Below, one piece after another: positions 1 through 64,000 of a DNA stretch of 64,000 nt; positions within the stretch are counted from its first letter, which is position 1, and every line of letters begins with the position of its first letter. The DNA is from Candidatus Poribacteria bacterium. GTDB taxonomy: Bacteria; Poribacteria; WGA-4E; UBA9662. The position numbers were made by a program, and so were the translations under genes. The DNA lies in contig JAYZAL010000064.1 of NCBI GenBank assembly GCA_036339735.1, forward strand, positions 32,001-96,000, written 5' to 3'. Under the pieces are notes generated by a model. The model had not been told where the DNA came from. It searched no databases and saw only the letters and a list, made by a program, of their open reading frames with translations.

Positions 1-420
1 ACAATTGACCTTTCGGCCTGCTACTATATCTCGCAAGGAATCTCCGACCAGAAAACGATTCGTGGAATCAATACAAAAATCTACCAATGCTTTTTCTAGT
101 AAACCTGATTTAGGTTTTCGGCAGAAGCAATCGTCCTTATCTTCATGAGGACAGTAGTAAATAGCGTCAATTTTTCCGCCAGCTATAACTATTTGTTCGA
201 GCATTTTTTCGTGGATTGAGTCGAGCTTGTCGGCTTGAAGAATGCCCTTGTTAACACAAGCCTGATTTGTAACAATAATCAACTGGTATCCTTTGTCGGT
301 CAATTGGCAAATGGCATCAATTGCATCCGGCAAAAACTCAAATTCATTCCAGTTTTTTACGTAGTCGTTGGGGCGCAAGCGATTGATCACACCATCTCTG
401 TCCAAAAATACAGTTTTCAT
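1..420 (-). CDS. gmhB: D-glycero-D-manno-heptose 1,7-bisphosphate phosphatase (HAD family), 3' end runs off the window
   Basis: Not in the ORF track; my translation from ATG at 420 gives MKTVFLDRDGVIN...IIVTNQ...YYCPH...CFCRKPKSG...VGDSLRD, the GmhB/HisB-N motifs. Adjacent to the heptose kinase. Confidence 0.92.
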   Translation of the reverse strand, partial: MKTVFLDRDGVINRLRPNDYVKNWNEFEFLPDAIDAICQLTDKGYQLIIVTNQACVNKGILQADKLDSIHEKMLEQIVIAGGKIDAIYYCPHEDKDDCFCRKPKSGLLEKALVDFCIDSTNRFLVGDSLRDIVAGRKVNC

Positions 421-432
421 CACAGGTTTTTG

Positions 433-1437
433 TTATTGTTCCCAAAATCGGTTTAATTTTTTTCTGTCTACTGCGACACACCCAACTTCAGTTACAACAA
501 TGCCTCCGGCCATATTAGCCATCTGTGCTGCTTGGAATGGTGTAAGGCCAGCTGATAAGGCCATAGTAAATACAGCGATAACAGTATCACCGGCCCCCGT
601 AACATCAAATACGTCTTGAGCTTTTGTCTCAATATGTTGAACTTTTAACTGACCTTCAGAAGTTTTTTCAAATAGACTCATTCCATGCTCTCCTCTAGTA
701 ATAAGTAGGTGAGCCAAATCTAACCGTTCTAATATTTTTTGTCCTACTTTTAATAAGGTTTTTTGATCCAAAATTCGAACACCAACAGCAATACTTGCCT
801 CTTTTTGGTTAGGTGTAATGGAGGTAACACCTTCATAACTCCAAAAATTTTCTACTTTTGGGTCTACTGTTACTGGTATACGGTTGAGCTTCGTTTTTGA
901 GGTAACTGCTCGGATCAATTCACTATTTACAACACCTTTATCATAATCAGCAAAAATCACCGCATCGACCGTATCCACTTTTTCTAAAATGACGCTCAAA
1001 AGTTGGCTATGTAGGGGTTGAACAGAATATTGGGTTGACTCTTTATCTATACGCACAATCTGTTGATTGCCAGCTATGATTCTGGTTTTTGTGCTTGTAG
1101 GTCGATTGTTGTCAACTCTAACAGCACTGGTTGTGACAGACTGTTCTTGCAGAAGGCTGATTAACTTCTCACCATTTTCGTCAGCACCAACCAAACCAAC
1201 AACTTCAACCTGTCCCGATAAACTAGCAATATTACAAGCTACATTCGCGGCACCACCCAAGCGAAAGGTTTCTTTTTGAACTTCTACCACTGGCACTGGC
1301 GCCTCAGGAGAAATACGATTAACATCTCCCCAAATATATTGATCAAGTACTAGGTCTCCGATAACCAATAACTTTTTCTGAGCCATTAACTCTAGGTCAG
1401 GATGAATTTTTGGTCGCTCAATTGGGCAGGAGTTCAT
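433..1437 (-). CDS. rfaE1: D-glycero-beta-D-manno-heptose-7-phosphate kinase (RfaE domain I, PfkB family)
   Basis: GDLVLDQY, RISPEAPVPV, GGAANVA and DVTGAGDT motifs. Start moved to ATG 1437, which has GAGGGG upstream and avoids overlap with the upstream gene. Confidence 0.93.
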   Translation of the reverse strand: MNSCPIERPKIHPDLELMAQKKLLVIGDLVLDQYIWGDVNRISPEAPVPVVEVQKETFRLGGAANVACNIASLSGQVEVVGLVGADENGEKLISLLQEQSVTTSAVRVDNNRPTSTKTRIIAGNQQIVRIDKESTQYSVQPLHSQLLSVILEKVDTVDAVIFADYDKGVVNSELIRAVTSKTKLNRIPVTVDPKVENFWSYEGVTSITPNQKEASIAVGVRILDQKTLLKVGQKILERLDLAHLLITRGEHGMSLFEKTSEGQLKVQHIETKAQDVFDVTGAGDTVIAVFTMALSAGLTPFQAAQMANMAGGIVVTEVGCVAVDRKKLNRFWEQ

Positions 1438-1507
1438 ATTTTTATCATTTCCCCTCAATATCACTTGTACTAAAAAGCCATTAGCTGACAGGAGTTCCAG
1501 TAGGTTT

Positions 1508-2338
1508 TCAATACAATTTATGTTTTTGAAGCCAAGGCCGAAATAACTTTTGCTGCTTAGCCTCATATCGTCCCCAAGTTTCTTCTGTTATGTAGGGAGG
1601 TTCATCCATTGTAGCAATGTTTTGTGACATCATCCAAGACGGCCCATAGCCAACATGTAGAGTTTTTCTTGTTTTTTGACTACTGTTTGTAAACCCCCCA
1701 TGTCTCAAATTTTCAGTAAATAGAATAGCATCACCAGCATCGACTTCCAGTCCAATCATGCCTGGCTCATCATTTACTGAACATTTATAAGGTGAATTGA
1801 AATTGGATTTGTGTGTACCTGGAACAACACAAAAAGCACCTTCTTCAGATTTGACTGAGTGGATGAAATAGATGATTCGTACCATCATACAGTCAATGCC
1901 TTTCGAATTAAATGTATATCTATATTTGTGGCTCAGGGGGCCACCCATGTGTGTACTACTGAAGTTGCCCGGATAGCGAATTCGTAACTCTGAATTATTA
2001 ATTCCAATTTCTTCTTGTACAATTGCTGATATATACTCCATTGATTTTTCGTGACTGACCAAAAAATCAAATGCAGGTGAAAAATTGAAAAAGTCTTCGA
2101 TAATCAAAGTTTCTCCACTCTCAATTCCTCCTTGAAAGTGATAACCATGATCAGGGCAAAGATAATATTTGGGTCCCCACTTGCTAATTTTTCTTTTGGG
2201 TTTATCTAACTTCGACCTCGCATGTGTCTCAAGTTGTTCGATGGTACACGATAGTGAATGGATTTCAGCCGTTGTTAGAAATTGGGGAATATGAATAAAA
2301 CCTTGGCGATCAAATTCATATAGTTCAATTTGATTCAT
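1508..2338 (-). CDS. PhyH-family Fe(II)/2-oxoglutarate oxygenase with non-canonical HxG motif
   Basis: FDRQGF N-terminus, GAFCVVPGTHK, AGDAILF..LRHGG. The first metal motif reads H-M-G. Confidence 0.8.
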   Translation of the reverse strand: MNQIELYEFDRQGFIHIPQFLTTAEIHSLSCTIEQLETHARSKLDKPKRKISKWGPKYYLCPDHGYHFQGGIESGETLIIEDFFNFSPAFDFLVSHEKSMEYISAIVQEEIGINNSELRIRYPGNFSSTHMGGPLSHKYRYTFNSKGIDCMMVRIIYFIHSVKSEEGAFCVVPGTHKSNFNSPYKCSVNDEPGMIGLEVDAGDAILFTENLRHGGFTNSSQKTRKTLHVGYGPSWMMSQNIATMDEPPYITEETWGRYEAKQQKLFRPWLQKHKLY

Positions 2339-2344
2339 TTTGAT

Positions 2345-3277
2345 TCATTTCTGTTTGATTAAATAATCAAATACAGCCTCTAGATTATTATCAAGTGAAT
2401 ACATTTGTTCAATTTGTATACGATTTTCTAGAACAAATTTTGCTATCAGTTCGTAAAATTGATTTGGCCTATGAGTTTCTACTATCAAACGATTTACATT
2501 TTCCTCTAATCGAACCGCAAAAACATCTTCGAAAGAAACACAAACTTCTGCCAATTTTCGAGGGTTTCGGCATATAACACAAATTTTATGCAAATGGCTA
2601 TCCATCTGGTCCCGAATGTCAGAAATTTTACCCTTGGCTACTAGCTTTCCATGCTGCATCAATAAAATATTATCGGTCAAAGATTCAGCTTCTTGCAGCA
2701 TATGGCTAGAAACAAGAACACAATGACCTGATTCTCCCAATGAGCGAATGAGCCTGATCGTTTCACTTCGTCCAACGGGATCCATCCCATTAAATGGCTC
2801 ATCAAGAAGGATAAGATTCGGATCATGAACTAGAGTTTGGGCTAACTTAAGGCGTTGCCGCATCCCTTTACTATATGTTCCTATTTTCTGATTCATCTGT
2901 TCTGCTAATCCAACAGTCTTCATAATAGACCAAACTTTCTGATCTAATTTATCCTTAGGAATCAAGCTAAGCTGAGCAAGAAAACGAATCATTCCAAAAC
3001 CAGTCATGTCCCAGTAAAAGTCTTCGCTGTCAGGACAAAAACCAATCCTGTGATATAAAGTTGGATTATTCCATATTGATTCACCCCAGACTAAAAGGTC
3101 CCCAAGATTTGGCTTGAGCTGTCCTGCGATCAAACGTAGTAATGTCGATTTGCCAGCACCATTTGGTCCGACTAAAGCCGTAATACCCAATTCGAAACTG
3201 ACAGTAACATCGTTTAAAGCAATAACTTGACCAAACCATTTTGACAACTTGTCCGTTTGAATTATAGCTTCAGCCAC
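2345..3277 (-). CDS. ABC transporter ATP-binding protein (ABC-2/exporter type)
   Basis: Walker A GPNGAGKST, signature YSKGMRQR, Walker B LLDEP, H-loop SSH. Confidence 0.92.
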   Translation of the reverse strand: MAEAIIQTDKLSKWFGQVIALNDVTVSFELGITALVGPNGAGKSTLLRLIAGQLKPNLGDLLVWGESIWNNPTLYHRIGFCPDSEDFYWDMTGFGMIRFLAQLSLIPKDKLDQKVWSIMKTVGLAEQMNQKIGTYSKGMRQRLKLAQTLVHDPNLILLDEPFNGMDPVGRSETIRLIRSLGESGHCVLVSSHMLQEAESLTDNILLMQHGKLVAKGKISDIRDQMDSHLHKICVICRNPRKLAEVCVSFEDVFAVRLEENVNRLIVETHRPNQFYELIAKFVLENRIQIEQMYSLDNNLEAVFDYLIKQK

Positions 3278-3285
3278 AAAATATA

Positions 3286-4323
3286 CTACAAAAAAGCTCT
3301 TTTGAGATTCACATTAAAAGGCGGCTTTATTATCCCTTTCTCTGTTATTATAGACGTAATTAAGTGAGCTGGTGTAACATCAAAGGCTGGACTATAGACC
3401 TTAACGCCTTCTGGTGCTGTACGCAGGCCGAAACCTTCAGTTACTTCTTCGGCACTTCTTTCTTCAATAGGAATTTGATCACCATTCTCCAAAGACATAT
3501 CGACTGTCGATGTTGGTGCTGCCACATAAAATGGCACACCATGTTGCTGAGCCATCACAGCTACCATGTAAGTTCCTATTTTATTTGCAGTATCTCCATT
3601 CGCTGCAATTCGGTCCGCACCGACAACAACTCTTTGAATATAGCCCTCTTTCATTACTTGACCTGCGACACTGTCGCAAATCAATGTAACGTCAATGCCC
3701 GCTCTCATGAGTTCCCAAGTAGTCAATCTTGCTCCTTGCAATAATGGTCGTGTTTCATCCGCATATACATGAATTTGTTTTCCCATTTCATGTGCAGAGA
3801 ACATTACAGCTAGAGCTGTTCCATAGTCTGAGGTAGCTAAACCACCAGCATTACAGTGAGTCAGGATGTTATCCCCATTTTCAATCAAGCCCGCACCGTA
3901 TTTTCCAATTGATCGGCTCATCTGTTGATCTTCACTCATAATCTCCAAAGATTCAGTTAGGAGTCGCTCCTTCAATTCGGGAACTGTCAGGCTTTGGTTT
4001 TCTTGGGCGACCTTAACCATTCTTTTAAGAGCCCAGAATAGATTAACTGCTGTCGGTCTGGAGGTTGATAGATAATCTGTTATATTCTTAAGCTCAATCT
4101 CAAAATCAGCGTAATTATCAGCTGTTGAGCGCCAAACCCCTAAAACCGTACCAAATGCAGCTGCAATGCCAATTGCTGGTGCCCCACGAACCTTTAAAGT
4201 TTTGATTGCTTGCCAAATTTCACTTACTTCATCACAATAAATTTGTTTAAATTCATTAGGTAATAATGTTTGGTCAATTAAGCGAATACGTCCATTAATC
4301 CATTCAATCGTCGGTGTGAACAT
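3286..4323 (-). CDS. mtnA: S-methyl-5-thioribose-1-phosphate isomerase
   Basis: VRGAPAIG, RPTAVNL, THCNAG, ETRPLLQGARLT, NKIGTY, AFDVTP motifs. Confidence 0.96.
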   Translation of the reverse strand: MFTPTIEWINGRIRLIDQTLLPNEFKQIYCDEVSEIWQAIKTLKVRGAPAIGIAAAFGTVLGVWRSTADNYADFEIELKNITDYLSTSRPTAVNLFWALKRMVKVAQENQSLTVPELKERLLTESLEIMSEDQQMSRSIGKYGAGLIENGDNILTHCNAGGLATSDYGTALAVMFSAHEMGKQIHVYADETRPLLQGARLTTWELMRAGIDVTLICDSVAGQVMKEGYIQRVVVGADRIAANGDTANKIGTYMVAVMAQQHGVPFYVAAPTSTVDMSLENGDQIPIEERSAEEVTEGFGLRTAPEGVKVYSPAFDVTPAHLITSIITEKGIIKPPFNVNLKRAFL

Positions 4324-4347
4324 CAGCTTTACCTCATCGCAGCAGGC

Positions 4348-4376
4348 ATTGTAGCACAGACAACTGATGGTCGCAA
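4348..4376 (-). promoter_or_regulatory. sigma70-type promoter for mtnA
   Basis: Minus strand TTGCGA-17 nt-TACAAT with TG extension, 24 nt upstream of the mtnA ATG. Confidence 0.6.
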
Positions 4377-4407
4377 TAATGAATCAATGCCATTTATTAT
4401 CTTTACC

Positions 4408-4436
4408 TTGCACGGTTAATTTCAATTTCATATACT
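4408..4436 (+). promoter_or_regulatory. sigma70-type promoter facing pcrA across a ~450-nt region
   Basis: TTGCAC-17 nt-TATACT. Confidence 0.55.
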
Positions 4437-4890
4437 TCCTGTAGTATATTCATATGTGTACAGGCAACTTAATAACCAGATAATGTGTTGACAATTTTTC
4501 TCGATCAAGATCGACTGAAAGCAGCTTTGCGCTTTTTACCCGAAGTAAAGAGACCCGGGTTTCAGCATTACAACCAGAATCTGAAAAAGGCGGATCCGAT
4601 CTAGTAATTCTTTTGATGTATCTGACCAGTTCTTTTATTCCAGTTTAATTACTTCTGGGTGGCTAATTCAATGAGAGCTTGAATCCCACGCCTTTTACTT
4701 TCAGAGATCAGCTCTTAGGACGTCGAATCTCGACCATATCGATATCACTGATTTTTTGAATAACGGCTAAAAATTTTGATGTTGATCCTCAGAAAGAGTC
4801 GATCAACACACCACAAGAAGATATTACTTACTCTGATGTAAAAGCTTCGAAAACTGGAGCAGTTTTGCTAATTTATTTTCGTGAGGAATA

Positions 4891-7059
4891 ATGGAAATTA
4901 CACAGCTACTACAAAGTCTAAACCCAATACAACAAGAGGCTGTTAGGCAAGTTGAGGGACCTCTTTTGCTATTGTCTGGCGCTGGTAGTGGTAAAACACG
5001 GGTTATAACGTATCGGATTGCGCATCTTATCCATCACTATGAGATTTCACCATACAACATTTTGGCAGTGACCTTCACTAATAAAGCCGCAAGTGAAATG
5101 AAAAATCGTCTAGCTCACCTCATTAGTGAAGAGGTGAGTCAAAAAATTTGGGTTTCGACGTTTCATTCAAGTTGTGCCAGAATCTTAAGAAGACATATTG
5201 ATCGTCTCGGTTACCATACATCATTCACTATTTATGATTCTGCAGATCAAATCACGTTAATTAAATCATTATTGAAAGAATTTCAATTTAGGGAAGAATT
5301 GCACAACCCTCGAGCGGTGAAAAGCCGCATCAGCGATGCAAAAAACCAACTGATGAGCCCAACAGATTATGACGTCTCCATTCGATCTGAGTCTGGCTTT
5401 GTTAATCCCTTTGAAGAAAATGTATCTCAGATTTTTTCTGCTTACCAGAAAAAACTCAGAGCAAATAACGCTCTGGACTTTGATGATCTGATTTTAATGA
5501 CAGTTCAGCTGTTTGAGACTTTTCCTGATGTATTGGAATTTTACCAAAAACGTTTTCAATATATTATGGTTGATGAATATCAGGATACGAATCAATGTCA
5601 GTATCGTTTGGTTCGAGCCTTGGCTAGAAAGCACAAAAACCTTTGTGTGGTTGGAGATGATGATCAATCGATTTATGCATTTCGTGGTGCAGATATTAAC
5701 AACATTTTAAACTTTGAACAGGATTACCAAAACATAAGAATTTTACGCTTAGAACAAAATTATCGTTCAACGCAGAATATACTTGAGGCAGCTAACTTAG
5801 TAATTCAAAATAACAATCAAAGAAAAGAAAAATCGCTATGGACTGAAAATCAGTCAGGTGAACTCATCCGCATATTTGAAGCTAGCGATGAAGTTGAAGA
5901 AGCAAATTATGTGGTTAACGAAATTCGAAATTACAAACACAAAGGTAAATCCTACAGTGATTGTGTGATTTTCTACCGAATCAATGCACAATCGCGTACT
6001 TTTGAAGAGGCCTTGCGTGAAGAAAATATTCCTTACCAAATTATTGGAGGAACTAAGTTTTACGATCGGATGGAAATTAAGGATATGCTAGCTTACCTGA
6101 AGATTATCGTCAACCCTAGTGATTCAGTAAGTTTGCGTCGAATTATCAATGTCCCGGCCAGAGGTATTGGGGGGAAGACCTTAGCTCGCCTAGAAGATTT
6201 TGCTCAATCTAATCAAATTTCGCTGATGAATGCAGTTCGACGTGTGTTTGAAATCGAAAACATTCGGGCTTCTACCCAAAGTAGAATTAAAGACTTTTCT
6301 GAGTTGATAAATAATTATCAACCAACTGATACACCAGCACAAACACTTGATGATCTGATGCATCGTTCAGGATACCTAGCAGCTTTACGTCAGGAAAATA
6401 CAATTGAGACACAAACTCGTATTGAAAACTTGAATGCTTTAGTTAACGGCGTATTTAGTTACGAATCATCTGCTCCAGAACTAACTCTGAGCGGCTATTT
6501 AGAGTCAGTAGCTTTGACTTCGGATATTGATAGTCTTTCGGATCAACATGATGTTGTATCTCTAATGACTTTGCATAATGCGAAAGGCCTTGAATTTCCT
6601 ATTGTTTTTATGGCTGGTATGGAAGAAGGATTTCTACCGCATCAACGATCTATGGAATCTCTAAAAGAGTTGGAGGAAGAGCGACGTCTATGTTACGTAG
6701 GTATTACTCGAGCCGAAGAACAATTACACCTAACACATTCAAAAACTCGTCGGACATTCGGCAATTTTGATTATAGAATTTCCTCTCGGTTCTTAGACGA
6801 AATCCCTCCAGATTTACTCGAATCTGTTCAAAAACACATGGAAACAAAAGTTGATCGAGTCGTTTCGACTTTTGACCCTGATGAATCAGGTTATTTAGAA
6901 TGTTACCAAGTTGGCCAAATTGTCTACCATAGACGATTTGGCCGTGGACGCATAAAAGCAATCTTTGGCTCCGGAGAGAACAGCCGAATAACAATCCGTT
7001 TTGACCGCGCAGGAGAAAAAACACTGATGCAATCTTATGCTAACTTACAAATTACATGA
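4891..7059 (+). CDS. pcrA: ATP-dependent DNA helicase PcrA/UvrD
   Basis: GAGSGKT, TFTNKAA, VDEYQD, VGDDDQSIY, LEQNYRST, TLHNAKGLEF, EERRLCYVGITRA; C-terminal Tudor-like H.RFG.G. Confidence 0.96.
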   Translation: MEITQLLQSLNPIQQEAVRQVEGPLLLLSGAGSGKTRVITYRIAHLIHHYEISPYNILAVTFTNKAASEMKNRLAHLISEEVSQKIWVSTFHSSCARILRRHIDRLGYHTSFTIYDSADQITLIKSLLKEFQFREELHNPRAVKSRISDAKNQLMSPTDYDVSIRSESGFVNPFEENVSQIFSAYQKKLRANNALDFDDLILMTVQLFETFPDVLEFYQKRFQYIMVDEYQDTNQCQYRLVRALARKHKNLCVVGDDDQSIYAFRGADINNILNFEQDYQNIRILRLEQNYRSTQNILEAANLVIQNNNQRKEKSLWTENQSGELIRIFEASDEVEEANYVVNEIRNYKHKGKSYSDCVIFYRINAQSRTFEEALREENIPYQIIGGTKFYDRMEIKDMLAYLKIIVNPSDSVSLRRIINVPARGIGGKTLARLEDFAQSNQISLMNAVRRVFEIENIRASTQSRIKDFSELINNYQPTDTPAQTLDDLMHRSGYLAALRQENTIETQTRIENLNALVNGVFSYESSAPELTLSGYLESVALTSDIDSLSDQHDVVSLMTLHNAKGLEFPIVFMAGMEEGFLPHQRSMESLKELEEERRLCYVGITRAEEQLHLTHSKTRRTFGNFDYRISSRFLDEIPPDLLESVQKHMETKVDRVVSTFDPDESGYLECYQVGQIVYHRRFGRGRIKAIFGSGENSRITIRFDRAGEKTLMQSYANLQIT

Positions 7060-7068
7060 GGATAATCC

Positions 7069-7362
7069 ATGTCAAAAATTATTAGTATCGAAGACGTTCA
7101 ACATATTAGCAATCTGGCTCGTTTAACACTTAACAGTGAGGAGGTAAAAGCGAGTCAAGAACAGTTATCTCACATTCTGGACTATATTGAGAAACTCAAT
7201 CAGCTAGACACGGAAGATGTTCACCCTACTTCTCATGTAATACCCATTCGAAACGTAACAAAGGCTGATGATCAAAAAGACTTATTTGAGCGAGATGAAA
7301 TTTTGGCCAATGCTCCCTCTAGTGAACAAGGATATTTTGAAGTTCCTCAGGTTATTGAATAA
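7069..7362 (+). CDS. gatC: Asp/Glu-tRNA amidotransferase subunit C
   Basis: 97 aa; V.HISNLARL, ILDYIEKLNQLDT, LANAP...YFEVPQVIE; GAGG RBS. Confidence 0.93.
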   Translation: MSKIISIEDVQHISNLARLTLNSEEVKASQEQLSHILDYIEKLNQLDTEDVHPTSHVIPIRNVTKADDQKDLFERDEILANAPSSEQGYFEVPQVIE

Positions 7363-7382
7363 CCAGTCGTTAGATTAGAAAA

Positions 7383-8258
7383 ATGGAAGTGCAACAAACA
7401 ATAAAAGCCACTCGATCTTGGAGTCAACGTCATCGATATCAAGGGAAGTCAGTTGGCTTTGTTCCAACCATGGGTGCCTTGCATCAAGGACATCTCAGTT
7501 TAGTTCGCCAAGCCCGAAAAGATAATGATTTTGTTGTAGTAAGCGTATTCGTTAACCCAATTCAATTTGCACCTAATGAAGATTTTGATAATTATCCCAG
7601 AAAATTTAGGCTAGACTTAGACTTACTCGAGAAAGAATGCGTTGATCTGGTTTTTGCACCTAGCAGTCAAGAAATGTACCCACAAGATGATAACCGTATG
7701 AACCAGACATGGTTGGACGTCGTTGGGCCAATTACTGAAGGACTATGCAGTACTAGTCGACCGACTTTTTTTCGTGGTGTAACAACTGTTGTGGCTAAAT
7801 TATTTAATATCGTTCAACCAAAACGTGCTTACTTTGGATGGAAAGATGCACAACAACTAGCAGCAATCCGACAAATGGTGAATGACTTGAACTTTGATCT
7901 AGAAGTAATCGGCTTGCCTATAGTACGAGAAGACGATGGTTTAGCTATGAGTTCACGAAACGTCTATTTAACAAAAGATGAACGCCAAGAGGCCAAAATG
8001 GTCTACCAATCCTTGGAACTAGCAAAATCCCAAATTCTACGAGGGGGGCAGTCTGTAAAAAAAATCACGGATGAGATGAAACTACTAGTGGAAGACTCGC
8101 CATTGATTCGAATTGACTATATTACAATTGTCTCTAGTCAAACATTCAGCCTAATCTCAGAACTTGAGCACGGACAAGATATCTTAATAGCAATAGCTGC
8201 TTATGTCGGAAACACCCGTTTAATTGATAATTTCCGACTAAAAGTTCCCCAGTTTTAA
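7383..8258 (+). CDS. panC: pantoate--beta-alanine ligase
   Basis: VPTMGALHQGH, SVFVNPIQF, FG.KDAQQ, GLAMSSRN, RLIDN. Confidence 0.97.
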   Translation: MEVQQTIKATRSWSQRHRYQGKSVGFVPTMGALHQGHLSLVRQARKDNDFVVVSVFVNPIQFAPNEDFDNYPRKFRLDLDLLEKECVDLVFAPSSQEMYPQDDNRMNQTWLDVVGPITEGLCSTSRPTFFRGVTTVVAKLFNIVQPKRAYFGWKDAQQLAAIRQMVNDLNFDLEVIGLPIVREDDGLAMSSRNVYLTKDERQEAKMVYQSLELAKSQILRGGQSVKKITDEMKLLVEDSPLIRIDYITIVSSQTFSLISELEHGQDILIAIAAYVGNTRLIDNFRLKVPQF

Positions 8259-9319
8259 TTCTTTGTTACTGAAATTGTGTCATCCACAAAGAATCCCTTA
8301 CTTGACTTAGGTGGAATGCTTAGTTCAACCAGGTTGTCGCTAACAGCAGACACCACTCCTGTTAATTCACGCATGACTCCCAATTTGATCATTTGTCCAG
8401 TTACTGGGTGAATAATTTCTTTGGGCGTTTTACTCAAAGTCAACTTGTTTCCACTCTCAACTTTATTAGGATTAATGCCCGCCATTTGTAGTATATCCCC
8501 TCTTATCGCAATGATCATGGCATTACCTAATAAACTTTTTTGTAGCTGTCCAACCAAGTTCTGGGGGGGGCGCTTAATTCTATCATATATTCCTACAATA
8601 TGCTGAGGCTTACTTTCTATCCCGGGTACGATAATAACTTCGCGGTCGATTTTATGTAATAGCTCAAAGGATGCAATCCCCTCTCCAGCATTTTTACCAA
8701 ATGCAACAGAAATTTCATTTCCATCGGCGTCTACTAAATTTATCTCCTGGTCTGGTTTAAATGGTACTTGTGGGCCGTTATCTAGGGATGCTGCTAGTTG
8801 ATTCGTTTCGGTTTCAGCCAGTCTTTCTTCTATGTCAGATCCTGCACCTTCAAATTTTCTTACTAAAATGGAGTGCCGTCCCAGTACTAGCAAACACTTG
8901 GCAGGTAATCGAACCAGTCGGATATTAGTACCAATATCGATCAGTGGCGGGCTTGTTTTGCTCCGGTCATCTGTTGTAACTTCGAAATCAGAGAGATAAA
9001 GAGTTGATCGGTTCTGATCTACATCGATAACTAACCCCATACCCAGAGGCGTTTTAATCGTTTGTGTCAGATTCGCATTAGCATCATACAAAATCTTTGG
9101 CCTATATATCTCTAATGTCATACCACGTCTAACTCCATCTAATCTACCCAAATTAACATTAACTCGCCGCGAGTTTATACTCAGAATTCGACCATCTTCG
9201 GGTGTAGATGAAATGGATCTTTTTTCTTCTTTTGCTTGGTGGTCATCCGATAGAGAACTGATGGTGATCATCATAACACCAATAGTGATGAGGCACCAAA
9301 GAACATAGTCTTTTTTCAT
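8255..9319 (-). CDS. exported hypothetical protein with FlgT C-terminal-like beta domains
   Basis: N-terminal hydrophobic signal/anchor. VNVNLGRLDGVRRGMTLEIYR and EIIHPVTGQMI resemble FlgT-C-type motifs. Last gene of the long minus-strand run. Confidence 0.5.
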   Translation of the reverse strand: MKKDYVLWCLITIGVMMITISSLSDDHQAKEEKRSISSTPEDGRILSINSRRVNVNLGRLDGVRRGMTLEIYRPKILYDANANLTQTIKTPLGMGLVIDVDQNRSTLYLSDFEVTTDDRSKTSPPLIDIGTNIRLVRLPAKCLLVLGRHSILVRKFEGAGSDIEERLAETETNQLAASLDNGPQVPFKPDQEINLVDADGNEISVAFGKNAGEGIASFELLHKIDREVIIVPGIESKPQHIVGIYDRIKRPPQNLVGQLQKSLLGNAMIIAIRGDILQMAGINPNKVESGNKLTLSKTPKEIIHPVTGQMIKLGVMRELTGVVSAVSDNLVELSIPPKSSKGFFVDDTISVTKN

Positions 9320-9325
9320 GATTTT

Positions 9326-10069
9326 TTACCAACGGAACCTAATTTCTCCAAAGATACCATTTCCAGTTGTTAGATAGGATGTCTGAACCACCGAATCAGT
9401 ATCTTGGTCTTGGATTAAAAATAGAACAGCGCTTGTAGTTAAACTCAAAACCGAAGCACCAAGTAACAATCCAGTTTGCCTATCGAGTTGTTGTGTTTTT
9501 GATTTGAACTCATCGGCTTTTGTTTTTACTAAAGCTTGTTTGAACATTTTATATGTACTATCTGCTCGATGGTTTGAGTAATATGCAGCAATGCTCAATG
9601 CTCCACCAATAGATAATGCCGTCCAAGCAAAGGGATTTGATTGGCGACGGTATGGCTGATCGTAATCAGAAGAACCAGCTAAATCTGGCAAATCTTGATT
9701 TAGAATACTAATACCATCTTTGGTCTGAACAACCTCTTGAACGGATACTAGGTCTGCAAAGCGTACCATTTTCCCAGTATCTGTCTCCGTGATTCTCGTT
9801 ATAGCACTATGTTCATAAGACTCAAGGACCTCTAGGCGAGCTACAGGAGATAGCTGATGTTCAATAGATTCGTATGCATAGCAGATATCACCTTCCTGCA
9901 AGTCATAATCCTTTCCCATATCAATATAGACAAAGCTTCGATCAACTAGGAGAACGTATCCTTGGTCCCAACCATCGAGAGCCATAGCAACATCAGCGAT
10001 CATACCAGCGAATAACAAGCAATAGAAGAAAAATCTTAACTTTAAACTCATTCTTAGAACTCTATTCAC
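9326..10069 (-). CDS. exported/membrane hypothetical protein: FlgT-C-like N domain plus C-terminal hydrophobic hairpin
   Basis: Signal peptide; VYIDMGKDYDLQEGD motif; two hydrophobic segments near the C-terminus; ends in aromatic GEIRFRW. Confidence 0.5.
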   Translation of the reverse strand: MNRVLRMSLKLRFFFYCLLFAGMIADVAMALDGWDQGYVLLVDRSFVYIDMGKDYDLQEGDICYAYESIEHQLSPVARLEVLESYEHSAITRITETDTGKMVRFADLVSVQEVVQTKDGISILNQDLPDLAGSSDYDQPYRRQSNPFAWTALSIGGALSIAAYYSNHRADSTYKMFKQALVKTKADEFKSKTQQLDRQTGLLLGASVLSLTTSAVLFLIQDQDTDSVVQTSYLTTGNGIFGEIRFRW

Positions 10070-10075
10070 AAAGAT

Positions 10076-13000
10076 CTAGTTTTCAATTGGCCTAACACAG
10101 CGAAAACCAATACCGGGGTACCCTGATTCAGGGGAAGCTTTTTCTCGGTTTGTGAGTGAAGTCATGAACCCATCTTCATGTAAACTTATTCCTCCGCGAA
10201 CAGCTTTCAATCCAGTATGGTCAACAGGCCCCGTCGGGTTTGAAGATATACCACTTTTAGAGTAATAGGTAGCGTCATACCAGTCAGCGACCCATTCCCA
10301 AGCATTTCCACACATATTATATATATTGTTCCGAGTTTTTCCATCTGGATGACGGTCAATTGGAGCCAAACCTCTCCCCGTTTGGATATTTACCAAGCTC
10401 GTAACTATGCCATTCCAACGATTTCCCCAAGCCCATCTAGGCCGGGTTTTAATACCTGAAAAATTACCCAACGCAGCCCGTTCCCACTCAGCTTCAGTCG
10501 GCAATCTTTTTCCAACCCATTCTGCATAATCATTCGCATCTTTCCAACTAACGTTCACAACAGGGAATTTGCCCATTCCTTTTGGGTATTTTCGGCCATT
10601 CCAGTGACTTGGTGGCATGCGATTAGTCGCATCCACAAAATCTTTGTACTCTGCATTTGTTACCTCATATTGATCAATATAATATGCTGACAAATTGACT
10701 AACCTCTCAGGTTTTTCATCGGATTCCCCATTTTCATTTCCCATCATGAAAGGAATTGTAGTGGCTGGAACATAGACCATACTTAAAGGAGCGTCAAGGT
10801 CAATTACCTTTGTGACGATAGCACTTTCATTCCCAGCTCGATCCTTAAATTTAACGAAAACTTTCTTTGGGCCTGGAGTTGATTCAACTAACCAATTAAG
10901 GGTTGAAGTGTAAGATTCCCATTCATTAAACTCTTGAGTGTTAGAGACTGACATTTGATAAACACCACTAGCGTCAGTAACGGCAAACTCTAGCTTCAAT
11001 TGCGGAGACTTCGTTTTTCCCTTTCCCCCATTAATTTCGAATTTATGAACAAACGGAGGTTGTTGATCAATCACGAGGCTACGATTAACAAAAGTTGTCT
11101 GACCGACCAAAACAGTGATCGGGGAAACCCTAATTTCATCAGTTCCCGATCGGTGAATAGAATAATTTCGATCACTTTCTAGATCCGTGATAGACCAATG
11201 GTCTCCAGAGGTAATTGTTTCGACTCTCAAAGAGTTAGATAACTTTATATTATTTTTACGTAGAGCAAGAATAAAAGGTTCCGTGAGATGTTGGTGAATT
11301 TCAAATTCACGTGCTATCTCGTCTACATCTATGTCAATTGTTACAGGAGCTTCCTCGACCATATATTTACCCGTATCAATCTTTAGTTGGTACTCTCCGG
11401 CAGGAATATCTCGGATAGTGGTTGGTGTTAGGTAAGGTTTTAGTTGAACTTCGGCACGTCCAACCGAAAATTTCTCTGAAGCTGCTGGTGAAAAAATTAA
11501 CGATCGCATCTGCCGTGGCTGGAGGCGAATATTAGCTTTCCCGACTTCAATTTGAACTTCGATAGGAGGCTCTATGTCGATTTCCGTAACCTGATCCGTA
11601 ACCTCGGCTTTTTTTACGGTAAGTTCCTTTCTTTCCGATATTTCACCATTTTCACCCAACTGCTCTAAATACAGAGTGTCTCCCGGAAATACAGCCGTAC
11701 CTTGTTCCACTACTAATACTTGACCACCTTTGTTGATCTCTTCTAATACCGGTATTTTTGGACCAACCCGTTGTTCTACGTTTTTAATTCCAATGATTTT
11801 ATGATCAGATCGAAACGCCACTAAACCATCAGCTGTCCGATTCTGAAGCCAAACTTTGTCGCCAATTTCAAAAACACGAATCGTTTTGGGCACCATATGT
11901 GTATCTCCAGGTTCCACCCCTCGAATAAGTGGGATAGGATCAGCTACGAGTTTTTCTAATGCCGTAGAGTTATCGGTGAACTGTGGTACTATTTTGATTA
12001 CTGCATTTGAAGGATCCGACAAGATTGTAATACTACCTCTACCACGCTTTAAGGTTAGAGGGGGAAATTTGGTAACTTCGCCAGATTGTATGAGTGCAAG
12101 CTTTTGTTCTGGTAAGTAAAACGATTTTGAAACTGTAATCTTACTCAATCGAAAAACTTGAGCCATATTCGAAAAGTTTCTTCTGAGACTATCCTTAAGT
12201 ATGAGTCGAGTTTGCCTCTCACCGCGACTACTAGATACTAACTGAGGCTCCAAGACCTCAGCGATCTCACTAATTTTAATACGAAATATCTTACACTTTC
12301 CCGTTGAGTAAGTATTTTTTACAGGATATTTCAATGTGATTTTGTTTATTCTATCCGCTACTGATTCAATTTCTGGTAAAGATTCTTCTCTCGTGACTCC
12401 TTCTTCGATGCTAATTACATCTCCAGCTCCAAACTCTGATGTTGAAGAGACAAATAACTCTACATCCCCAGGTTGTAGATCCTTCAATAGACTAACGGAG
12501 ACACCTGTGTTGTCAATTTCCTGAACCAATATATGACTTTCTTTAGGAAAATCAGCGCGCCACCCGATCTTTAGGCTGTGGTAAACCGATACCTTTCCGT
12601 CGCTCATTAAATAACTGCTATTTAGTGGATTTTTTAGTATGATTTTATTTCCTAGTTCAGTGACTGACTCAACTATAGGCAACGGCTTTTCAATGAATGA
12701 ATTGACTCCTATCTCTTGCTTAATCGTAACAACATCTCCAACTTCGAACCCTATGATTGACTCAACGTATATTTCGTTTTCTCCGGAACGGACATCTTTT
12801 ACTAAATGAGTCTTTACGGCTTTAGCATCTTCAACCAAATTGGCTGGTTCAACAACTGGCACGGCGATTACCTGGCCTTTATTAGGAGGTTGTATACGAA
12901 ATACACGAGCCGTTTTTGGGTCACTGACCTCGCTCCTTTGCCCAACACCAAAACTATCTGCTAAAGCAGGCTGGACAAAGAGAGTTGGCATCAAATTAAG

Positions 13001-13390
13001 TACTCCTATTCGAATTACAGTGTGGTCAGAGTAAATTTGCATATTGTCCATTTCGTTCCCACTTTGAAGGATACGTACACGGTCTCCCACGGAAAATCCT
13101 TCAGTAGTTCGAACGGAAACTCGATCATCACCTTTGTCTGAAGGTCGAATTAGCGGGACAGGATCACCTAACATCGGAACCTCGTCCAAAAGTTGACGAC
13201 TGCGTATTGGCCGAGGTTGTTGTTTCTGTGCTCGCTTCAAATTTTCATCAATTTGAATTTGTGCATCTGGAGGGTCTACCTCTATATAAAGATACCCATA
13301 ACCGCTTGCGCGAAGTAACGACACAGGAGATAATACGCAAAGACCAATAATAAAAATAGAAATTATATTTTTCAAGTTCATAACACCCAA
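10076..13390 (-). CDS. large secreted multidomain protein: PEGA-like domains, five beta-repeat units, Ig-like domain, C-terminal FGE-sulfatase (SUMF1)-fold domain
   Basis: Signal peptide; GYLYIEVDPPDAQIQID and GSITILSDPSNA (PEGA-like); F.MG...DEKP, YEVTN, PVVNVSW.DA, RLPTEAEWE.AA, M.GNAWEW, GFRC (FGE fold). Confidence 0.8.
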   Translation of the reverse strand: MGVMNLKNIISIFIIGLCVLSPVSLLRASGYGYLYIEVDPPDAQIQIDENLKRAQKQQPRPIRSRQLLDEVPMLGDPVPLIRPSDKGDDRVSVRTTEGFSVGDRVRILQSGNEMDNMQIYSDHTVIRIGVLNLMPTLFVQPALADSFGVGQRSEVSDPKTARVFRIQPPNKGQVIAVPVVEPANLVEDAKAVKTHLVKDVRSGENEIYVESIIGFEVGDVVTIKQEIGVNSFIEKPLPIVESVTELGNKIILKNPLNSSYLMSDGKVSVYHSLKIGWRADFPKESHILVQEIDNTGVSVSLLKDLQPGDVELFVSSTSEFGAGDVISIEEGVTREESLPEIESVADRINKITLKYPVKNTYSTGKCKIFRIKISEIAEVLEPQLVSSSRGERQTRLILKDSLRRNFSNMAQVFRLSKITVSKSFYLPEQKLALIQSGEVTKFPPLTLKRGRGSITILSDPSNAVIKIVPQFTDNSTALEKLVADPIPLIRGVEPGDTHMVPKTIRVFEIGDKVWLQNRTADGLVAFRSDHKIIGIKNVEQRVGPKIPVLEEINKGGQVLVVEQGTAVFPGDTLYLEQLGENGEISERKELTVKKAEVTDQVTEIDIEPPIEVQIEVGKANIRLQPRQMRSLIFSPAASEKFSVGRAEVQLKPYLTPTTIRDIPAGEYQLKIDTGKYMVEEAPVTIDIDVDEIAREFEIHQHLTEPFILALRKNNIKLSNSLRVETITSGDHWSITDLESDRNYSIHRSGTDEIRVSPITVLVGQTTFVNRSLVIDQQPPFVHKFEINGGKGKTKSPQLKLEFAVTDASGVYQMSVSNTQEFNEWESYTSTLNWLVESTPGPKKVFVKFKDRAGNESAIVTKVIDLDAPLSMVYVPATTIPFMMGNENGESDEKPERLVNLSAYYIDQYEVTNAEYKDFVDATNRMPPSHWNGRKYPKGMGKFPVVNVSWKDANDYAEWVGKRLPTEAEWERAALGNFSGIKTRPRWAWGNRWNGIVTSLVNIQTGRGLAPIDRHPDGKTRNNIYNMCGNAWEWVADWYDATYYSKSGISSNPTGPVDHTGLKAVRGGISLHEDGFMTSLTNREKASPESGYPGIGFRCVRPIEN

Positions 13391-13394
13391 CTAA

Positions 13395-13742
13395 CTAAGC
13401 ACTCCTACTTTCCCACTTCCGATCTATCGAATAGACAAAAGCCAAAACCTCAGCTACTATTTGATAAAACTCTGGAGGGACTTCAGTTCCAACTTCAAGT
13501 TTGGCCAAGGCCTCCACTACGTCTGGCTGTTCGTAAATCGGTACGTCATGTTGCCTTGCTAATTCAACTATCCGATTAGCAATTTCGCCATCACCACCCG
13601 CGAGTATTTTGGGCGCTGAGTCAAATTCAGGTTGATAACGCAGAGCAATAGCCTTCTGTTTTTTTCTTAGTAATATATCCTTACTATTTTCTATTATTTC
13701 AACATCGCTGAGATTTTTTCGTTCGCTATGCACTGACATCAA
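13395..13742 (-). CDS. stand-alone FlhB cytoplasmic-domain-like protein (EscU/YscU/HrcU family, YlqH/FlhX type)
   Basis: KAIALRY...APKILAGG.G.IA.RI..LA..H.VP, EVPPEFYQIVAEVLAFVY; no TM domain and no NPTH. Confidence 0.9.
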   Translation of the reverse strand: MMSVHSERKNLSDVEIIENSKDILLRKKQKAIALRYQPEFDSAPKILAGGDGEIANRIVELARQHDVPIYEQPDVVEALAKLEVGTEVPPEFYQIVAEVLAFVYSIDRKWESRSA

Positions 13743-15051
13743 TTCGTCCCATGTTTACTGATATTTGTGAAACGTCAGTAATAACCTCTACTCCAGTTCT
13801 CTTCGAATCAATAACTTGAAATGCGACATCATCCAAATTGTAACGGATTGACTGCATACGTTCAAGGAGGTCAACTTTCTCATCAATAATGAAACTATTA
13901 TACTGTTGTTTCTCTGACATTATTAGACAGTTCATCTGTCTCTTTTGAACACGCAAATCGAACTTTAAGCTGCCAAGATTTTCTGTTTCAATTGACATTT
14001 CCAAGTGCATATTTTCCGTATCCAGTTTATCTTGGTCGTCTAAGTTATACCCCAAAACTTCCGCTGATAAATCCTTCTTATTTACACTGTATGGAATCTG
14101 AAAATAAACTTGGCTTCGTCCCGTAATCAATGGGTTCATAGCCAATTCTAACGCATCAATCTGACACAATACCGAATCGATGGCTTTATGCACTCGACTC
14201 AAGGATTCATCGGAGTACGGCATTTCTAATACGAGTTGGGTCTTGAATTGAATCAAATTGGCTTTTAGGCTTTTTCTCTGCAGGAATGCCTCTGAGGCAT
14301 TTGACCTTTGACCAGCTAAAAACAATTTTCGTTCGTATGACAACCCCAACAGGTTCACAGATTGAGAAATTTCTTCAGCTAAATTGTTTGAATTAGGGGC
14401 AATTGAACGCGTTGCTTCCAGAATCTGTCGATACAATTCGCTCTTACTACCAAAAGAATTAATCGAATCTTTAATTGAAGCCGTCAGTTCACTTCGTAAT
14501 AACCTAAATCTCTGGTGTAATTTGTCTTGCCGATAATAAAGATTTTTTAAAGCTCGAAACAGATGAGATTTAGGCGGAAAGTTTAACAACCAGCTAGTAA
14601 AGAGAAAGTTTGTACTGTAGCTCGTTCCTGATAGCGAATCAGCTTTTTGAGCATACTGAGCGAAATCAATCACGATACAAGGATCAATTGGAGTTTTATT
14701 CTGATACAGAATTTGAGCAAAATCGAGATGTCGCTGATTAGAAGGTAAACCAGCATCGTTAAGTAGAGATGTAATCTCAGAGTCAAATTTAGAGGGCATC
14801 GTACTTGTAGGAATAAAACTCATTCGTACTCCTCCTTTCAACGATATGACTTTTGCCTCAACTTCTTGACCTCGTCTGAGCCTAGATTTTATTTCAGTGA
14901 CTAACTTCTGTCCCTTAAAATTGATTAGGAATTGATTATTACCCAATACACGAACAACAATACCCTTTAAGATTTCGCCAGATTTTAATCCGGATTTAAA
15001 TGATGAAATCGACGGGTCTGTGACACGACCTAAAATTGGAGTCAATTTCAT
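13726..15051 (-). CDS. FliK-like protein (YlqG-type)
   Basis: N-terminal small beta domain (GEILKGIVV...FLINFKG); C-terminal YFQIP...IETENLGSLKFDL resembling the FliK-C fold; overlaps the FlhB-C-like gene. Confidence 0.6.
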   Translation of the reverse strand: MKLTPILGRVTDPSISSFKSGLKSGEILKGIVVRVLGNNQFLINFKGQKLVTEIKSRLRRGQEVEAKVISLKGGVRMSFIPTSTMPSKFDSEITSLLNDAGLPSNQRHLDFAQILYQNKTPIDPCIVIDFAQYAQKADSLSGTSYSTNFLFTSWLLNFPPKSHLFRALKNLYYRQDKLHQRFRLLRSELTASIKDSINSFGSKSELYRQILEATRSIAPNSNNLAEEISQSVNLLGLSYERKLFLAGQRSNASEAFLQRKSLKANLIQFKTQLVLEMPYSDESLSRVHKAIDSVLCQIDALELAMNPLITGRSQVYFQIPYSVNKKDLSAEVLGYNLDDQDKLDTENMHLEMSIETENLGSLKFDLRVQKRQMNCLIMSEKQQYNSFIIDEKVDLLERMQSIRYNLDDVAFQVIDSKRTGVEVITDVSQISVNMGRIDVSA

Positions 15052-15573
15052 CTACCTAGCAAGCCTTTGTAGTTCTTTTGCTAGTGCATCGGGGGGCAAA
15101 TCAACATTTCGATTAACAATTTGTCGAATTTGATCATTGGATTTGTTGAAGTCTCCCGAATAAAAGTATGCTTGAGCCAAAATCAGATGCAGGTGCCTCT
15201 TATTGACTCTAGAGTTAAAAACTGCCTGATAGTCAGCATTTGCTTTTTCCAGTGCAACGTTCGCATGCTTAATTGCCTCGGGAAATTGATTTGTTGACAG
15301 ATATATGCTGGCCAAACCAGCATTCGCATCAACATTACCCTCATCTTCTTTGAGTACTGCAGTGAATATACCCATGGCATCATCAACTTTACCTTCGGTT
15401 ATTTTCTTCCCTGCTTTTTTCAAGTCGGCAGTTTTATCAACAACAACAACTTCTTCTTTTACTAAGTTGTCATAGTTCCTATCGTTACAACCAAAGATAT
15501 ACAAGCAAAAAATAGTAACAAATAAACAACTCTTTATAAGCTTATTTAAAGCAAAATGCCGTACACGAAACAC
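15052..15573 (-). CDS. TPR-repeat lipoprotein
   Basis: Lipobox IFG-C after a hydrophobic stretch; TPR-like helices ANAGLASIYL...AIKHA and LILAQAYFYSGDF. Confidence 0.7.
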   Translation of the reverse strand: MFRVRHFALNKLIKSCLFVTIFCLYIFGCNDRNYDNLVKEEVVVVDKTADLKKAGKKITEGKVDDAMGIFTAVLKEDEGNVDANAGLASIYLSTNQFPEAIKHANVALEKANADYQAVFNSRVNKRHLHLILAQAYFYSGDFNKSNDQIRQIVNRNVDLPPDALAKELQRLAR

Positions 15574-15581
15574 GATTTCTC

Positions 15582-17351
15582 CTACCTTAAAGTAAAAGTA
15601 CTCATTGAAGGTGAAATATCCCGACCTAGATTATCTCTACCAATTACAGTGGCAACGACTTTAACCCCATCTTTTGGTAAACTATCGAGTTGGTAACCTA
15701 CAGTCCAAACACTCTGTGTCTGATCGATTCTTTTCATCATCAATGTTCGAGGCGTTAAATCAGGCGATTCTGGGAAAGTCAAACCAACAGTGAGGTCTGC
15801 AACATTATCCAAGATCGATACAATTTTAAACTCGTAGCGCAGAATTGGATTACGAATTAATATAACGGGAAACGTTTTTTCTGTATCAGTAGGAAGATCA
15901 AAAACAGATATTGTTATAGCTGTCTCTTCCACTTTCTTGTTTTCAAATTTAGCAATTACTTTGACTTTTTCAGAAGCCCCAACCCAGTCCCTTTGAGGTC
16001 TCAATGTCAAAATTCTATTCTTAATAATAACCGACACATGTTCAGAAGAGATAGCTTCCCACACAATATCATTAAAAACTTCCCTAGGTTCTATGTCTAA
16101 ATAACGGTTCAGATCGATATGGTGTTCTTCATTCTTAATCAATGACACCGTATTTGGAAGAGTTAAGTCAAGTTTTACAAAAGGAAGTGGTTGAACTGAA
16201 ACTTCTAACTCGCCACGGTCAAAATTACCATCAGGATCTGTAACAATGACAAACATTTTAAACTTTTTTGTATTGGCTACTGGATTCAATGACCGAAATG
16301 TCAGACGTGGTGGGTTATCAATAATACCTTTCGACTTGTCTAAACGATTTGCGCTGACTCCACCGATGACAAGTGCAGTTGGCATCCCATCAATAGACCA
16401 GCTTAATTCGGCGTTCTTATGATCCATATCTTTGACAAAGTTGTCTAGTAGCAAAATCTCCTCTGAACCAGCACGAAAACTTAGCTCAGGAAAACGAATC
16501 AAAACAGGAATCCCCTTATTATCAAGCCATAACGTTGCGGTGTCGATAGCGAGCGAATCACCAATCTTCAAAGAAACCCGCAAGTCAACTTTGACGACTT
16601 CGCCTTTTGATTTGGGCAAAAGGTCTCCCACGATAAGCTGGTTGGCTACATTCAATTCAACTTTCTTAGGTCTTCCTTTATCATCTTCTGCATTCAGTAC
16701 CCAATTAAGTTTTGGTCTTCCTTCTGTTCCTGAAATTATCACAAATTTATCTAATGGAACATTCTTGCCTGGATTTTCGGAAACAAATCTCTGAAGGTCA
16801 TATCGATCAATTTTGACTAACGTGTTCTTAACCTCAATATTAGCATCAACTAAATCTTTAAATGATCTCAGGCGAGGCTTTCCATCCTTAAGTTGTGTGA
16901 ATAGAGTATATTTCCCTTTGTTCCAGTGTACTTTTGGGTCTCGGTTGAATAGGATACGTGTTTTTCCACTTCCACGACCAACAAACTGAACTTTTGCAAC
17001 AACACCACGTCCTTTTGGGTAAGGAGCAGCATTCGAAATGACAGCAAACCCGACTTCTGTTGTGGATACAATCTTATTCAGGACCACAGTCCCTGTGTAA
17101 AATGGCCCTTGAACAAAAGGCGTCTCTTGGTTTACCAACCGTAACTTGTTAGGCTCGTATGTTAAATATACTTCGACACCAGCACTTGGAGTATCGCCTA
17201 CATCAATAAAAATCTCGAGATCTATTAAATCTCCTTGTTGAACTGTGATATCACTTTTTAGACTATCAGTACTACGAAGCCGAATCTCTGCTCCACTGGC
17301 TGCAGTCTTAAACAATAGAACTAAAAAAATATAGGAGAGTAGTTTATTCAC
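15582..17351 (-). CDS. secreted protein with N-terminal cohesin-like domain and cadherin/Ig-like repeats
   Basis: Signal peptide; VQQGDLIDLEIFID...GVEVYLTYEPNKLRL...G.GVVAKVQF..G.GKTRILF (cohesin pattern); LDNFVKDMD...LSWS and VTDPDG (cadherin-like). Confidence 0.65.
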   Translation of the reverse strand: MNKLLSYIFLVLLFKTAASGAEIRLRSTDSLKSDITVQQGDLIDLEIFIDVGDTPSAGVEVYLTYEPNKLRLVNQETPFVQGPFYTGTVVLNKIVSTTEVGFAVISNAAPYPKGRGVVAKVQFVGRGSGKTRILFNRDPKVHWNKGKYTLFTQLKDGKPRLRSFKDLVDANIEVKNTLVKIDRYDLQRFVSENPGKNVPLDKFVIISGTEGRPKLNWVLNAEDDKGRPKKVELNVANQLIVGDLLPKSKGEVVKVDLRVSLKIGDSLAIDTATLWLDNKGIPVLIRFPELSFRAGSEEILLLDNFVKDMDHKNAELSWSIDGMPTALVIGGVSANRLDKSKGIIDNPPRLTFRSLNPVANTKKFKMFVIVTDPDGNFDRGELEVSVQPLPFVKLDLTLPNTVSLIKNEEHHIDLNRYLDIEPREVFNDIVWEAISSEHVSVIIKNRILTLRPQRDWVGASEKVKVIAKFENKKVEETAITISVFDLPTDTEKTFPVILIRNPILRYEFKIVSILDNVADLTVGLTFPESPDLTPRTLMMKRIDQTQSVWTVGYQLDSLPKDGVKVVATVIGRDNLGRDISPSMSTFTLR

Positions 17352-18517
17352 TGCGCTTCTAATGCTCGTTTGATTTGCAGTACTTTCTCAATGTATCTCT
17401 GCGTTTCTGAAGGTAAACTGTTCCTTTTTTTTACCCGAGTAGGTCCGGCATTATAAGCCGCTAAAGCTAACGAGACCTGACCAAATGAATCTATTTGCTG
17501 TTTCAAGTACCTAGCACCACCTGATATATTTTGTCGTGGGTCGAACACATTTGTAACACCAAGATCCTTCGCCGTACCCGCCATAAGTTGGGTCAATCCA
17601 CTTGCTTTTTTAGGAGAAACGGCACGACTATTTCCACCAGACTCAACATAAACAAGTGCAATCAACAATTCAGGGTCTAAGTCATTATCCCTGGCCGCCG
17701 ATCGAATCAGGTTCTTGTACCGATTTACTCGAGCAAGTATTTTGTCGTTTAATTCTTGCTTCCTTTTCGATTTTGCGTCAACTGAAGTGAGTTTTTTTTG
17801 CTGACTTTTTTTAGGTTTTGTGTGGACGAAGCCTTTTTTTGCTAATGACAACTTCTCAGTTGAGGAAGGCGGGGAGATAAAGGGTTTCGCTCCCGAACTT
17901 TTCACCAAATCGATTCTATTATCTGCTTGAGACGATCTAGATTCAATTGATGATTTGACTAGCTCTGCCTGGGATTGGTTATGAGGTTTCAATAAACTTG
18001 ATACAACCGTTGAATTTTGGCTCTGGAACTTATCAAATTCCTTGGCTTTTTGATGAGATTGGTGATGGACAAGTGCCAACCTTTGACGATTTCGACGAAC
18101 TATTGCAGCCTTTGTGTAAAGAGCAGATGCTGTGGACTCTTTCCTTACATCCGAACGACTAGATTTCGAAGCCAAAGGAGTAGGGGGTGAAGATTCTATT
18201 CTTACCTGTGGAATTTTTTGATCCCAGGACTTTGTATTAATAAGAGATTTACCATACAAAGATTCATCACTCTTAATTTTCCAATGAGAAATGACTTTGA
18301 CATCCTTAATGAAGGTCACCCCTCCGTTGTATGCAACATAAGTAGATGAATCAACCGCAGTATAATCTATCCATCGATTTCCCCGATAATCTGTCACAAG
18401 CAACTTATAAATTGTTTTCACTTTTGCCTCAGAATTAGAAACAAAACAGGTAAAGGCAAGAAAGCCTAGAACGGCTAGATATAGAAGCCGATGGAAATTC
18501 AAAATTAGTATGCCCAT
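17348..18517 (-). CDS. lytic transglycosylase (C-terminal SLT domain) with N-terminal signal and low-complexity linker
   Basis: ALVYVESGGN.RAVSPK.A.GL.QLM, FDPRQNI.GG..YL, ALAAYNAGP, ETQ.YI. Confidence 0.92.
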   Translation of the reverse strand: MGILILNFHRLLYLAVLGFLAFTCFVSNSEAKVKTIYKLLVTDYRGNRWIDYTAVDSSTYVAYNGGVTFIKDVKVISHWKIKSDESLYGKSLINTKSWDQKIPQVRIESSPPTPLASKSSRSDVRKESTASALYTKAAIVRRNRQRLALVHHQSHQKAKEFDKFQSQNSTVVSSLLKPHNQSQAELVKSSIESRSSQADNRIDLVKSSGAKPFISPPSSTEKLSLAKKGFVHTKPKKSQQKKLTSVDAKSKRKQELNDKILARVNRYKNLIRSAARDNDLDPELLIALVYVESGGNSRAVSPKKASGLTQLMAGTAKDLGVTNVFDPRQNISGGARYLKQQIDSFGQVSLALAAYNAGPTRVKKRNSLPSETQRYIEKVLQIKRALEAQ

Positions 18518-18572
18518 TAAGGCTAAATTTATAGATTCTTACGAATCGGTTTATGTGGATTGAATGGGTCTT

Positions 18573-21500
18573 CTATTTCAATATTACCATCTTTTTTAAA
18601 GATGTTTGGTGATCCGTTTGTAGCTCATAGAAGTAGACTCCACTCGCAACTTGTTCACCATTTGCGTTACGGCCATCCCAATATGCTGCAAATCCTTGGC
18701 TAGAATAATCTCCTGCAGGCATTATTCCCAAGTTCAATTCCTTAACTAAAATACCTGTCGCATCGTAAATCCGAATCGATACATGCGATTGCTGACTGAG
18801 CTTATAGGGTAACCATGTCTCAGGGTTGAACGGGTTTGGATAGTTCTGGGCTAGTTCAGTTTTCTGCGGCTTCTTTAAAGTCTCAATAGTTTGAACCCAT
18901 CCCCCTTCAGGGTGAGAGTAAATGTTACGGCCTCCATCCACCACTACTAAACGTTCTAGTTTAATGTCGCCATAACCTCCAGCTTTGCTGACAAAAGAGA
19001 AACTTGCCAAATCGGAAGTCCCAGAAGCATTACCATTCCTTCCAGCAATCATATTAGCTACCAAAATCCTGTTAAGACCATTTGATTCCTCAAAAGTACG
19101 ACTAATAAAGAATGTCTCGGCATTAGATGAATTACGTTCCAGAATTTGGCCTGCCTCTACCTTTTCGTCCATTAAATGCCACAGATCAGGATCGTAAGTC
19201 AGTTCGAACGCATAACCTTTTATACTGTCAACCTTAGCCATGACTTGAAGACTTATTGTTTCTCCCTCTTGAACAACCTGTGGCAAATTTGGCTTGATCA
19301 ATTGGAAGGTTTGCTCTACGATCGCAGGTGAAGCTGCTGGCGGCGGACCACCATCGCCAGTAGGTGGAACACCCAATCCCCCAAAGTCACTAACAATGAT
19401 GTCGTAGTCCACTAGGTTGATGTTACCATCGTCGTTCAAATCGGCATTATCATTGAATTGCTCATGCCCCTCTTGAGTCCCCCAAGCTTGCATAAACAAG
19501 TTCATGTCCCCTATGTTTATCCTGTTATCACCATCAATATCTCCACCAATTAAGTATTGATCCTGATCTTTCGAGTAAATGTCGATACCACGCAAATTAT
19601 CACCAGGAATCACTACTAAAGTGGAAGTATTAGCTTTGGGTTGGTATTGCCCACGCAAATAGGAATTTGCCTTGGCAACTAGCTCCCAAGTACCTCTTGG
19701 TACCCCTTGAATAGTATATGACCCGTCAGCTTTAGTTGTTACTTGAATCCCAGGTTTAGCTTCATCTTCATCATTTGCAATACTATCAATTTCTAAATCT
19801 TCAGTTGTACCTGGTTTACGCAAAGAGAATGTAACTTCAGCTGAATGATCTCGACGTCCTTCCAATTTAACTTTTCCAAAAATAGCTGCATGAGGCAAAA
19901 TCTGAATAGCTAGAGCCGGCGTATTGGCTATCGGTGAGACATTCTCCCGAGTATCTGTTAAAGGATCAATTATAGCAATTGAAGTCCCTCGATTACTAGC
20001 AGCCTCATCGAAATCAAATGAAACTGTAGTATTGATCGGGCGTGTACCCTCGTGTTCTTTCACCTTAAAAGTTAAGGTTGTCAATGTTCGATAGATACCA
20101 GTCCTAACAGCTTTAGAATTATTTTTAATAACTATACTGTAATCTAACTGAAACCCACTAATACCGTTGGCCATACTATCCTCAATAGTATCATCGTGGG
20201 TGTCGTTTTCTAGAACCTCTTGCTGGTTTTCTTTAGCATCATCTAGATCAAAAATTAACGATGATTTGTCGACCCCATCATCTGAAGAGGACAGTTGGCG
20301 AAATGGTAAAGCCGAATCCTGAATTTCCAGGTACCGGTCATCAAAAGTCATGTAAATGCTTGCCCCTTTGATCTTAACATCCGGACTTCTTAGTTGAACA
20401 CGGACCTGAAACTCTTCGCCTGGTCCTGCCGCAATAGATGCTGGGCGTAAGCGGATATTCACCTTACGAATGGTTACACTACCGGCAGCTTTACTATATG
20501 CTTCATTACCACTACCATCCGTCGCTTTCGCATAAATAAAATAAGAACCGTTTAAACCAAATTCATTCGCAGATTCGAAAGATTCAATATCCCAGGAGTA
20601 AGACCCTAAGCCGGCTGAAGTCTGGTAATTAGTGGTCAAAACACCCGACTGGACTGTATTATCACTCACTTCACCTATGATTATCCTAGCGTCATCCTCC
20701 AATGTATGATAATACAAGTTAATTTTTATATCATTGTTATCGATATCTTCTGTATGCCATGAAACAGTATATTCATCTATCGCACGAGAGCCCTGAAGAA
20801 TCGGTGAAATTAGCTTAATCGTTGGCGGATATTTGACAATTAGCCGCCCCCTACTGCGCAACGCCTTTTCTTTAATTTCTGATTCTTCTTTAGCTTTCGT
20901 TGGGTCTTTATCGCTGATTATGGCATAGATATAGTAGCCAGAAAGGCTTTCTTTCACATTTTGATTACGAAAGTTCCACTTGTACTGGCCTAAATCCTCA
21001 TCTTCATCTTCACTCAAGTTGCCGGCAATAAACTCAGTGTTTTCCCGTAATGTTACCAAATCTAAGGTCGAGAGATTCTTGTCGCTATAATAAAGACTGA
21101 TCCTAGCGTCCCCTAGATTTTTTTTGTCAGTCCACTGAACTATAAAAGAGCCATCTGTAATATCAACATCGTTCTGAGGTGTTAGATTGCTCAGGAAAAC
21201 ATCATGCCTCACCTCAACTTGCCCCGGAGCTCGAACCAGTTCAGAACTTATGTCAGTGTCTTCTATAATGCCGTATATCGTATAGAGTCCTTCCGGAATA
21301 TTACGTGTTTCCCAGATAATATTGGTTTCTTCTGCTCCAACAGTCAATTCCACTGGTATGGAATCCGAAGGATCGATACTTGGTATGGCTGGAACTAAAA
21401 CGCTTGTGTCACTCTCTGTTGCAACACGGGCTTTCAAGCCAGCAATGTCCTCAGGCCCGAAATCGTCTTTTCCAGAATAAAACAACGTAATTTTTGCCTT

Positions 21501-22703
21501 CGGGTTAGGTCCGCTAGCACTGAACCCAACTTGACCTTGATCATCAAAAATCACGGCAGGTACTTTGAATGGCGAGAGTATTTTTAGTACAGGCTTTTCT
21601 GGCAATTTAGTAATAACAGGACCGGACGAACTGAAGTCTTCTGCAGGACCTGCAGGAACAGATTTACTGAAAGTAAAACTCGTTCCCTGCTGAAGAATAA
21701 CGCCGATCGTATCACCTTCCCTAGCCTTACCTTCGGTCTTTGTTAAAGCTGCCAAAAGAAAAGTGTTTTGCGTTGAGCCTTCAGGTTCCGCCCCAAGTAA
21801 TGGTTGATCAAGTTCAAATGACAGGCTTATAAGATCTGTTTTAATTTCCGCAATTGGTGCACCATCGTTTTCATCTAGGACACGCAAAGGTTCAATATCT
21901 TTGTAAAGATAAAGTGTCTCAACCGACTCACGGACGAAAGGTGGAGCCAATTGAAGAGTCATCGACATCATATTTTGGGCTATATCCGACCTGACTTCAA
22001 TTGCAGATAAAGCAACTCTCTTATTAAAGGAAACTGGCTTCCCATCATTGAGAGCCGTTACTATGATTGATTCGATCCCCTTAACCATTGGCCCATCAAT
22101 CCGTCTCTGATCTTCCATCGCGGAAACCCTATCGGCCTCACGAAAGAAAAAAGCATGACTGCTAAGATAAAGAATTACCTGATTACCTCTCGTGGTTTTC
22201 CCGGGATTAAGAACGACGACTAAAAGGAAATTAGTGGTTGTTTCTTCCCCAAGTTTACCTACAGGTAACCCAAGCCCTGCTTTTTGCAAGTTTAGCGGGG
22301 CTCGGCTATTGATATCAAGAACCTCTGAGGTAATCCACTCAGCGCTATCTGGCTTTCCATCTTTGTTGACGTCTTCATACAGTTCGATCTTGGCAATTGA
22401 AGTGTCCTCCACCCCTTTATTCTGTTCTTCCAATTTAAGATTACTTACTTTCAGGAAAAACCATTCATCTTGCCCTCCATCATCTGTAATAGCTATATTT
22501 GCAACTACAGCTTGCAAGTCACCAGGATCAACCAATTCATCCGAAGTAACTGGTTGGACATTGATGTTAGTGACAAGGCCCCAAGACAAATAGGGCGAAC
22601 AGAAAACACCCACAATACAAAGTATTAAACCAGCGTAAATAGAACTATATGTTCGGTAGAGTAAAGAACAGCTAATAGACACTGCTCGGTCAAACTTCCT
22701 CAT
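18573..22703 (-). CDS. 1376-aa secreted scaffold-like protein: Ig-like repeats, cohesin, X/carboxypeptidase-regulatory-like, dockerin, cohesin, T9SS-like/FlgD-Ig C-terminal domain
   Basis: Duplicated Ca-loop GDIDGDNRINIGD / ADLNDDGNINLVD; two cohesin-pattern segments; C-terminal LAQNYPNPFNPETW...WDGRN..GE.VASGVYFY...KMVILK. Confidence 0.8.
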   Translation of the reverse strand: MRKFDRAVSISCSLLYRTYSSIYAGLILCIVGVFCSPYLSWGLVTNINVQPVTSDELVDPGDLQAVVANIAITDDGGQDEWFFLKVSNLKLEEQNKGVEDTSIAKIELYEDVNKDGKPDSAEWITSEVLDINSRAPLNLQKAGLGLPVGKLGEETTTNFLLVVVLNPGKTTRGNQVILYLSSHAFFFREADRVSAMEDQRRIDGPMVKGIESIIVTALNDGKPVSFNKRVALSAIEVRSDIAQNMMSMTLQLAPPFVRESVETLYLYKDIEPLRVLDENDGAPIAEIKTDLISLSFELDQPLLGAEPEGSTQNTFLLAALTKTEGKAREGDTIGVILQQGTSFTFSKSVPAGPAEDFSSSGPVITKLPEKPVLKILSPFKVPAVIFDDQGQVGFSASGPNPKAKITLFYSGKDDFGPEDIAGLKARVATESDTSVLVPAIPSIDPSDSIPVELTVGAEETNIIWETRNIPEGLYTIYGIIEDTDISSELVRAPGQVEVRHDVFLSNLTPQNDVDITDGSFIVQWTDKKNLGDARISLYYSDKNLSTLDLVTLRENTEFIAGNLSEDEDEDLGQYKWNFRNQNVKESLSGYYIYAIISDKDPTKAKEESEIKEKALRSRGRLIVKYPPTIKLISPILQGSRAIDEYTVSWHTEDIDNNDIKINLYYHTLEDDARIIIGEVSDNTVQSGVLTTNYQTSAGLGSYSWDIESFESANEFGLNGSYFIYAKATDGSGNEAYSKAAGSVTIRKVNIRLRPASIAAGPGEEFQVRVQLRSPDVKIKGASIYMTFDDRYLEIQDSALPFRQLSSSDDGVDKSSLIFDLDDAKENQQEVLENDTHDDTIEDSMANGISGFQLDYSIVIKNNSKAVRTGIYRTLTTLTFKVKEHEGTRPINTTVSFDFDEAASNRGTSIAIIDPLTDTRENVSPIANTPALAIQILPHAAIFGKVKLEGRRDHSAEVTFSLRKPGTTEDLEIDSIANDEDEAKPGIQVTTKADGSYTIQGVPRGTWELVAKANSYLRGQYQPKANTSTLVVIPGDNLRGIDIYSKDQDQYLIGGDIDGDNRINIGDMNLFMQAWGTQEGHEQFNDNADLNDDGNINLVDYDIIVSDFGGLGVPPTGDGGPPPAASPAIVEQTFQLIKPNLPQVVQEGETISLQVMAKVDSIKGYAFELTYDPDLWHLMDEKVEAGQILERNSSNAETFFISRTFEESNGLNRILVANMIAGRNGNASGTSDLASFSFVSKAGGYGDIKLERLVVVDGGRNIYSHPEGGWVQTIETLKKPQKTELAQNYPNPFNPETWLPYKLSQQSHVSIRIYDATGILVKELNLGIMPAGDYSSQGFAAYWDGRNANGEQVASGVYFYELQTDHQTSLKKMVILK

Positions 22704-22744
22704 ATCTTCTCTTCTTCCTTGTTATGAAGTTAGACGAACTAAAA

Positions 22745-24184
22745 CTACATAAAATTAAATAGACTTGGTGACATAGTACGCGCACCGGTTTGAAGCATAG
22801 CTGTCAACATGTTAAGTTGTATCTGATACTCAACAACTGCGTCTGAATAATCAACTTGCTCTACAGTTTCAAGAAACTGTTCGAGCGCTAAATTTTTATC
22901 CGACAATCGATTACGTAATGTGTCAGCTCGGTTAAGTTTTCCCCCAACCTGAGTTTGTAAAATTGTTATATGCTCAATAGAACTCTCCATAGCATTCGAA
23001 AGTTCTTCAATAGCACCTTTCCCTTGATTTCTAACAGCGGCTTGCAAGTCGACTAATTGATCAAAAACTCTTTGAAAAGCTACATCCCCGGGCATCCCGA
23101 CTTCGATAAAAGAGCTTTTTCCAACTCGCTCTAAATGAACCCCTTCATCTCCTTGATAACTAATACCGACTATATCCCCGATACCAACACTGGTATGCTT
23201 TATAACCCTTGCATCTAATCCTGCATCGTAAGTGTTCTGCAGAGGCGTTTTCAATAAGACAACAGCTTCATTCTTTGTTAGATCCGTCTGGACAGTCTCA
23301 ACCAAAGCTATTTCCGAAACCCCTCCCATACCTTGCACAACAATTTGATCTCCTGCTTCCAAAGCTCCTTGAACTCTGTCCAATGGAAGGACCACCGCTC
23401 TTCGTTCGGCACTTTTTAACAATGGAACAGCCACTGTGGTATCTTCGCTTTCTATATCGGCTTCCTCACCATCCACTTTAGGTTTTGTCAAAACAGCTGG
23501 TTGATTCGATTCAACTGAGTAATTATTTGATAAATCTGAATTGAATTGTATCACAACGCTGTCGCCTGACGACTGAACCGACGAGACCGTAACATATTCT
23601 TGATTTTCACCCTGTTTCAAAACTAATTCATCCCCTACGGAGAACGAATCGGCATATTCTAAACCAATCTCTACTTTATCATGAGAGACGTTTCTAGCAA
23701 ATTTAAATTCTCTTGTGGCAACTGTAGACTGGCTCCGCTCAGCCGTAAAAGCTGTACCTTCCGTTCTATTACCAGCAAACAGAGGTTTACCCTCAAAAGT
23801 GGTATTCACAGTTTCCAATGTCGATTCTACTAACTGCTTTAATTCTTCTGCATAAAACTTATAATCCGAAGGATGATTAGTATCGGACAGGGCCATCTGC
23901 GCTAAATCACGAGCTCTACCTAAAATACTCTGTACATCCTGATACACCATATTTTCTACGCTAAGCTGAGCTTCTGTGTGATTCACGTTTGAAACGAATT
24001 GCTCGTTCTGGGAAATATGTCCCCTAATATCCAGAATCTTGTTGGCTAAAGCTGGGTCATCTGATGGTTTCTGAATTCTTAAACCGGTGGAGACCCGCAT
24101 TTGAGCCTTCTCTAGGTTTTCCAACGCAGTATTAATCTTTCTTTTTAGATTGTCAGCTTGTCCTGCACTTGTAACACGAGCCAT
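22745..24184 (-). CDS. flgL: flagellar hook-associated protein 3 with large central insertion
   Basis: Flagellin-like N-terminus STGLRIQKPSDDP, LFAG; C-terminus VDYSDAVVE...SPSLFNFM; follows flgK. Confidence 0.9.
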   Translation of the reverse strand: MARVTSAGQADNLKRKINTALENLEKAQMRVSTGLRIQKPSDDPALANKILDIRGHISQNEQFVSNVNHTEAQLSVENMVYQDVQSILGRARDLAQMALSDTNHPSDYKFYAEELKQLVESTLETVNTTFEGKPLFAGNRTEGTAFTAERSQSTVATREFKFARNVSHDKVEIGLEYADSFSVGDELVLKQGENQEYVTVSSVQSSGDSVVIQFNSDLSNNYSVESNQPAVLTKPKVDGEEADIESEDTTVAVPLLKSAERRAVVLPLDRVQGALEAGDQIVVQGMGGVSEIALVETVQTDLTKNEAVVLLKTPLQNTYDAGLDARVIKHTSVGIGDIVGISYQGDEGVHLERVGKSSFIEVGMPGDVAFQRVFDQLVDLQAAVRNQGKGAIEELSNAMESSIEHITILQTQVGGKLNRADTLRNRLSDKNLALEQFLETVEQVDYSDAVVEYQIQLNMLTAMLQTGARTMSPSLFNFM

Positions 24185-24216
24185 TTATTTGCTCCTTCAA
24201 CGGTACGAATATTCTA

Positions 24217-25728
24217 TTATCTTGGTGCCATTCGATTAATAACAGTATCAGTCATTTGGTCAATTGTTGACATCATCCGAGCCGCAGCTTCGAAAATACT
24301 TTGATATTGCATCATGGTAACGAGTTCTTCATCTAAAGAAACTCCAGAAACACTTTGCCACCTAGCCTCAAGTTGATCCCGTACCAGTTGAGTTGTATTA
24401 ACTCGGCGCTCGTTTTCATCTGACAACCCACCCAAAGAAGCGACAGAAGTGTTATAAAAATCTGTAAAATTCAAAGTTCCTTCTTCAAAAAACAAAGTAT
24501 TCTGTAGAGATACCATTTCCAAAGCATTCTCATTCTCTCCCCTAGCTGTTCCTTTTGCCGTAGCAATCAGATTGAGGTTCCCTGCAACTTCTGGTGCCAT
24601 TTTGATGGTAGCTGCAATTCTAGATGGTGGTTGAGTTTCAGGAGGAGCTGTTTCGCCAGTACCATAAGAAACTGTTCCATTAGCATCCGGCAAATTAAAC
24701 TGAAATAGGGACTGACCGTTCGACCCTGTTAACCCACGACCAGACTGATGTACACGATTAATTTGACGAACAAAAGTGTATGCAAAACGGTCTAAGTTTT
24801 TGAGTGTCTGAGGAATTATTTCATCCTGCATCCGTAACAAACCAGCGATTGCACCACCACGGATTGTTACATCTCGGGTTTGACCTGGCTGTTTCAGTAC
24901 GACGTCAACCAATTGCTCTGAGATTGCAGTCGTTGTGTCCATCGCACCATCCAAAGGTTTCTTTGGAATTACTTTCAGTTCATTAACTTCGGTTTCTTGT
25001 ATAAGCGGATTACCATCTAACATCACCATGACGGTACCATTATCTTGCTCTATAACACGAACGTCAACCAATTGAGCTATTTCACCTACTAATTCGTCTC
25101 TCAAATCCAGTAAATTTGCGGCTTCTGTCGGCTCTGCCACACTGGAAATATCTTCATGTATAACTGATAATTGACGCAATAGAGAATTTACACGATCAAC
25201 ACGGATCTTTATATCTTCGGCAAACGTTGGCTGCAATTCTTCTAAGTCTGCATAAAACCCACGCAAATCTCCGGCAACAGCTTGAGCCTTGGTCCTGACC
25301 TCTGCTCTGAAAGCTGAATCAGTAGGATCTTGAGCCAAAGTCTCCCAAGCGTTAAAAAAATCAGAAACGGTACTATTGAAATTATCCTCCGATAAAGAAT
25401 TAAAGATAATCTCAATCTGTTGGATGCCTTTTTGCTCCTCTTCTAACTGATTCAACCTCTGATCAGCATACCTAATCTGAGTTTCAATAAACACATCACG
25501 CTTGCGGTCTAGCCTGGCCAAAGCACTCCCAGTACCAAGATGTATCGTTCTGCCAAGACCAGACAAACCACGGTGCTCTATACTCTCCGTGGTTGAAATA
25601 ATTGGAACCTGACGATGATAAGCCCTATTGCCCGCGTTAGATACGTTTTGCTGATTTGTCTGAATCGCAGCCTGATGCGTTTGCATCGACCGTCGACTCA
25701 TTTCGAGAATACTAAAAAGAGTGGACAT
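24217..25728 (-). CDS. flgK: flagellar hook-associated protein 1
   Basis: NVSNA...YHRQ, NLLDLRDELV, SGVSLDEELVTMMQYQ..F.AAAR. Confidence 0.95.
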   Translation of the reverse strand: MSTLFSILEMSRRSMQTHQAAIQTNQQNVSNAGNRAYHRQVPIISTTESIEHRGLSGLGRTIHLGTGSALARLDRKRDVFIETQIRYADQRLNQLEEEQKGIQQIEIIFNSLSEDNFNSTVSDFFNAWETLAQDPTDSAFRAEVRTKAQAVAGDLRGFYADLEELQPTFAEDIKIRVDRVNSLLRQLSVIHEDISSVAEPTEAANLLDLRDELVGEIAQLVDVRVIEQDNGTVMVMLDGNPLIQETEVNELKVIPKKPLDGAMDTTTAISEQLVDVVLKQPGQTRDVTIRGGAIAGLLRMQDEIIPQTLKNLDRFAYTFVRQINRVHQSGRGLTGSNGQSLFQFNLPDANGTVSYGTGETAPPETQPPSRIAATIKMAPEVAGNLNLIATAKGTARGENENALEMVSLQNTLFFEEGTLNFTDFYNTSVASLGGLSDENERRVNTTQLVRDQLEARWQSVSGVSLDEELVTMMQYQSIFEAAARMMSTIDQMTDTVINRMAPR

Positions 25729-25746
25729 TCTTAATCCTTAAACTAT

Positions 25747-26256
25747 TCAAATCCTATGATCGAACATGCCTTTACCTTGTGGGCTACGGACATGACCATC
25801 ATCTTGATAAGTATCTCCTGGTTCATCAATTCGCATTACTTCATCAACCAGGAAAGACGCGTATTCTTGCTCACTTTCTAATAGACTTTTGTTGGTATCA
25901 TTAATAAACTCGAACTCTCTTTTTACTCGTTCTACACGCTGAAAAAGCTTTTGATAATCCGATTTTAGAGGTTCGTCTGCCAATTTGGTAATCGTTGTCG
26001 CGTTTAGTGATTGATCAACTAAACCTTCTTCCGTCGCCAACTTAGTCAGAAGAACATCACGAGTAATTTCAATCTTTTGGATCTTTTGGATAGTTGATTC
26101 CTCATTCTTAATCAATTCTTCCAATTCTTTAATTTCACGCTTTACTAACAGATCTCGCTCGGCATACAAAATCTTCAAGAGTTCATAGTACTTATCAAGT
26201 TCATAGCGCAACAGTTCAAACAAATCAGAAAGCAATGCTTGCAATATAACTACCAC
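25747..26256 (-). CDS. flgN: FlgN export chaperone
   Basis: 169-aa helical protein directly upstream of flgK; INDTNKSLL, TYQDDG, MFDHRI C-terminus. Confidence 0.8.
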   Translation of the reverse strand: MVVILQALLSDLFELLRYELDKYYELLKILYAERDLLVKREIKELEELIKNEESTIQKIQKIEITRDVLLTKLATEEGLVDQSLNATTITKLADEPLKSDYQKLFQRVERVKREFEFINDTNKSLLESEQEYASFLVDEVMRIDEPGDTYQDDGHVRSPQGKGMFDHRI

Positions 26257-26312
26257 TAAGCCCCAAGATATTCGCTACTTTAGGGTATCGACAGAAAAGC
26301 CAACAACTTTAC

Positions 26313-27098
26313 CTATACAGAAACCCTACCCAGAGTTTCAATTGCTTTTCCCATAATTGTATCATGGGCCTTTATCACTCTTTGATTGGCTTGATAAGCT
26401 CTTGTGACGGTAATCATATCAACCATCTCGGTAACAACACTAACATTAGACATCTCTAACGTTCCTGATTTCATACGAACAGTTCCAACTCGTTCTGGTA
26501 TCGCATTAGGATCTGTCGGAATAAAAAGGCTATTACCCATTTTGGTCAAATCGTATGGCTTAGAAAAATCAACGACTTGTAATCGGTCGACAAATTCGTT
26601 GTTGACCATGATTTCACCCACTTGATTGATATCGACCTGACTGCCAGTTATTTTAATTGGCCCATTTTCTCCCAATACTGGATGCCCATCAGCAGTTACT
26701 AACCGATATTCAGTATCAACTACAAAGTTTCCATTTCGCGTGTAACGTTCACCTGATGGTGTTTGAACGACAAAAAAACCTTGATTAAAAAGCGCCAGAT
26801 CAAGAGTATTGCCTGTCTCTTGGTAACTACCCGATGTCGACAGATCATGAGCCGTAACATCCGGGTTAACCCCCAAACCAATCCGACCAGCGACAGGTCG
26901 AGGGTCGACTTCGAAACCACCACTTATGGCCTTGGGATCGTGGATCCGCTTTAGCAACAAGCTTGGAAATGCCTTAGAAACAGAGATGTCTCGCTTATAA
27001 CCTGCAGTATTGACGTTTGCTAAGTTATTTGCAATCACCTCTTGCCTCTTCAACTCATTGAGCATTCCTGTTGTGGCAATGTACAAACCTCGTGTCAT
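26313..27098 (-). CDS. flgF: flagellar basal-body rod protein FlgF/FlhO (FlgG family)
   Basis: GLYIATTGM, ANNLANVNTAGYK, TGN.LDLAL, YTRNGNF, LEMSNV.VV.EM. Confidence 0.88.
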   Translation of the reverse strand: MTRGLYIATTGMLNELKRQEVIANNLANVNTAGYKRDISVSKAFPSLLLKRIHDPKAISGGFEVDPRPVAGRIGLGVNPDVTAHDLSTSGSYQETGNTLDLALFNQGFFVVQTPSGERYTRNGNFVVDTEYRLVTADGHPVLGENGPIKITGSQVDINQVGEIMVNNEFVDRLQVVDFSKPYDLTKMGNSLFIPTDPNAIPERVGTVRMKSGTLEMSNVSVVTEMVDMITVTRAYQANQRVIKAHDTIMGKAIETLGRVSV

Positions 27099-27133
27099 GA
27101 AACTTTCCCCTATCTTAGATACCTAAAGATCTA

Positions 27134-28699
27134 TTACCGCTTGAGACCTAGTGCTTCCTGAAGAATGCTATCTGAAGTTGTAATAATCCGTGAGTTAGCT
27201 TGAAAACCCCTTTCAGTTGTTATTAGGTCAGTAAATTCTTCAGTCAAGTCAACATTAGACATCTCTAGTGCTCCCGATGAGATTTCACCCATGTTACGAC
27301 CTCCAGCAGCAATATACGATGGAGCGCCAGAACTAGGAGACACTGCAAACATACTATCTTGAATCGTATTCAATCCTTCTGGGTTAGGTATGTCAGCCAA
27401 AGCGACTTGGGCAATTGAGCGACTTATACCATTAGAGAAAATCCCATTGATAGTTCCGTCAGCGCCAATACTAAATGAGGTTAACGTCCCAGGCCCCACA
27501 CCGTCTTGCCGAGATGCCATAGCATCTGAAGTGGAAGCAAACTGAGTCAAATTACCAAACTGAAGGTCAAAGGTTAAATCTTTTCCATCACCTTTGGGCT
27601 TTATAGTAACCGTTGGCTCAGCAGGCGTAACAAACTCAAACGCGCCAGAATCTCCATTGAAACGTACTAAGCCGCTACCACTAACACCATCAGCCTCAAC
27701 ATCTGTAGCACCGGTTGCAGCCCAAGTCCAAGTGTTATCAGTGTCTTTCTGCTTTGTAAATGTTAACTCTACATCGTGGCGTTGACCAACACCATCGTAT
27801 ACACCAATTGTACTCTTATGTACTGCGGACACGACGTTGATTGAAGCAATCCCACTATTAAGATTTTCACCAAAACTGAGAGTTACACCATTACCATTAG
27901 GATCCTGAAGTGTTACTGCCTGATCCGCACCAGGTATTGCTACGTCAGGCCCACCATCGAGAGAGGCTACCAAATTACCACTTTCAGGGTCAGCAGGATC
28001 TCTTTTCACAATAATCCTGTGCGCTCCAGTCGACAACTGACTGTCGGCAGGTAAATCATAAGTCTTAATTCCAGTACCACCACTTTCCGTCAACTCGGCT
28101 TGTCCCGCTCGAGTATCTAAATTTCCCATATACTCAACAAATCCGGTTGATTTAGCGATTGATTTCGAGAAAGGAAAGTTAATCTTCCCAACGGGCTTAC
28201 TACTATCAACTAACCCTGTTGCACTATCAGCGTTCCAGCCCATGACTCTATAACCATTTGGCCTGTACATCATATCACCGTTAGTGTCAATTCCAAAGTT
28301 TCCTGCTCTTGTAAAAACTTTGACAGAATTCGAAGACGCTGCCACTCCTTTACTGTTTGGATCTACTTGAGCCGCGTCGGGGGCTCCCAGAACAAACATC
28401 CCCTTACCACGAACCATCAAATCCGTCGCAACGTCAGTGATTTGCGGACTCCCATTTTTGTGATTAACGTCAATGGAACTTATCTGCACGCCTGCGCCCA
28501 CCTGATTAGGATTAGTGGCACCTCTTTGACCTGTAGCTGCAACTCCACCTTTCAGAGTTTGAGCAAATGTTTCTCTAAAAATGACCCGAGATTTTTTAAA
28601 TCCAGTTGTGTTTATATTAGCTAGATTATTTCCAATAATATTAACCTTAGCCTGATGGGTCCGTAACCCTGTCAGCCCTGAATATAATGCACCAATCAT
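27134..28699 (-). CDS. flgE: flagellar hook protein
   Basis: GNNLANINTTGFK, FTRAGNF, VYDGVG..H, LEMSNVDLTEEF...RGFQANSR. Confidence 0.95.
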   Translation of the reverse strand: MIGALYSGLTGLRTHQAKVNIIGNNLANINTTGFKKSRVIFRETFAQTLKGGVAATGQRGATNPNQVGAGVQISSIDVNHKNGSPQITDVATDLMVRGKGMFVLGAPDAAQVDPNSKGVAASSNSVKVFTRAGNFGIDTNGDMMYRPNGYRVMGWNADSATGLVDSSKPVGKINFPFSKSIAKSTGFVEYMGNLDTRAGQAELTESGGTGIKTYDLPADSQLSTGAHRIIVKRDPADPESGNLVASLDGGPDVAIPGADQAVTLQDPNGNGVTLSFGENLNSGIASINVVSAVHKSTIGVYDGVGQRHDVELTFTKQKDTDNTWTWAATGATDVEADGVSGSGLVRFNGDSGAFEFVTPAEPTVTIKPKGDGKDLTFDLQFGNLTQFASTSDAMASRQDGVGPGTLTSFSIGADGTINGIFSNGISRSIAQVALADIPNPEGLNTIQDSMFAVSPSSGAPSYIAAGGRNMGEISSGALEMSNVDLTEEFTDLITTERGFQANSRIITTSDSILQEALGLKR

Positions 28700-28710
28700 T
28701 GTTTATCTCC

Positions 28711-28760
28711 TCTTTAATCTTTATCTTCTTAGACGTTCTTCAATCTTTATCTTCTTAGAC
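28711..28760. repeat. 24-nt tandem direct repeat (period 26, one mismatch) between flgC and flgE
   Basis: tctttaatctttatcttcttagac (28711-28734) and tcttcaatctttatcttcttagac (28737-28760). Confidence 0.9.
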
Positions 28761-29174
28761 ACTTCGGCCAATACTTAGTGCTTCACGCGCCATCGTTTTT
28801 GCCGCATTAATAGCTTGTACGTTTGCCTCATAAGCACGAGTCGCAGAAATTAAATCAACCATTTCACTGACGATATTGACATTTGGCATGTGGACATAGC
28901 CATTTTCATCTGCATCCGGATGTCCTGGATCATATCGCAACTGAAGTGGGTTAGTCAGCGAATGATCTTCTCGAATACCATTCTTCGGAATATGAACGCC
29001 CTTCAAATCAGGCCTTGGCATAAAGACAACCATCTTCCTTCTAAATGGTTCACCTGTTTCCGTTCGTGTGGTATTGACATTAGCAATGTTGTTAGAGATA
29101 ACTTCCATACGTAATCGCTCGGCTGTTAACCCTGAACCACTAGCTTGAATCGCCGAAATAAAACTCACAACCAT
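28755..29174 (-). CDS. flgC: flagellar basal-body rod protein FlgC
   Basis: SGLTAERLRMEVISNNIAN, YDPGHPDAD..GYV.MPNVN, RAYEAN. Confidence 0.96.
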   Translation of the reverse strand: MVVSFISAIQASGSGLTAERLRMEVISNNIANVNTTRTETGEPFRRKMVVFMPRPDLKGVHIPKNGIREDHSLTNPLQLRYDPGHPDADENGYVHMPNVNIVSEMVDLISATRAYEANVQAINAAKTMAREALSIGRSV

Positions 29175-29180
29175 TTACTC

Positions 29181-29576
29181 CTAAACAATAATTGCACTAT
29201 CTATATTGGTGAAAACGTTATCCTTCATATTATGTCCGTCTATCACCGTAATAACAGTCCGATTTTTTACACTAACAATAAATGCCAAATCGTCCATTAA
29301 CAACAAGGACTCACTAGCACCTTTTTGGGATGCTCTCTCGACAGCATTTTCGATTTTTACCAAATCTTGTCGGCTGAGATCTATTTGACGAACAGCCAAC
29401 CTTCCCTCAGCATGAGCACTAAAATTTATCCCCTTACGCTCTCCGATCTGTTTTTTGAGAGCCTTTTTAAAAGAAGCCTTTGTATGAGGCGAACCGACCC
29501 CTTTATTCGACCGGAAATCGTTTTTCTGAACTAAGGGCGTAGTTACGTTTTCTGTTCGCTGGATCATGTTCATCAC
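29181..29576 (-). CDS. putative flagellar operon protein (TIGR02530-like)
   Basis: FSAHA..RL..R.I, A..KG..ESL, IVSVKNRTVIT, NVFTNIDSAII; lies downstream of flgD. Confidence 0.85.
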   Translation of the reverse strand: MMNMIQRTENVTTPLVQKNDFRSNKGVGSPHTKASFKKALKKQIGERKGINFSAHAEGRLAVRQIDLSRQDLVKIENAVERASQKGASESLLLMDDLAFIVSVKNRTVITVIDGHNMKDNVFTNIDSAIIV

Positions 29577-29607
29577 TGTTCAAAATCTATCGTAATTTCC
29601 GTTTCAA

Positions 29608-30024
29608 TTATTGGGAAATCTTCTGTACATTGTTGACATTGACGTCCCGCTCCCCAACCCTGAGGATAGTCTTTCCATCTAACAAACGGACCGATGATAC
29701 GACGCCATTAATCACTCGATCACTTGTACCGCTTTCAGCTGCTTCGATTTCTTTCCCAATTAATGAGCTAGCCTCTAGCAAAGCCACTGACGCAAAACTT
29801 TTATTCAGGTTTTGCATTTGTTCCAAAGCACTAAACTCTGCCATTTGGGCCACGAATTGCTGGTTGTCCATGGGCTCAAGTGGATTCTGATGTTGGAGCT
29901 GAGTGGTTAACAAACGAAGAAAAGCTTCTTTACCTAGCGTATTAGTCGGTGTCCGCTTTGCAATTGGACTAGCCACATCTCCTAACATTTCATCGAGATG
30001 GCCGACAGGGCCAATGTTACTCAT
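29608..30024 (-). CDS. flgD: flagellar hook capping protein
   Basis: LGKEAFLRLLTTQLQHQNPLEPMD..QFVAQMA.FS.LEQ, ASSLIGK. Confidence 0.95.
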   Translation of the reverse strand: MSNIGPVGHLDEMLGDVASPIAKRTPTNTLGKEAFLRLLTTQLQHQNPLEPMDNQQFVAQMAEFSALEQMQNLNKSFASVALLEASSLIGKEIEAAESGTSDRVINGVVSSVRLLDGKTILRVGERDVNVNNVQKISQ

Positions 30025-30038
30025 TGTAATTTGCTCCT

Positions 30039-31892
30039 TTAAACTAGATGGTCTATCCCAGTGGAAGAAAAGTTTATATGTTGGGCTCCCATTTGCTCGT
30101 CGCTCCTCGAGCTACCTGATAACTCATACGAAACGTCATTGTTTGGTGTACCTGCTCCTTGAAATCGACGATACCCCAAATCTTGGTCCCAATCACTAAA
30201 GTTTTGCCACCCACCTTGTTGTTCCGAATTATTAGACATTACCTGAAAGTTATCGATTTGAATTCCATGTTCCGATAGCGCGTTTCTTAATTGTGCCAAG
30301 TTACCTCTAACAATCTCACTTACCATCCCATTTCTCGCCTGAACTTGTGCTGACAATACACTATCTTCAAAAACTAAACGAATATGAAGCCTACCGAGGG
30401 AAGGAGGCTCCAAGTCGATAGTCGCCTGTTGAAACCCACGCCCTAACTGGGGCTGTAGCTTGTCTGCGATTTGGATGATCACTTGATCAGAACTAACAAT
30501 CTGAGTTGGTAGGGTCGCGTCGCCCTGAGCTCCACTTAGCACATTTGCTAAACTGACAGTATCCATACGCTGAATCTGATTCCAACTCAATACCATATTT
30601 TGTGTGCCTTGAGCTGTTTCAGTATATCCTTGACTAATCTCGAATTGAGGTAATTGGAAACCTCTATACTGAGACTGTAACCCTCGCTGGTTAAGGGTCT
30701 GATGATTTGGTGAATTCTGCTGCTGTAGATTGAACTGTAACTGGCGTAACTGGTTCAAACTTTCGTTGCCAGGTTCAAACGCTTTACCTGTCAACATATT
30801 TGAAAAATTAGATTGAGGCATATTTTCAGCTGGTGGCAAAACAATCACTCGTTCTACTGGCACTTCCAACTGACTAGCCAAATCCTCTACATTACTAACA
30901 TCACCAAAGGGTAATAGTTCAGTCTCAATCAATTTTTTTTCGTTAGTGTCGAATACACCCACCACACCTTTTGAGTCATTCGATTCAGTCGAAACCTGGA
31001 CTTGGCTCTCGAAATCCTGCCCATCCTCAAATCCCAAGGCCATAGGTGTTTGTGCTACCTGAACGCCTGAATCTTCAGTATGAGTCGAACTAAATCCATG
31101 GGGGCCCAACTTAGAATCAAACTCATTTATATCGTCATGATTAATCCCATCAGCAGAAGTTCCAGATTCGGCCGAAACCGACATAACCTCTTGCTCTAAC
31201 AACAGATCTGCCATCGACAGTTCACCTGACTGCAGATTACTTTCTAAATCTCCCTGCCTGCCTCTAGCGCTTTCAGCGAAACGTGCAACAATCTGCTCTG
31301 CCAACTGATCTAGTTCTGTCTCACCGAGTGCTTCGATATTAAGATCTGAAAGCAACTTTGGCAAATTTATATTCGAAGTAGCTACAGAGGCCTCTGAACC
31401 ATCCAATGAACTCAACCCCTGATTACCGGCCTTATCATCGAAAAGCGTTTTTTGTCCGCCTGAAAGTTGCTGGATCAACATTTCAGCCAATCCTAACTGG
31501 CCGGTTTTTGCAATTTCCATTGCATACTTTTCGTCTAGCATGCCGTTGAAAATTTTCATCGTGGTACTGTTTTCGCCTAAAAAATCAGTCTCAGTAGACG
31601 ATTGCCGCATAGTTGAAAGTAATTGAGCAACAAAAACGGATTCAAACTCTTGAGCAGCAGTTCGAAGCTTACTCTGTTCAGGAGTTAAAGGCCCCTGAGA
31701 TGATAATGACAATGAAGAGGCTCGGAGCGAATCCGCCTGTTGCTGGCCTCCACTTTTGTCATTGCCCATCATTGCTGATATTTTAGCCCCTAGCTTTTGA
31801 GCTTTAGACTTGTATGTATCATAGTCAGTCGACGCAGCGCCCATTGAGCCTTTACTGGATTCTTGTTGCAATAAGACAGGGAAAATATCCAT
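30039..31892 (-). CDS. FlgJ rod-binding domain fused to FliK hook-length control protein
   Basis: N-part KLRTAAQEFESVFVAQLL..MR...MLDEKYA...LGLAEMLIQQL (FlgJ-N); C-part ATIDLEPPSLGRLHIRL...NLAQLRNALSEHGI (FliK-C); single open frame between flgI and flgD. Confidence 0.85.
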   Translation of the reverse strand: MDIFPVLLQQESSKGSMGAASTDYDTYKSKAQKLGAKISAMMGNDKSGGQQQADSLRASSLSLSSQGPLTPEQSKLRTAAQEFESVFVAQLLSTMRQSSTETDFLGENSTTMKIFNGMLDEKYAMEIAKTGQLGLAEMLIQQLSGGQKTLFDDKAGNQGLSSLDGSEASVATSNINLPKLLSDLNIEALGETELDQLAEQIVARFAESARGRQGDLESNLQSGELSMADLLLEQEVMSVSAESGTSADGINHDDINEFDSKLGPHGFSSTHTEDSGVQVAQTPMALGFEDGQDFESQVQVSTESNDSKGVVGVFDTNEKKLIETELLPFGDVSNVEDLASQLEVPVERVIVLPPAENMPQSNFSNMLTGKAFEPGNESLNQLRQLQFNLQQQNSPNHQTLNQRGLQSQYRGFQLPQFEISQGYTETAQGTQNMVLSWNQIQRMDTVSLANVLSGAQGDATLPTQIVSSDQVIIQIADKLQPQLGRGFQQATIDLEPPSLGRLHIRLVFEDSVLSAQVQARNGMVSEIVRGNLAQLRNALSEHGIQIDNFQVMSNNSEQQGGWQNFSDWDQDLGYRRFQGAGTPNNDVSYELSGSSRSDEQMGAQHINFSSTGIDHLV

Positions 31893-31902
31893 TATAACTT
31901 CC

Positions 31903-32922
31903 TTACATAATGATCAGCTTGGCGTGCAATGCGCCAGCTTTTTCCATCAGTTTCAAAACTTCGATCAACTCCATAGTAGATGTACCCGCAGCTTTTAAAG
32001 CCGCTACAACGTCATCTAAAGTTGACTCACCACCAGGCAAACGATTTATTTTAATAGTCAGGCTATTTGCACCCGTTCCGTTAAGCGATACAGCAAAAGT
32101 AGAAATCCGTACTCCTTCACCGATAACCACGGCACCAGTTTTTTCATTAACCACAACCGTTGCTACAGTATCAGGCTCAACGGTCAATTCACCTAACATC
32201 GAAACAAAACCGACTAACTTCTTTTTGTAAGCATCAGGAATTCGAACTTGAATAGTACTTGGGTCTTTCGGCTCCGCTATCCCTTCCCATAATGTTTCGT
32301 TTATTTTCTTTGTAACTAAACTAGCTGTACTAAAGTCGGGATGATTCAAACGAAGAGATAAAACTTCCAAGTCATCGAAGTTGGTGTCAATCTTATTTAC
32401 TACTAATCCACCTTTTGCGATACTACCAATCGGAGCCTCTCGTTCACCAGGAGCTGCCACTGATGCAATCACTCCCTGAGCCGTTGCATAAACACGACCA
32501 TCAGCCGCCTGAAGCCGAGCGAAAAGAAGTGTACCACCACTCAGAGTTTTTGCATCACCGACAGAAGAAACCATTACATCAATCTGATCTCCAGCTTTAG
32601 AAAAAGGCGGCAACTCCGCAGTAACTGATACAGCTGCGATGTTTCGAGCTTGCAATCCATCCGGACTAATCCTTAACCCCTCCATTCGAGTCAGCATGTT
32701 AGACACAGCTTGCCTGGCTAAAGCCAATCGTGTACTATCACCAGTACCGGGCAAACCGACCACAATCCCCATCCCCCAGAGCTGATTAGAGCTCATTTCT
32801 GGTATAGTCGTCACGTCTTTTATCCGGACTGATACGGAATTAGCTTCAAAAGCCGACCCTATAAATACACAAAAGAAGAAAATAATACAAACTTTCTGTT
32901 TCATATGATGAACTTTGCTCAA
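31903..32922 (-). CDS. flgI: flagellar P-ring protein
   Basis: RIKD, NQLWG.G.VVGL.GTGD, AAV.VTA.LPPF, SSVGDAK.L.GG.L, YA.AQG, NEKTG.VV.G, AGAL.A.L. Confidence 0.95.
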   Translation of the reverse strand: MSKVHHMKQKVCIIFFFCVFIGSAFEANSVSVRIKDVTTIPEMSSNQLWGMGIVVGLPGTGDSTRLALARQAVSNMLTRMEGLRISPDGLQARNIAAVSVTAELPPFSKAGDQIDVMVSSVGDAKTLSGGTLLFARLQAADGRVYATAQGVIASVAAPGEREAPIGSIAKGGLVVNKIDTNFDDLEVLSLRLNHPDFSTASLVTKKINETLWEGIAEPKDPSTIQVRIPDAYKKKLVGFVSMLGELTVEPDTVATVVVNEKTGAVVIGEGVRISTFAVSLNGTGANSLTIKINRLPGGESTLDDVVAALKAAGTSTMELIEVLKLMEKAGALHAKLIIM

Positions 32923-33584
32923 AACAACAACCCCAAAAGGCTCCCAACAAACCGAAATGGGAAAGTAATCACGCGAACAATGGGGCCTTGTTTTTGTACT
33001 GCTGACCTAGGGGCAACATACCGAATATTAGCTTCAGCTAGTGCGGTTGAAATAATACTATTATCAGGTGCAATGTCTAGTGGCCTTACTATTCCTTCTA
33101 CAAAAATCTCCGTTTCTTGATCATCAATTGCGGTTTGCTGAGTTCCCGAAATCCTGAGGTTCCCATTTTCCAGAACTTCTACTATCGTTGCAGTTACAGT
33201 TGCAACGAAACTAGTTTGTCGCGATGTCGATCGACTACCAGACTTCTGAGTCTGCCCCGAAAGAGAAGCAGAACCAGCTCCAGTTGGAATTGGACTTAAG
33301 AAACCTGCACCTGCTGGTATCTCGGTTGCTGCATCAAGCTTTGCACTTCGATTTCTAGCTGACTGCATATTCTGATTAGCTTGGGCATTTTGAACCACTA
33401 CCACTCGAATCAAATCCCCTACTTTTTTGCTAATCAAATCGCTGTAAACTTCACTGCCGAGTTGACCTTCACTATACAAAATCTGGGCTGGCAACATGGA
33501 AAACCACTGCCCCAAAACAAGAAGTGACAATAAGACCAGCAGAGCAAAAGTAAAATGTGTTTTTCGTGTTACCCTCAACATCAC
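32919..33584 (-). CDS. flgH: flagellar L-ring protein
   Basis: VGDLI.V, VLENGNLRI.G, GIVRP.DI..DN.I.S..LA.A.I; lies between flgA and flgI. Confidence 0.9.
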   Translation of the reverse strand: MMLRVTRKTHFTFALLVLLSLLVLGQWFSMLPAQILYSEGQLGSEVYSDLISKKVGDLIRVVVVQNAQANQNMQSARNRSAKLDAATEIPAGAGFLSPIPTGAGSASLSGQTQKSGSRSTSRQTSFVATVTATIVEVLENGNLRISGTQQTAIDDQETEIFVEGIVRPLDIAPDNSIISTALAEANIRYVAPRSAVQKQGPIVRVITFPFRFVGSLLGLLF

Positions 33585-33604
33585 CTATCTACTTATCACG
33601 TTTT

Positions 33605-34633
33605 TCACGGATTAACTGCTATTTCACCACTTTCTGTCACGACACCCACTAGTGTCTTTTTTGAAGCTTTATTCACGACTTTAACGCGTTCACCAACACG
33701 CCCATCCGTTAGAGCTTTTCCAGTAGCACGAACGACCACACCTTTCAACTGAACAGTGATCGGAACCTCTGATCCAATCAACACCTTAGGTGTTGACTCC
33801 ACGTTCCTTTTTAAGAGGAACTCTCCCGGCTTAACCCTAGTTTTCGATCTAGAACCCGAAACTTCAGACAACTTAAGTGGAACGCTTCTGAGGTTTGTGA
33901 AAGTTTGCTCCGCCTGATCCAACATCTGAATCGATATAGGCTGGTACCGATCGATCCCTTGCTTTGCAACAAGCACACTGGTTGTCACCTCGATGTCCAA
34001 TGGAACTACTATCGATTTTTTTTTGTCTTCATCTACAAAAATATCGACATAAACGTTCAGAGCCCCTGACAAGAATGCTGCCGGGATAGGACGCAGAGAA
34101 TAACGAGTTTTTCCGAACGGCAAGACGAACTTACGAATTCCTCTTCCAACCCTGACTTCATACTCAGCAGGAAACCTACCATAAAGCTCCCTCTTAACTT
34201 GACTTAAAACAAATCGCTCTAACTCCTCAACCCCAGCATCATGACTTTTCCTACCAACTAGAACTTTCGATGAAGGTTCAATACTAATAAGGTCGGGCGA
34301 CAAACCAACGCTTTCTAAACCTGAACGACCAATCCGCAAGTAAACACCAACTGATCTAGCTGTCAGCTCAATTGCGGGACGCCCCGGCAATGGCGCGGGC
34401 TTAAGCTTCAACTCATTCAAAGCCTTAAGCTGTTTCGGTTCTATTTGGCCCTCAATCTTAGCTGTCACATCCCCAAGCCTAATAGGAGTAGAGATGACAT
34501 TGACTTTTTGATGCAAAGTCAGCTTTAACGGACCAGAACTAACCCCACCGGCACTCGACGCAAGAAACACGAGCAACCAAGAGAGTTTAAAAACAACTAA
34601 GCACCTAAGCTTATGCACTACCAACCTAAACAA
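33605..34633 (-). CDS. flgA: flagellar P-ring formation chaperone
   Basis: Signal peptide; IRLGDV N-domain; C-terminal SAF-like region and G.AL.DG.VGE.V.V.N..S.K. Confidence 0.88.
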   Translation of the reverse strand: MFRLVVHKLRCLVVFKLSWLLVFLASSAGGVSSGPLKLTLHQKVNVISTPIRLGDVTAKIEGQIEPKQLKALNELKLKPAPLPGRPAIELTARSVGVYLRIGRSGLESVGLSPDLISIEPSSKVLVGRKSHDAGVEELERFVLSQVKRELYGRFPAEYEVRVGRGIRKFVLPFGKTRYSLRPIPAAFLSGALNVYVDIFVDEDKKKSIVVPLDIEVTTSVLVAKQGIDRYQPISIQMLDQAEQTFTNLRSVPLKLSEVSGSRSKTRVKPGEFLLKRNVESTPKVLIGSEVPITVQLKGVVVRATGKALTDGRVGERVKVVNKASKKTLVGVVTESGEIAVNP

Positions 34634-34654
34634 CTATAAAGCTAAAAATGTCGT

Positions 34655-35434
34655 CTATCGACGAATTGAATTCGCTGTTGACAGCATGTCATCGGAGGCC
34701 ATAATCGCACGGGAATTGGCTTCGTACGCCCTCTGCCCAGTAATCAACCGAACCATTTCTTCTACAACTTCCACATTTGAAATCTCAAGAAACCCAGAAG
34801 TCATCGTTCCAAACTGGTCAATTTGCTCAACTCCAGATGCGACTGTAGCTCGATAAAAATTTTGCCCCACGCTTTGTAGACCTGCGGGATTAGCAAAGCG
34901 ATAGATGGTGACTTGGCCAACCTGCTGCGGTTCCGCTTGCCCATCTTCCCGAACTGAAATAGTTCCATCGGACCCAATCGTGACCTCAGCAGCGCTATCC
35001 GCAGGAATAGTAATGGCCGGATCCATGGAAAAACCGTCAGACGTTACTAGTTGCCCTTGGTCATCTAATTTAAAGGACCCATCCCGCGTGTACAGAAAAT
35101 TTTGCTTATCGTCTACGACTTTGAAAAACGAATACGGGCTATCCAACTTCAAGTCAAACGAGTTCTTAGTTTCTACAACATTCCCCAAAGAAAACATGCG
35201 CTGTGTAGCTGCTGGACGAACGCCGTGACCTAATTGAATTCCGACTGGAACTATGGTCTCCTGCGTACTTTGTGCACCCGGTGTCCGGATAGTTTGGTAC
35301 AGCAAATCTTGAAACTCAACGCGAGCTTTCTTAAAACCAGTCGTGTTGACGTTCGCTAAATTGTTTGCAATGGTGTCGATATTGAATTGTTGGGCACGCA
35401 TCCCTGTTGCAGAGGTCCACAATGCGTTAATCAT
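34655..35434 (-). CDS. flgG: flagellar distal rod protein
   Basis: MINALWTSATGM.AQQ..ID.IANNLANVNTTGFK..R.EFQDLLYQ, YTRDGSF, LE.SNV.VVEEM. Start set at ATG 35434. Confidence 0.96.
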   Translation of the reverse strand: MINALWTSATGMRAQQFNIDTIANNLANVNTTGFKKARVEFQDLLYQTIRTPGAQSTQETIVPVGIQLGHGVRPAATQRMFSLGNVVETKNSFDLKLDSPYSFFKVVDDKQNFLYTRDGSFKLDDQGQLVTSDGFSMDPAITIPADSAAEVTIGSDGTISVREDGQAEPQQVGQVTIYRFANPAGLQSVGQNFYRATVASGVEQIDQFGTMTSGFLEISNVEVVEEMVRLITGQRAYEANSRAIMASDDMLSTANSIRR

Positions 35435-35653
35435 AAAAAACAACCTTTGTGTCAGAAAATTAAACAACCGATCGCCTGACTTAGGCGAAAACAGGAGTCC
35501 ATCATTTAGTTTGGTTCGCTTTTCGGCAAGGTATTGAGGGGGAGAAAACTTATTGTTTTCATATCTTCTGGTTGCCTCAATCAGTCAGCAACCACTAGCT
35601 TCTGCCAAGCAGTCCAGCCAGTAACTTCCTTCTCTTCACTCACCGTGGCCAAG

Positions 35654-35680
35654 ATTATCACAGTTTGTTTTTTTTGTCAA
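35654..35680 (-). promoter_or_regulatory. candidate sigma70-type promoter of the flagellar operon with poly-A spacer
   Basis: Minus strand TTGACA-15 nt (contains A tract)-GATAAT, with TG extension. Confidence 0.4.
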
Positions 35681-35728
35681 TATATAAAAGGGTGTTTTCT
35701 TCGGCAAACGAAATTAAAAACTATCCCT

Positions 35729-36091
35729 CTAACTTTCTTTCTGGTTATCTCCGGTATTACAACGAATCATGGTGTGTACAGCCGAAACAGTTTTTACTTC
35801 TGGTTCGTCAGCGAAAATTGCAATTAGCCTTCCCTGATTTTTCGAGAAATGACGCCTCACAGCTTCTTTGACTTTATTTTGTAATTCTCTTGAAAATTGG
35901 CTTATAGAAAGAGTTTCCAGATCTTGCTTTAGTTGGCCCCAATTTTTATAATAATCTTGAATTCTAAATGCGGAAGCTAAAGTTGACATTTTCTCCAGTT
36001 CTGCATATATACACTTCCAATCGCTAGTTTCCATATCAACTTCAAGATTCAAGTTAATTGATATATCTGCATTAAAACTAAACTTATTCAT
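35729..36091 (-). CDS. hypothetical protein (120 aa)
   Basis: ATG-started ORF 25 bp downstream of the M28 peptidase; no recognised motif. Confidence 0.5.
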   Translation of the reverse strand: MNKFSFNADISINLNLEVDMETSDWKCIYAELEKMSTLASAFRIQDYYKNWGQLKQDLETLSISQFSRELQNKVKEAVRRHFSKNQGRLIAIFADEPEVKTVSAVHTMIRCNTGDNQKES

Positions 36092-36116
36092 TAAGATCTC
36101 TATCTTGTTTGGCAGG

Positions 36117-38990
36117 TTATTTTTTGCCTATCGGAAGTATTCTAAATGACATCTGTTCCCCTCCACGATTAACAACGATTGTGGTTCCTTTCCCAATTTT
36201 CAGACTATCTACCGCGTAAGTATAATGATAAACATGCGTTATCCGACGGCCAGCTAATTCAACAATCACATCTCCATTTTTAATTCCAGCTCTCTCTGCT
36301 GGGCTGCCAATATGAACTCTTGATACCTTGATGCCGACCACATCGTTTGCGCTGTAATTCATGGACATACCCAATTCGATATGGAGTATATCTAGATCGC
36401 TAACAAATGCTAGATTACCCTTTACTTCTGTATAGGGCAATCTAGCGTTTAAATCAGCTAAATCAGATATTATGTCAGCCGAAAATTGACTTATGCGTTG
36501 CAACCCCCCGTAATTCAGAGTTTCTGAATCATCTTCAGGTCGGTTATAGTTTTGGTGACCACCAGTAAAAAGGTTAATTACTGGAATCTTTCGTGTATAA
36601 AAGGTGACTGCGTCGGTTGGCAGATATGGATTATCAGATAAAGTTAATTGAAAAGCGGCTTTATCATTGTGTTTTTTGATCAATTGAGTCCAGTGAGGCG
36701 AGGATCCTACTCCCTGTAACAACAGCCGATCGTTTCTTAATTTACCCACCATATCGAGATTAATATAAGCAACAATTTTGCTAAGATCAATCAAGGGATT
36801 CTCGGCAAAATGTGTGGAACCGATGAAACCCAACTCCTCTCCAGACCAGAATGAGAAGAGAATACCACGTTTTTGATTTCCAGACATAGCATGTGCAATT
36901 TCTAATACAGCAGCAGTTCCAGAAGCATTATCATCGGCACCATTATGAATATCTCCTTCTTTTTCATTTTTAGTTAAAGTACGAAAATCACCTTTACCAA
37001 TGTGGTCGTAATGAGCACCGACCATAACATATTCATCAATTTGACCTGGTAAAAGACCAATCACGTTTTGGTCCTTACCAATAATTCGATCAACATTCGT
37101 ACTGATTTTCACCCTCAAACCGGGGATCTCAAAGTGTGTAGCCGCAGATGGTCTTTCAATCTCTATCTGTTGCTGGACCGATTTTATGTTTTTGCCAGCC
37201 AAAGCAAACATGTGATTGGCTACCTGACCGTTAATCGAGACAGACACAATTCCCGAAGTTAGATTGGTATCAAATTCCAGCGGAACTAACGTGCCAGAAT
37301 CGGGGGAAATCGGTCCAGTGGCCACAAGAAGAGCCTTAGCACCTTGTTTACGAGCAACCATAGCTTTATAAGGCAGGCTCATATATTGATTGAGTTGCTG
37401 GTGTCGTCCTATGCTGACTGACTTTGGAGCGTAACGGAAAATCAACACAATTTTCCCTCTCACATCCAGATCTTGATAGGAATTAAAGCCTTCTTCAGGA
37501 GCCAGTAGACCATAACCGGCAAAAACGACCTCACCGGATACAGTTCGATTCGCAGTAAACGAAAGTGGCTGGTAACTGATACCTGTTGTTAGTCGATCAA
37601 CAGAATTTGCCAAATGAAGTTCGAAAAAGTTATTACTTGGGGTAACTTTAACCCCGGAGGTAAATTCGAAAGGCTGAAGAAAACTGTCAGAAAGCGGTTG
37701 TAATCCGATTTGTTTCAAGTATTCACTGATATATTCAGCTGCTTTTTGAGTTCCAGCCGTCCCTGTCATTCGCCCTGCTAAATTGTCACTGGCCAGAAAT
37801 TTAACCTGAGATAGAAGATCAGATTCCGTAATGTTCGGTTGAAAAGAATGTGGTGATTCTTTAGTCGAATTCAACAGAGCCCGTCGAGCCGATCGATGAT
37901 TCCAATCGGCGAGAAACAGCTGTGATTCTCCACTATTGGTTCGGTTACTAGTCCAACAAAGTTTATTACCTTCAGGGGAAAAAACGGGCAATCCATCGAA
38001 TCGTTGGTTATATGTGACTCGAACTGGTTGACGTTGACCTTCAGTATCAACTAAGAAAAGTTCAAAGTTGGCAAAACTCAGTTTATTACTCGCAAAAATT
38101 ATGTATTCTCCAGAAGGATGAAAATACGGAGCCCAAGACATAGATTCAAAACGAGTGACCTGTTGTTGATTTTTCCCGTCCAGATCCATGGTAAAAATAT
38201 CGGAGGTCAGTCCTTCATAGTCAAAACGTTGCCAAATAATTTTCTTACCATCCGGAGAAAAAAATGGCCCACCATCATAACCCGGTTGATACGTTAATCT
38301 TTGCACCTTCGACCCGTCGTATCTCATTAAATATATTTCACCGAAATAAGATGGATTGACTTTGAATCGTTTTTGGTTTTCCTCTGAGAGCTGATCGATA
38401 GGATAAGCAGAACGAAAGGAGCAAAAAACAATGTGTTCCCCATTTGGGGAATAAGTACCTTGTGCATCATATCCAACATGATTGGTTAATCGGCGGAGTT
38501 CTTGTCCAGATCTATTGGCCGTATAAATCTCCATATTTTCATCATATACTGAGCTGTATTTTCTTTCCCAGAAAGAACTATGCAGTTTAGCTTCTGCCCC
38601 CTGATCTTCAGCTGTTTGTGAATCATGATGGTTTGAAGCAAATAAAATGCGACTGCCCGTAGGATGAAAAAAAGCACACGTCGCTTTACCCTTTCCGGTC
38701 GAAATCCGATGGTACTTATCGGTTTTCAAATCCAGAGTATAAATTTGGGAAAATGGATTATCAACTTCCCTTTCGCTCTGGAAAACCAACTGTTGTCCAC
38801 TAGTAGAAAAGTATCCTTCTCCTGCCTGTCCTGTATGAGAGGTTAATTGGCAGGTACGACGTAGAAAACTATTTTCCATCCCTTGAACTGGGATTAACAC
38901 TAGGCAGGTTAGTACCACGTGAAAAGCTACAAGGGGAGATTGCCTGTTGAACCTAAATTTGATTTCAGTATCAAACCCCAAAAACAGCAA
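36117..38990 (-). CDS. M28 family peptidase with N-terminal TolB-like (PD40) repeats, PA domain and C-terminal PDZ
   Basis: GYDGGPFFSPDG and WAPYFHPSG repeats; VVFAGYG..DVRGKIV (PA); GAHYDH, GADDNASG, SGEELG, NLDMVG; SPAERAGIK.GD. Start uncertain. Confidence 0.9.
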   Translation of the reverse strand: MLFLGFDTEIKFRFNRQSPLVAFHVVLTCLVLIPVQGMENSFLRRTCQLTSHTGQAGEGYFSTSGQQLVFQSEREVDNPFSQIYTLDLKTDKYHRISTGKGKATCAFFHPTGSRILFASNHHDSQTAEDQGAEAKLHSSFWERKYSSVYDENMEIYTANRSGQELRRLTNHVGYDAQGTYSPNGEHIVFCSFRSAYPIDQLSEENQKRFKVNPSYFGEIYLMRYDGSKVQRLTYQPGYDGGPFFSPDGKKIIWQRFDYEGLTSDIFTMDLDGKNQQQVTRFESMSWAPYFHPSGEYIIFASNKLSFANFELFLVDTEGQRQPVRVTYNQRFDGLPVFSPEGNKLCWTSNRTNSGESQLFLADWNHRSARRALLNSTKESPHSFQPNITESDLLSQVKFLASDNLAGRMTGTAGTQKAAEYISEYLKQIGLQPLSDSFLQPFEFTSGVKVTPSNNFFELHLANSVDRLTTGISYQPLSFTANRTVSGEVVFAGYGLLAPEEGFNSYQDLDVRGKIVLIFRYAPKSVSIGRHQQLNQYMSLPYKAMVARKQGAKALLVATGPISPDSGTLVPLEFDTNLTSGIVSVSINGQVANHMFALAGKNIKSVQQQIEIERPSAATHFEIPGLRVKISTNVDRIIGKDQNVIGLLPGQIDEYVMVGAHYDHIGKGDFRTLTKNEKEGDIHNGADDNASGTAAVLEIAHAMSGNQKRGILFSFWSGEELGFIGSTHFAENPLIDLSKIVAYINLDMVGKLRNDRLLLQGVGSSPHWTQLIKKHNDKAAFQLTLSDNPYLPTDAVTFYTRKIPVINLFTGGHQNYNRPEDDSETLNYGGLQRISQFSADIISDLADLNARLPYTEVKGNLAFVSDLDILHIELGMSMNYSANDVVGIKVSRVHIGSPAERAGIKNGDVIVELAGRRITHVYHYTYAVDSLKIGKGTTIVVNRGGEQMSFRILPIGKK

Positions 38991-39145
38991 ACTAATATTA
39001 GCAGGACAGCGTATGATCCTTTCACCCTGTATTCATCACATTAATACCATCTTTAAAACCGATTTTTTTGCTAAAAAACCGGATCTTGTAGGGAAAGTTA
39101 AACATCAAACAAGTATGTTACAGCTTAACCATGAGTACTCGACTT

Positions 39146-39907
39146 TTACCATTGGGCAAACTCAGTTAAAAAATCAACTACCTCAGCACAAATAGCAGTC
39201 AACAATGACTCACCCTTTTCAGCTGTTGCAGCTTGCGGTTGTCCCATAGCACCAGTCGGAGTAGATGTTGCCATGCGTTTCGCTACATTAACACGACCTA
39301 GATTTTCACTATGATAGTAAGCTGAATCAACTAGTGGTGGGCTTGCAGTCACACGATCCATTCGCATTAGCTCACCTTTCAAGTACAACATCATTGAGGT
39401 TTCGTACTCACCTGCATGTGACAACTGAAGGCTTGCCATTCCATGTTGATCGGCTGACATGACAGGGGATGCTAAGGTCCAGTATGATGATAAGGCCAAC
39501 CACATCTCGTTATATCGATCTGACTCATTGACTAATTCAGTGATTGCCTGCGTTCCTGGTGTTACATTACCACCATGCCCGTTTAATAAAAATACTCTTT
39601 GAAATCCAGCCATAGCAATTGACCGGACTACATTCTTGATCACCTCGGTATACAGACTGTTAGGGATACTGATAGTACCGGGCAAATCAAGGTGATGGTC
39701 GGATGCTCCTAGCCACAAAGTTGGTAAAAGATAAACCTGATCTGCCAATTTGGCCTCTACTCGTTCAGCAACGGCCGATACTAGATACGTATCAGTAAAT
39801 AGGGGCGAATGGTGCCCATGTTGCTCAAATGACCCAAGTGGTAAAACGACCACTTTATCTTTGTCCATCGCTTCTACATCAACCCAACATTGATTACCAA
39901 ATATCAT
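39146..39907 (-). CDS. creatininase/MftE-family amidohydrolase
   Basis: LPLGSFEQHG.H.P..TD, GASDHH..PGT, NGHGGN, HAGEYETS. Confidence 0.92.
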   Translation of the reverse strand: MIFGNQCWVDVEAMDKDKVVVLPLGSFEQHGHHSPLFTDTYLVSAVAERVEAKLADQVYLLPTLWLGASDHHLDLPGTISIPNSLYTEVIKNVVRSIAMAGFQRVFLLNGHGGNVTPGTQAITELVNESDRYNEMWLALSSYWTLASPVMSADQHGMASLQLSHAGEYETSMMLYLKGELMRMDRVTASPPLVDSAYYHSENLGRVNVAKRMATSTPTGAMGQPQAATAEKGESLLTAICAEVVDFLTEFAQW

Positions 39908-39982
39908 GATTTGCTCCTATTTTTTTCTTTTGTTTTAAATTTCATAAATCCACCTCCAGTTCAGAAGGGAACCTACTCTTTA

Positions 39983-40870
39983 TTAACTCTTAAATGCCTG
40001 ATTCCAATCTGAGTGGGACTGGGCTACACTCTCTGGTGTCTGATGACTTCGGGCTACAAATCCAGGGACATTCCGACGCCCCGTGGGTAAACCAATTTGA
40101 CTATAGCGAGTATCGATACTCCATCTGACCATATTGGACCGATTTGGCAATCCTCTATGTACTAAACGTTCGGTACTCAAAAGTACATCACCAACTGACA
40201 TTTCTGCCGTTATAATCTTACCAGTTGGCAGGTGGTCGTCAGCTATGCCTATGTTACCAGTATGGCCGGGTGTTAAGTCTTGCTGTCCGTGTGGAAACAA
40301 GCCAAACTTATGAGATCCTTGAATTAACTGTAAGCATCCATTTTCAACGCTAGTCGATACCAAAGGGATCCAAGCATTAACCACCATGGTATCTGCAGCT
40401 TCACTGGGAATTAGGTAAGCGAGATCTTGGTGCCATGGAATGACAGTGACCTGCTGATCTGGTAGTTTTGCCCGAAAATTGAATTGTGGGTGAGCAAAAA
40501 TTTCTGGCCCAATGATTGATTCAATCGCATCTAGCAGTGGGCCAGCTGTACGAACAGAAAACATACCTTCAGTTCTCGGTTTCTGATCCCGGAAAAAATT
40601 GTTCCAAATCCAACCGGGTTCCGAACAAGCAGCAGAAGCATACACCAGTCGGGTAGCAAAAGTCGCCTCAGTGAACGTTTGGTCAACCGATAACAGTCCC
40701 ATAGAAATGGCTGACTGAATCCCTACCTCCACCTTGTCGGATAACTCATTAATGATTGGTCGCAAGTCATACGAAGACAGCATTTTTTTAACAATTAAAA
40801 ACCCATCTTCTTGAAACTGCTCTTTTTGCTTGAGTGTTAAGGATTGGCTTAACTTATTTACGTTTGGCAT
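39983..40870 (-). CDS. PhyH-family dioxygenase
   Basis: QFQEDGF, PWHQD, NAWIPL...ENGCLQ.I.GSH, LVHRG.PN.S..RWS.D.R. Confidence 0.9.
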   Translation of the reverse strand: MPNVNKLSQSLTLKQKEQFQEDGFLIVKKMLSSYDLRPIINELSDKVEVGIQSAISMGLLSVDQTFTEATFATRLVYASAACSEPGWIWNNFFRDQKPRTEGMFSVRTAGPLLDAIESIIGPEIFAHPQFNFRAKLPDQQVTVIPWHQDLAYLIPSEAADTMVVNAWIPLVSTSVENGCLQLIQGSHKFGLFPHGQQDLTPGHTGNIGIADDHLPTGKIITAEMSVGDVLLSTERLVHRGLPNRSNMVRWSIDTRYSQIGLPTGRRNVPGFVARSHQTPESVAQSHSDWNQAFKS

Positions 40871-40906
40871 TCGTATTTACCTACAATCATTACTCATCAA
40901 CTTTAC

Positions 40907-40934
40907 ATTGTACTACATTATTCTCACTCGTCAA
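40907..40934 (-). promoter_or_regulatory. sigma70-type promoter for the PhyH-creatininase pair
   Basis: Minus strand TTGACG-16 nt-TACAAT. Confidence 0.6.
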
Positions 40935-40953
40935 TCTTGAGCCGAATCTCTCG

Positions 40954-40982
40954 TTGCTATCGCCGTTCTGAGTTGGTAGAAT
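40954..40982 (+). promoter_or_regulatory. sigma70-type extended -10 promoter, 8 nt before the ATG at 40991
   Basis: TTGCTA-17 nt-TAGAAT with TG extension. Confidence 0.6.
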
Positions 40983-40990
40983 GGTAAAGT

Positions 40991-41380
40991 ATGAAAACAC
41001 TTAGCACACAAATCGAGCAATGGATTCATTCGGCTCAAGAGAAAATTGATAATGGTGGTCTTTGCCAAACAGACCTAGATCATCTGTCATCCATCCTTTT
41101 GTCTCAGCATATTCGACAACGAATACTCTACATTCATGCTGTAACACCAAGCATCCGGTCCCAGTTGATCGCGATGAGCCTACATGAGCCGATCAAAGAT
41201 CAGATAACAGAAATTGACCCTGACTATGGTGAATGGCCATATCGATCGGTACATGACGCGGTTTTAGATGGGTGGCAGATTGTACAGTTTCCGGATCAAC
41301 GAGCTAATTTTGACGACCGAGAAATTGACATTCTTGGATATGAATTTATCCTTCAAAAGCTAGAGGCTTACTATGAGTAA
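40991..41380 (+). CDS. small hypothetical protein coupled to a PhyH gene
   Basis: RQRILYIH...PY.SV.DA..DGWQIVQFP...YEFILQK; overlaps the next gene by 8 nt. Confidence 0.7.
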   Translation: MKTLSTQIEQWIHSAQEKIDNGGLCQTDLDHLSSILLSQHIRQRILYIHAVTPSIRSQLIAMSLHEPIKDQITEIDPDYGEWPYRSVHDAVLDGWQIVQFPDQRANFDDREIDILGYEFILQKLEAYYE

Positions 41381-42158
41381 TATCAAACCAAGTAGTGAAG
41401 TACAAGAGTGCAACTTTGTGGACTATCTGTTGACTGATGAAGAAATGATTACCTTTATTATCCATGGATATCATATAGTTGAAACCGATTTCACTTCGGA
41501 GTTTAACCAGTCAATATACGATGAGATAGAACAATTAGATGGAAACCCTGGTGACGGGATTTTGGATGCAGTTCCCAAATTGTATCAGGTCTATCAACAC
41601 CCGAAAGTCAATGGTGCCTTGGCAAGTCTATTAGGGCATCATTATGAGATGAGTGGACACCGACACTGTCATGTTAACCCAGTCGGATCTCGCAGTCAGG
41701 GATGGCATCAAGATGGCGTAAATCAGCGCCATCACCAAATTCAAACCGTATTAGCAATGTATTACCCACAAGATGTAAACTCTGATATGGGACCAACAGT
41801 AGTTGTTCCGGGAACACATTTCCGAAATGCTCCTACCGACCAGATGGCAACCTATACCAACTTTCGGCATCAGTTGCCCTTAACTGTTAAAGCAGGTACA
41901 GTAGCCATCACCCATTATGATATTTGGCACGCCGCTAGTCGAAATAAAGGCGATAGAACTCGATACATGCTTAAGTTTCTGTTCAATCGCACAGATGACC
42001 CAGACCAGCCTTGGTGGAATCATGATCCGGTGATAGCGAAAAGAGAAATCCATCGATTAGATTCGGAACGCGCGGGAGCTTGCTCCCAGTCCGATCATTA
42101 CAAAGAGCGAGGTTTAAGAAGACAAATGTGGCTTCACTTGTTAGGTCGAAAGTCCTGA
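41373..42158 (+). CDS. PhyH-family dioxygenase
   Basis: WHQD, MYYPQD...MGPT.VVPGTH, AGTV...HYDIWHA, RYMLKF. Confidence 0.88.
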   Translation: MSNIKPSSEVQECNFVDYLLTDEEMITFIIHGYHIVETDFTSEFNQSIYDEIEQLDGNPGDGILDAVPKLYQVYQHPKVNGALASLLGHHYEMSGHRHCHVNPVGSRSQGWHQDGVNQRHHQIQTVLAMYYPQDVNSDMGPTVVVPGTHFRNAPTDQMATYTNFRHQLPLTVKAGTVAITHYDIWHAASRNKGDRTRYMLKFLFNRTDDPDQPWWNHDPVIAKREIHRLDSERAGACSQSDHYKERGLRRQMWLHLLGRKS

Positions 42159-42181
42159 AGACGAAAGGTGTGAATAAGTAG

Positions 42182-44062
42182 ATGTCTGATTTTCTACACC
42201 AGATCGAACGTCGCATATTGATTGGAGATGGTGGGCTTGGGACTCAGCTTCGCCTCCGATTACCATCGAATATACGATGTTTAGATGCCTGCAATATTGA
42301 TCCTACTTTCAGAAATTTTGTCTATGAGATTCATGCAGATTATGGGCGTGCAGGTGCGGATATTATACAAACCAATACCTACGGAGCCAATCAACTAAAA
42401 CTAGATCTACAAGGATATGGTAATCAGCTAGAATCCATCAATCATGCTGGAGTACAGTTGGCATCCCAAGCCGCAACCGAGATTAGTTCATCACAAAACA
42501 GACAAGTTTTTGTGGCTGGATCGGTTGGGCCATTGGAAAGTAATCCTCTAGAAGATGAGTTGTCTATAACAGAAATCCGTCAGGCCTTTACTGCTCAAAT
42601 GGAAGTGCTTGTTTCTGCAGGAGTTGATCTTCTAATATTAGAAACCTTCACAGAGCTACGACAAACAAAAATAGCTACCAAATTAGCGGTCAAGTTTGGG
42701 TTGCCTGTGATAGTACAAATCAGTGGAATCTCAAAAGGGATTGTGAGCGATGGAACCGACGTACGAGTTTTTGCCCAAACATTATGCCAATTGGGCGCCA
42801 ACGTTATTGGTTTAAACTGTCGCGGCCCACATGATTTGCTGCTTGCAGCTGAAAAAATAGCGCGGGTTACAGATACGCCACTTAGTGTGCAACCTAACGC
42901 AGGAACTCCAAGAATTGATCAGGGTAAAATCCGTACCACATACAGTGTTTCTCCGGACCATTTTTCTGGATTTATAAAGAGATTTCTGAGTCTAGGGATT
43001 AACATAATTGGTGGTTGTTGTGGTACTACATCAGAACACATTAGCGTAATTCGGGAAAACATCGCCGATTACGTGCCGACTCGGCGTCAGACCCAGATTT
43101 TCGTTTTTCCCGATAATCAGAAGTCAAGTAAAAGCAACATTTCACCTAATCCTGTTAGGCAAATTTTTGAAACTAATGATCGTATAGTCAGTGTAGAAAT
43201 GCGTGCTAATACTTTTCCTCAACTAAGAGCTATGGTTAAAGCTTCCAAAAATCTGGCTGACTTGGGGGTTGATTTATTTGATGTTCCAGATAACGCTGGG
43301 GCTACGGTTAATATAGGCGCTATCGGTACAGCTTTTAAGTTACAGCAAGCTAGTAACATCCCTACACTTATTCATTGGACTACTCGCCAGCGTAACCTGA
43401 TTAGCATTCAGTCCCACTTATTGGAAGCTTGGGCATTAGGTATTAAGGGGATCATAGCTTTATCTGGAGATCACCCTAAAGTTGGTCGATTTGAGACTGC
43501 TAAGATCGTTACTGACGTACGAGGTTCCGTTCAGTTGATGGAATTGCTAAAACGATTGAATCAAGGCACCTTGATTGATAGTACCTCGTTAGGAGAGGCT
43601 TGTGATTTTTATGTTGGTGGTGGTTTTACTATTACCAAAAACCTCAAGCCGCAGTTGAAGCATCTGCGTCGAAAAGTCGAGCGGGGTGCAAAATTTATCT
43701 ATACCCAACCTGTATACGATTTAAGTACGGCCGAAGACATTTACCAGTCTGTTAAGAACGAGGGGTTCGAGACTAAAATCCTTCTTGGTATTTTACCAAT
43801 CACTAGCTTCCGTAGTATATCTTTTTTACAAGATAATTTGGGAATGTATATTCCCTCGACAGTGGTTAAAAAATTCCAAGATATTAATAATCCTGAAGAC
43901 CAATTTCTCTATGGTCTATCGATAGCTACAGATTTAGTTTCTCAGCTCAGTGAGCAAAATCGTTTTTCGGTTGATGGTATTTACATAATACCACCTTCCC
44001 GAATCAATTGGGCTAAGAAACAAGCAACTATCACTCAATTAGTTCAATCATTCAGAAAATAG
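42182..44062 (+). CDS. yitJ: bifunctional homocysteine S-methyltransferase / methylenetetrahydrofolate reductase (YitJ-like)
   Basis: DGGLGT, AGADIIQTNTYGAN, GLNC, PNAG.P, IGGCCGT (HMT); C-terminal MTHFR-like ALSGD, GAKFIYTQP, GILPI. Confidence 0.88.
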   Translation: MSDFLHQIERRILIGDGGLGTQLRLRLPSNIRCLDACNIDPTFRNFVYEIHADYGRAGADIIQTNTYGANQLKLDLQGYGNQLESINHAGVQLASQAATEISSSQNRQVFVAGSVGPLESNPLEDELSITEIRQAFTAQMEVLVSAGVDLLILETFTELRQTKIATKLAVKFGLPVIVQISGISKGIVSDGTDVRVFAQTLCQLGANVIGLNCRGPHDLLLAAEKIARVTDTPLSVQPNAGTPRIDQGKIRTTYSVSPDHFSGFIKRFLSLGINIIGGCCGTTSEHISVIRENIADYVPTRRQTQIFVFPDNQKSSKSNISPNPVRQIFETNDRIVSVEMRANTFPQLRAMVKASKNLADLGVDLFDVPDNAGATVNIGAIGTAFKLQQASNIPTLIHWTTRQRNLISIQSHLLEAWALGIKGIIALSGDHPKVGRFETAKIVTDVRGSVQLMELLKRLNQGTLIDSTSLGEACDFYVGGGFTITKNLKPQLKHLRRKVERGAKFIYTQPVYDLSTAEDIYQSVKNEGFETKILLGILPITSFRSISFLQDNLGMYIPSTVVKKFQDINNPEDQFLYGLSIATDLVSQLSEQNRFSVDGIYIIPPSRINWAKKQATITQLVQSFRK

Positions 44063-44183
44063 AAGACACTGGGAAAGTGAGCAAATGAAAATTGATCTGC
44101 TATCTAAAATCGATTATACTGCCGGTCAATTGATAGGAATCGTAGTTAACAAATGTCATCAGATCAATGAAAGGTAAATAAAA

Positions 44184-45233
44184 ATGGGAACACTGAATGG
44201 TATTGACCTGAAACAATTAGTCTGTAACGATCAATTTAACCCACGATGGGAATCATATGAACTTAAAGCACTTGGTCCTAAAGAGGTTCGAGTGCAAAGC
44301 CAACTAACAGCAGCTAAACATGGAACTGAACATTCGGAGTTATTAGGTAAGGCTATTTACATTGAATCACCTTATCTCGGTGATAAAAAAATCTTTGATC
44401 GTTCTACGGTTAATAAGCCCGACACCTCTCGATGGAGCGGAGTTGGTAATACGACGGTTGGGCTTGTTATTGAAACTGGGGCTGAAGTTGAAGGGATCAA
44501 AGTTGGAGATCAGGTTTGGGGGTATGGCGGCTTTCGTTCTATCCATCAAGGCAGCCACTTTCGCTTAATGGCTGATGGTTTTACGCCTGAAGCAGCCTGT
44601 TGTATGGATCCTGCTAACTTCGCATTGGCCGCAGTTAGGGACGGAAACGTACGAGTTGGTGAAAAGGTCATTATATTCGGTATGGGTGCTATTGGTTTAT
44701 TCACCGTCCAGCTAGCCCGTTTGTCTGGCGCTACTGATGTAATTGCTGTCGATCCTATTCAAAACCGAAGGGAATTGGCACTCAAACACGGTGCGACACT
44801 GGCGGTAGATCCTGACCAAGTGGATGATTTCGCCCTAGCTTCAAGAGATTGGTTAGGTGATGGTGCTGATGTAACAATCGAAGCCAGTGGTAATTATCAC
44901 GCTCTTAACCAATCTATTCGAGCTACGCGTTATGCTGGTAATGTGGTGCCACTAGCTTTCTATAGTGGCGAATCGAAAGGCCTGAATTTAGGTGAAGAAT
45001 TTCATTTCAACCAGATCAACATTATTTCAGCTCGTGCGTGCAGCCACCCGCAGCGTGATCTCTACTGGAGTGAGAGCCGTATTTTCGATATCCTGATCCA
45101 ATTATTTAGCAAAGGTCATCTAGTCCCACACGGTTTACCTTCGCCCATTGTACTACCAGAAGAATTACCCTCCGCTTACGGTCAGATTTTCCACAACCCG
45201 AGAGAGGTTATTAAGGTCGCAGTTCGCTGGTGA
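44184..45233 (+). CDS. MDR-family (zinc-binding ADH-like) dehydrogenase
   Basis: HGTE motif, GMGAIG Rossmann motif, AVDP..RR, D..IEASG. Confidence 0.85.
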   Translation: MGTLNGIDLKQLVCNDQFNPRWESYELKALGPKEVRVQSQLTAAKHGTEHSELLGKAIYIESPYLGDKKIFDRSTVNKPDTSRWSGVGNTTVGLVIETGAEVEGIKVGDQVWGYGGFRSIHQGSHFRLMADGFTPEAACCMDPANFALAAVRDGNVRVGEKVIIFGMGAIGLFTVQLARLSGATDVIAVDPIQNRRELALKHGATLAVDPDQVDDFALASRDWLGDGADVTIEASGNYHALNQSIRATRYAGNVVPLAFYSGESKGLNLGEEFHFNQINIISARACSHPQRDLYWSESRIFDILIQLFSKGHLVPHGLPSPIVLPEELPSAYGQIFHNPREVIKVAVRW

Positions 45234-45276
45234 ATAACATAGTTAGATATTAATTTTTGACAAGGAATTTGACCAA

Positions 45277-46293
45277 ATGGATTACCAAAAAACGTTAGCA
45301 GAACTCGAGAATTTAGTAGTTGAAACATATGGGCTGTGGGACCACAATCGAGTTGGTTTTCAATGGAGGCATTATACTTGGAACCATACTAAGCGAGTGC
45401 GAGCTATGGGTATGGAGTTAGGTCGTAAAGTCGGTGGGGACATTCAGAAGCTAGAAGTTGCAGGTACACTCCATGACATCACCAAGCGCTATGATGGTGA
45501 AATCTTGCATGATGAGAATGGTAAGCGAGTAACTAGTTCTCAGGGGTTTTGGTTGAATGAAAAGATAAAACCTGTGCGACAGAACATTATCACTGAACTC
45601 TATGAACAATACGATCTCTACGAAACAGTTCACCATGACTCGGGAGCTACTATTTCTGAAAAAATCCTGGTTGACTTTGGTTTCGATAAAGAGTTTGTTG
45701 AAGCGGTACGTTCGATTGTCTTTGCTCACCTAAAACCTATCAATATGACTCCGTCAGACTTCGATATCCTGTATAAAAATATCGAAAACCAGATTTTATA
45801 TGATGCAGATACTATGGATCCCAATGTAGGTTACACTAGCTTCTTCCGTAACATCCATATTCACGCCCATTTTGCCATACAGCGTAATGGGAAGTTTGAA
45901 CTAGGAAGTTATGTTGAAGGATTACCCAAATTTGTAGACTCAAAAGACGGCTTTGTCGACCAACTCTTAACTGACGTAGCGATAGAAGTTGCCACCAATC
46001 GTCAAACCAGAACTCGTCAACTTGCAGCTGAAATGAATTTTGAACTAGATAATTTGGAAATCAACCGCCAGTACGGTTTGTTAGGTGTAATAGAATATTT
46101 CGTTAGTGAAGTAGAAGACCCAGACTTTGCTTACCAGCTCAATTACTTGCAAAAGGAGTGGATACCGAAGCGCCAGGAATGGATAGCTGACAGAAAGATG
46201 TCCAGATTGGAACGGGACGATGCTGAGTTGGCCATAGGTCGCGTCATTAGTTTTACTGACAGCTTGGAGTCAGAATACAAAGGTATCATTTAG
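45277..46293 (+). CDS. HD-domain metal-dependent phosphohydrolase
   Basis: NHTKRV, LHDITK, HH..GA, AH, LYDADT.D. Confidence 0.85.
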   Translation: MDYQKTLAELENLVVETYGLWDHNRVGFQWRHYTWNHTKRVRAMGMELGRKVGGDIQKLEVAGTLHDITKRYDGEILHDENGKRVTSSQGFWLNEKIKPVRQNIITELYEQYDLYETVHHDSGATISEKILVDFGFDKEFVEAVRSIVFAHLKPINMTPSDFDILYKNIENQILYDADTMDPNVGYTSFFRNIHIHAHFAIQRNGKFELGSYVEGLPKFVDSKDGFVDQLLTDVAIEVATNRQTRTRQLAAEMNFELDNLEINRQYGLLGVIEYFVSEVEDPDFAYQLNYLQKEWIPKRQEWIADRKMSRLERDDAELAIGRVISFTDSLESEYKGII

Positions 46294-46316
46294 TTCATTT
46301 TTGATTTGAGATATTC

Positions 46317-47804
46317 ATGAGCGGGCCTATAAAAAGACCAAATCTAGTTTACCTTTTTGCTGATCAATTACGGTACCATTCTTGTGGATTTGCGGGTGAT
46401 CCTTGGGCCCAAACACCTAACATGGATTTACTGGCTAGCCAAGGCGTCAATTTTACCAATGCAACGTCCAATACACCAGTTTGTTCTGCCTATCGCGCTT
46501 CGCTATTTACTGGGAAATACCAAAGTAGTCACGGTATGGTCATTAACGAACTGAGGTTGAGCCCAGAGCATAAGTGTTTTGGACATGTTTTGACTGCTAA
46601 TGGTTATCGGACGGCTTACATTGGAAAATGGCACTTGTGGGCTAACGAACTCGGTAATCATCGCGCGATTCGTAACGGGTTTGTGCCACCGGGGCCATAT
46701 CGATTAGGTTTTGACGATTATTGGGCTGGATATAATTTTAATCATAACTCATACGACTCTTACTATTTTGAGGAAACCGCGACCCCAATCCCCTACAATG
46801 GCTATGAAGCTGATATACAGACCAACCTTGCAATCGATTATATTCGCCAAGCTGCCAGAAATAGTTCCCCATTTGCCATCTTTCTTTCGTGGGGGCCACC
46901 ACACGACCCTTGGGGACCAGATAACATCCCTGATGAATATTGGAAGATGTTTGAAGGCGTTGATATTCATCCAAACCCTAATTTTTCTTCTCAGCCAGAT
47001 CCTTATTCCGATAATTGGGCAAAAATCACCCCAGATTATTTGAATGATTTGCAAAACTCGATGAGAGGTTATTATGCCCAAACAACCAATATCGATTGGA
47101 ACTTGGGGAGAGTGATGGATTGCCTCGAGCAAGTTGGATTAGCGGAAAATACTATTTTAGTCTTTACCTCTGATCATGGAGAGATGTTTGGCTCACAAGG
47201 TAGACGAGCCAAAAACATATTCTATAATGAAGCTTGTCATGTGCCTTTTTTACTACGTCACAGTAGGAAAACGCTGTCAGAACACAAGACTAATGTCAAC
47301 TTCAGTACGGTTGATATTATGCCAACTTTGTTATCGATGATGAATTTACCGATTCCTTCTACCGTCGAAGGTTCAGACGTCAGTAGTTTTGCCATTCAGG
47401 GGTCGGGGGTCGGACCAATTGCAACTTTTATGCAAGGTATGGGAACAACAGCTGCTTGGACTGATGGTACCGAGTGGAGAGGAGTAAAGGATAATGAGTT
47501 CACTTTCGCTGTTTATCGTGAAAATAGACGGGAGTTTCTGTTCAGTAATGAGGACGATCCATACCAGTTAAAAAACTTGGCTAAAAATCCTGATTACACT
47601 GATAAAGCCCAACTTTATAGGACCTTATTAGATGATTGGATGAATGTTCAAGAAGACGGATTTGAAGCTTGTTCTTGGTACCGAAATCAATGGACTAAAG
47701 ACCGAAACATTATCCGAGGTGCTAAAGGCGGATGTCACGATCTTGAACAACTGAGTGAAATTATCTTAACACATTTCCCTGATATTGATTGTGTTCTACC
47801 TTAG
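46317..47804 (+). CDS. sulfatase (Cys-type)
   Basis: PNLVYLFADQ, PVCSAYRASLFTG, GKWHL, PPHDP, TSDHGE. Confidence 0.93.
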   Translation: MSGPIKRPNLVYLFADQLRYHSCGFAGDPWAQTPNMDLLASQGVNFTNATSNTPVCSAYRASLFTGKYQSSHGMVINELRLSPEHKCFGHVLTANGYRTAYIGKWHLWANELGNHRAIRNGFVPPGPYRLGFDDYWAGYNFNHNSYDSYYFEETATPIPYNGYEADIQTNLAIDYIRQAARNSSPFAIFLSWGPPHDPWGPDNIPDEYWKMFEGVDIHPNPNFSSQPDPYSDNWAKITPDYLNDLQNSMRGYYAQTTNIDWNLGRVMDCLEQVGLAENTILVFTSDHGEMFGSQGRRAKNIFYNEACHVPFLLRHSRKTLSEHKTNVNFSTVDIMPTLLSMMNLPIPSTVEGSDVSSFAIQGSGVGPIATFMQGMGTTAAWTDGTEWRGVKDNEFTFAVYRENRREFLFSNEDDPYQLKNLAKNPDYTDKAQLYRTLLDDWMNVQEDGFEACSWYRNQWTKDRNIIRGAKGGCHDLEQLSEIILTHFPDIDCVLP

Positions 47805-48513
47805 ATATTTGGTCTGTTTTTTACCCGTTTTTATTATTCTAGATCGCGGCTTTGCCGCAGACGACTCATTTGAGCAGGGGATGTTGCACTATCGGGCTCG
47901 TCATTTTGATCAAGCTATCAAAAAATTCGAGTACACTGTTGACCTCTTTCCAAATCACGCAGAGGCTTACAATTACTTGGGTGAATCTTTGTACGAGATG
48001 GGATCCTATATACAAGCGGTCAAATCGTTTAAAAAGGCCTTACAGATTAAGCCAGGCTATGGTCGAGCTGAAGTTAATTTGTTAGTTACTAGCTGGAAAT
48101 TACCTCCGTCAGTTAAGCCTCCCCCATTGGAAGGCTGGCCTGAAGTTCGGTTGCAATTGATAAGTGGTTACACCATTGCCATTGGGGCCGCTGTACTAGC
48201 TTACTTGGGTGGAAATCTGATTGGTGCTAAGAATCAGGAAGGTATTGTTCCTTATGAAGTCGGTGCAATAGGCTTAACTGTTGGCAGCATTGAACAAATT
48301 TATCTATTAGGCGAAGAGTTGGGTTATGGTGGTGGCCAACGTATCAACGTGATCGCTGGAGCTATTTTCTGCCCATTGATTGGCAGTATTATATATAGCA
48401 AAGTTCCGCAGGTTGGTCAAACAGGGTATCTTCGAGGAGCGGCTTATGGTGCATTACTAGCACCAATCGGCGCTATTGTTGGTTATCATCTGTCTAAAAA
48501 TAGTCTATTCTAA
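47785..48513 (+). CDS. TPR-repeat protein with C-terminal Gly-rich hydrophobic segments
   Basis: Signal-like N-terminus; AEAYNYLG..Y..G.Y..A...FKKALQIKP TPRs; glycine-zipper-like C-terminus. Confidence 0.75.
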   Translation: MIVFYLRYLVCFLPVFIILDRGFAADDSFEQGMLHYRARHFDQAIKKFEYTVDLFPNHAEAYNYLGESLYEMGSYIQAVKSFKKALQIKPGYGRAEVNLLVTSWKLPPSVKPPPLEGWPEVRLQLISGYTIAIGAAVLAYLGGNLIGAKNQEGIVPYEVGAIGLTVGSIEQIYLLGEELGYGGGQRINVIAGAIFCPLIGSIIYSKVPQVGQTGYLRGAAYGALLAPIGAIVGYHLSKNSLF

Positions 48514-48582
48514 TCTGATTGCCGATACTTTGATTTCGACATCAAATAATCATGGGGACTTTTTTTATTAGACAGATTGAAC

Positions 48583-50454
48583 TTATCGAATGTCCCCGAT
48601 CCAAGTCAGAAATTTATCAGCCGGTATGAAAGAGGAAATTCGTTTTCCTTCTAATTCTTGACCACTACTATCGAAAAAGGCAACGATTGGTAGCCCACTG
48701 ACTTGATACTTAGCTTTCAGTGTTTTGATTCTTGGATCTTTTGGGTTGGTGAAGTCAAGCTTGATTGTGACGAAATCATTTAATCGCTCAACTACTTCAG
48801 GCTGTGAAAAAGTTCGGTGATCTAATTCTTTGCATGCCGAACACCAGTCGGCGTAAAAATCGATCATGATAGGCTTATTTTTCTGTTTAGCAATCATAAA
48901 GCCTTCTGATTCATCTTTAATCCAATTTACCTTTGGCTCATTATTATGAGATCTAAGAGTTTCTTTAAATTGAAATCCACCATTAATAAATCCTCCAGCC
49001 ACTATATAAAAACCGATTACAGCTATCAATACACCGAATGCTTTCTGCAAATAAGAAAGCCCTCTTAGATCTTTAAAGCGCTTAGTGAATTTTCCAATTT
49101 GTATACCATTGATGATAAAAATTAAGCCAATGGCCAAAAATTCTACTGAATTTCTTAGTAGTAAATTTAGAGGAAGCCAAATGTTTTTGAGATAAAAAAG
49201 GGACATGGCGATGATTGCAACACCGAAAATGTTTTCTAGCACGTACATCCACCCACCTGACTTGGGTAAAGAGCCTAAAATACTAGAGAAAGTACCGATC
49301 ACAATAAAAAGTAGACCCATACCAATTGCGTACGTCAACATTAAAAAAAAGCCTAATGTTATATTATTAGTAGTAGCTACATAAGATAGTACGGCACCTA
49401 AGGCCGGTCCTGTACAAGGAGCTGCAATTACTCCAGCTACTGTTCCCATTATAAATGCACCACCAAACCCAGATCCACCGACTGCATTAAGTCGATTTTG
49501 AATACTCATTGGTAGTTGCAGATCAAATAAACCTAACATTGATAGACCGAGAATTATTAAAATAGTACAGACTAGACCCATGGCAATCGGGTTAGCCATA
49601 ATGGTACCAAATACTGAACCAGTTGAGGCTACAATGACTCCTAGGATTGAGTACATTACAGCCATGCCAAAAACATAACTAATTGACAACAAAAAGGATT
49701 TTCTTCGACTTGTATCCTTTCCTGCTCCAAATACAGATACTGTTATTGGGACCAGTGGGTATACACATGGTGTTAGACTAGTCAGAATTCCACCGATAAA
49801 AACAAATAGGAACGCCCAGAGATGCCCCTTCGATAATGCAGAGAGAAACTGATCATCAGGTGGTAAGTTTTCATTTTGTTCTCTTATGTCTTTTGAGAAT
49901 GGGTTGAAATTGAAATTTTCGAATATGTCAGTGTGGATCGATTGGGTCGATTTCTCAGAGGAAACAATTTTTAACTGTATAGGAACAGACAATTCAGTTG
50001 GCATAAGGCAACTCTGGTCATTGCATGCCTGGTAACGTAAAACTGACATGAATTCAATCAATCCGAGTGGTGCGCTATTACTGACTTGTCCCTTAAAGCC
50101 AATTAATGACTGGTAATGATAGAGTGGAACTTTACCGACTGAAGCTAATTCAGTGATTTCTCCCTCTGAGTACAATACCGACTCTAAACTTAAGTAAGGT
50201 TGCTCTGGTAGAATTAACTCTGTTGGAATCAAGTAATTTTGGCCCGCAGGATTAGCGTTTATATGCCAACCGTCTTGGATTTCTATCCGAATTACAGCTT
50301 CAAAGCTTTGACCAGCGTGAAATTGATCTTTTGATAGAAAGGTTCTTGCTGTAACAATTTCGTTCGGACTATTCAAGAATTGGGCTTGGCTGAATTTGTG
50401 GCTCCAGCTACACAAGACCATCAGTATTAGAATTATTTTCCAGCGAGCAGCCAT
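48583..50454 (-). CDS. dsbD: protein-disulfide reductase DsbD
   Basis: N-domain QACND.SC; TM domain LTPCVYP and APCTGP; thioredoxin DFYADWCSACK. Confidence 0.93.
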   Translation of the reverse strand: MAARWKIILILMVLCSWSHKFSQAQFLNSPNEIVTARTFLSKDQFHAGQSFEAVIRIEIQDGWHINANPAGQNYLIPTELILPEQPYLSLESVLYSEGEITELASVGKVPLYHYQSLIGFKGQVSNSAPLGLIEFMSVLRYQACNDQSCLMPTELSVPIQLKIVSSEKSTQSIHTDIFENFNFNPFSKDIREQNENLPPDDQFLSALSKGHLWAFLFVFIGGILTSLTPCVYPLVPITVSVFGAGKDTSRRKSFLLSISYVFGMAVMYSILGVIVASTGSVFGTIMANPIAMGLVCTILIILGLSMLGLFDLQLPMSIQNRLNAVGGSGFGGAFIMGTVAGVIAAPCTGPALGAVLSYVATTNNITLGFFLMLTYAIGMGLLFIVIGTFSSILGSLPKSGGWMYVLENIFGVAIIAMSLFYLKNIWLPLNLLLRNSVEFLAIGLIFIINGIQIGKFTKRFKDLRGLSYLQKAFGVLIAVIGFYIVAGGFINGGFQFKETLRSHNNEPKVNWIKDESEGFMIAKQKNKPIMIDFYADWCSACKELDHRTFSQPEVVERLNDFVTIKLDFTNPKDPRIKTLKAKYQVSGLPIVAFFDSSGQELEGKRISSFIPADKFLTWIGDIR

Positions 50455-50602
50455 TTATTTACTTTTCCTTGGTCAAATATCAAGACATGATCATTGCAAT
50501 AGATTGTAATATTTTGAGAGTTGACATGAACAATATTAGAATAGCTTAGTCCCTTCAAAATGAAAAATTATTGACTCGTAAGTGTATACCATACTAAATG
50601 AG

Positions 50603-51781
50603 ATGACAAAAATTAATCAGTTAGAGTTAAAAAAAACTCAGTTGAATCAATGGATTCGAAAACAAGCCGAAAAAATGGGATTTGATTTGGTTGGTATAGT
50701 GCCTGCTGACCCTCCAAAACTTATCGATCGTTACCGTGAATGGTTAAATCTAGGTTATGCAGGTGAAATGGAGTACCTACACCGCCATTTCCCTTTAAAA
50801 CAAGACCCAAAAAACTTATTACCAGAAGTGAAATCTGTTATTTCATTAGGATTGAACTATTATACTGTTGAGCCTGATGCTGTGCGAAAGCTGGATCCTA
50901 CCCGTGGTCAAATTTCCCGCTACGCTTGGGGGGAAGATTACCATGATGTAATCCGTAAACGACTCAAGCGATTAGTTAAAAAAATTGAAAAACGTTTAAA
51001 AAGAGAAACAAAAAGCCGCGTTTTTGTTGACTCTGGTCCCATTTTGGAACGTGATTATGCCCAAACTGCTGGTTTAGGCTGGATTGGCAAAAATACCAAT
51101 TTAATCAATTGGCAAAAAGGATCGTGGTATTTTTTAGCTGAAATTTTGATCAGCCTGGATTTAGGTGTCGATGTTTTACCTGCACGTGGTAGTTGTGGCT
51201 CTTGCACACTTTGCATAGAGGCTTGTCCAACTGACGCTATTGTTGCTCCGAATCAGGTAGATGCAAGGAGTTGTATTTCTTACTTAACTATCGAGTTGAA
51301 AGAAGCAATACCGATGGATCTAAGACCAGGTCTTGGCAACCTAATTTTCGGTTGTGATATTTGTCAGGAGGTATGTCCCTGGAATACCAAATCACAACCA
51401 ACTTCTGTTGAAGAATTCCAACCTAGAAAGGGTAATCTCCTGCCAAAATTAGCCGACTTAATTGGTATTACGCAAAACGAATTTAGCCAAAAGTTCAAAG
51501 GAAGTCCGATCAAGAGAGCTAAACGACGTGGTTTTTTACGGAACGTAGTCGTGGCTATGGGAAATTCAAAAGACCCGTCGATGGTTGAGCCTCTTCAATC
51601 AGCTATTTGGGATACTGAACCACTAGTACGTCAACATGCAGCATGGGCTTTAGGGCAAATTGCTACACCGCTGGCTGAAACTATTCTCAAAAAAAAATTA
51701 CAAAATGAAAATAACATTGAGGTTGCAACCGAAATCGAGTCTGCTTTGCAAATTATCGAATCAGAGAATATGAAAGACTAA
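50603..51781 (+). CDS. queG: epoxyqueuosine reductase with C-terminal HEAT repeats
   Basis: SRYAWGEDYH, VDSGPILER, AGLGWIGKN, CGSCTLCIEACPT, CISYLTIE, GCDICQEVCPWN. ATG 50603 chosen over GTG 50582. Confidence 0.95.
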   Translation: MTKINQLELKKTQLNQWIRKQAEKMGFDLVGIVPADPPKLIDRYREWLNLGYAGEMEYLHRHFPLKQDPKNLLPEVKSVISLGLNYYTVEPDAVRKLDPTRGQISRYAWGEDYHDVIRKRLKRLVKKIEKRLKRETKSRVFVDSGPILERDYAQTAGLGWIGKNTNLINWQKGSWYFLAEILISLDLGVDVLPARGSCGSCTLCIEACPTDAIVAPNQVDARSCISYLTIELKEAIPMDLRPGLGNLIFGCDICQEVCPWNTKSQPTSVEEFQPRKGNLLPKLADLIGITQNEFSQKFKGSPIKRAKRRGFLRNVVVAMGNSKDPSMVEPLQSAIWDTEPLVRQHAAWALGQIATPLAETILKKKLQNENNIEVATEIESALQIIESENMKD

Positions 51782-52167
51782 TTCAACTGGATTTTTTGAC
51801 TTTGATTAATTTAGTCAAGAACAATATTAGTGCTCGAATCGAGTAAAAAACTATAATGATCCTGGAATGTGAATTTTCTGGCACATTCCCAAATTTTAAC
51901 TAAACATTTAGGAATCGTTGTCCGACAAGATTTTAACTTTAGGTTCCAAATAATTATAAATTCAAGATTTCAAAAAATAGGTGGCAGATCAGCTTTGATT
52001 CTTAGAGCCTGAAACTCTTTTTGTTTTGGTAACGTTAGTTTCTGCGTGTAACTATAGAATTGGAAATCGTTATTGTTTTCTAGCCAGCCTGACTCGTTTG
52101 TTTCAATCACAATAAGCTGAAAGCTTAATAATACGAATTACTTTCTCCTCCTGTATCAGATTAACTA

Positions 52168-53535
52168 ATGACAAAAAAAACAGTACAGCGGCCTACCATG
52201 AACTATAAAATCCTTTGCGTGGATGATGAGCAAATCATTTTGGACGCTCTAGATCGCTTGTTTCGTCATATTGGTTACCAGCATGTTTTAACTGCTCACA
52301 GTGGTGAGTTAGGGTTGGGGATTTTGGAAAACAACCAAGATACAGATGTAATTATTGCAGATGAAAGAATGGGAAATGGTATGTCAGGAAGTCAATTTTT
52401 GAAAGAGAGTATGATTTTCTGCCCTGAAGCTGTGCGGATTCAATTAACTGCCTATTCTGATTCAGAGATCTTGGTAAAAGCAGTGAATACTGCTAATATC
52501 TTCCGTCATGTTCGTAAGCCATGGAATAACAAGCAGTTGGTTCAGATTGTACAAGAGGGGTTAAAGGGACGGTTATTAAAACGAAGAGAAACTCAGAGAT
52601 TAGATAAAATGACGCAGGCTGCCAAATATTATCGAGCTGAGAGCATTCGTTTGAAAAAAGAAAATCAGGAACTAACATCAAATCTCGACCAGTTGCAAGA
52701 GTCAATCGGGCAAACCGCTAGTAAGACAAATCAAAGTTTTTTAGATACTTTACTGTTTACTATGCAGTATGTAAATCCAGTATTATGGCAACACTCTAGA
52801 CGAGTTGGTAAATGGTGTCGACTGATGGCTGATGCTGTAGTTGAAGACGGGCAAAGTAGTGTCGCTTTCCCGGCTGATATGTTGGAGATGGCAGGTGTTT
52901 TACATGATATTGGCAAACTTAAATTCCCTGAATCTCTTTGGAGGATACCCTTCGCAGATTTGAGCGAAGATCAAAAAAATCAAGTCGGTATGCACGTCGA
53001 AGATGGATTGTGGTTAATCAGACGACTGCCAGATGAAGTTCGAAAAACCTTAAGAAAACCGATTCGACAACATCATGAGCGAAGGGATGGCAAAGGATAT
53101 TACGGTATTTTTTTAGACCAAATTGACTCTTGGGCACAAATTATTGGAATTGTCAGTGACTATGACAATTTTCGATTTTCGGAATTGCATGGTGGCCCGT
53201 TAGGTCCGTTAGAAGTTATTGAAAAGATGAAAGAAGATATTTACTCACCTAGCGAGCAAATTGGTAAATACAACGAACGATTTTTTGCTCTTTTTGAGTA
53301 TTTGTCAATCAACGTGTCCGATGAGGAATTAGAACGCAATGAATCTGTTGAACTACCTTCGATACAAGATGTAACCCCAGGACATATACTGGCGGAAGAT
53401 CTATATACGGTCAAAGACATCTTCTTCCTTGTTAGAGGTCATATGATTGAAAGCAGTGATATTGAAAAAATGAGGATTTACGAAGACGAAGACAATGGTG
53501 TGAGAAATATCTGGGTCCAATCTTCGAAAGAATAA
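52168..53535 (+). CDS. response regulator with HD-GYP-type (c-di-GMP phosphodiesterase-like) output domain
   Basis: Receiver CVDDE...ADERM...KPW; HSRRV, LHDIGK, HHERRDGKGYYG. Confidence 0.88.
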   Translation: MTKKTVQRPTMNYKILCVDDEQIILDALDRLFRHIGYQHVLTAHSGELGLGILENNQDTDVIIADERMGNGMSGSQFLKESMIFCPEAVRIQLTAYSDSEILVKAVNTANIFRHVRKPWNNKQLVQIVQEGLKGRLLKRRETQRLDKMTQAAKYYRAESIRLKKENQELTSNLDQLQESIGQTASKTNQSFLDTLLFTMQYVNPVLWQHSRRVGKWCRLMADAVVEDGQSSVAFPADMLEMAGVLHDIGKLKFPESLWRIPFADLSEDQKNQVGMHVEDGLWLIRRLPDEVRKTLRKPIRQHHERRDGKGYYGIFLDQIDSWAQIIGIVSDYDNFRFSELHGGPLGPLEVIEKMKEDIYSPSEQIGKYNERFFALFEYLSINVSDEELERNESVELPSIQDVTPGHILAEDLYTVKDIFFLVRGHMIESSDIEKMRIYEDEDNGVRNIWVQSSKE

Positions 53536-53793
53536 AATCGAAGGAACAAATCAGATCGGATGTGAAATATTAATTTCTTCCGGTTTGGGAAAATTAAGAC
53601 GACTTGTTTCTGAACATGGATTTGCAAGTCTCCAAGCCATGTCTGTGTCAGGTTAAGATCAATCTTGACTCTAAAATGACTTGCCGACCTCATGAGGGTA
53701 CTAAAGGCCGAAATGCCTAGACGTAAAAATTTTCATTAATTTTCGAAATATTAAACTAAGTTCACAATTTGAAACGTAAAACGTATTTATTCA

Positions 53794-54282
53794 ATGATAA
53801 TTCAACTACCAGGTAAAATTTGCACTTCTGAGCAATTATCTCAAATAATAAAAAAGAAAAAGGCTCTAGATGAGGTGATAGTAAGTACAAATGGCTGTTT
53901 TGACTTGCTTCATGTGGGTCATTTGCGCTACCTGAAAGCAGCAAAAAAGATGGGAGACATACTAGTAGTCGGAGTTAACAGCGACGAATCAGTCAGATAC
54001 TTAAAAGGTGCTAATCGACCACTGGTGCCAGAAATGGAACGAGCAGAGATGCTTTCAGGTTTAGATTGTGTCGATTATGTGGTCATTTTCTCAGAGCCCG
54101 ATCCAAGGAACCTCCTATCGATCCTCAAACCTACCATTCACGTTAAAGGTGGCGATTATTCTATTGAACAAGTAATCGAGCGAGATGTTGTTGAAGAAAA
54201 TGGTGGCCGGGTTATAGTCGGTATTAATGTGGCTGGCAAATCCACGACTAATGTAATCCAAATGATCCGAGATCTATACTAA
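53794..54282 (+). CDS. rfaE2: D-glycero-beta-D-manno-heptose-1-phosphate adenylyltransferase (RfaE domain II)
   Basis: TNGCFDLLHVGH..YL, GVNSD.SV..LKG..RP, VKGGDY, STT. Confidence 0.94.
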   Translation: MIIQLPGKICTSEQLSQIIKKKKALDEVIVSTNGCFDLLHVGHLRYLKAAKKMGDILVVGVNSDESVRYLKGANRPLVPEMERAEMLSGLDCVDYVVIFSEPDPRNLLSILKPTIHVKGGDYSIEQVIERDVVEENGGRVIVGINVAGKSTTNVIQMIRDLY

Positions 54283-55283
54283 CCTCGTTCCCTTATGTAT
54301 TCCGGTTGTGCGATCTGAAATTCTTGTGGGACTCGACCAGAAACAACCGCTTCGACATCACGCACAAGTAGAGACCCGATATTCAGAAGACCTTCTCCGA
54401 TAGCACCTGCCCTATGTGAAGATAACACCACATTTGGTAGTTGCCTGATTGGATGACTCAAGGGTAATGGTTCTTGAGGATACACATCGATTCCTGCTTT
54501 AAAACGGCCTTGGGATAACAAATCAGTCAAGGCTTCAAAATCAACTACATGTGCTCGGCTCATTAGCAAAAAGACTGAATCATCACCAATCAATTCTAGT
54601 TTTTGACGATCTAACAGAGCCCGGTTAGATTGTGTTGGTACAGCTAGTACATAGATGAAGCGAGACGTTTCCAACAAATTCTCTAAACCAACGGGTTGAA
54701 CCCCTTCTTGTTTTAAGTAACTATCTGTTAACCAAGGATCATAGACCTGAATTGAAGTACGAAAAGGCTTCAATAGATTTCTGAGTGATCGTGCTAATCC
54801 ACCAAAGCCAATAAAACCAGTTGGTTTGTCATACAAGGAAAAGGTTCCTCCAAATTCTTTATGACTCCAATTTGCTTGTCCTTTCCGAAAAGCCGCGTCA
54901 TTCCAAACAATTTGACGTGCTGTTGCAATTGATAACCCAAGAGCCATCTCAGCAACTACTGGGCCAAAAGCTGGTGCGCAACTCATTACTCGAATACCTC
55001 GAGCGAAACAGTCTTTGTAAGACAATTGCCTCGGAGATGGAAACCCTCCACTGACTTCAAAGATAGATTGTAATTTGGGGAACCGGGACACATCACCGTA
55101 ACGCCACTGCCCAGTAATAACTATAGTGATATCTTCCTTCAGATCAAATAGTTCATCATCAGTTATAGGTTGATCTTTCCCCCATACTACATCGCTTAAA
55201 TTATATAGCTGTTTCAAATCTTTAGGATAAAAAATATTACTTCGTCGTCGAAAATGAGTATCCAACAATATCTTGTGGAACAT
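54279..55283 (-). CDS. D-isomer-specific 2-hydroxyacid dehydrogenase
   Basis: VAEMALGL, GFIGFGGLA, YDP, SRAHVVD, IDVYPQEP, SSHRAG. Confidence 0.9.
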   Translation of the reverse strand: MFHKILLDTHFRRRSNIFYPKDLKQLYNLSDVVWGKDQPITDDELFDLKEDITIVITGQWRYGDVSRFPKLQSIFEVSGGFPSPRQLSYKDCFARGIRVMSCAPAFGPVVAEMALGLSIATARQIVWNDAAFRKGQANWSHKEFGGTFSLYDKPTGFIGFGGLARSLRNLLKPFRTSIQVYDPWLTDSYLKQEGVQPVGLENLLETSRFIYVLAVPTQSNRALLDRQKLELIGDDSVFLLMSRAHVVDFEALTDLLSQGRFKAGIDVYPQEPLPLSHPIRQLPNVVLSSHRAGAIGEGLLNIGSLLVRDVEAVVSGRVPQEFQIAQPEYIRERG

Positions 55284-55700
55284 GATTTTAGTTTTCTATT
55301 TGACTTGGTAGTAGAAAGCTGTAGTTTGCACCCATACTTATGACAGATAACTACGTTGCGAGTTGTGTGTACAAATGAAAGTTAATTGGTCTATCTTTTG
55401 TCTTTCATTTGCCATTTTATACAGAAGATGTCGTCGTTGATCAGTAATTTGGTCAAATTCTAAGATGGTTTGACCAATGTAGCGTTTTAATGACCTTATC
55501 ACAGTATTTATTTGCACATTTGTTGAGACAAATTTGAGGACTCAAAAAATTCTATCATAAACCAACTATTGTTTACTTGTTTTTTTCCGGTGGAAGTCAA
55601 GATCGAGTGCATAGCATGAATCGTGTGCCGTATGCTAGAATTGGCGAGTGTTATTCATTAATTTTGATAAAAAAGTTCGATATGCTATGAGGCTGACAAT

Positions 55701-56516
55701 ATGAAATTGGCAATTTGCAACGAAATGTTCGAGGATTGGAAAATTGAAGACGTCTTTGATTGCGCTGCACAACTAGGCTATCGAGGGGTTGAGATTGCCC
55801 CATTTACTTTGGCTGACGATGTGAGAGATATCAGTTCTAATCAGCGAGACCAAATTAAAAAAGCTGCCGCCAACAGCCAAATAGAGATCGTTGGCTTACA
55901 TTGGTTATTAGTATCTCCAAAGGGATTGTATGTTAATCACCCTGACGATGAGATTCGAGAAAAAACGCTAGACTATTTCCTGGCTTTGATAGACTTGTGT
56001 GCAGACTTGGAAGGTCGAGTCATGATTATTGGCTCGCCGCAACAGAGGTCTATTCAAGAAGGATGGGATTCTGACCAGTCATGGAGTTATGCTCGAGAAA
56101 CCTTCACACACAGTGCTAATTATGCTCAAGATAAAGGTGTTTTACTGTGTATGGAACCTCTATCCGACAACCAGACTAATTTTATCAATACACCATCTCA
56201 GGCTGTGGAAATGATTCATCAGGTCAATAGTCCAAATTTTCGTTTGATTTTGGACGTTTGTAGTACAGCGAACCAGGGATTGGATATGCCAACCGAAATC
56301 CGTCAATTTTCTAGTGATCTAGCTCATTTTCATACCAATGATAATAATTTATATTTACCAGGTTCTGGTGATGTTGACTATCCGCCTATCATTTCAGCAT
56401 TAGCTGAGACTAACTACGATGGTTATTTATCGACTGAAGTTTTTAACTTTGAGCCAGATCCTGTAACAATAGCCACTCAAAGTATCAGGTTCTTAAAAAA
56501 AATAATAGCTAGTTGA
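55701..56516 (+). CDS. sugar-phosphate isomerase/epimerase (TIM-barrel, D-tagatose 3-epimerase-like)
   Basis: GVEIAP, CMEPL, LILD, HFHTND, PGSG..D, Y.G.LS.E. Confidence 0.87.
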   Translation: MKLAICNEMFEDWKIEDVFDCAAQLGYRGVEIAPFTLADDVRDISSNQRDQIKKAAANSQIEIVGLHWLLVSPKGLYVNHPDDEIREKTLDYFLALIDLCADLEGRVMIIGSPQQRSIQEGWDSDQSWSYARETFTHSANYAQDKGVLLCMEPLSDNQTNFINTPSQAVEMIHQVNSPNFRLILDVCSTANQGLDMPTEIRQFSSDLAHFHTNDNNLYLPGSGDVDYPPIISALAETNYDGYLSTEVFNFEPDPVTIATQSIRFLKKIIAS

Positions 56517-56529
56517 GGAGTAAAAATAA

Positions 56530-57924
56530 ATGGAGCTTTTTGAAGCCGTTAGCCCGCTCGATTTTCGGTATTATGGAGCAACTGAAACGGTAATGGATCG
56601 TTTACAACCCTATGTTTCAGAGTCAGCTTATGTGAGGTATCAGGCCAAAGTCGAAGCGGCTTTGGTAAGAACTCTAGCCAATCATGGGGTTTGCAGCTCT
56701 GAAGTTGCTGACCAAGTAGAGTCAGCAGTCGACCAAGTGACAGCAGAAGAAGTATACCAAGAACAAGCAAAAATTAGGCATAATATTCGTTCACTAGTTA
56801 ATGTCATTCGCCGTAAAATTACCCCTTCTGCAAGGCCTTATGTTCACTTATTTGCGACTTCGGCTGACATCTTAGATACTGCCACCTCTCTTCGTTTTAA
56901 AGAGCTAACCGAAAAAGTTATCCTTCCTAATTTAGTTGATTTTGTTCAGCAATTGATTGAATTAGCACGAATTCATGCAGAAACCGTTCAGATTGGTCGT
57001 ACACATGGACAACATGCAGAACCAATTACTTTTGGCTACGCCTTAGCTCTATACGTCAGTCGACTAGGTAATCGAATCGAATTAATTGATCAAGCTGCCA
57101 AAAATCTTCGAGGCCAGTTTTCAGGTGCTGTTGGCGCGTTTAATGGTTTATCTATGGTATTCGACAAACCAGAAAAATTGGAGACTGATTTACTCTCCTT
57201 GCTGGGTTTGAAGGCATCTGATACTCACACTTCAACGCAGTGTGTTGAACCTGAGTTTATTAGCGACTTAGCTTATGCTGTTTCATCTGCGTATACGATT
57301 CTTGCTAATTTTTCTGATGATATGCGGCACCTTTACCGTACCGAAATCGGAGAAGTTGGACGAAAATATGATCCCAATTTAGTCGGTTCATCAACCATGC
57401 CTCATAAGGTAAACCCAGAGGCCTTTGAGAATGTTAAGAGCTTATGGAAAGCGTTTATTCCTCGAATGCAAACCGTTTTCATGGATAGCATCTTAGAACA
57501 TCAAAGAGATTTAACAAACTCAGCTTCTAGCCGTTTTCTAACGGAGTTATTTACTGCTTTTGACTATTCAATCTATCGTTTGAGTAGAGCATTGACTGAA
57601 CTAGATGTTAAGTCAGATCGGATGTTACAGAATTTGCAACTCAGTGCTGGTAATACAATAGCAGAGCCGATCTATCTTTTATTGGCTTATTATGGTTTTC
57701 CTGATGCATATGACCACACACGGAAATTAGTATCTCAAGTCCATGACCGAGGTGCTACATTAACCGATCTACTTTGGTCTGACAGTAATTTACGCCCATT
57801 CCTTAACCAATTAACTGAAACACAACGCCAAACGCTACAAGATTCAACCCGTTACATTGGTGCTTCGGTTCAGCTAACACATAAAACTTGTGATGAATGG
57901 GAAAAGAAAATTAGTAAAGTCTAG
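56530..57924 (+). CDS. purB: adenylosuccinate lyase
   Basis: SPLDFRY, H.FATSADI, GRTHGQHAEP.TFG, GAVG, GSSTMPHKVNP, HQRDLTNS. Confidence 0.88.
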   Translation: MELFEAVSPLDFRYYGATETVMDRLQPYVSESAYVRYQAKVEAALVRTLANHGVCSSEVADQVESAVDQVTAEEVYQEQAKIRHNIRSLVNVIRRKITPSARPYVHLFATSADILDTATSLRFKELTEKVILPNLVDFVQQLIELARIHAETVQIGRTHGQHAEPITFGYALALYVSRLGNRIELIDQAAKNLRGQFSGAVGAFNGLSMVFDKPEKLETDLLSLLGLKASDTHTSTQCVEPEFISDLAYAVSSAYTILANFSDDMRHLYRTEIGEVGRKYDPNLVGSSTMPHKVNPEAFENVKSLWKAFIPRMQTVFMDSILEHQRDLTNSASSRFLTELFTAFDYSIYRLSRALTELDVKSDRMLQNLQLSAGNTIAEPIYLLLAYYGFPDAYDHTRKLVSQVHDRGATLTDLLWSDSNLRPFLNQLTETQRQTLQDSTRYIGASVQLTHKTCDEWEKKISKV

Positions 57925-58050
57925 CTATCGACGATACAATTCTACTCTGACACAAAAACGGTAATCTATTCAGTTTAGGCAAAATCTGTTCTAGACAACA
58001 GGACAATCCAAATTGATCAATATAAAAGCCCACTTTAATTGAGGGAAGAA

Positions 58051-59292
58051 ATGACATTTAAGATAGAGGACCCAAATAGAACTAAAGTAGACACTATAGT
58101 CATTGGTGGTGGTCCAGCAGGGTGTACTGCTGCTACATTGCTGGCTCAAGTAGGCCAAAAAGTAGTTCTTTTAGAAAGGTCTACCAAACCAACCTTCAAA
58201 ATAGGTGAATCTCTGATTCCAGGTACTTACTGGACGTTAGAAAGACTTGGCATGATTGAGAAGCTTAAACAGAGCCACTTTCAGAAAAAACATAGTGTCC
58301 AATTTTACTCATCGTCTGGCCGCGGGTCGGCCCCTTTCTACTTTTACGATAATGATCCCCACGAAAGTTCAGTAACTTGGCAAGTTCTAAGAAGTGAATT
58401 TGATCAAATGTTATTAGAGCACGCAACTGAAAGTGGTGTCATTGTTAAAAGGGGTGTCTCTGCACAAAAGGTCTTGTTTGAAGGAAATAGTGCAAGCGGT
58501 GTACAAGCTAAGTTTCCCGGTGGAACTATACGTCAAATTCAATCTGACGTCGTGGTTGATGCCACCGGCCAAAGTACATTGATATCGCGTAAGGGTGCTC
58601 TCAAGAAGAGCGACTCTCGATTAAAAAATGCTGCAATTTTCACCCATTTTCGGGGGGCAACTCGCGATCAAGGTCAAGACGAGGGGGCAACACTGGTAAT
58701 GCACACCAATGACAAATCTGCTTGGTTTTGGTATATCCCGTTAGCCGATGATTTAGTTAGTGTTGGTGTTGTTGGGCCCATTGATACTTTGTTGAAAGAC
58801 AAGAGGAAAGGGCTGCAATATATCTTTGATAATCAAGTCGAAAAGTGTTTGCCACTGAAAGAGCGTATACAATCAGCAGAGCAAGTTTTTTCAGCCAAAG
58901 CGACAAAGGATTTTTCTTATCGATCGTCCCAGGCCGCTGGAGATGGATGGGTTTTAGTGGGAGATGCACTCGGGTTCCTAGACCCTGTATATTCTTCCGG
59001 CGTCTTACTAGCATTTCAATCGGGTGAGATGGCCGCAGACTGCATTATCGACGCATGGAAAAATAATGATTTTTCAGAAAAGCGCTTGTCAGCTTTTCAA
59101 GATAAATTCTGGCAAGGTATGGATGCTTTCAAAAAATTAGTTTATGCCTTCTACAGTAAAGATTTCAGTTTTGCCCGCTTTTTGAAAAAGTATCCACAGT
59201 GTAAACAAGGTGTGACGGACATACTGAGTGGAAATATATTTAAACCTTCAGTTCAGCAAATTTTCGAACCACTGGACCAAATGTTATCCTGA
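58051..59292 (+). CDS. FAD-dependent oxidoreductase, flavin-dependent halogenase family
   Basis: GGGPAG, IGESL, RSEFDQML, DATG, WFWYIP, GDA.GFLDPVYSSG. ATG 58051 follows GAGGG. Confidence 0.82.
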   Translation: MTFKIEDPNRTKVDTIVIGGGPAGCTAATLLAQVGQKVVLLERSTKPTFKIGESLIPGTYWTLERLGMIEKLKQSHFQKKHSVQFYSSSGRGSAPFYFYDNDPHESSVTWQVLRSEFDQMLLEHATESGVIVKRGVSAQKVLFEGNSASGVQAKFPGGTIRQIQSDVVVDATGQSTLISRKGALKKSDSRLKNAAIFTHFRGATRDQGQDEGATLVMHTNDKSAWFWYIPLADDLVSVGVVGPIDTLLKDKRKGLQYIFDNQVEKCLPLKERIQSAEQVFSAKATKDFSYRSSQAAGDGWVLVGDALGFLDPVYSSGVLLAFQSGEMAADCIIDAWKNNDFSEKRLSAFQDKFWQGMDAFKKLVYAFYSKDFSFARFLKKYPQCKQGVTDILSGNIFKPSVQQIFEPLDQMLS

Positions 59293-59572
59293 ACTGTAGA
59301 AAAATTGGCATACTTCAACAGAAAAGTCCTCGATAACCAGTAATTGTTTAACCGTTGGCAGCTCATTTTTGGTCGGTTATCCATTTCCCTACTCATCTGG
59401 CAAACGAATAGCCACCAGTTTAGCCAACTTATGTTGTTGCGCCATTAACTAACGGTCTCGCCTGTGTTTGGATTAAAGGTTTTCCCCAAATCTTTGTGTT
59501 GTATTGAAAACTAAGGAGAATTTGCCAATACACTCTCTTGTTAGTAAAAAAATCTCGAAGACTCTGGATTTC

Positions 59573-60166
59573 CTACTTAAGAAATTTTATCTGGGTGTTC
59601 GTGATTGCAATTGACATTTCTTCCGTGTAGGTATGCAAAGTCCGGAAATCCAATACGGCTTCGTCCGCTCGAAAAATATCGATGATCGTACTCGGTGGCA
59701 AATGTTGCTCGGAGGTAGTGCCATTGAGTTTAGTCTTAGGAAATATTTGCTGAAGGCGAAACTCAAACTTACAATCAACCAATTGATGAAATTCTTTTTC
59801 GAAAGGGGTTAAGCAATCAAATTGCCTCAATTCCAAGGATATTTGGTATGGGGGGTAACAGAACTGATCATTCTGTAATCCTGCCATATGATAGATTCGG
59901 CTGTCAGAAGGTAATATTCCTTGGTCCGCCGAAACAATTTCTGTTAGTTTATTATTCTCAGTTTCAATTATTACCACATGACTACTGCCAATGATCCAGA
60001 ATTCAGCCTCATATTTGCAGCGCTTTAGTCGACTTTGTCGAAAAATTTGGAAATAACTAGGAGAAATCCGACCTTCATACAGATGAAACTCAAGGTTGGA
60101 AACCTGTTGCTCGACATAATCAATTGTCTCTGGTGCAGATAGAAGATGATTCGTTAGCTTGGACAC
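59573..60166 (-). CDS. DUF2617-like protein
   Basis: L.F.LY...I.P..F.I, IIGSSHVV, LTE, TLHTY.EE pattern; co-oriented with a DUF350-like gene. Confidence 0.6.
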   Translation of the reverse strand: MSKLTNHLLSAPETIDYVEQQVSNLEFHLYEGRISPSYFQIFRQSRLKRCKYEAEFWIIGSSHVVIIETENNKLTEIVSADQGILPSDSRIYHMAGLQNDQFCYPPYQISLELRQFDCLTPFEKEFHQLVDCKFEFRLQQIFPKTKLNGTTSEQHLPPSTIIDIFRADEAVLDFRTLHTYTEEMSIAITNTQIKFLK

Positions 60167-60183
60167 AAGAATCTAAAAAGTAC

Positions 60184-60492
60184 TTACAAAATAGCTGCAG
60201 CCACAATCAGCCCCAATGCTATCATAATTCCGGCGACGATTAGACCCGCTGCGGTATTCTTCTTCTCTTCAATTTCTCGGTTGAGGCTAAAGGGCGTAAT
60301 CCAATCAAAAATTTTGAATCCAACCATCAAAACTATAATGCCTAAGAAACTATAGATTAATGCAGCAGCCAAACCGAGAGGCAAATCACTCCAAAAGCTA
60401 GAATTAGCGGGATTAACGATACCCTGCTGTGCTGCTATTGCGCCTGACAACGTAGAAATCACCAACATTAGTCCAGTCAATTTTCGATTCAT
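60184..60492 (-). CDS. DUF350-like small membrane protein
   Basis: IYSFLGI...FKIFDWITPF.L.REI.EK.N.AAG...GL.VAAAI. Confidence 0.8.
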   Translation of the reverse strand: MNRKLTGLMLVISTLSGAIAAQQGIVNPANSSFWSDLPLGLAAALIYSFLGIIVLMVGFKIFDWITPFSLNREIEEKKNTAAGLIVAGIMIALGLIVAAAIL

Positions 60493-60543
60493 AACTTAAT
60501 TTGACTCCTTTGGTCTAGTTTTGCATCATTTTTTAGTGAGAGG

Positions 60544-61656
60544 TTACTTGCCAAAACCACGACTGCCTCCCCGGAATGAACTCCCCCGTGATGATGATCG
60601 GCCTGGGAAACCACCACTGCGAGAATTGGCTACTTTCCTGGGTCTAGTGGTGACTACTCTGTTAGTAGTAGATGTATTTCCTCTAACTGAGGTTTGACGC
60701 CCAAATCCACCACTTCGAACACTGCCAGCCTTCTGCCGGGCAGCCATAGTACGTTTAGACTTCATCTGCTGAATCGCTTTGGGTGCCTGAGTCCTAGTTT
60801 TAGCTCTACTACTTCGAACATTATTTGTGGGTGCTGATTGAGCTGGATTAGCGTTTTTGTATCGAGTAATAGTTCTGGTCCGAGTAACAGTTCTAGTCGC
60901 AACTGGTGCGTGCCAACCACCGTAGTACCTAGGGTACCACCCTCCATACCAACCACCGCCATACCACGAGTATGGTGAAAACAAAATGTCTCTAATGACC
61001 ATATAACGTAGGTAACTACCCATCCAACTGTGGCTATCTGAGTGATAATCACGCCGATAGTGATTGGGTTTTCCCTCATAAGCATGAGGATTTGCTTCAG
61101 CACCAATGACCATCTGTTGTGATGTTTGATCAAAAGTAATTGACAAAGCCACCAACTCGATGCCGTTTTTAGCGACTTGATCCCAATCGACGTCATATGC
61201 AGCGGGGTCTTTGGGGTATTCAGTTGGGTCTGGAACACGAATCGAATATATCGCAGCTTCACCTTGAACTGATTCAGGTACAACCAATAAAGGATCCAGA
61301 TTTGCATCTTCGTTGAGATCAACTTGGTAATTAATGTCTGGGTTACTAATAATTTTATGGCTTAGTTTCCTCACTACGTTTTGCTGAAACTTTTGTGAGT
61401 CAGGTTTTTCCGTCGGAGCTAATTCTTCCAAAACCTCACGCATTACATCAGGCAAAATAGCTGGATTGAGCTTATCAGTTAGATCTATCTTCACATTTAC
61501 GTTGGTTTGTGCAACCCCAACTGAATAAGTTTGGTTCTTGGCTGGTACTCTGTCATTGGATGAAACCTGATTTTCGCTACTACTACAACCAAGATAGAGG
61601 ACAAAAGACATCAATAAAATTAAGCTGCTTCCTATTAGGATAGTAGACCCTTTCAT
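60544..61656 (-). CDS. lipoprotein with aromatic/Gly-rich segment and R/S/G-rich tail ending SFRGGSRGFGK
   Basis: ATG 61656 with AGGA RBS; lipobox YLG-C; EF-hand-like DLNEDANLD; SWYGGGWYGGWY; basic tail. Confidence 0.75.
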   Translation of the reverse strand: MKGSTILIGSSLILLMSFVLYLGCSSSENQVSSNDRVPAKNQTYSVGVAQTNVNVKIDLTDKLNPAILPDVMREVLEELAPTEKPDSQKFQQNVVRKLSHKIISNPDINYQVDLNEDANLDPLLVVPESVQGEAAIYSIRVPDPTEYPKDPAAYDVDWDQVAKNGIELVALSITFDQTSQQMVIGAEANPHAYEGKPNHYRRDYHSDSHSWMGSYLRYMVIRDILFSPYSWYGGGWYGGWYPRYYGGWHAPVATRTVTRTRTITRYKNANPAQSAPTNNVRSSRAKTRTQAPKAIQQMKSKRTMAARQKAGSVRSGGFGRQTSVRGNTSTTNRVVTTRPRKVANSRSGGFPGRSSSRGSSFRGGSRGFGK

Positions 61657-61773
61657 TATATGTTTTCCTAATCTTTTTTTTGATAATCTTAGCAAAGTGA
61701 TTCCCTAACCTCGTACATTATAGAATGCCGCTACTTCTAATAACAAGTGTTAGCTTGATTTAGTGTGTGGTAT

Positions 61774-61802
61774 TTGAACCGAAAGATAATAATTTATATA
61801 AT
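61774..61802 (+). promoter_or_regulatory. sigma70-type promoter for the GH32 gene
   Basis: TTGAAC-17 nt-TATAAT, then AGGA RBS before ATG 61839. Confidence 0.6.
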
Positions 61803-61838
61803 GTGGGTATAGTTTACCATGAACTTAGGATATAACAG

Positions 61839-63425
61839 ATGAATACACATACGTTGACAATGAAGCTCGAAAAAAAATACTTATTATTTCCCATTTTTAA
61901 TGGTGTAGATATGACTCATATCGATGTTAGTATTGAAGGCCAAAATGTACGTGAGTTTGACGCAGAACTTGCAACTGATATTTCAAAAATTAGTTTTTGG
62001 TCTTTCCTAGATATAACTGAATTTCATGGCCAATCAGCAACAATCCAACTAAGGGGTGCAACCGAAACCGGAATCAATTTGATACGTCAATCAGAAGAAA
62101 TTCCAGAAATTGATATGTTTTATCGTGAGTCTTTACGACCACAATTTCATTTCTCGCAGCTAGTTGGTTGGAATAATGACCCAAACGGATTGGTATATTA
62201 CGATGGTGAATGGCATCTCTATTTTCAACACAACCCTTACGGCTGGAAGTGGGGAAATATGCATTGGGGGCACGCAGTCAGTAATGACTTAATACATTGG
62301 AAGCAGAAGCCTATTTCGATTTACAACAAACGTCGCGGGGACTGGGCTTTTTCCGGCGGTGCAGTTGTGGATGAAAACAATACGGGTGGATGGCAAACAG
62401 ACCAAGAGAAAGTTATTGTGGCTTCTTGGACCAGTACAGGCCGAGGTGAGTGTATTTCTTATAGTAATGATCGAGGTCAGACTTTTACTGAATACGAAGA
62501 AAATCCTGTGATTAAACATCAAGGCCGTGATCCCAAGATTATTTGGTACGCCAAAAAAAAACAATGGGTGATGGCTGTCTACACTGAAACTTCATCTGAG
62601 ACAGAAGAAAAAGAATTAGTACGGTCAATTGCATTTTACACTTCGAATGACCTTAAGAGATGGTCTTTTCAAAGTCAACTTGATGGTTATTATGAATGTC
62701 CTGAAATATTTGAGATGCCTGTAAATGAGAATCAGGATGATACTCGCTGGGTTATCTTTGCTGCTGATGGCCAGTATTCAATAGGTTACTTTGATGGACA
62801 AATATTCACGCCTGAACATGATAAAAAACAGCGGGTACATTACGGTCAGTACTACGCTTCCCAAACTTTTAGTAATAGTCCTGATGGGCGGCGTATACAA
62901 ATAGGATGGGCACAAATTGAAATGGAAGGAATGCCATTCAATCAAACTTTTAGTTTTCCGCATGTTCTTACACTTCGAAAAACCGATGACGGTTTGCGAT
63001 TATTTGCAGAACCCATCCAAGAAATTGAGATTCTACACCAAACCCAACACACCATCGAAAATGTTGATTTAACCGACAATCAAACTGCTAGATTGAAGGT
63101 CAGAGGGGAGTTATTTGACATCCGCGCTAATTTTATATTAGAAGGGGCAAAGAGTCTTGGCATCGACATAGGCGGAGAGAAGATAACTTATGATGTATCA
63201 AAAGGTTTACTGAATGATGTTCCATTAGAGCCCGAAAGCAATCAAATAACGTTGCAAATTCTGGTTGATCGTCCAATGCTAGAAATTATTGGGAATCGTG
63301 GTCGAGTATTTATTACCAGTAGCCGGCGTATTTTGGGTGTGGTAGAAACTATTTCGGCTTTTGCTGAAGGTGGTTCAGCTAAATTAGTTGGTTTGGAAGT
63401 TAATCAGCTAAAGTCAATTTGGTAG
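61839..63425 (+). CDS. glycoside hydrolase family 32 (levanase/fructosidase-like)
   Basis: WNNDPNG, FQHNP, WGHAVS, FSG, RDP and ECP catalytic motifs. Confidence 0.93.
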   Translation: MNTHTLTMKLEKKYLLFPIFNGVDMTHIDVSIEGQNVREFDAELATDISKISFWSFLDITEFHGQSATIQLRGATETGINLIRQSEEIPEIDMFYRESLRPQFHFSQLVGWNNDPNGLVYYDGEWHLYFQHNPYGWKWGNMHWGHAVSNDLIHWKQKPISIYNKRRGDWAFSGGAVVDENNTGGWQTDQEKVIVASWTSTGRGECISYSNDRGQTFTEYEENPVIKHQGRDPKIIWYAKKKQWVMAVYTETSSETEEKELVRSIAFYTSNDLKRWSFQSQLDGYYECPEIFEMPVNENQDDTRWVIFAADGQYSIGYFDGQIFTPEHDKKQRVHYGQYYASQTFSNSPDGRRIQIGWAQIEMEGMPFNQTFSFPHVLTLRKTDDGLRLFAEPIQEIEILHQTQHTIENVDLTDNQTARLKVRGELFDIRANFILEGAKSLGIDIGGEKITYDVSKGLLNDVPLEPESNQITLQILVDRPMLEIIGNRGRVFITSSRRILGVVETISAFAEGGSAKLVGLEVNQLKSIW

Positions 63426-63719
63426 ACATGAAATCAAGGTTGATCAATTTGGTTTTAAATTTTGAAAAAGTTAGCCTACCACGTTAGGTCGTCCTGGGAA
63501 TCAGAAAGAAGAGAAGAATTGTAGAGATTTATTGGAATATACTCAGCTAATTTAGAAGAAAGTCTCTGAGTAAGTTGAACTACCTCATTAGTAAAACAAT
63601 ATAACATAGACAATTTCTCTCACACACAAACGAGATTACAATGAGAGATACTCGTTGTTGACACCTAACACCTGTTTTGCTAGAATCAACCGCTTACGAT
63701 AGAAAAAGGATTTTTGTTA

Positions 63720-64000
63720 ATGTCTGTAAAAACATGTTTGATGATTGGGGCTAGTGGCCGTGCTGGTAGCTGGATTCGTACGTTTACAGATCAGTTCAGT
63801 GAACGAGTAAAAATCGTTGGCTTAGTCGACGTAAACCAAGAAGTTTTAGAAAATCAAGGACATAAGTTAGGATTGAGTAAAAACCAATTATTTAATGATC
63901 ATCAGGTTGCTATCAACTCAGTAAAAGCTGACTTTTGTGGGATTTCCACACCTCCTCAATTTCATAGCTCTGCTGCTGTATTAGCCATGAACCGAGGAAT
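63720..64000 (+). CDS. Gfo/Idh/MocA-family oxidoreductase, truncated by the window end
   Basis: My translation: MSVKTCLMIGASGRAGSW...IVGLVDVN...ADFCGISTPPQFH...AMNRG. Confidence 0.8.
   Translation, partial: MSVKTCLMIGASGRAGSWIRTFTDQFSERVKIVGLVDVNQEVLENQGHKLGLSKNQLFNDHQVAINSVKADFCGISTPPQFHSSAAVLAMNRG

Follow-up and report, generated by a model that had tools for sequence, protein, structure and literature searches.

The window, i.e., the whole 64,000-nucleotide stretch of the Poribacteria contig analyzed here, contains an unbroken minus-strand run of 22 co-oriented genes from flgG to position 8255, with every gap between -17 and 56 bp according to the ORF list and gap table (Table 1); the original prediction had described this run and its gaps of at most 56 bp correctly, with a count of 23 ORFs that has to be lowered by one. 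The flagellar part reads flgG, flgA, flgH, flgI, a fusion of a FlgJ rod-binding domain with FliK, flgD, a "Flagellar_put" ORF, the gene for a FlgC-like rod protein, flgE, the gene for a second rod protein, flgN, flgK, and flgL; nine further genes follow, from the giant protein p1376 to the barrel protein p354. Neighboring genes of the run meet or overlap at several places (-4, 0, and -17 bp), and the 261 bp upstream of flgG are its sole gap longer than 56 bp; the TTGACA-N17-TGnGATAAT-like site found there is a putative promoter for the operon.

Table 1. Features of the flagellar run and of the genes downstream of flgL, with positions in the window.
Feature	Position	Strand	Evidence or remark
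Gap upstream of flgG, sigma-70-like promoter (putative)	35468..35728	-	TTGACA, 17 nt, TGnGATAAT-like
flgG	34655-35467	-	First gene of run
Distal flagellar genes of system 2, flgG to flgK	24217..35467	-	All above Pfam cut-offs
flgL, 479 aa	22745..24184	-	TIGR02550, 178 bits
p1376, 1376 aa, signal peptide	18573..22703	-	Directly after flgL
p389, lytic transglycosylase, signal peptide, SLT domain at residues 270-371	17348..18517	-	PF01464, 95 bits
p589, 589 aa, signal peptide	15582..17351	-	Overlaps SLT gene by 4 bp
p173, TPR protein, lipobox-like IFGC motif	15052..15573	-	TPR_19, 45.9 bits; lipobox read from sequence
p441, FliK-like, without signal peptide	13726..15051	-	PF02120, 21.1 bits (cut-off 29.8)
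p115, stand-alone FlhB C-terminal-domain protein (FlhX/YlqH-like)	13395..13742	-	PF01312, 74.8 bits
p1104, signal peptide, ~850 aa of repeated small beta domains, C-terminal FGE-sulfatase	10076..13390	-	PF03781, 144.5 bits
p247, signal peptide, small beta-barrel, two C-terminal hydrophobic helices	9326..10069	-	No Pfam match
p354, FlgT_C-like N-terminal barrel (43-110), C-terminal six-stranded barrel (252-354)	8255..9319	-	FlgT_C, 22.7 bits (cut-off 27)

The genome has two complete core and axial flagellar gene sets, i.e., a dual flagellar system, and the window operon is the distal half of the second one (system 2); it had previously been read simply as a flagellar operon, and that reading has to be replaced. 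FlhA, FliF, and FlgI are each encoded twice, and paralogs of flgC, D, E, F/G, H, I, and K occur on other contigs, with the system 1 counterparts of the distal genes on contigs C77 and C68; contig C79 contains a full core operon from flgB to flhA that is complementary to the set in the window, and full-length FlhB genes were found on C79 and C24. The variant flgI of system 2 matches PF02119 only at positions 1-265 and 304-343. The flgL product carries an insert of ~190 amino acids that is absent from the 301-303-aa FlgL proteins of genomes G046 and G057; it is weakly similar to residues 196-364 of p1104 (27% identity, E 7e-4), and profile scores are low. Dual flagellar systems are known as polar and lateral flagella in Vibrio and Aeromonas, and as fla1/fla2 of Cereibacter; the poribacterial case shares with them two complete, divergent core and axial sets in one genome, the second patchily distributed among relatives, yet it occurs in a different phylum. 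We know of no other dual system in which the late operon of the second set continues into nine extra genes.

A terminator-like site was looked for in the 41-bp gap between flgL and p1376, where the original prediction had considered that one might lie, and none was found; in the region as a whole, such sites are not enriched over shuffled sequences (10 found vs. 13.9 expected). The proposed metatranscriptomic read-through is supported by RNA-library contigs that bridge the flgL-p1376 junction in three of four marine metatranscriptome runs (four studies); other contigs of this kind bridge SLT/p589/p1376, p441/TPR/p589, and p1104/p115/p441, and the stretch is present in 20 runs from 13 studies. 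As a caveat, one RNA-library contig continues into the convergent panC gene, so that the libraries may include some DNA carry-over; the contigs suggest, and are consistent with, a single transcript across flgL-p1376, which they do not prove. An assembly chimera, also envisaged earlier, does not account for the junction, which recurs in independent assemblies; since it is kept in these, p1376 is neither a chimeric nor a chance neighbor of flgL.

Cohesin-dockerin pairs are Ca-dependent assembly modules of cellulosomes and do not belong to the canonical parts of the flagellum; a literature search for their arrangement with a flagellar operon found no description, in agreement with what had been stated originally. 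The protein following flgL had been predicted to combine both modules. This prediction stands for the dockerin of p1376 (PF00404, 27.2 bits vs. a cut-off of 22.9), and the cohesin part, below Pfam detection in the window, is supported indirectly through orthologs and profiles. p1376 consists of a unique N-terminal region (~40-745), cohesin-like domain 1 (748-912), an X-module (~970-1040), the dockerin (1054-1103), cohesin-like domain 2 (1141-1250), and a T9SS type A sorting domain (1288-1376). A six-ortholog profile matches solved X-module-dockerin pairs (E 1e-9 to 1e-11), and the dockerin has two predicted Ca-binding F-hand loops of the DxDxDG/N type (1055-1066 and 1088-1099), with residues that are invariant in the six orthologs while these are only 33-34% identical overall.

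For the window's own p1376 and p589, the Pfam Cohesin model gave no match even at E<=10, and PDB sequence searches yielded no cohesin. Indirect support for cohesin-like domains in both proteins comes from three sources: seven of 11 p1376 orthologs have a precomputed PF00963 match; proteins matching the profile of the p589 N-terminal domain show Pfam Cohesin at the same place (P0111, 62 bits); and an iterated HMM of this p589 domain matches p1376 at both of its cohesin-like positions, with 36.6 bits for the first and 29.1 bits for the second. The C-terminal domain of p1376 is, judged by TIGR04183 (30.1 bits vs. 23) and PF18962 (31.2 vs. 27), the sorting domain of a T9SS type A cargo protein, one of ~40 paralogous sorting tails in the genome; candidates for the corresponding machinery are a SprA-like ORF (contig C3) and PorU-like ORFs (contigs C38 and C16), with long matches that lie below the curated cut-offs. 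The dockerin-cohesin-CTD tail is common to at least four other giant proteins of this genome, which contains 13 dockerin-bearing ORFs and 14 cohesin matches (11 above cut-off), and reads as a generic surface cassette; the N-terminal region of p1376 is single-copy and retained over its length at 30-31% identity.

The second predicted cohesin protein, p589, begins with a cohesin-like domain (~18-178) and continues with Ig-like (Big_9-type) domains; its AF2 model is all-beta (pLDDT 68), and its Foldseek hits are proteins with multiple Ig domains, along with a few cohesins (2w1n, 4fl4_I, 3kcp_A). Since p589 is without a T9SS sorting domain, it may stay periplasmic, apart from the surface-exposed dockerin. 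The predicted SLT and TPR proteins were both confirmed. The best NCBIfam match of p389, the flagellar lytic transglycosylase BB0259, reached 79.5 bits against a cut-off of 234, which excludes p389 from this exact family. The FlgJ-like protein of system 2 consists of Rod-binding and Flg_hook domains only and has no glycosidase domain, and p389, encoded among the flagellar genes, has the catalytic SLT domain; this combination fits a flagellar lytic transglycosylase in an SltF/BB0259-like role, and p389 is probably the peptidoglycan-cutting partner of this rod-binding FlgJ. The TPR protein p173 is kept in all system 2 loci. In two Zixibacteria loci, an SLT gene adjoins flgJ/flgK as well.

As predicted, flagellar-type genes lie among the cohesin genes, namely the SLT gene and the FliK-like/FlhB-C-like pair. 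The flagellar genes and the SLT, TPR, FlhB C-terminal, and FGE-sulfatase domains are all above Pfam cut-offs; in the gene pair p441-p115 (17 bp overlap), the FliK-like half is below cut-off. p115 covers positions 262-335 of the 335 in PF01312, without the NPTH motif and the transmembrane part, and appears by its sequence to be a FlhB C-terminal-domain paralog at the domain level only. Stand-alone homologs of this kind are FlhX of Helicobacter and the YlqH type; p115 resembles them in having the FlhB C-terminal domain only, without NPTH, but it overlaps a FliK-like gene, sits inside the module, and stays below the cut-off of TIGR00789 (flhB_rel; 103.2 vs. 117.35 bits). For p1104, the proposed FGE fold holds, and the PEGA match is weak in the window (16.6 vs. 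20.8 bits) and strong in the ortholog of genome G057 (71.5 bits, together with FGE). Identity with GldK/PorK was excluded (TIGR03525, 74 bits vs. a cut-off of 350; only the FGE domain aligns), and among the matches listed of 34 tblastn matches to p1104 in the genome, all fall in the FGE region.

The two proteins predicted to be FlgT-C-like fared differently. p247 had no Pfam match; FlgT_C occurs in 47% of the members of its Atlas neighbor cluster (score 0.89), which is a lead only, and its paralogs adjoin TPR genes away from flagellar genes. p354 is below the FlgT_C cut-off in the window, and its paralogs are above it (49.3 and 49.7 bits). Its insert at ~118-245 is genus-specific and absent in genus g2; residues 130-231 align with residues 208-300 of the operon's own FlgE (35% identity, E 4e-13, BLASTP), the insert also matches FlgE of genomes G001 and G003, and this similarity marks it as a homolog of the outer domain in the FlgE of the operon. 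The AF2 model of p354 (pLDDT 50) is confident only for residues 260-354; this barrel aligns with chain 8z5n_5 of an "LPHT ring" entry (VIA-align; Z 9.2, rmsd 3.6, 94 residues, 20% identity) in a tie with numerous six-stranded barrels of unrelated proteins. Profile searches of the PDB sequences gave no match for either p354 or p247.

The distribution of the block was surveyed across the phylum in 176 genomes. Eight of them have the variant FlgI that belongs to set 2; full-length p589 was found in the same eight and no other, and so was the N-terminal region of p1376, once in each and adjoining flgL wherever inspected. None of the three markers occurs in the 14 genomes with canonical FlgI only or in the 154 without FlgI, so that block and set 2 are associated in 8/8 carriers vs. 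0/168 others; the eight carriers represent only three lineages. Like the gene order, the domain content, and the presence in RNA libraries, this co-inheritance with system 2 is a direct observation, and it substantiates the predicted tie to flagellar genes: the suggested comparison across related genomes found N-terminal p1376 and full-length p589 absent from the 168 non-carriers, and orthologs unlinked to flagella, of concern in the original prediction, were not found without system 2 in the 176 genomes. Genera g1 and g2 and families f5 and f9 share the order flgK-flgL-p1376-(SLT)-p589-TPR; three families keep it at 24-31% protein identity (31% for p1376 and 24% for p589 across the loci in other families), and all 15 metagenome loci keep it as far as each contig reaches. 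In genome G057, a flagellin gene comes after the module. Phylogenetic trees did not show the system-2-linked copies as one clade.

It appears improbable that the block is just a conserved neighbor, captured beside flgL in an ancestor and gained or lost as an island without a functional tie. Whole-island gain or loss would be expected to produce the patchiness of system 2, which is present in G046 and absent from its congener G045 (95% complete, one FlhA, and none of variant FlgI, full-length p589, and p1376 N-terminus), and all carriers fall within three lineages; yet order and orientation persist, with overlapping stop and start codons, at a divergence where unrelated passengers should have been shuffled or lost. 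The G057 module between flgL and the flagellin gene, the invariant Ca-loop residues of the dockerin, and the conservation of the p1376 N-terminal region also speak against a mere passenger.

Paralogous modules away from flagellar genes were found in genomes G045 (on a 15-kb contig), G048, and G047, and on contig C26 of the genome studied here; each combines a giant T9SS-sorted, partly cohesin/Big_9 protein with a TPR protein, barrel proteins and, in some cases, an FGE protein. The G047 module includes a FliM-like gene. FlgT_C-like matches are present in non-flagellated relatives, too. The paralogous modules indicate that this module type is not intrinsically flagellar, and the block after flgL is best read as the copy of a poribacterial surface-display module that is dedicated to flagellum 2.

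These same modules are compatible with a co-regulated adhesin that makes no physical contact with the flagellum, a sticky scaffold expressed under a late flagellar promoter by cells that swim and then attach to marine particles. Giant T9SS adhesins are encoded together with helper genes specific to their cargo, sprCDBF in Flavobacterium johnsoniae being an example; the T9SS sorting domain, Ig-like repeats, and cohesin/dockerin modules typify surface-displayed proteins, the tail of p1376 recurs on other giants, and the organism is found in marine metatranscriptomes. This possibility deserves attention but is not the likely one: the SLT and FliK-like/FlhB-C-like genes are interleaved within the module and not placed beside it, the barrel protein p354 includes a copy of the outer domain of the hook, a paralogous module contains a FliM-like gene, and orthologs were never found without system 2.

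On balance, the nine genes after flgL are somewhat better explained as a dedicated accessory module that free-living marine Poribacteria transcribe, along with the late genes for hook-associated proteins, for their second flagellum, with a collar or coat at or near the exit of flagellum 2 as its likely product; alternatively, they may specify an adhesive scaffold that is deployed together with flagellum 2. Since the operon continues into nine additional conserved genes, one of them for a giant secreted protein with cohesin and dockerin parts, an unusual and undescribed surface structure is probably borne by flagellum 2 or deployed with it.

As to localization, binding, and structural role, we infer from signal peptide and sorting domain that p1376 would cross the envelope through Sec and then T9SS and remain attached to the outer surface. 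Its Ca-type X-dockerin could engage a cohesin, either the one in p589 or one of the two within p1376 itself, building a multimeric scaffold. Ring-building accessory proteins suggest an analogous role for the TPR lipoprotein, the two FlgT_C-like barrels (one membrane-anchored), and the PEGA/FGE (GldK-like) protein, which may form a periplasmic and outer-membrane anchoring layer. The SLT protein would open the peptidoglycan for the rod, as the system's FlgJ has a rod-binding domain only, and the FliK-like/FlhB-C-like pair could be an extra export-switch module. In its most specific form, which we regard as tentative and rather doubtful, the proposal is a bacterial flagellum with an outer surface built by T9SS, in which the giant self-assembles through cohesin-dockerin contacts and, with the secreted cohesin/Ig partner and barrel, TPR, and FGE anchors, forms a collar, coat, or adhesive sleeve around flagellum 2 of pelagic Poribacteria; if true, cohesin-dockerin modules and T9SS cargo would here serve for the first time as structural parts of a flagellar organelle.

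Several known systems resemble the block in part. Type II/III X-module-dockerin anchoring in cellulosomes (2b59_B, 3kcp_A, 5k39_B) is matched in the X-module and dockerin, with both Ca-binding loops kept, and, less directly, in the cohesin-like domains of p1376 and the neighboring p589; unlike cellulosomes, the block belongs to a diderm host and has a sorting signal of the T9SS type in place of an SLH or sortase anchor. Glycoside hydrolase and CBM families were not found in the nine block proteins, and the block does not qualify as a cellulosome, with its dockerin-bearing carbohydrate-active enzymes assembled on a scaffoldin. The sprCDBF helper genes offer the parallel of a T9SS-sorted giant encoded with small conserved helpers and a TPR lipoprotein, with the resemblance of p1104 to GldK/PorK limited to the FGE domain; the block helpers, in contrast, are not PorP/SprF-like, and they are clustered within an operon of flagellar genes.

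Lineage-specific sets of flagellar ring and scaffold proteins include the H and T rings of Vibrio (FlgT, FlgO, FlgP, MotX, MotY), the Campylobacter basal disk with PflA/PflB, and the spirochete collar (FlbB, FlcA-C); like these, the block combines lineage-restricted genes for TPR, small beta-barrel (FlgT_C-type), and lipoprotein components with flagellar genes. To our knowledge, none of these sets has a T9SS-sorted giant or cohesin/dockerin modules. FlgO/FlgP and MotX/MotY were not found in the block, and p354 and p247 do not qualify as Vibrio-type FlgT, with its three domains: FlgT_N and FlgT_M were not detected, and FlgT_C is confined to the sub-threshold match of p354. A pair of CsgG+FlgT_C and LPP20 occurs elsewhere, on contig C1.

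The late flagellar operon of the window is an unbroken minus-strand run of 22 ORFs, from flgG down to the ORF ending at position 8255, with gaps of -17 to 56 bp; the original prediction described the run and its gap ceiling of 56 bp correctly but counted 23 ORFs. A 261-bp gap containing a sigma-70-like promoter lies upstream of flgG, and the genes bordering the operon have housekeeping functions: panC, gatC, and uvrD at one end, an M28 peptidase gene at the other. The first 13 genes were assigned by Pfam and NCBIfam as flgG, flgA, flgH, flgI, a FlgJ-rod-binding/FliK-C fusion, flgD, a "Flagellar_put" ORF, a gene for a FlgC-like rod protein, flgE, another rod paralogue, flgN, flgK, and flgL; the nine genes of the block follow, their products named here by length in amino acids (Table). 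The fusion (617 aa) combines a FlgJ rod-binding domain (residues 94-142) with a FliK hook-length C-terminal domain (481-559) and recurs, at 598-650 aa, in G003, G005, and G057; the operon therefore has the FliK domain of the fusion in addition to the separate FliK-like p441. As proposed originally, flagellar-type genes occupy both sides of the cohesin genes, with an SLT transglycosylase and a FliK-like/FlhB-C-like pair interleaved.

Table. Coordinates of the nine block genes and of related features (window positions unless a locus is named).
Feature	Position	Strand
flgG, first gene of the run	34655-35467	minus
flgI, variant	31903-32922	minus
FlgJ rod-binding/FliK C-terminal fusion	30039-31892	minus
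p1376	18573-22703	minus
p389, SLT transglycosylase	17348-18517	minus
p589	15582-17351	minus
p173, TPR protein with lipobox-like motif	15052-15573	minus
p441, FliK-like protein, weak	13726-15051	minus
p115, stand-alone FlhB C-terminal domain protein	13395-13742	minus
p1104, FGE-sulfatase domain at C-terminus	10076-13390	minus
p247	9326-10069	minus
p354	8255-9319	minus
Extra cNMP-binding ORF of genus g2	L009 7528-8112
Extra cNMP-binding ORF of genus g2	L011 7539-8123

This operon belongs to a second flagellar gene set, system 2, besides system 1. FlgI, FlhA, and FliF are each encoded twice in the genome; contigs C68 and C77 carry paralogues of flgC, D, E, F/G, H, I, and K, and the full core operon found on C79 (flgB, fliE, fliF-J, motAB, fliL-R, flhB, flhA) lacks exactly those distal genes present in the window. 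The window FlgI matches PF02119 only at 1-265 and 304-343; the lack of a stretch at about positions 266-303 defines a variant FlgI that marks all 8 genomes with system 2 among the 176 of the phylum. Directly upstream of flgB on C79, a 1223-aa TPR protein and a 101-aa ORF (112264-115935; L015 4264-7935) are possibly further system-2-specific accessory genes. Podell and colleagues reportedly made the first comparison of sponge-associated and free-living Poribacteria in 2019. The division of the phylum into these two lineages is described in PMC8546597. Two flagellar systems can coexist in free-living Poribacteria.

Co-occurrence of the block with system 2 was searched in the 176 phylum genomes. 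FlgI is found in 22, eight of which (G000, the genome of the window, and G001, G002, G003, G005, G006, G046, and G057) also encode the variant form. Full-length p589 orthologues and the unique N-terminal region of p1376, the latter in one copy each, occur in exactly these eight genomes, and neither was found in the 14 genomes with canonical FlgI only or in the 154 without FlgI; the carriers represent three lineages, not eight independent events. In G045, a 95%-complete congener of carrier G046, the variant FlgI, full-length p589, and the p1376 N-terminus are all missing, and FlhA occurs once, compared to two copies each in G046, G057, and G003. Block gene order is identical in G001, G003, and G005, save one extra ORF in the latter two; this ORF, seen in genus g2 and absent from the window, encodes a 194-aa cyclic-nucleotide-binding (cNMP) protein between the p1104 and p247 orthologues. 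In G046 and G057, flgL is followed directly by p1376, and then come p589 and the TPR gene, at 31% (p1376) and 24% (p589) identity; the SLT is retained in the G046 block, and in G057 the TPR gene precedes genes for a PEGA+FGE protein, a GNAT protein, two barrel proteins, and a flagellin. Metagenome loci recovered by p589 alignment keep the window's order in 15 of 15 cases, as far as each reaches, and the succession flgK-flgL-p1376 in all five that extend upstream. FlgK-anchored loci from outside the phylum (24-30% identity), several of them on short contigs, contained block genes in none of 15 cases within the sequence available; in two Zixibacteria loci an SLT adjoins flgJ/flgK, consistent with a routine flagellar role for the SLT wherever FlgJ is without its glycosidase half. 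In sum, p1376 and its helpers are kept in the system-2 late operon across three families, down to 24-31% identity, and that the block is a mere linkage neighbor of the flagellar genes appears quite unlikely.

The predicted cohesin-dockerin label was sustained for the dockerin; for the cohesin it has indirect support, from profiles but not from Pfam matches in the window's own proteins. The p1376 dockerin scores 27.2 bits against a Pfam cut-off of 22.9; a six-orthologue p1376 profile retrieves the X-module-dockerin dyads 2b59_B, 3kcp_A, and 5k39_B from the PDB (E 1e-9 to 1e-11), and both calcium-loop motifs are invariant in orthologues only 33-34% identical overall. Pfam cohesin was absent from the window's p1376 and p589 even at E<=10, and PDB sequence searches with p1376 and p589 found no cohesin; the p589 search gave nothing usable. 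The cohesin label for both proteins appears reasonable on other grounds: PF00963 is precomputed in 7 of 11 p1376 orthologues; the p589-orthologue profile reaches proteins whose matched N-terminal domain is Pfam Cohesin (P0111, 62 bits; more weakly P0138 and P0151); a second-round HMM of the p589 N-domain matches p1376 at 748-912 (36.6 bits) and 1141-1250 (29.1 bits), with the same two matches in p1376 orthologues; and the AF2 model of p589, an all-beta domain string (pLDDT 68), retrieves multi-Ig proteins and a few cohesin entries with Foldseek. The resulting p1376 architecture comprises a signal peptide, the unique 700-aa region, a first cohesin-like domain, the X-module, the dockerin, a second cohesin-like domain, and a type A sorting domain of type IX secretion (T9SS; TIGR04183, 30.1 bits vs. 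a cut-off of 23). An Atlas search with the p1376 N-terminus returned nothing informative (best score 0.81). p589 has a signal peptide and no sorting domain. Dockerin-cohesin contact, like the compartment of p589 and any ring formation, is something that we infer.

These features are not peculiar to flagellar loci. The genome encodes SprA-like and PorU-like ORFs, scoring below curated cut-offs, some 40 proteins with a T9SS-sorting tail of the p1376 type, 13 dockerin ORFs, and 14 cohesin matches, 11 of them above cut-off; the dockerin-cohesin-sorting tail of p1376 is common to at least four other giant proteins, which counts against a purely flagellar part. The expectation that the block co-occurs with flagella was borne out for system 2 (8/8 carriers), but paralogues of its barrel proteins also occur in genomes without system 2, where profiles of p247 and p354 detect them in neighborhoods with a recurring module. 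In G045 this module begins with a Cohesin+Big_9 protein of 1166 aa, the C-terminal end of which shows a weak match to the p1376 T9SS tail; genes for a TPR protein, a barrel protein of the p247 type, and a FlgT_C protein (49 bits) come next, and the 15-kb contig carries no flagellar gene. G048 has a similar set. The G047 module combines TPR, p247-type, FliM-domain (144 bits), FlgT_C-like, and FGE proteins, and FlgI was not found in this genome (73% complete); the FliM-domain protein (G047:C216, L046 4455-5336; 293 aa, PF02154) lacks the FliN-like C-terminus. On contig C26 of the window's own genome, a 1622-aa giant that bears the sorting domain is encoded together with an MFS transporter, a TPR protein, and one protein of the p247 type, next to dnaJ. 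The paralogous modules in G045, G048, G047, and C26 likewise count against a purely flagellar part, and the block could be a co-regulated adhesin, an adhesive scaffold made alongside the flagellum, a reading that we regard as possible but less likely than a flagellum-associated module. Non-flagellated relatives have FlgT_C-like matches too, most of them below cut-off. Barrel-protein trees separate the p247 and p354 types, each with linked and unlinked members; the resolution of the TPR and barrel trees is too low to place the system-2-linked copies inside or outside a single clade. A p589-like giant on contig C1 was rejected as head of a further module; its flanks are metabolic, and a nearby CsgG+FlgT_C/LPP20 pair is separate from it. 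That pair (L047 14223-17528), a 617-aa CsgG+FlgT_C protein followed by a 478-aa LPP20-family lipoprotein, resembles proteins of the flagellar H ring or basal disk, but its neighbors are metabolic genes.

One accessory protein of the operon shares sequence with an axial protein. Residues 130-231 of p354 match residues 208-300 of the operon's own FlgE (35% identity, E 4e-13) and also FlgE of G001 and G003; the matching segment is an insert that genus g1 has and genus g2 lacks. FlgL of family f1 contains an insert of ~190 aa that is missing from the 301-303-aa FlgL of G046 and G057 and aligns weakly with p1104 repeats (E 7e-4); p1104 orthologues are the best non-FlgL matches of an insert profile, at low scores (1.6-7.1 bits per domain), and the possible relationship is therefore only a hint. 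The AF2 model of p354 is poor (pLDDT 50), and its one confident part, a barrel at the C-terminus, resembles a large number of unrelated barrels of six strands, including a chain from the entry with the title "LPHT ring" (Z 9.2); PDB sequence searches with p354 and p247 profiles and with a FlgT_C-positive paralogue gave nothing usable. Our preferred reading is that a poribacterial envelope module, made up of a giant T9SS-sorted cohesin/Ig protein and its TPR, barrel, and FGE helpers, exists here in a copy that has become dedicated to the second flagellar system. In favor of the dedication, the block is inherited only with system 2, lies inside that system's late operon, has true flagellar helpers (the SLT and the FliK-like/FlhB-C-like pair) scattered among its genes, and in one genus shows a domain exchange with the hook protein. 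With slightly better than even confidence, we take it to be a functional module physically associated with the flagellum, whose products may assemble into a collar or coat where the flagellum exits.

No terminator-like site was found in the 41-bp gap between flgL and p1376; the region has 10 such sites against 13.9 expected from shuffles, without enrichment. The stretch is present in 20 runs from 13 studies, marine metatranscriptomes, 18 of them recorded as RNA. Four RNA runs, one per study, were mapped; coverage reached 30 of 30 bins in three and 28 of 30 in the fourth. The junction between flgL and the gene starting at 22703 is bridged by contigs in three of four runs (X1 record 7, X2 record 14, X4 record 23), and other RNA-library contigs bridge further block junctions, but such contigs show neither strand nor single transcript. 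One contig (X1 record 1, 8047-10196) spans p247 and p354 and continues into convergent panC, so that the 3' ends overlap or the library contains some DNA; DNA carry-over is therefore possible. A motif scan found no sigma-54 motif. A sigma-28-like motif (TAAA, 15 nt, GCCGATAT) lies inside flgL at 23480 (minus), ~780 bp upstream of the p1376 start. A rough estimate gives ~0.1 such sites by chance in the scanned region; we put a chance origin of this one at about an even bet.

Flagellar motors gain lineage-specific rings and scaffolds, such as the Vibrio H and T rings, the Campylobacter disk, and the spirochaete collar; to our knowledge, all described additions are Sec-exported periplasmic or outer-membrane proteins. 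Precedents exist for second flagellar systems, for flagellar SLTs, and for stand-alone homologues of the FlhB C-terminus. New are the make-up of the accessory set, in which T9SS cargo with an X-dockerin and cohesins is accompanied by helpers of the PEGA/FGE and barrel kinds, and the long time over which an uncultured marine phylum has conserved this set in a second flagellar system's late operon. The view that the arrangement is undescribed stands within the full-text literature searched, whose coverage excludes most subscription journals and which yielded no description of it. If the block products sit on the flagellum, they would link flagella, type IX secretion, and cellulosome-type assembly, fields without prior contact, and provide a concrete target for cryo-ET and biochemistry; a co-regulated adhesin would imply a hard-wired swim-and-stick program in an uncultured, globally distributed marine phylum.

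Beyond the operon, tblastn with p1104 produced 34 genome matches, and among the matches listed the aligned part is the FGE-sulfatase region; this domain thus looks strongly expanded. The window also contains three PhyH-family dioxygenase genes (1508-2338, 39983-40870, 41373-42158) and a sulfatase gene (46317-47804).

Follow-up and report, generated by a model that had tools for sequence, protein, structure and literature searches.

The FlgL (hook-associated protein 3) encoded in the 64,000-nucleotide stretch of DNA analysed here, referred to below as the window, carries two consecutive modules, L1 and L2, each of ~75 residues and predicted to be a small beta-barrel with a short helix. Judging from the alignments, the pair is an insertion at the position of the FlgL outer domain (D2), between the N- and C-terminal halves of D1. 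Small insertion barrels of this kind are already known; what is new is their use as an FlgL outer domain, for which no description was found in the literature searched, although this is not proof of absence. We lean towards the view that the modules surround the hook-filament junction as an outer collar that is specific to the lineage and has a structural role, and that the related modules of an 1104-aa protein, encoded 9.4 kb downstream of flgL, represent re-use of the module and not a partner of FlgL. The host of the window is a free-living marine member of Candidatus Poribacteria. The free-living ‘Pelagiporibacteria’ are a recognised group (PMC8546597), and the portion of that source available to us makes no mention of their flagella.

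Table 1. Location of the genes, domains and module units discussed in the text, with positions counted from the first letter of the window.
Feature	Residues	Position	Strand	Basis or remark
flgL (hook-associated protein 3), 479 aa		22745..24184	-	TIGR02550, Flagellin_N, solved-FlgL alignments
FlgL unit L1, predicted small beta-barrel module	158-234	23483..23713	-	HMM envelopes
Acidic linker between L1 and L2	235-250	23435..23482	-	low pLDDT, length variation
FlgL unit L2, predicted second beta-barrel module	251-331	23192..23434	-	HMM envelopes
FlgK		24217-25728		immediately upstream of flgL
FlgN		25747-26256		upstream neighbour of flgK
1104-aa protein: leader, module repeats, PEGA-like pieces, C-terminal FGE-sulfatase-like domain		10076..13390	-
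Unit B1	79-145	12956..13156	-	itB profile iE 3.3e-7; L-seeded profile 5e-3
Unit B2	192-274	12569..12817	-	L-seeded profile iE 6.5e-5; B2-B3 z 17.3
Unit B3	297-373	12272..12502	-	L-seeded profile iE 2.8e-7
Unit B4, N-terminal half only	485-547	11750..11938	-	seed HMM iE 0.09, profile positions 2-34
Unit B5, borderline	549-612	11555..11746	-	hhalign B1-B5 80.5%, B4-B5 68%
FGE-sulfatase-like C-terminal domain of the 1104-aa protein	880-1100	10091..10753	-	PF03781 6e-42

Position, conservation and predicted fold of the FlgL insert

The identity of the protein was established by TIGR02550, which matched residues 3-479 at 178.4 bits (cut-off 127.2), and by Pfam Flagellin_N (3.9e-18, residues 10-141), and was further strengthened by alignment to the solved FlgL structures 9go6_L, 5yti_A and 5ziy_A. 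Pfam Flagellin_C did not match the window FlgL itself, but it matched the homologue P0026 at 1.4e-5. Salmonella FlgL (9go6_L) covers only residues 24-147 and 385-477 of the protein, which makes residues 148-384 the variable stretch that separates the D1 halves; within it, the conserved part 332-384 probably belongs to D1. An earlier note on this DNA had described a 479-aa FlgL with two units in its middle, and the open reading frame, the strings quoted there (residues 162-222 in L1 and 255-319 in L2) and the interval 23200-23710, which corresponds to FlgL residues 159-328, all agree with that description.

FlgL outer domains vary between bacteria, few of them have been described, and their role, reinforcement of the junction, has only been proposed. 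According to the parts of the literature consulted, the distal layer of the solved junction consists of eleven FlgL subunits with their D2 domains pointing outward, and Campylobacter FlgL possesses a ‘bulky D2’ (PMC12221982). Bacillus FlgL is described as being without a D2, while the D2 of Xanthomonas FlgL is a FlgK-like beta-sandwich that ‘decorates’ the ring and is proposed to reinforce contacts between FlgL subunits (PMC6155364). The FlgL modules resemble the D2 domains of Xanthomonas (5ZIZ) and Campylobacter in being an accessory outer domain on a helical D1, and those domains are reported as exposed outside the 11-subunit junction layer and proposed as junction reinforcers (PMC6155364, PMC12221982). 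The likeness does not extend to the fold, since the Xanthomonas D2 is a single eight-stranded beta-sandwich like that of FlgK, whereas the window FlgL has two small barrels of an unrelated family.

The two units are under strong purifying selection, with dN/dS values of 0.046-0.10 for L1 and 0.018-0.023 for L2, next to 0.020-0.027 for the D0/D1 core of FlgL and 0.38-0.49 for the linker. The linker also varies in length, with nine residues deleted in P0007 and P0008 and a shorter form in P0026 and P0035. Both units are found in FlgL of the window and of four out of four related Poribacteria loci, down to 43% identity, and in every FlgL of the lineage that was examined (the window, the four loci and seven protein clusters, spanning 43-99% identity). 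The module was present in none of the seven nearest other FlgLs (286-408 aa). As an FlgL domain it has thus been shown to be lineage-specific.

An AF2 model of FlgL residues 156-335, built from a 58-row alignment, reached a mean pLDDT of 89.0 with a pTM of 0.52. L2 was modelled at pLDDT 94-98 and L1 mostly at 79-95, falling to 84 and then 53 at its C-terminal end, while values under 50 were confined to the linker (model residues 85-90). At this pTM, how the two barrels are oriented to each other is not confidently predicted. Both units display one strand order, namely a strand, a short helix and four or five further strands (E-H-E-E-E-E in L1). A full-length FlgL model made with six close homologues (mean pLDDT 47.8) was useless for placing the insert on D1. 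When the insert model was compared with the PDB by Foldseek, the best of the matches listed was the depolymerase of Klebsiella phage P560 (7vul_A, 8.9e-5); the K1 lyase 7w1c_B was matched over 95 columns at an rmsd of 3.6 A with 24% identity, the tail tip of phage Chi was matched as well, and no FlgL or FlgK structure was present among the 50 matches listed. In BFVD, 30 viral structure predictions matched at E<=1e-3, those of tail fibre, tail assembly and sheath proteins among them, and the ESM Atlas gave no usable match for the FlgL part. Domains II-III of EF-Tu and aIF2-gamma matched about equally well (E 3e-4 upwards), and the fold is therefore a common small barrel. For domain II of these proteins the likeness is at the level of the fold and includes the tandem arrangement of barrels (Foldseek E 3e-4 to 2e-3), but there is no sequence relationship, the rmsd over both barrels is 15-17 A and the function is unrelated. 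Overall, the FlgL units are predicted to be small beta-barrels that include a short helix, and the K1-lyase Rider domain is probably their nearest counterpart.

If the junction of this lineage is built like the solved one, its eleven FlgL subunits would surround the hook-filament junction with an outer collar of 22 barrels. By analogy with the K1-lyase Rider and with the proposals made for other FlgL D2 domains, the barrels probably act structurally, stiffening or shielding the junction by touching one another laterally.

A widespread family of insertion barrels

When 1.84 billion representatives were searched with a profile built from four units of FlgL and the 1104-aa protein, 107 clusters were retrieved at E<=1e-3. 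Two of the 107 are the Poribacteria families' own representatives, and 97 of the remaining 105 were scanned against Pfam, eight very long sequences being left out. Nearly half of the scanned members (43/97) displayed no Pfam domain at the thresholds used. Glycosidase domains were present in 19 (GH2, GH3, GH20, GH35, GH53, melibiase, rhamnosidase and arabinofuranosidase), and 12 were parts of phage tails or contractile-injection systems. The latter comprise five tail sheath proteins (P0030, P0037, P0054, P0056 and P0068), two baseplate-J proteins (P0072 and P0079), a tail tube (P0084), an eCIS core protein (P0021) and one each with Tail_P2_I, an S74 tail-fibre domain and a weak gp18 domain III. 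Three members are flagellar axial proteins, two of them FlgLs of the same lineage and the third a 1207-aa FliD (P0099), which also has a galactose-binding-like domain. One further member is a shorter relative of the 1104-aa protein (P0029, with FGE and PEGA domains), and among the others are peptidases, SecDF and beta-helix proteins.

This picture was further refined by profile comparison. Profile A5, made from the FlgL insert and its relatives, matched residues 406-506 of a K1 depolymerase (9k4a_A, E 3.9e-5) and a tail-tube insert (9n71_B, E 0.005) in the PDB. No Pfam family reached threshold for the FlgL insert, the sub-threshold matches being PilW_C (0.014) and PCB_OB (0.065), and the Pfam family named Rider (PF24149) gave no match at E<=10 for the FlgL insert or for four units of the 1104-aa protein. 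Two members of the module family lie above the PF24149 cut-off, P0019 at 34.1 bits and P0090 at 28.0 bits. The searches show that the module, classified by its sequence, belongs to the widespread ‘rider’ or insertion domains carried on exposed surfaces by phage tail parts, capsule depolymerases and many secreted glycosidases, and that it is not confined to this operon. A likeness to domains of phage tail-sheath and baseplate proteins had been suggested in the earlier note, and the sheath, baseplate-J and tube proteins recovered here bear it out.

The comparison with systems already described places the FlgL modules close to the Rider domain of the K1 lyase of Klebsiella phage NTUH-K2044-K1-1 (7W1C, 9K4A), which, as is predicted for the FlgL units, is a small barrel-like domain with a short helix, inserted into its host protein and projecting from it. 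They differ from it in being in tandem, in sitting in a flagellar axial protein and not on a beta-helix, and in having no known sugar site. As described in the part of PMC8822698 consulted, the Rider domain is beta-barrel-like, with two three-stranded sheets and a short helix, stabilises the trimer by contacting the adjacent subunit and contributes to the binding of polysaccharide; the I-domain of the phage P22 coat protein is said there to be structurally homologous to Rider and, as an inserted domain, to aid folding and assembly. The FlgL units form one sequence family with the extra surface domains found on sheath, tube and baseplate proteins of phage tails and contractile-injection systems. 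Like FlgL, those proteins assemble into helical or ring polymers and bear the module on their outer face, although the host scaffolds differ. The decoration of flagellar polymers is thus connected with that of phage-tail polymers through a single domain family.

The abundance of the module on glycosidases and depolymerases fits sugar binding as well as a structural role. The modules could accordingly bind a ligand, most likely a glycan, making the junction and the 1104-aa protein sticky for the polysaccharide of marine particles or for the cell's own surface layer, a reading that we rate as the less probable one while giving it real weight. It draws on the 19 scanned members with glycosidase domains, on the galactose-binding-like domain that accompanies the module in FliD P0099 and on the contribution of Rider to both carbohydrate sites of the K1 lyase (PMC8822698). 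The same source, in the part consulted, has the sugar held mostly by the beta-helix of the lyase and lays stress on stabilisation. Moreover, no known or conserved binding residues are present in the modules, alignments A5 and A6 having no invariant columns and sharing only F-x-x-G-D, a core that is typical of this fold, and with just eleven copies on each flagellum FlgL would be a poor adhesin. A structural collar remains our preferred reading of the FlgL insert. While the finding alone reveals no new mechanism, the insert is a compact and well-predicted unit (pLDDT 89) for asking whether such modules stiffen helical assemblies or bind sugar.

Repeats of the 1104-aa protein and their kinship with the FlgL units

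Five similar units had been proposed for the 1104-aa protein by the earlier note, of which B1, B2 and B3 are clear, B4 amounts to half a unit and B5 is borderline. The strings that the note quotes from this protein do occur in it. B4 is linked to the family through B1 (shuffle z 12.7; hhalign 95%), and in the unit-by-unit comparison B5 was not significant against the L units or B2. Taken alone, the B units gave nothing significant in Pfam or, as a B-only four-sequence profile, in the PDB. For the part taken from the homologue P0009, the ESM Atlas leads were all below 0.9 and consisted of hypothetical proteins, one viral cluster and a head-fibre cluster. Outside the units, TIGR03525 (GldK/PorK, the T9SS ring lipoprotein) scored 74 bits against a cut-off of 350, and only on the FGE-like domain.

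The 1104-aa protein is putatively secreted, as judged by eye from an N-terminal hydrophobic segment. Translation probably begins at the ATG of residue 4, the point at which the three homologues begin, and the cysteine of its leader is not conserved in homologues. Neither a T9SS signal nor a flagellar export signal was recognised, the protein having a Sec-type leader only; it is therefore expected in the periplasm and FlgL outside the cell. FlgL leaves the cell through the flagellar type III system and ends up on the exterior.

The resemblance between the two sets of units was examined by several routes. With composition adjustment, BLASTP aligned FlgL 162-322 to residues 196-364 of the 1104-aa protein with 47/177 identities (27%) at E=4e-5, and shuffling of L1 and L2 against B2 and B3 gave z values of 4.2-6.1, with 0-4 of 500 shuffles reaching the real score. 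Among the 198 six-frame open reading frames of at least 60 aa in the window, the four-unit HMM matched FlgL and the 1104-aa protein only, the next best E being 0.38; the same holds in each of the four related loci, where the module occurs in these two proteins alone. These observations were further strengthened by cross-validated iterated profiles, one seeded with FlgL units only and iterated on members of the four-unit-profile family with the relatives of the 1104-aa protein withheld, the other its mirror image. The L-seeded profile matched the 1104-aa protein at a full E of 5.3e-19 and the B-seeded profile matched FlgL at 2.5e-17 (L1 1.6e-10, L2 3.3e-5), while no reversed decoy did better than 0.047. 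Because units of both proteins had gone into the profile that collected the training set, this set is enriched for instances resembling both.

That the resemblance is a chance likeness of beta-rich segments has a practically negligible probability in our estimation. It would account for the weakness of shallow profiles, hhalign giving 0.6-43% for the L-B pairs and two-sequence HMMs E values of 0.036 and 0.012, but it is difficult to reconcile with the BLASTP alignment, with cross-validated matches many orders of magnitude below the decoy, or with a profile built from the FlgL family alone, which matches the B units at 1e-8 to 1e-5. The homology of the FlgL and 1104-aa units as members of one domain family is real at the sequence level, and their direct similarity is weak. 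The significant alignment of the two sets anticipated by the earlier note was therefore recovered.

Kinship within the family was then assessed on 460 extracted module instances. Against the FlgL-family-only profile, the best unit of the 1104-aa family took rank 12 of 440 non-FlgL instances, while B3 and B2 of the window took ranks 32 and 68. Conversely, the FlgL units took ranks 101-307 of 443 against the profile made from the 1104-aa family only. BLAST neighbours gave a similar picture, the best non-FlgL matches of L1 and L2 being unrelated proteins (FliD P0099 in the case of L1), with the first 1104-aa unit at about rank 19 for L2 and none in the top 22 for L1. By these comparisons the FlgL and 1104-aa units are not specially related. 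The idea that both proteins carry the same module stands insofar as they share one domain family, and falls insofar as it implies a specific kinship, the best placings being ranks 32 and 68 in one direction and at least 101 in the other.

A transfer or duplication of the domain within the operon of a Poribacteria ancestor, its signal since eroded, would give the two proteins a specific kinship without joint function. Its appeal lies in the collinearity of tandem L1-L2 with tandem B2-B3 in the BLASTP alignment and in a co-occurrence as old as the split at 43% identity. Dozens of instances from unrelated proteins outscore the supposed sister units, and B2 resembles B3 (z 17.3) far more than either resembles the L units, so that we regard such a history as rather improbable. 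No pairing of L1 with B2 and of L2 with B3 is found, because B2-B3 is the closest pair and the L1-L2 distance in unit shuffles is comparable to the L-B distances. In its specific form of a two-unit cassette (L1=B2, L2=B3), transfer was ruled out, as B2 and B3 are each other's closest relatives.

The earlier note had further proposed homotypic docking, in which the FlgL modules would engage the like modules of the 1104-aa protein and make the latter a physical partner of the hook-filament junction. The location of both genes in one operon conserved in the window and all four related loci, the restriction of the module to two of 198 open reading frames of the window, and a second domain-sharing pair in the operon (FlgE and the 354-aa protein, described below) speak in its favour, as do the quasi-homotypic D2-D2 contacts proposed for FlgL and FlgK in the part of PMC6155364 consulted. 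The units of the two proteins are not closest relatives, however, the expected compartments differ, with flagellar export for FlgL and a Sec-type leader for the 1104-aa protein, and the FGE/GldK-like and PEGA parts of the latter suggest a role associated with the envelope. A prediction of the complex between FlgL 156-335 and residues 192-373 of the 1104-aa protein returned a score of 0.00 (mark 0.32) and speaks neither for nor against binding. Overall, docking found no support and is considered very improbable. On the favoured reading of a structural collar, the three to five family modules placed among PEGA-like pieces in the 1104-aa protein would be a further use of a promiscuous module among the exported proteins of the lineage.

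As a separate observation, two carriers of the module lie in one operon in all five genomes, which promiscuity alone does not explain.

The flagellar gene string and its downstream block

The flagellar gene string occupies the minus strand from about 35.5 kb down to 8.3 kb of the window. Its upstream part consists, in order, of flgF-like, flgA, flgH, flgI, a fusion of FlgJ (rod-binding) and FliK, flgD and rod genes, and it continues with flgE, a flgG-like gene, flgN, flgK and flgL. Nine further, non-canonical genes follow, encoding a 1376-aa protein with a T9SS C-terminal sorting domain and a dockerin, an SLT transglycosylase, a 589-aa protein of unknown type, a TPR protein, a FliK-like protein (the second in the string), a protein with the FlhB C-domain only, the 1104-aa protein and finally the 247-aa and 354-aa proteins, which are both FlgT-like.

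The order from flgE to the gene of the 1104-aa protein, including flgN-flgK-flgL, is identical in four out of four related loci of 21 kb each, down to 43% FlgL identity, with the N-terminus of the 1104-aa protein seen at the locus end. FlgL identity to the window is 94% in L001, 88% in L002 and 43-44% in L003 and L004, and L001, L003 and L004 are Poribacteria MAGs; it is these related loci that assign the window to Candidatus Poribacteria. A fifth locus from Veillonellaceae (29% identity, N-terminus only) was excluded from every locus count. This synteny, together with the FliK-like and FlhB-like genes in between, is good evidence that the downstream genes stay together with the flagellar ones, and as an argument for their being flagellar it is better than the shared module, which had been offered as independent evidence for the same point and proved weak for that purpose. 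In this respect the flgL finding draws attention to an unusually long and conserved flagellar operon in an uncultured phylum.

An all-against-all comparison of 24 operon proteins revealed a single other match between non-paralogous proteins, in which FlgE 208-300 aligns to residues 130-231 of the 354-aa protein with 35% identity (E 2e-14). With the FlgL/1104-aa match, two axial proteins therefore share a domain of their outer region with leader-bearing proteins of the downstream block, which may reflect either local domain shuffling or function. A functional interpretation would have the nine-gene block build an accessory structure round the hook and junction, for instance a collar or sheath base, in which the 1104-aa and 354-aa proteins would engage the modules of FlgL and FlgE like with like; we regard this as a doubtful proposition with a small chance of being right. 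The FlgE segment is found in five out of five FlgEs. Metabolic or housekeeping genes fill the remaining parts of the window, at 39-64 kb and 0-8 kb.

Domains common to axial and downstream proteins

The hook protein FlgE and the 354-aa product of the final operon gene are related over a segment of each protein (35% identity, E 2e-14), and in all four related loci FlgE keeps its segment (residues 208-300). The pair is a second instance of an axial protein and a downstream leader-bearing protein with a common domain. Both the 247-aa and the 354-aa proteins begin with a leader followed by a short motif resembling FlgT_C, for which the sole Pfam match was a sub-threshold one in the 354-aa protein (22.7 bits against a cut-off of 27).

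The profile search for module-bearing clusters yielded a 1207-aa filament-cap protein, FliD (P0099), with two copies of the FlgL-type module, at residues 266-339 and 481-551, along with a galactose-binding-like domain. This FliD is also the top BLAST match outside FlgL for the first FlgL unit, L1. In the 1104-aa protein bearing the module repeats, PEGA-like domains look split, as judged by eye and by one partial Pfam match in which PEGA profile positions 25-56 align with residues 655-686 (E 0.008). Each PEGA domain seems to be interrupted after its first strand, with module repeats lying between that strand and the rest of the domain.

Other genes of the operon and its surroundings

Directly after flgL, the 1376-aa protein combines a T9SS C-terminal sorting domain with a dockerin repeat and is kept in four of four related loci at 51-96% identity; T9SS cargo within a flagellar operon is unusual. 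The FliK-like content of the operon comprises a 441-aa gene and, upstream, a 617-aa protein in which FliK is fused to a FlgJ rod-binding domain. The 115-aa protein that consists solely of the FlhB C-terminal domain scored 103 bits against TIGR00789, under the cut-off of 117. PD40 repeats and PA, M28 peptidase and PDZ domains were found in the 957-aa protein.

Features of the flagellar region in window coordinates
Feature	Position	Strand	Remark
354-aa protein segment, residues 130-231	8627-8932	-	match to FlgE
FlgE segment, residues 208-300	27800-28078	-	match to 354-aa protein
Genes for 247-aa and 354-aa proteins	8255-10069	-	
PEGA-like pieces of 1104-aa protein, residues 30-50, 449-470, 651-690	within 10076-13390	-	by eye
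Second FliK-like gene (441 aa), then FlhB C-terminal-domain-only gene (115 aa)	13395-15051	-	
1376-aa protein	18573-22703	-	directly after flgL
90-aa ORF, TTG start	23209-23481	+	antisense within FlgL insert region
FlgJ rod-binding domain-FliK fusion, 617 aa	30039-31892	-	upstream in operon
957-aa protein	36117-38990	-	just upstream of flagellar string

Antisense frame in the FlgL insert region

Strong purifying selection was measured in the FlgL frame opposite the 90-aa antisense ORF, and this speaks against the antisense frame as the one that codes for protein.

Follow-up and report, generated by a model that had tools for sequence, protein, structure and literature searches.

In the canonical flagellar system, FliK works with its N-terminus located at the distal cap while the C-terminal domain sits at FlhB, and the N-terminal region interacts with the hook cap or the hook. 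The FlgJ of beta- and gamma-proteobacteria combines a rod cap with a glucosaminidase, and Rhodobacter pairs a single-domain FlgJ with a separate wall-lytic enzyme (FlgJ/SltF). A single-domain FlgJ with a separate wall-lytic enzyme is likewise reported for Borrelia (FlgJ/BB0259; PMC8517470). Questions now being asked (PMC13344023) are what the N-terminus of the ruler senses and how, when the rod gives way to the hook, the export switch is restrained. Here we analyze a stretch of 64,000 nucleotides (the window) from a Poribacteria genome, in which one polypeptide combines a rod-binding domain of FlgJ type with a FliK switch domain. Our literature search found no paper describing a FlgJ-N/FliK fusion architecture, and the arrangement of both in a single protein seems to be undescribed.

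A single frame between flgI and flgD joins a FlgJ-type domain to a FliK domain

The fused gene is one open reading frame on the minus strand of the window, with an ATG start 10 nt past the flgI stop and an AAGGAA Shine-Dalgarno-like motif upstream of that start. It occupies both the classical flgJ site (after flgI) and a FliK-like site (linked to flgD and flgE), as the initial annotation had recognized from its position between flgI and flgD. The gene, its parts and its neighbors are as follows, in window coordinates.

17348..18517 (-), SLT-domain lytic transglycosylase in the same-strand cluster; PF01464, 95.2 bits
27134-28699 (-), flgE, hook protein
28755-29174 (-), FlgC-like rod protein
29181-29576 (-), PF12611 flagellar operon protein
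29608..30024 (-), flgD, hook cap, 14 nt downstream of the fusion; PF03963 and FlgD tudor domain
30039..31892 (-), whole fused gene, FlgJ-N::FliK, 617 aa; one frame, both Pfam domains above cut-offs
30042..30215 (-), disordered C-terminal tail, residues 560-617, ending in the conserved motif GIDHLV
30216..30452 (-), FliK C-terminal switch (T3S4) domain, residues 481-559; PF02120
30513..31397 (-), linker, residues 166-460, about 300 residues; acidic, S/Q-rich, predicted disordered
31401..31676 (-), FlgJ-type rod-binding domain, residues 73-164; PF10135 core at 94-142
31677..31892 (-), N-terminal leader, residues 1-72; low complexity, S 18.6%, pLDDT <50 over residues 1-69
31903..32922 (-), flgI, P-ring, directly upstream of the fusion; PF02119, 294.8 bits

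The Pfam model for the FlgJ N-type domain (Rod-binding, PF10135) scores 43.6 bits against a cut-off of 25.1 over residues 94-142 (window 31467-31613), and that for the FliK switch domain (Flg_hook, PF02120) scores 67.5 bits against a cut-off of 29.8 over residues 481-559 (window 30216-30452). The initial annotation's reading of a single 617-aa frame with these two domains thus holds, and its motif coordinates deviate from the HMM envelopes by no more than about 25-65 nt. NCBIfam FlgJ models align to residues 73-164 only, with scores below their full-length cut-offs; TIGR02541, which represents two-domain FlgJ with a muramidase, reaches 50.3 bits against a cut-off of 193 over model positions 20-103 of 294, a shortfall that bars the two-domain type only and not single-domain FlgJ. 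A Pfam domain search found no hydrolase domain in the fusion protein. At the other end, the C-terminal profile matches the C-terminal domain of Salmonella FliK (PDB 2RRL, E 1.1e-8). A search of the ESM Atlas returned generic FliK clusters only (scores 0.88).

The AF2 model of the whole protein has a mean pLDDT of 43, and its only predicted folded parts are residues ~70-145 and ~468-555. The rod-binding domain is predicted to form helices at residues 71-101, 110-130 and 135-145 (pLDDT 53-65) and the T3S4 domain an alpha/beta fold (pLDDT 64-75), with pLDDT below 50 over residues 146-466, short exceptions aside, and over residues 556-617 in the tail. The leader is probably a type III export-signal region; it is missing or far shorter in non-f1 fusions, in which the rod-binding domain begins at about residue 20-30. 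The linker had been described as acidic and Q/S-rich, which its composition bears out (D+E 14.9%, K+R 4.7%, S 10.5%, Q 10.2%), and is presumed to be the ruler segment. The alignment of 16 fusions shows a terminal h-D/N-h-h-V/L motif in every one. A complex prediction pairing FlgD (alignment A7) with fusion residues 60-170, run without controls, gave a score of 0.00.

Compared with known systems, the fusion resembles FliK of Salmonella and E. coli in its C-terminal T3S4 domain, in the long predicted-disordered region before this domain and the disordered tail after it, and in a gene that adjoins flgD and lies near flgE; it differs from FliK in having a Rod-binding domain of FlgJ type at its N-terminal end and in that its gene comes after flgI, not fliJ. 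With single-domain FlgJ it shares a rod-binding domain without a hydrolase, a gene after flgI and an SLT-domain gene in the cluster, but it is longer by about 450 residues, which include a linker of the ruler kind and the switch domain of FliK. Like two-domain FlgJ, it has an N-terminal rod-binding domain and a C-terminal passenger that would be exported through the same channel; unlike it, the passenger is the FliK T3S4 domain and not a muramidase. By analogy, the SLT transglycosylase is a candidate wall-opening partner for such a hydrolase-less FlgJ.

Upstream of the fusion the gene order is flgG-flgA-flgH-flgI-fusion, as in locus L105 of G047, a genome that belongs to the same class but another order, and the order flgI-fusion-flgD-PF12611-flgC is also common to the window and G047. 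Besides flgD and flgE, the cluster encodes flgK and flgL. The terminal domains Flg_bb_rod and Flg_bbr_C are common to flgC, flgE, flgF and flgG.

The fusion accompanies a second flagellar gene set

The source genome carries two complete flagellar gene sets, with two FlhA, two FliF and two full FlhB. In set 1, flgJ (117 aa) and fliK (1025 aa) are separate genes; in set 2, the fusion is the only gene for a FlgJ or a bona fide FliK. In particular, the genes after fliJ in set 2 (contig C79) are one of 241 aa, flbD and motA, with no fliK among them. A 441-aa protein encoded at window positions 13726-15051, with a weak Flg_hook match (21 bits, below the cut-off), was considered for the role of the 'real' system-2 FliK and rejected: 15 of the 176 genomes encode a homologue, and 7 of these 15 have only one FlhA.

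Across the phylum, FlhA is found in 24 of 176 genomes, and the 8 of these that have two full-length FlhA are exactly the 8 that have the fusion. No fused frame is present in the other 16, all of which except G048 matched the fusion profile, with separate FlgJ-sized and FliK-sized frames only. The fusion always accompanies a second flagellar gene set. A stand-alone set-1 FlgJ is encoded in all 8 fusion-bearing genomes; its identity to the fused N-domain is at most 37% (about 80 residues aligned), and the domain tree places it apart from that domain. The analysis also documents two flagellar systems in free-living marine (pelagic) Poribacteria.

The fused frame is intact, under selection and conserved in Poribacteria

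Contigs from four runs in four studies (two DNA and two RNA libraries) contain no indels and no stops, in the linker or elsewhere in the fusion, which settles the check for a stop or frameshift proposed in the initial annotation. The 33 substitutions listed within the fused gene comprise 22 synonymous and 11 non-synonymous changes and no stops. The RNA-library contigs span the fused gene, a coverage that is not proof of transcription. Comparison of G000 with G002 gives dN/dS values of 0.11 (leader), 0.10 (rod-binding domain), 0.20 (linker) and 0.02 (T3S4 domain); every segment of the fusion is below 0.35 and hence under purifying selection. No in-frame ATG, GTG or TTG preceded by a Shine-Dalgarno-like motif was found in residues 165-460.

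Relatives retain the fused frame and do not all encode separate genes. The fusion is found in seven further Poribacteria genomes, as single frames of 619-661 aa in G001, G002, G003, G005 and G006 and of 626 aa in G058, and in G047, where the gene is interrupted by contig ends; it is kept across three Poribacteria families. Both Pfam domains are present in 33 of 34 homologous protein clusters drawn from ENA, JGI and NCBI. Metagenomic fusions total 354-1196 aa, with linkers of about 100 to about 900 residues, and fused frames are still seen at about 20% overall identity (the divergent fusions are P0041, P0045-48 and P0050-54). P0034 (437 aa) holds the N part only and may be a truncated or split form; P0186, a 308-aa protein on a 37.9-kb contig, spans query residues 335-617 only.

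Scans of genome contigs with alignments A2 and A3 yielded no fused frame among 150 FlgJ loci of other phyla (0 of 80 and 0 of 70, respectively; stand-alone FlgJ loci only), and the corresponding scan with alignment A4 recovered G047, from Poribacteria, only. A metagenome scan with alignment A2 gave one locus, unfused, and a profile word search with alignment A5 gave two matches, both members of A5. Conversely, a Rod-binding domain was detected in none of 89 stand-alone FliK-type representatives at E <0.1.

Discussion

We consider the fusion to be a single translated protein that acts as the FliK-type hook-length ruler and export switch of system 2, with a FlgJ-type rod-scaffold domain as its N-terminal tip-binding module, and put the probability of this reading at roughly 60%. 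The fusion may also cap the rod. Points against the overall reading are that the FlgJ-type domain passes the Pfam cut-off only and not the NCBIfam FlgJ equivalog cut-offs, and that set-1 FlgJ could provide capping in trans. The initial annotation had proposed a different length-control mechanism that measures from the tip, which we do not uphold: canonical FliK already spans tip to base, so the fusion differs in its tip-binding module and not in its measuring geometry.

In such a system, the fusion would be among the early substrates of the flagellar type III apparatus and would be exported N-terminus first. During rod growth, the N-terminal domain could dock on distal rod subunits and serve as the rod scaffold, with a separate enzyme, the SLT protein encoded in the cluster, opening the cell wall. 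Fusion molecules exported later would pass through rod and hook, and once these are as long as the extended linker, the T3S4 domain and tail would dwell at the FlhB of system 2; sufficient dwell would flip export to late substrates, and every fusion molecule would leave the channel completely, with no static tether. FliK secretion has been reported during rod assembly too (PMC13344023), which would place the export of both parent proteins in the same stage. As to origin, a fliK-flgD-flgE block may have moved beside flgI-flgJ, which would have made flgJ and fliK adjacent before they fused.

A stronger version, which we advance only tentatively and regard as somewhat improbable, makes one secreted polypeptide both the rod scaffold and the ruler of system 2, with the FlgJ-type domain as tip sensor throughout rod and hook growth. 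Also less likely than not, in our estimate, is that the fusion is a ruler only, in which the FlgJ-like domain replaces the FliK N-terminal domain as sensor of the growing tip and capping is either done by the 117-aa set-1 FlgJ or dispensable. Since set-1 FlgJ co-occurs with the fusion in 8 of 8 genomes, it could supply rod capping in trans; FlgJ hydrolase activity is reported not to be strictly required in Salmonella (PMC13584718); and because rod and hook subunits share terminal domains, the rod-binding domain could plausibly bind hook subunits too. What speaks against a ruler-only role is the distance of system-1 FlgJ from the fused N-domain, the strong constraint on the rod-binding domain (dN/dS 0.10) and the position of the fusion, which holds the classical flgJ site after flgI in every cluster examined.

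The initial annotation had also raised the possibility that one frame gives two products, separate FlgJ and FliK released by proteolysis in the linker or by internal translation initiation. The linker is long and predicted to be disordered, and so would be accessible to proteases, and P0186 might represent a split form or one that starts internally. We nevertheless judge this unlikely: the linker contains no Shine-Dalgarno-preceded start, which counts against the internal start, a C-terminal fragment would be without the N-terminal export signal, the linker is itself under purifying selection, and its length varies among fusions as in ruler segments.

Less likely again is a static tether, the model of the initial annotation, in which the FlgJ cap stays at the rod tip and the ruler hangs back through the channel to provide a new length measure, a model to which the domain order alone, FlgJ N-terminal and FliK C-terminal, lends itself. 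The flagellar export channel admits one unfolded chain, so that a chain left in it would keep later subunits from passing; moreover, if the switch flipped when the rod was complete, FlgD and FlgE would no longer be exported, although flgD and flgE lie just downstream of the fusion and flgK and flgL are encoded with them. Finally, the proposal that an assembly artefact, a frameshift or a decaying pseudogene joined two genes is refuted by independent assemblies from four studies without indels or stops, by 33 protein clusters with both domains, by fused frames that persist down to about 20% identity and by purifying selection on all segments.

If one polypeptide does serve as both scaffold and ruler, rod capping and length measurement would be mechanistically coupled, FlgJ-N and FliK-N would be able to replace each other as tip-binding modules, and the gene would be a natural 'Rosetta stone' connecting the rod cap with the secretion-specificity switch. 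The fusion also corrects database labels, which are 'hypothetical protein' at NCBI for the fusion itself and 'FlgJ' at JGI for its relatives, and it is a concrete construct, a natural test of the link between rod capping and length sensing. A long-conserved rod-cap/ruler fusion that is the sole FlgJ and FliK of a complete second flagellar system would mean that both functions can share one exported chain.

A FlgJ-type and a FliK-type domain share one open reading frame

The fusion is a real, single frame that opens with an ATG preceded by an AAGGAA motif, starting 10 nt after the flgI stop and ending 14 nt before the flgD start, and Pfam models recognize two domains in it above their curated cut-offs:

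30039-31892, minus strand: fusion gene, 617 aa, ATG start, single open frame
31467-31613, minus strand: Rod-binding domain PF10135, residues 94-142, 43.6 bits (curated cut-off 25.1)
30216-30452, minus strand: Flg_hook domain PF02120, residues 481-559, 67.5 bits (curated cut-off 29.8)

Alignment to the NCBIfam FlgJ models is confined to residues 73-164, with scores far under their full-length cut-offs (TIGR02541, 50.3 bits against 193), as expected of a FlgJ N-terminal domain without the muramidase, and a profile of the fusion family matched the solved C-terminal domain of Salmonella FliK (2RRL) at E 1.1e-8. The initial annotation had described one 617-aa frame with a FlgJ motif, a FliK C-terminal domain and an acidic, Q/S-rich linker, and Pfam and the composition of linker residues 166-460 (D+E 14.9%, K+R 4.7%, S 10.5%, Q 10.2%) bear it out in all particulars; both domains were already visible to automated Pfam annotation. 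An AlphaFold2 model with 27 aligned fusions as input predicts a helical N-terminal fold at residues ~70-145 (pLDDT 53-65) and an alpha/beta C-terminal fold at residues ~468-555 (pLDDT 64-75), with pLDDT below 50 almost throughout residues 146-466 and 556-617. Like FliK, the protein has a T3S4 domain, a ruler and tail predicted to be disordered, and linkage to flgD and flgE; with single-domain FlgJ it shares a Rod-binding domain and a gene position behind flgI. It falls short only of the equivalog score for two-domain, muramidase-bearing FlgJ. From stand-alone FliK it differs in its N-terminus: none of 89 stand-alone FliK representatives has a FlgJ-like N-terminal domain at E < 0.1.

The frame is intact in public sequencing runs

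At least 20 public runs, marine or from seawater, contain the stretch 29600-32950; they come from 11 studies, and eight are RNA libraries, whose coverage of the fusion gene by contigs is not proof of transcription. The possibility of a stop or frameshift between the domains, raised in the initial annotation, found no support in contigs from four runs of as many studies, two of DNA and two of RNA libraries; these contigs carry no inserted or deleted letters across this stretch and no stops among the differences listed. Single contigs in three sets from these public data span the whole linker (X2 record 1, 29600-31441; X5 record 11, 29954-31427; X7 record 28, 30424-31502). Among the differences listed for 29600-32950 (five more exist), 33 lie inside the fusion gene: 22 synonymous, 11 non-synonymous and no stops. 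At 31441-31459, inside the rod-binding domain, contigs of several runs end or carry a few substitutions without any indel, which looks like a hotspot of strain variation.

Compared with the ortholog in genome G002, dN/dS was 0.11 in the leader, 0.10 in the rod-binding domain, 0.20 in the linker, 0.02 in the T3S4 domain and 0.33 in the tail. No in-frame ATG, GTG or TTG with a Shine-Dalgarno-like motif upstream occurs within residues 165-460, and the only internal starts so preceded are at residues 138/139, 532 and 601.

The fusion belongs to the second of two flagellar gene sets

In G000, the genome from which the window comes, FlhA, FliF and full-length FlhB are each encoded twice, and there are two complete flagellar gene sets.

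Gene order in the two flagellar gene sets of G000
Set 1, contigs C68, C24 and C77: fliF…fliJ, three small genes, fliK (1025 aa), flgD, flgE
Set 1, elsewhere: flgA-flgH-flgI-flgJ (117 aa)-flgM-flgN-flgK-flgL
Set 2, contig C79: flgB-fliE-fliF-G-H-I-J, 241-aa gene, flbD, motA, motB, fliL…fliR, flhB, flhA
Set 2, window (within 13395-35467): flgG-flgA-flgH-flgI-fusion-flgD-PF12611-flgC-flgE-flgF-flgN-flgK-flgL
28755-29174, minus strand: FlgC-like rod gene of set 2, 139 aa, between the PF12611 gene and flgE

Across the whole genome there are two Rod-binding matches, the fusion and FlgJ of set 1, and three Flg_hook matches, namely the fusion, FliK of set 1 and a sub-threshold match (about 21-24 bits) in a 441-aa protein at 13726-15051 on the minus strand. 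The set 2 genes on C79 include no fliK, and set 2 has no FlgJ or bona fide FliK besides the fusion. Directly downstream of the 441-aa gene lies one for a 115-aa protein whose similarity to FlhB is limited to the C-terminal part (PF01312 positions 262-335; the pair occupies 13395-15051, minus strand). We rejected the 441-aa protein as a ruler specific to set 2, because of the 15 genomes with homologues of it, among 176 in the phylum, 7 have a single FlhA.

The flgC gene of set 2 is displaced, in G000 as in genome G047: on C79 (116404-117200) fliE directly follows flgB, and the FlgC-like gene stands instead in the window, behind the PF12611 gene. A 1376-aa protein (18573-22703, minus strand) encoded between flgL and an SLT-domain gene has FlgD Ig-like, type IX secretion C-terminal sorting and dockerin domains and is an odd passenger for a flagellar cluster.

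Fused genes track a second FlhA across the phylum

FlhA is present in 24 of the 176 genomes, and the eight with two full-length copies are exactly those with the fusion (G000, G001, G002, G003, G005, G006, G047 and G058). None of the other 16 has a fused frame: G048 does not match the fusion profile at all, and in the rest the matches fall only in separate frames of FlgJ or FliK size. This is an association and not a statistical test, because the genomes are kin. G003:C67, G005:C34, G006:C211 and G004:C506 carry additional short frames whose similarity to the FlhA model is confined to its N-terminal ~150-245 positions; some contain a stop, and they may be remnants or truncated paralogues of FlhA.

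Among 41 related genomes, homologues of the fusion occur in all six members of the window's family besides G000 and in none of 34 from the order's three other families; one-piece frames of 619-661 aa are found in G001 (62% identity), G002 (89%), G003, G005 and G006. A profile survey of the 176 genomes added a 626-aa fused frame in G058, from another family, and fusion halves at two contig ends in G047, from another order of the same class. A word-indexed search returned 34 homologous protein clusters, one labelled Candidatus Poribacteria, and precomputed annotation places both Pfam domains in 33; the last, P0034 (437 aa, alignment ending at query residue 435), is probably truncated. Among the best 150 of 5468 matches (E ≤ 0.001) in an exhaustive HMMER search of 1.84 billion representatives, 15 matched both halves (P0028, P0029, P0035, P0036, P0041, P0043-48, P0050, P0052-54), their lengths of 354-1196 aa varying almost entirely in the linker. 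None of 150 FlgJ-bearing loci in named genomes of other phyla (Thermodesulfobacteriota, Spirochaetota, Bacillota, Brocadiaceae and others) has a fused frame or fliK directly after flgJ.

Fused sequences group in each domain tree, with six label changes for the N-terminal and three for the C-terminal domain against ~15 for shuffled labels, in trees of short alignments and weak deep support; this fits, and does not prove, one or a few origins. Judging by its low identity (at most ~37% over ~80 residues) and separate tree position, the fused N-terminal domain did not arise by recent copying of set 1 FlgJ. The set 1 FliK domain is likewise distant, sitting on its own long branch in the C-terminal tree and reaching no more than 27% identity with any sequence there. 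The order flgH-flgI-fusion-flgD-PF12611-flgC is common to G000 and G047. In the simplest history, a fliK-flgD-flgE block in the ancestor of set 2 would have moved from its usual site after fliJ to behind flgI-flgJ, and flgJ and fliK, made neighbours by this move, would then have fused.

Discussion

The observed architecture, integrity, conservation and set 2 linkage of the fusion can be set beside the known roles of its two parts. The N-terminal domain of FlgJ serves as scaffold or cap while the rod grows. Export of FliK starts with its N-terminus, which contacts the distal cap; hook length is set by FliK length, and FlhB is flipped by the C-terminal domain together with the tail. FlgJ and FliK are both early substrates. 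The initial annotation had proposed a different, tip-based length-control mechanism, a claim that is not supported, the tip-to-base geometry being already that of canonical FliK. Its picture of a static tether, in which the rod cap stays at the tip with the ruler trailing back, is unlikely, because the resident chain would fill the narrow export channel and a switch at rod completion would halt export of FlgD and FlgE, both encoded in the cluster.

We infer instead that the fusion would be a secreted ruler and switch with the FlgJ-type domain as its tip-binding module: molecules exported early may scaffold the rod, and those exported later would measure rod plus hook. FliK is reported to be secreted while the rod is being assembled, and the same paper considers how the switch is kept from flipping too early at the rod-cap stage (PMC13344023). 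Bacteria whose FlgJ is without the hydrolase domain use a separate lytic enzyme (PMC8517470), and an SLT-domain gene is present in the fusion's cluster. The FlgJ-type domain may be a true rod cap, or may act only as a sensor of the ruler, with set 1 FlgJ helping in trans.

A full-text search of freely available articles, main text only, found no natural FlgJ-FliK fusion among the matches listed and no paper naming PF10135, those naming PF02120 concerning other subjects; within the literature so searched, the fusion is undescribed. It is a real feature of relevance to flagellar biologists, and would, by the mechanism proposed here, act as both ruler and switch.
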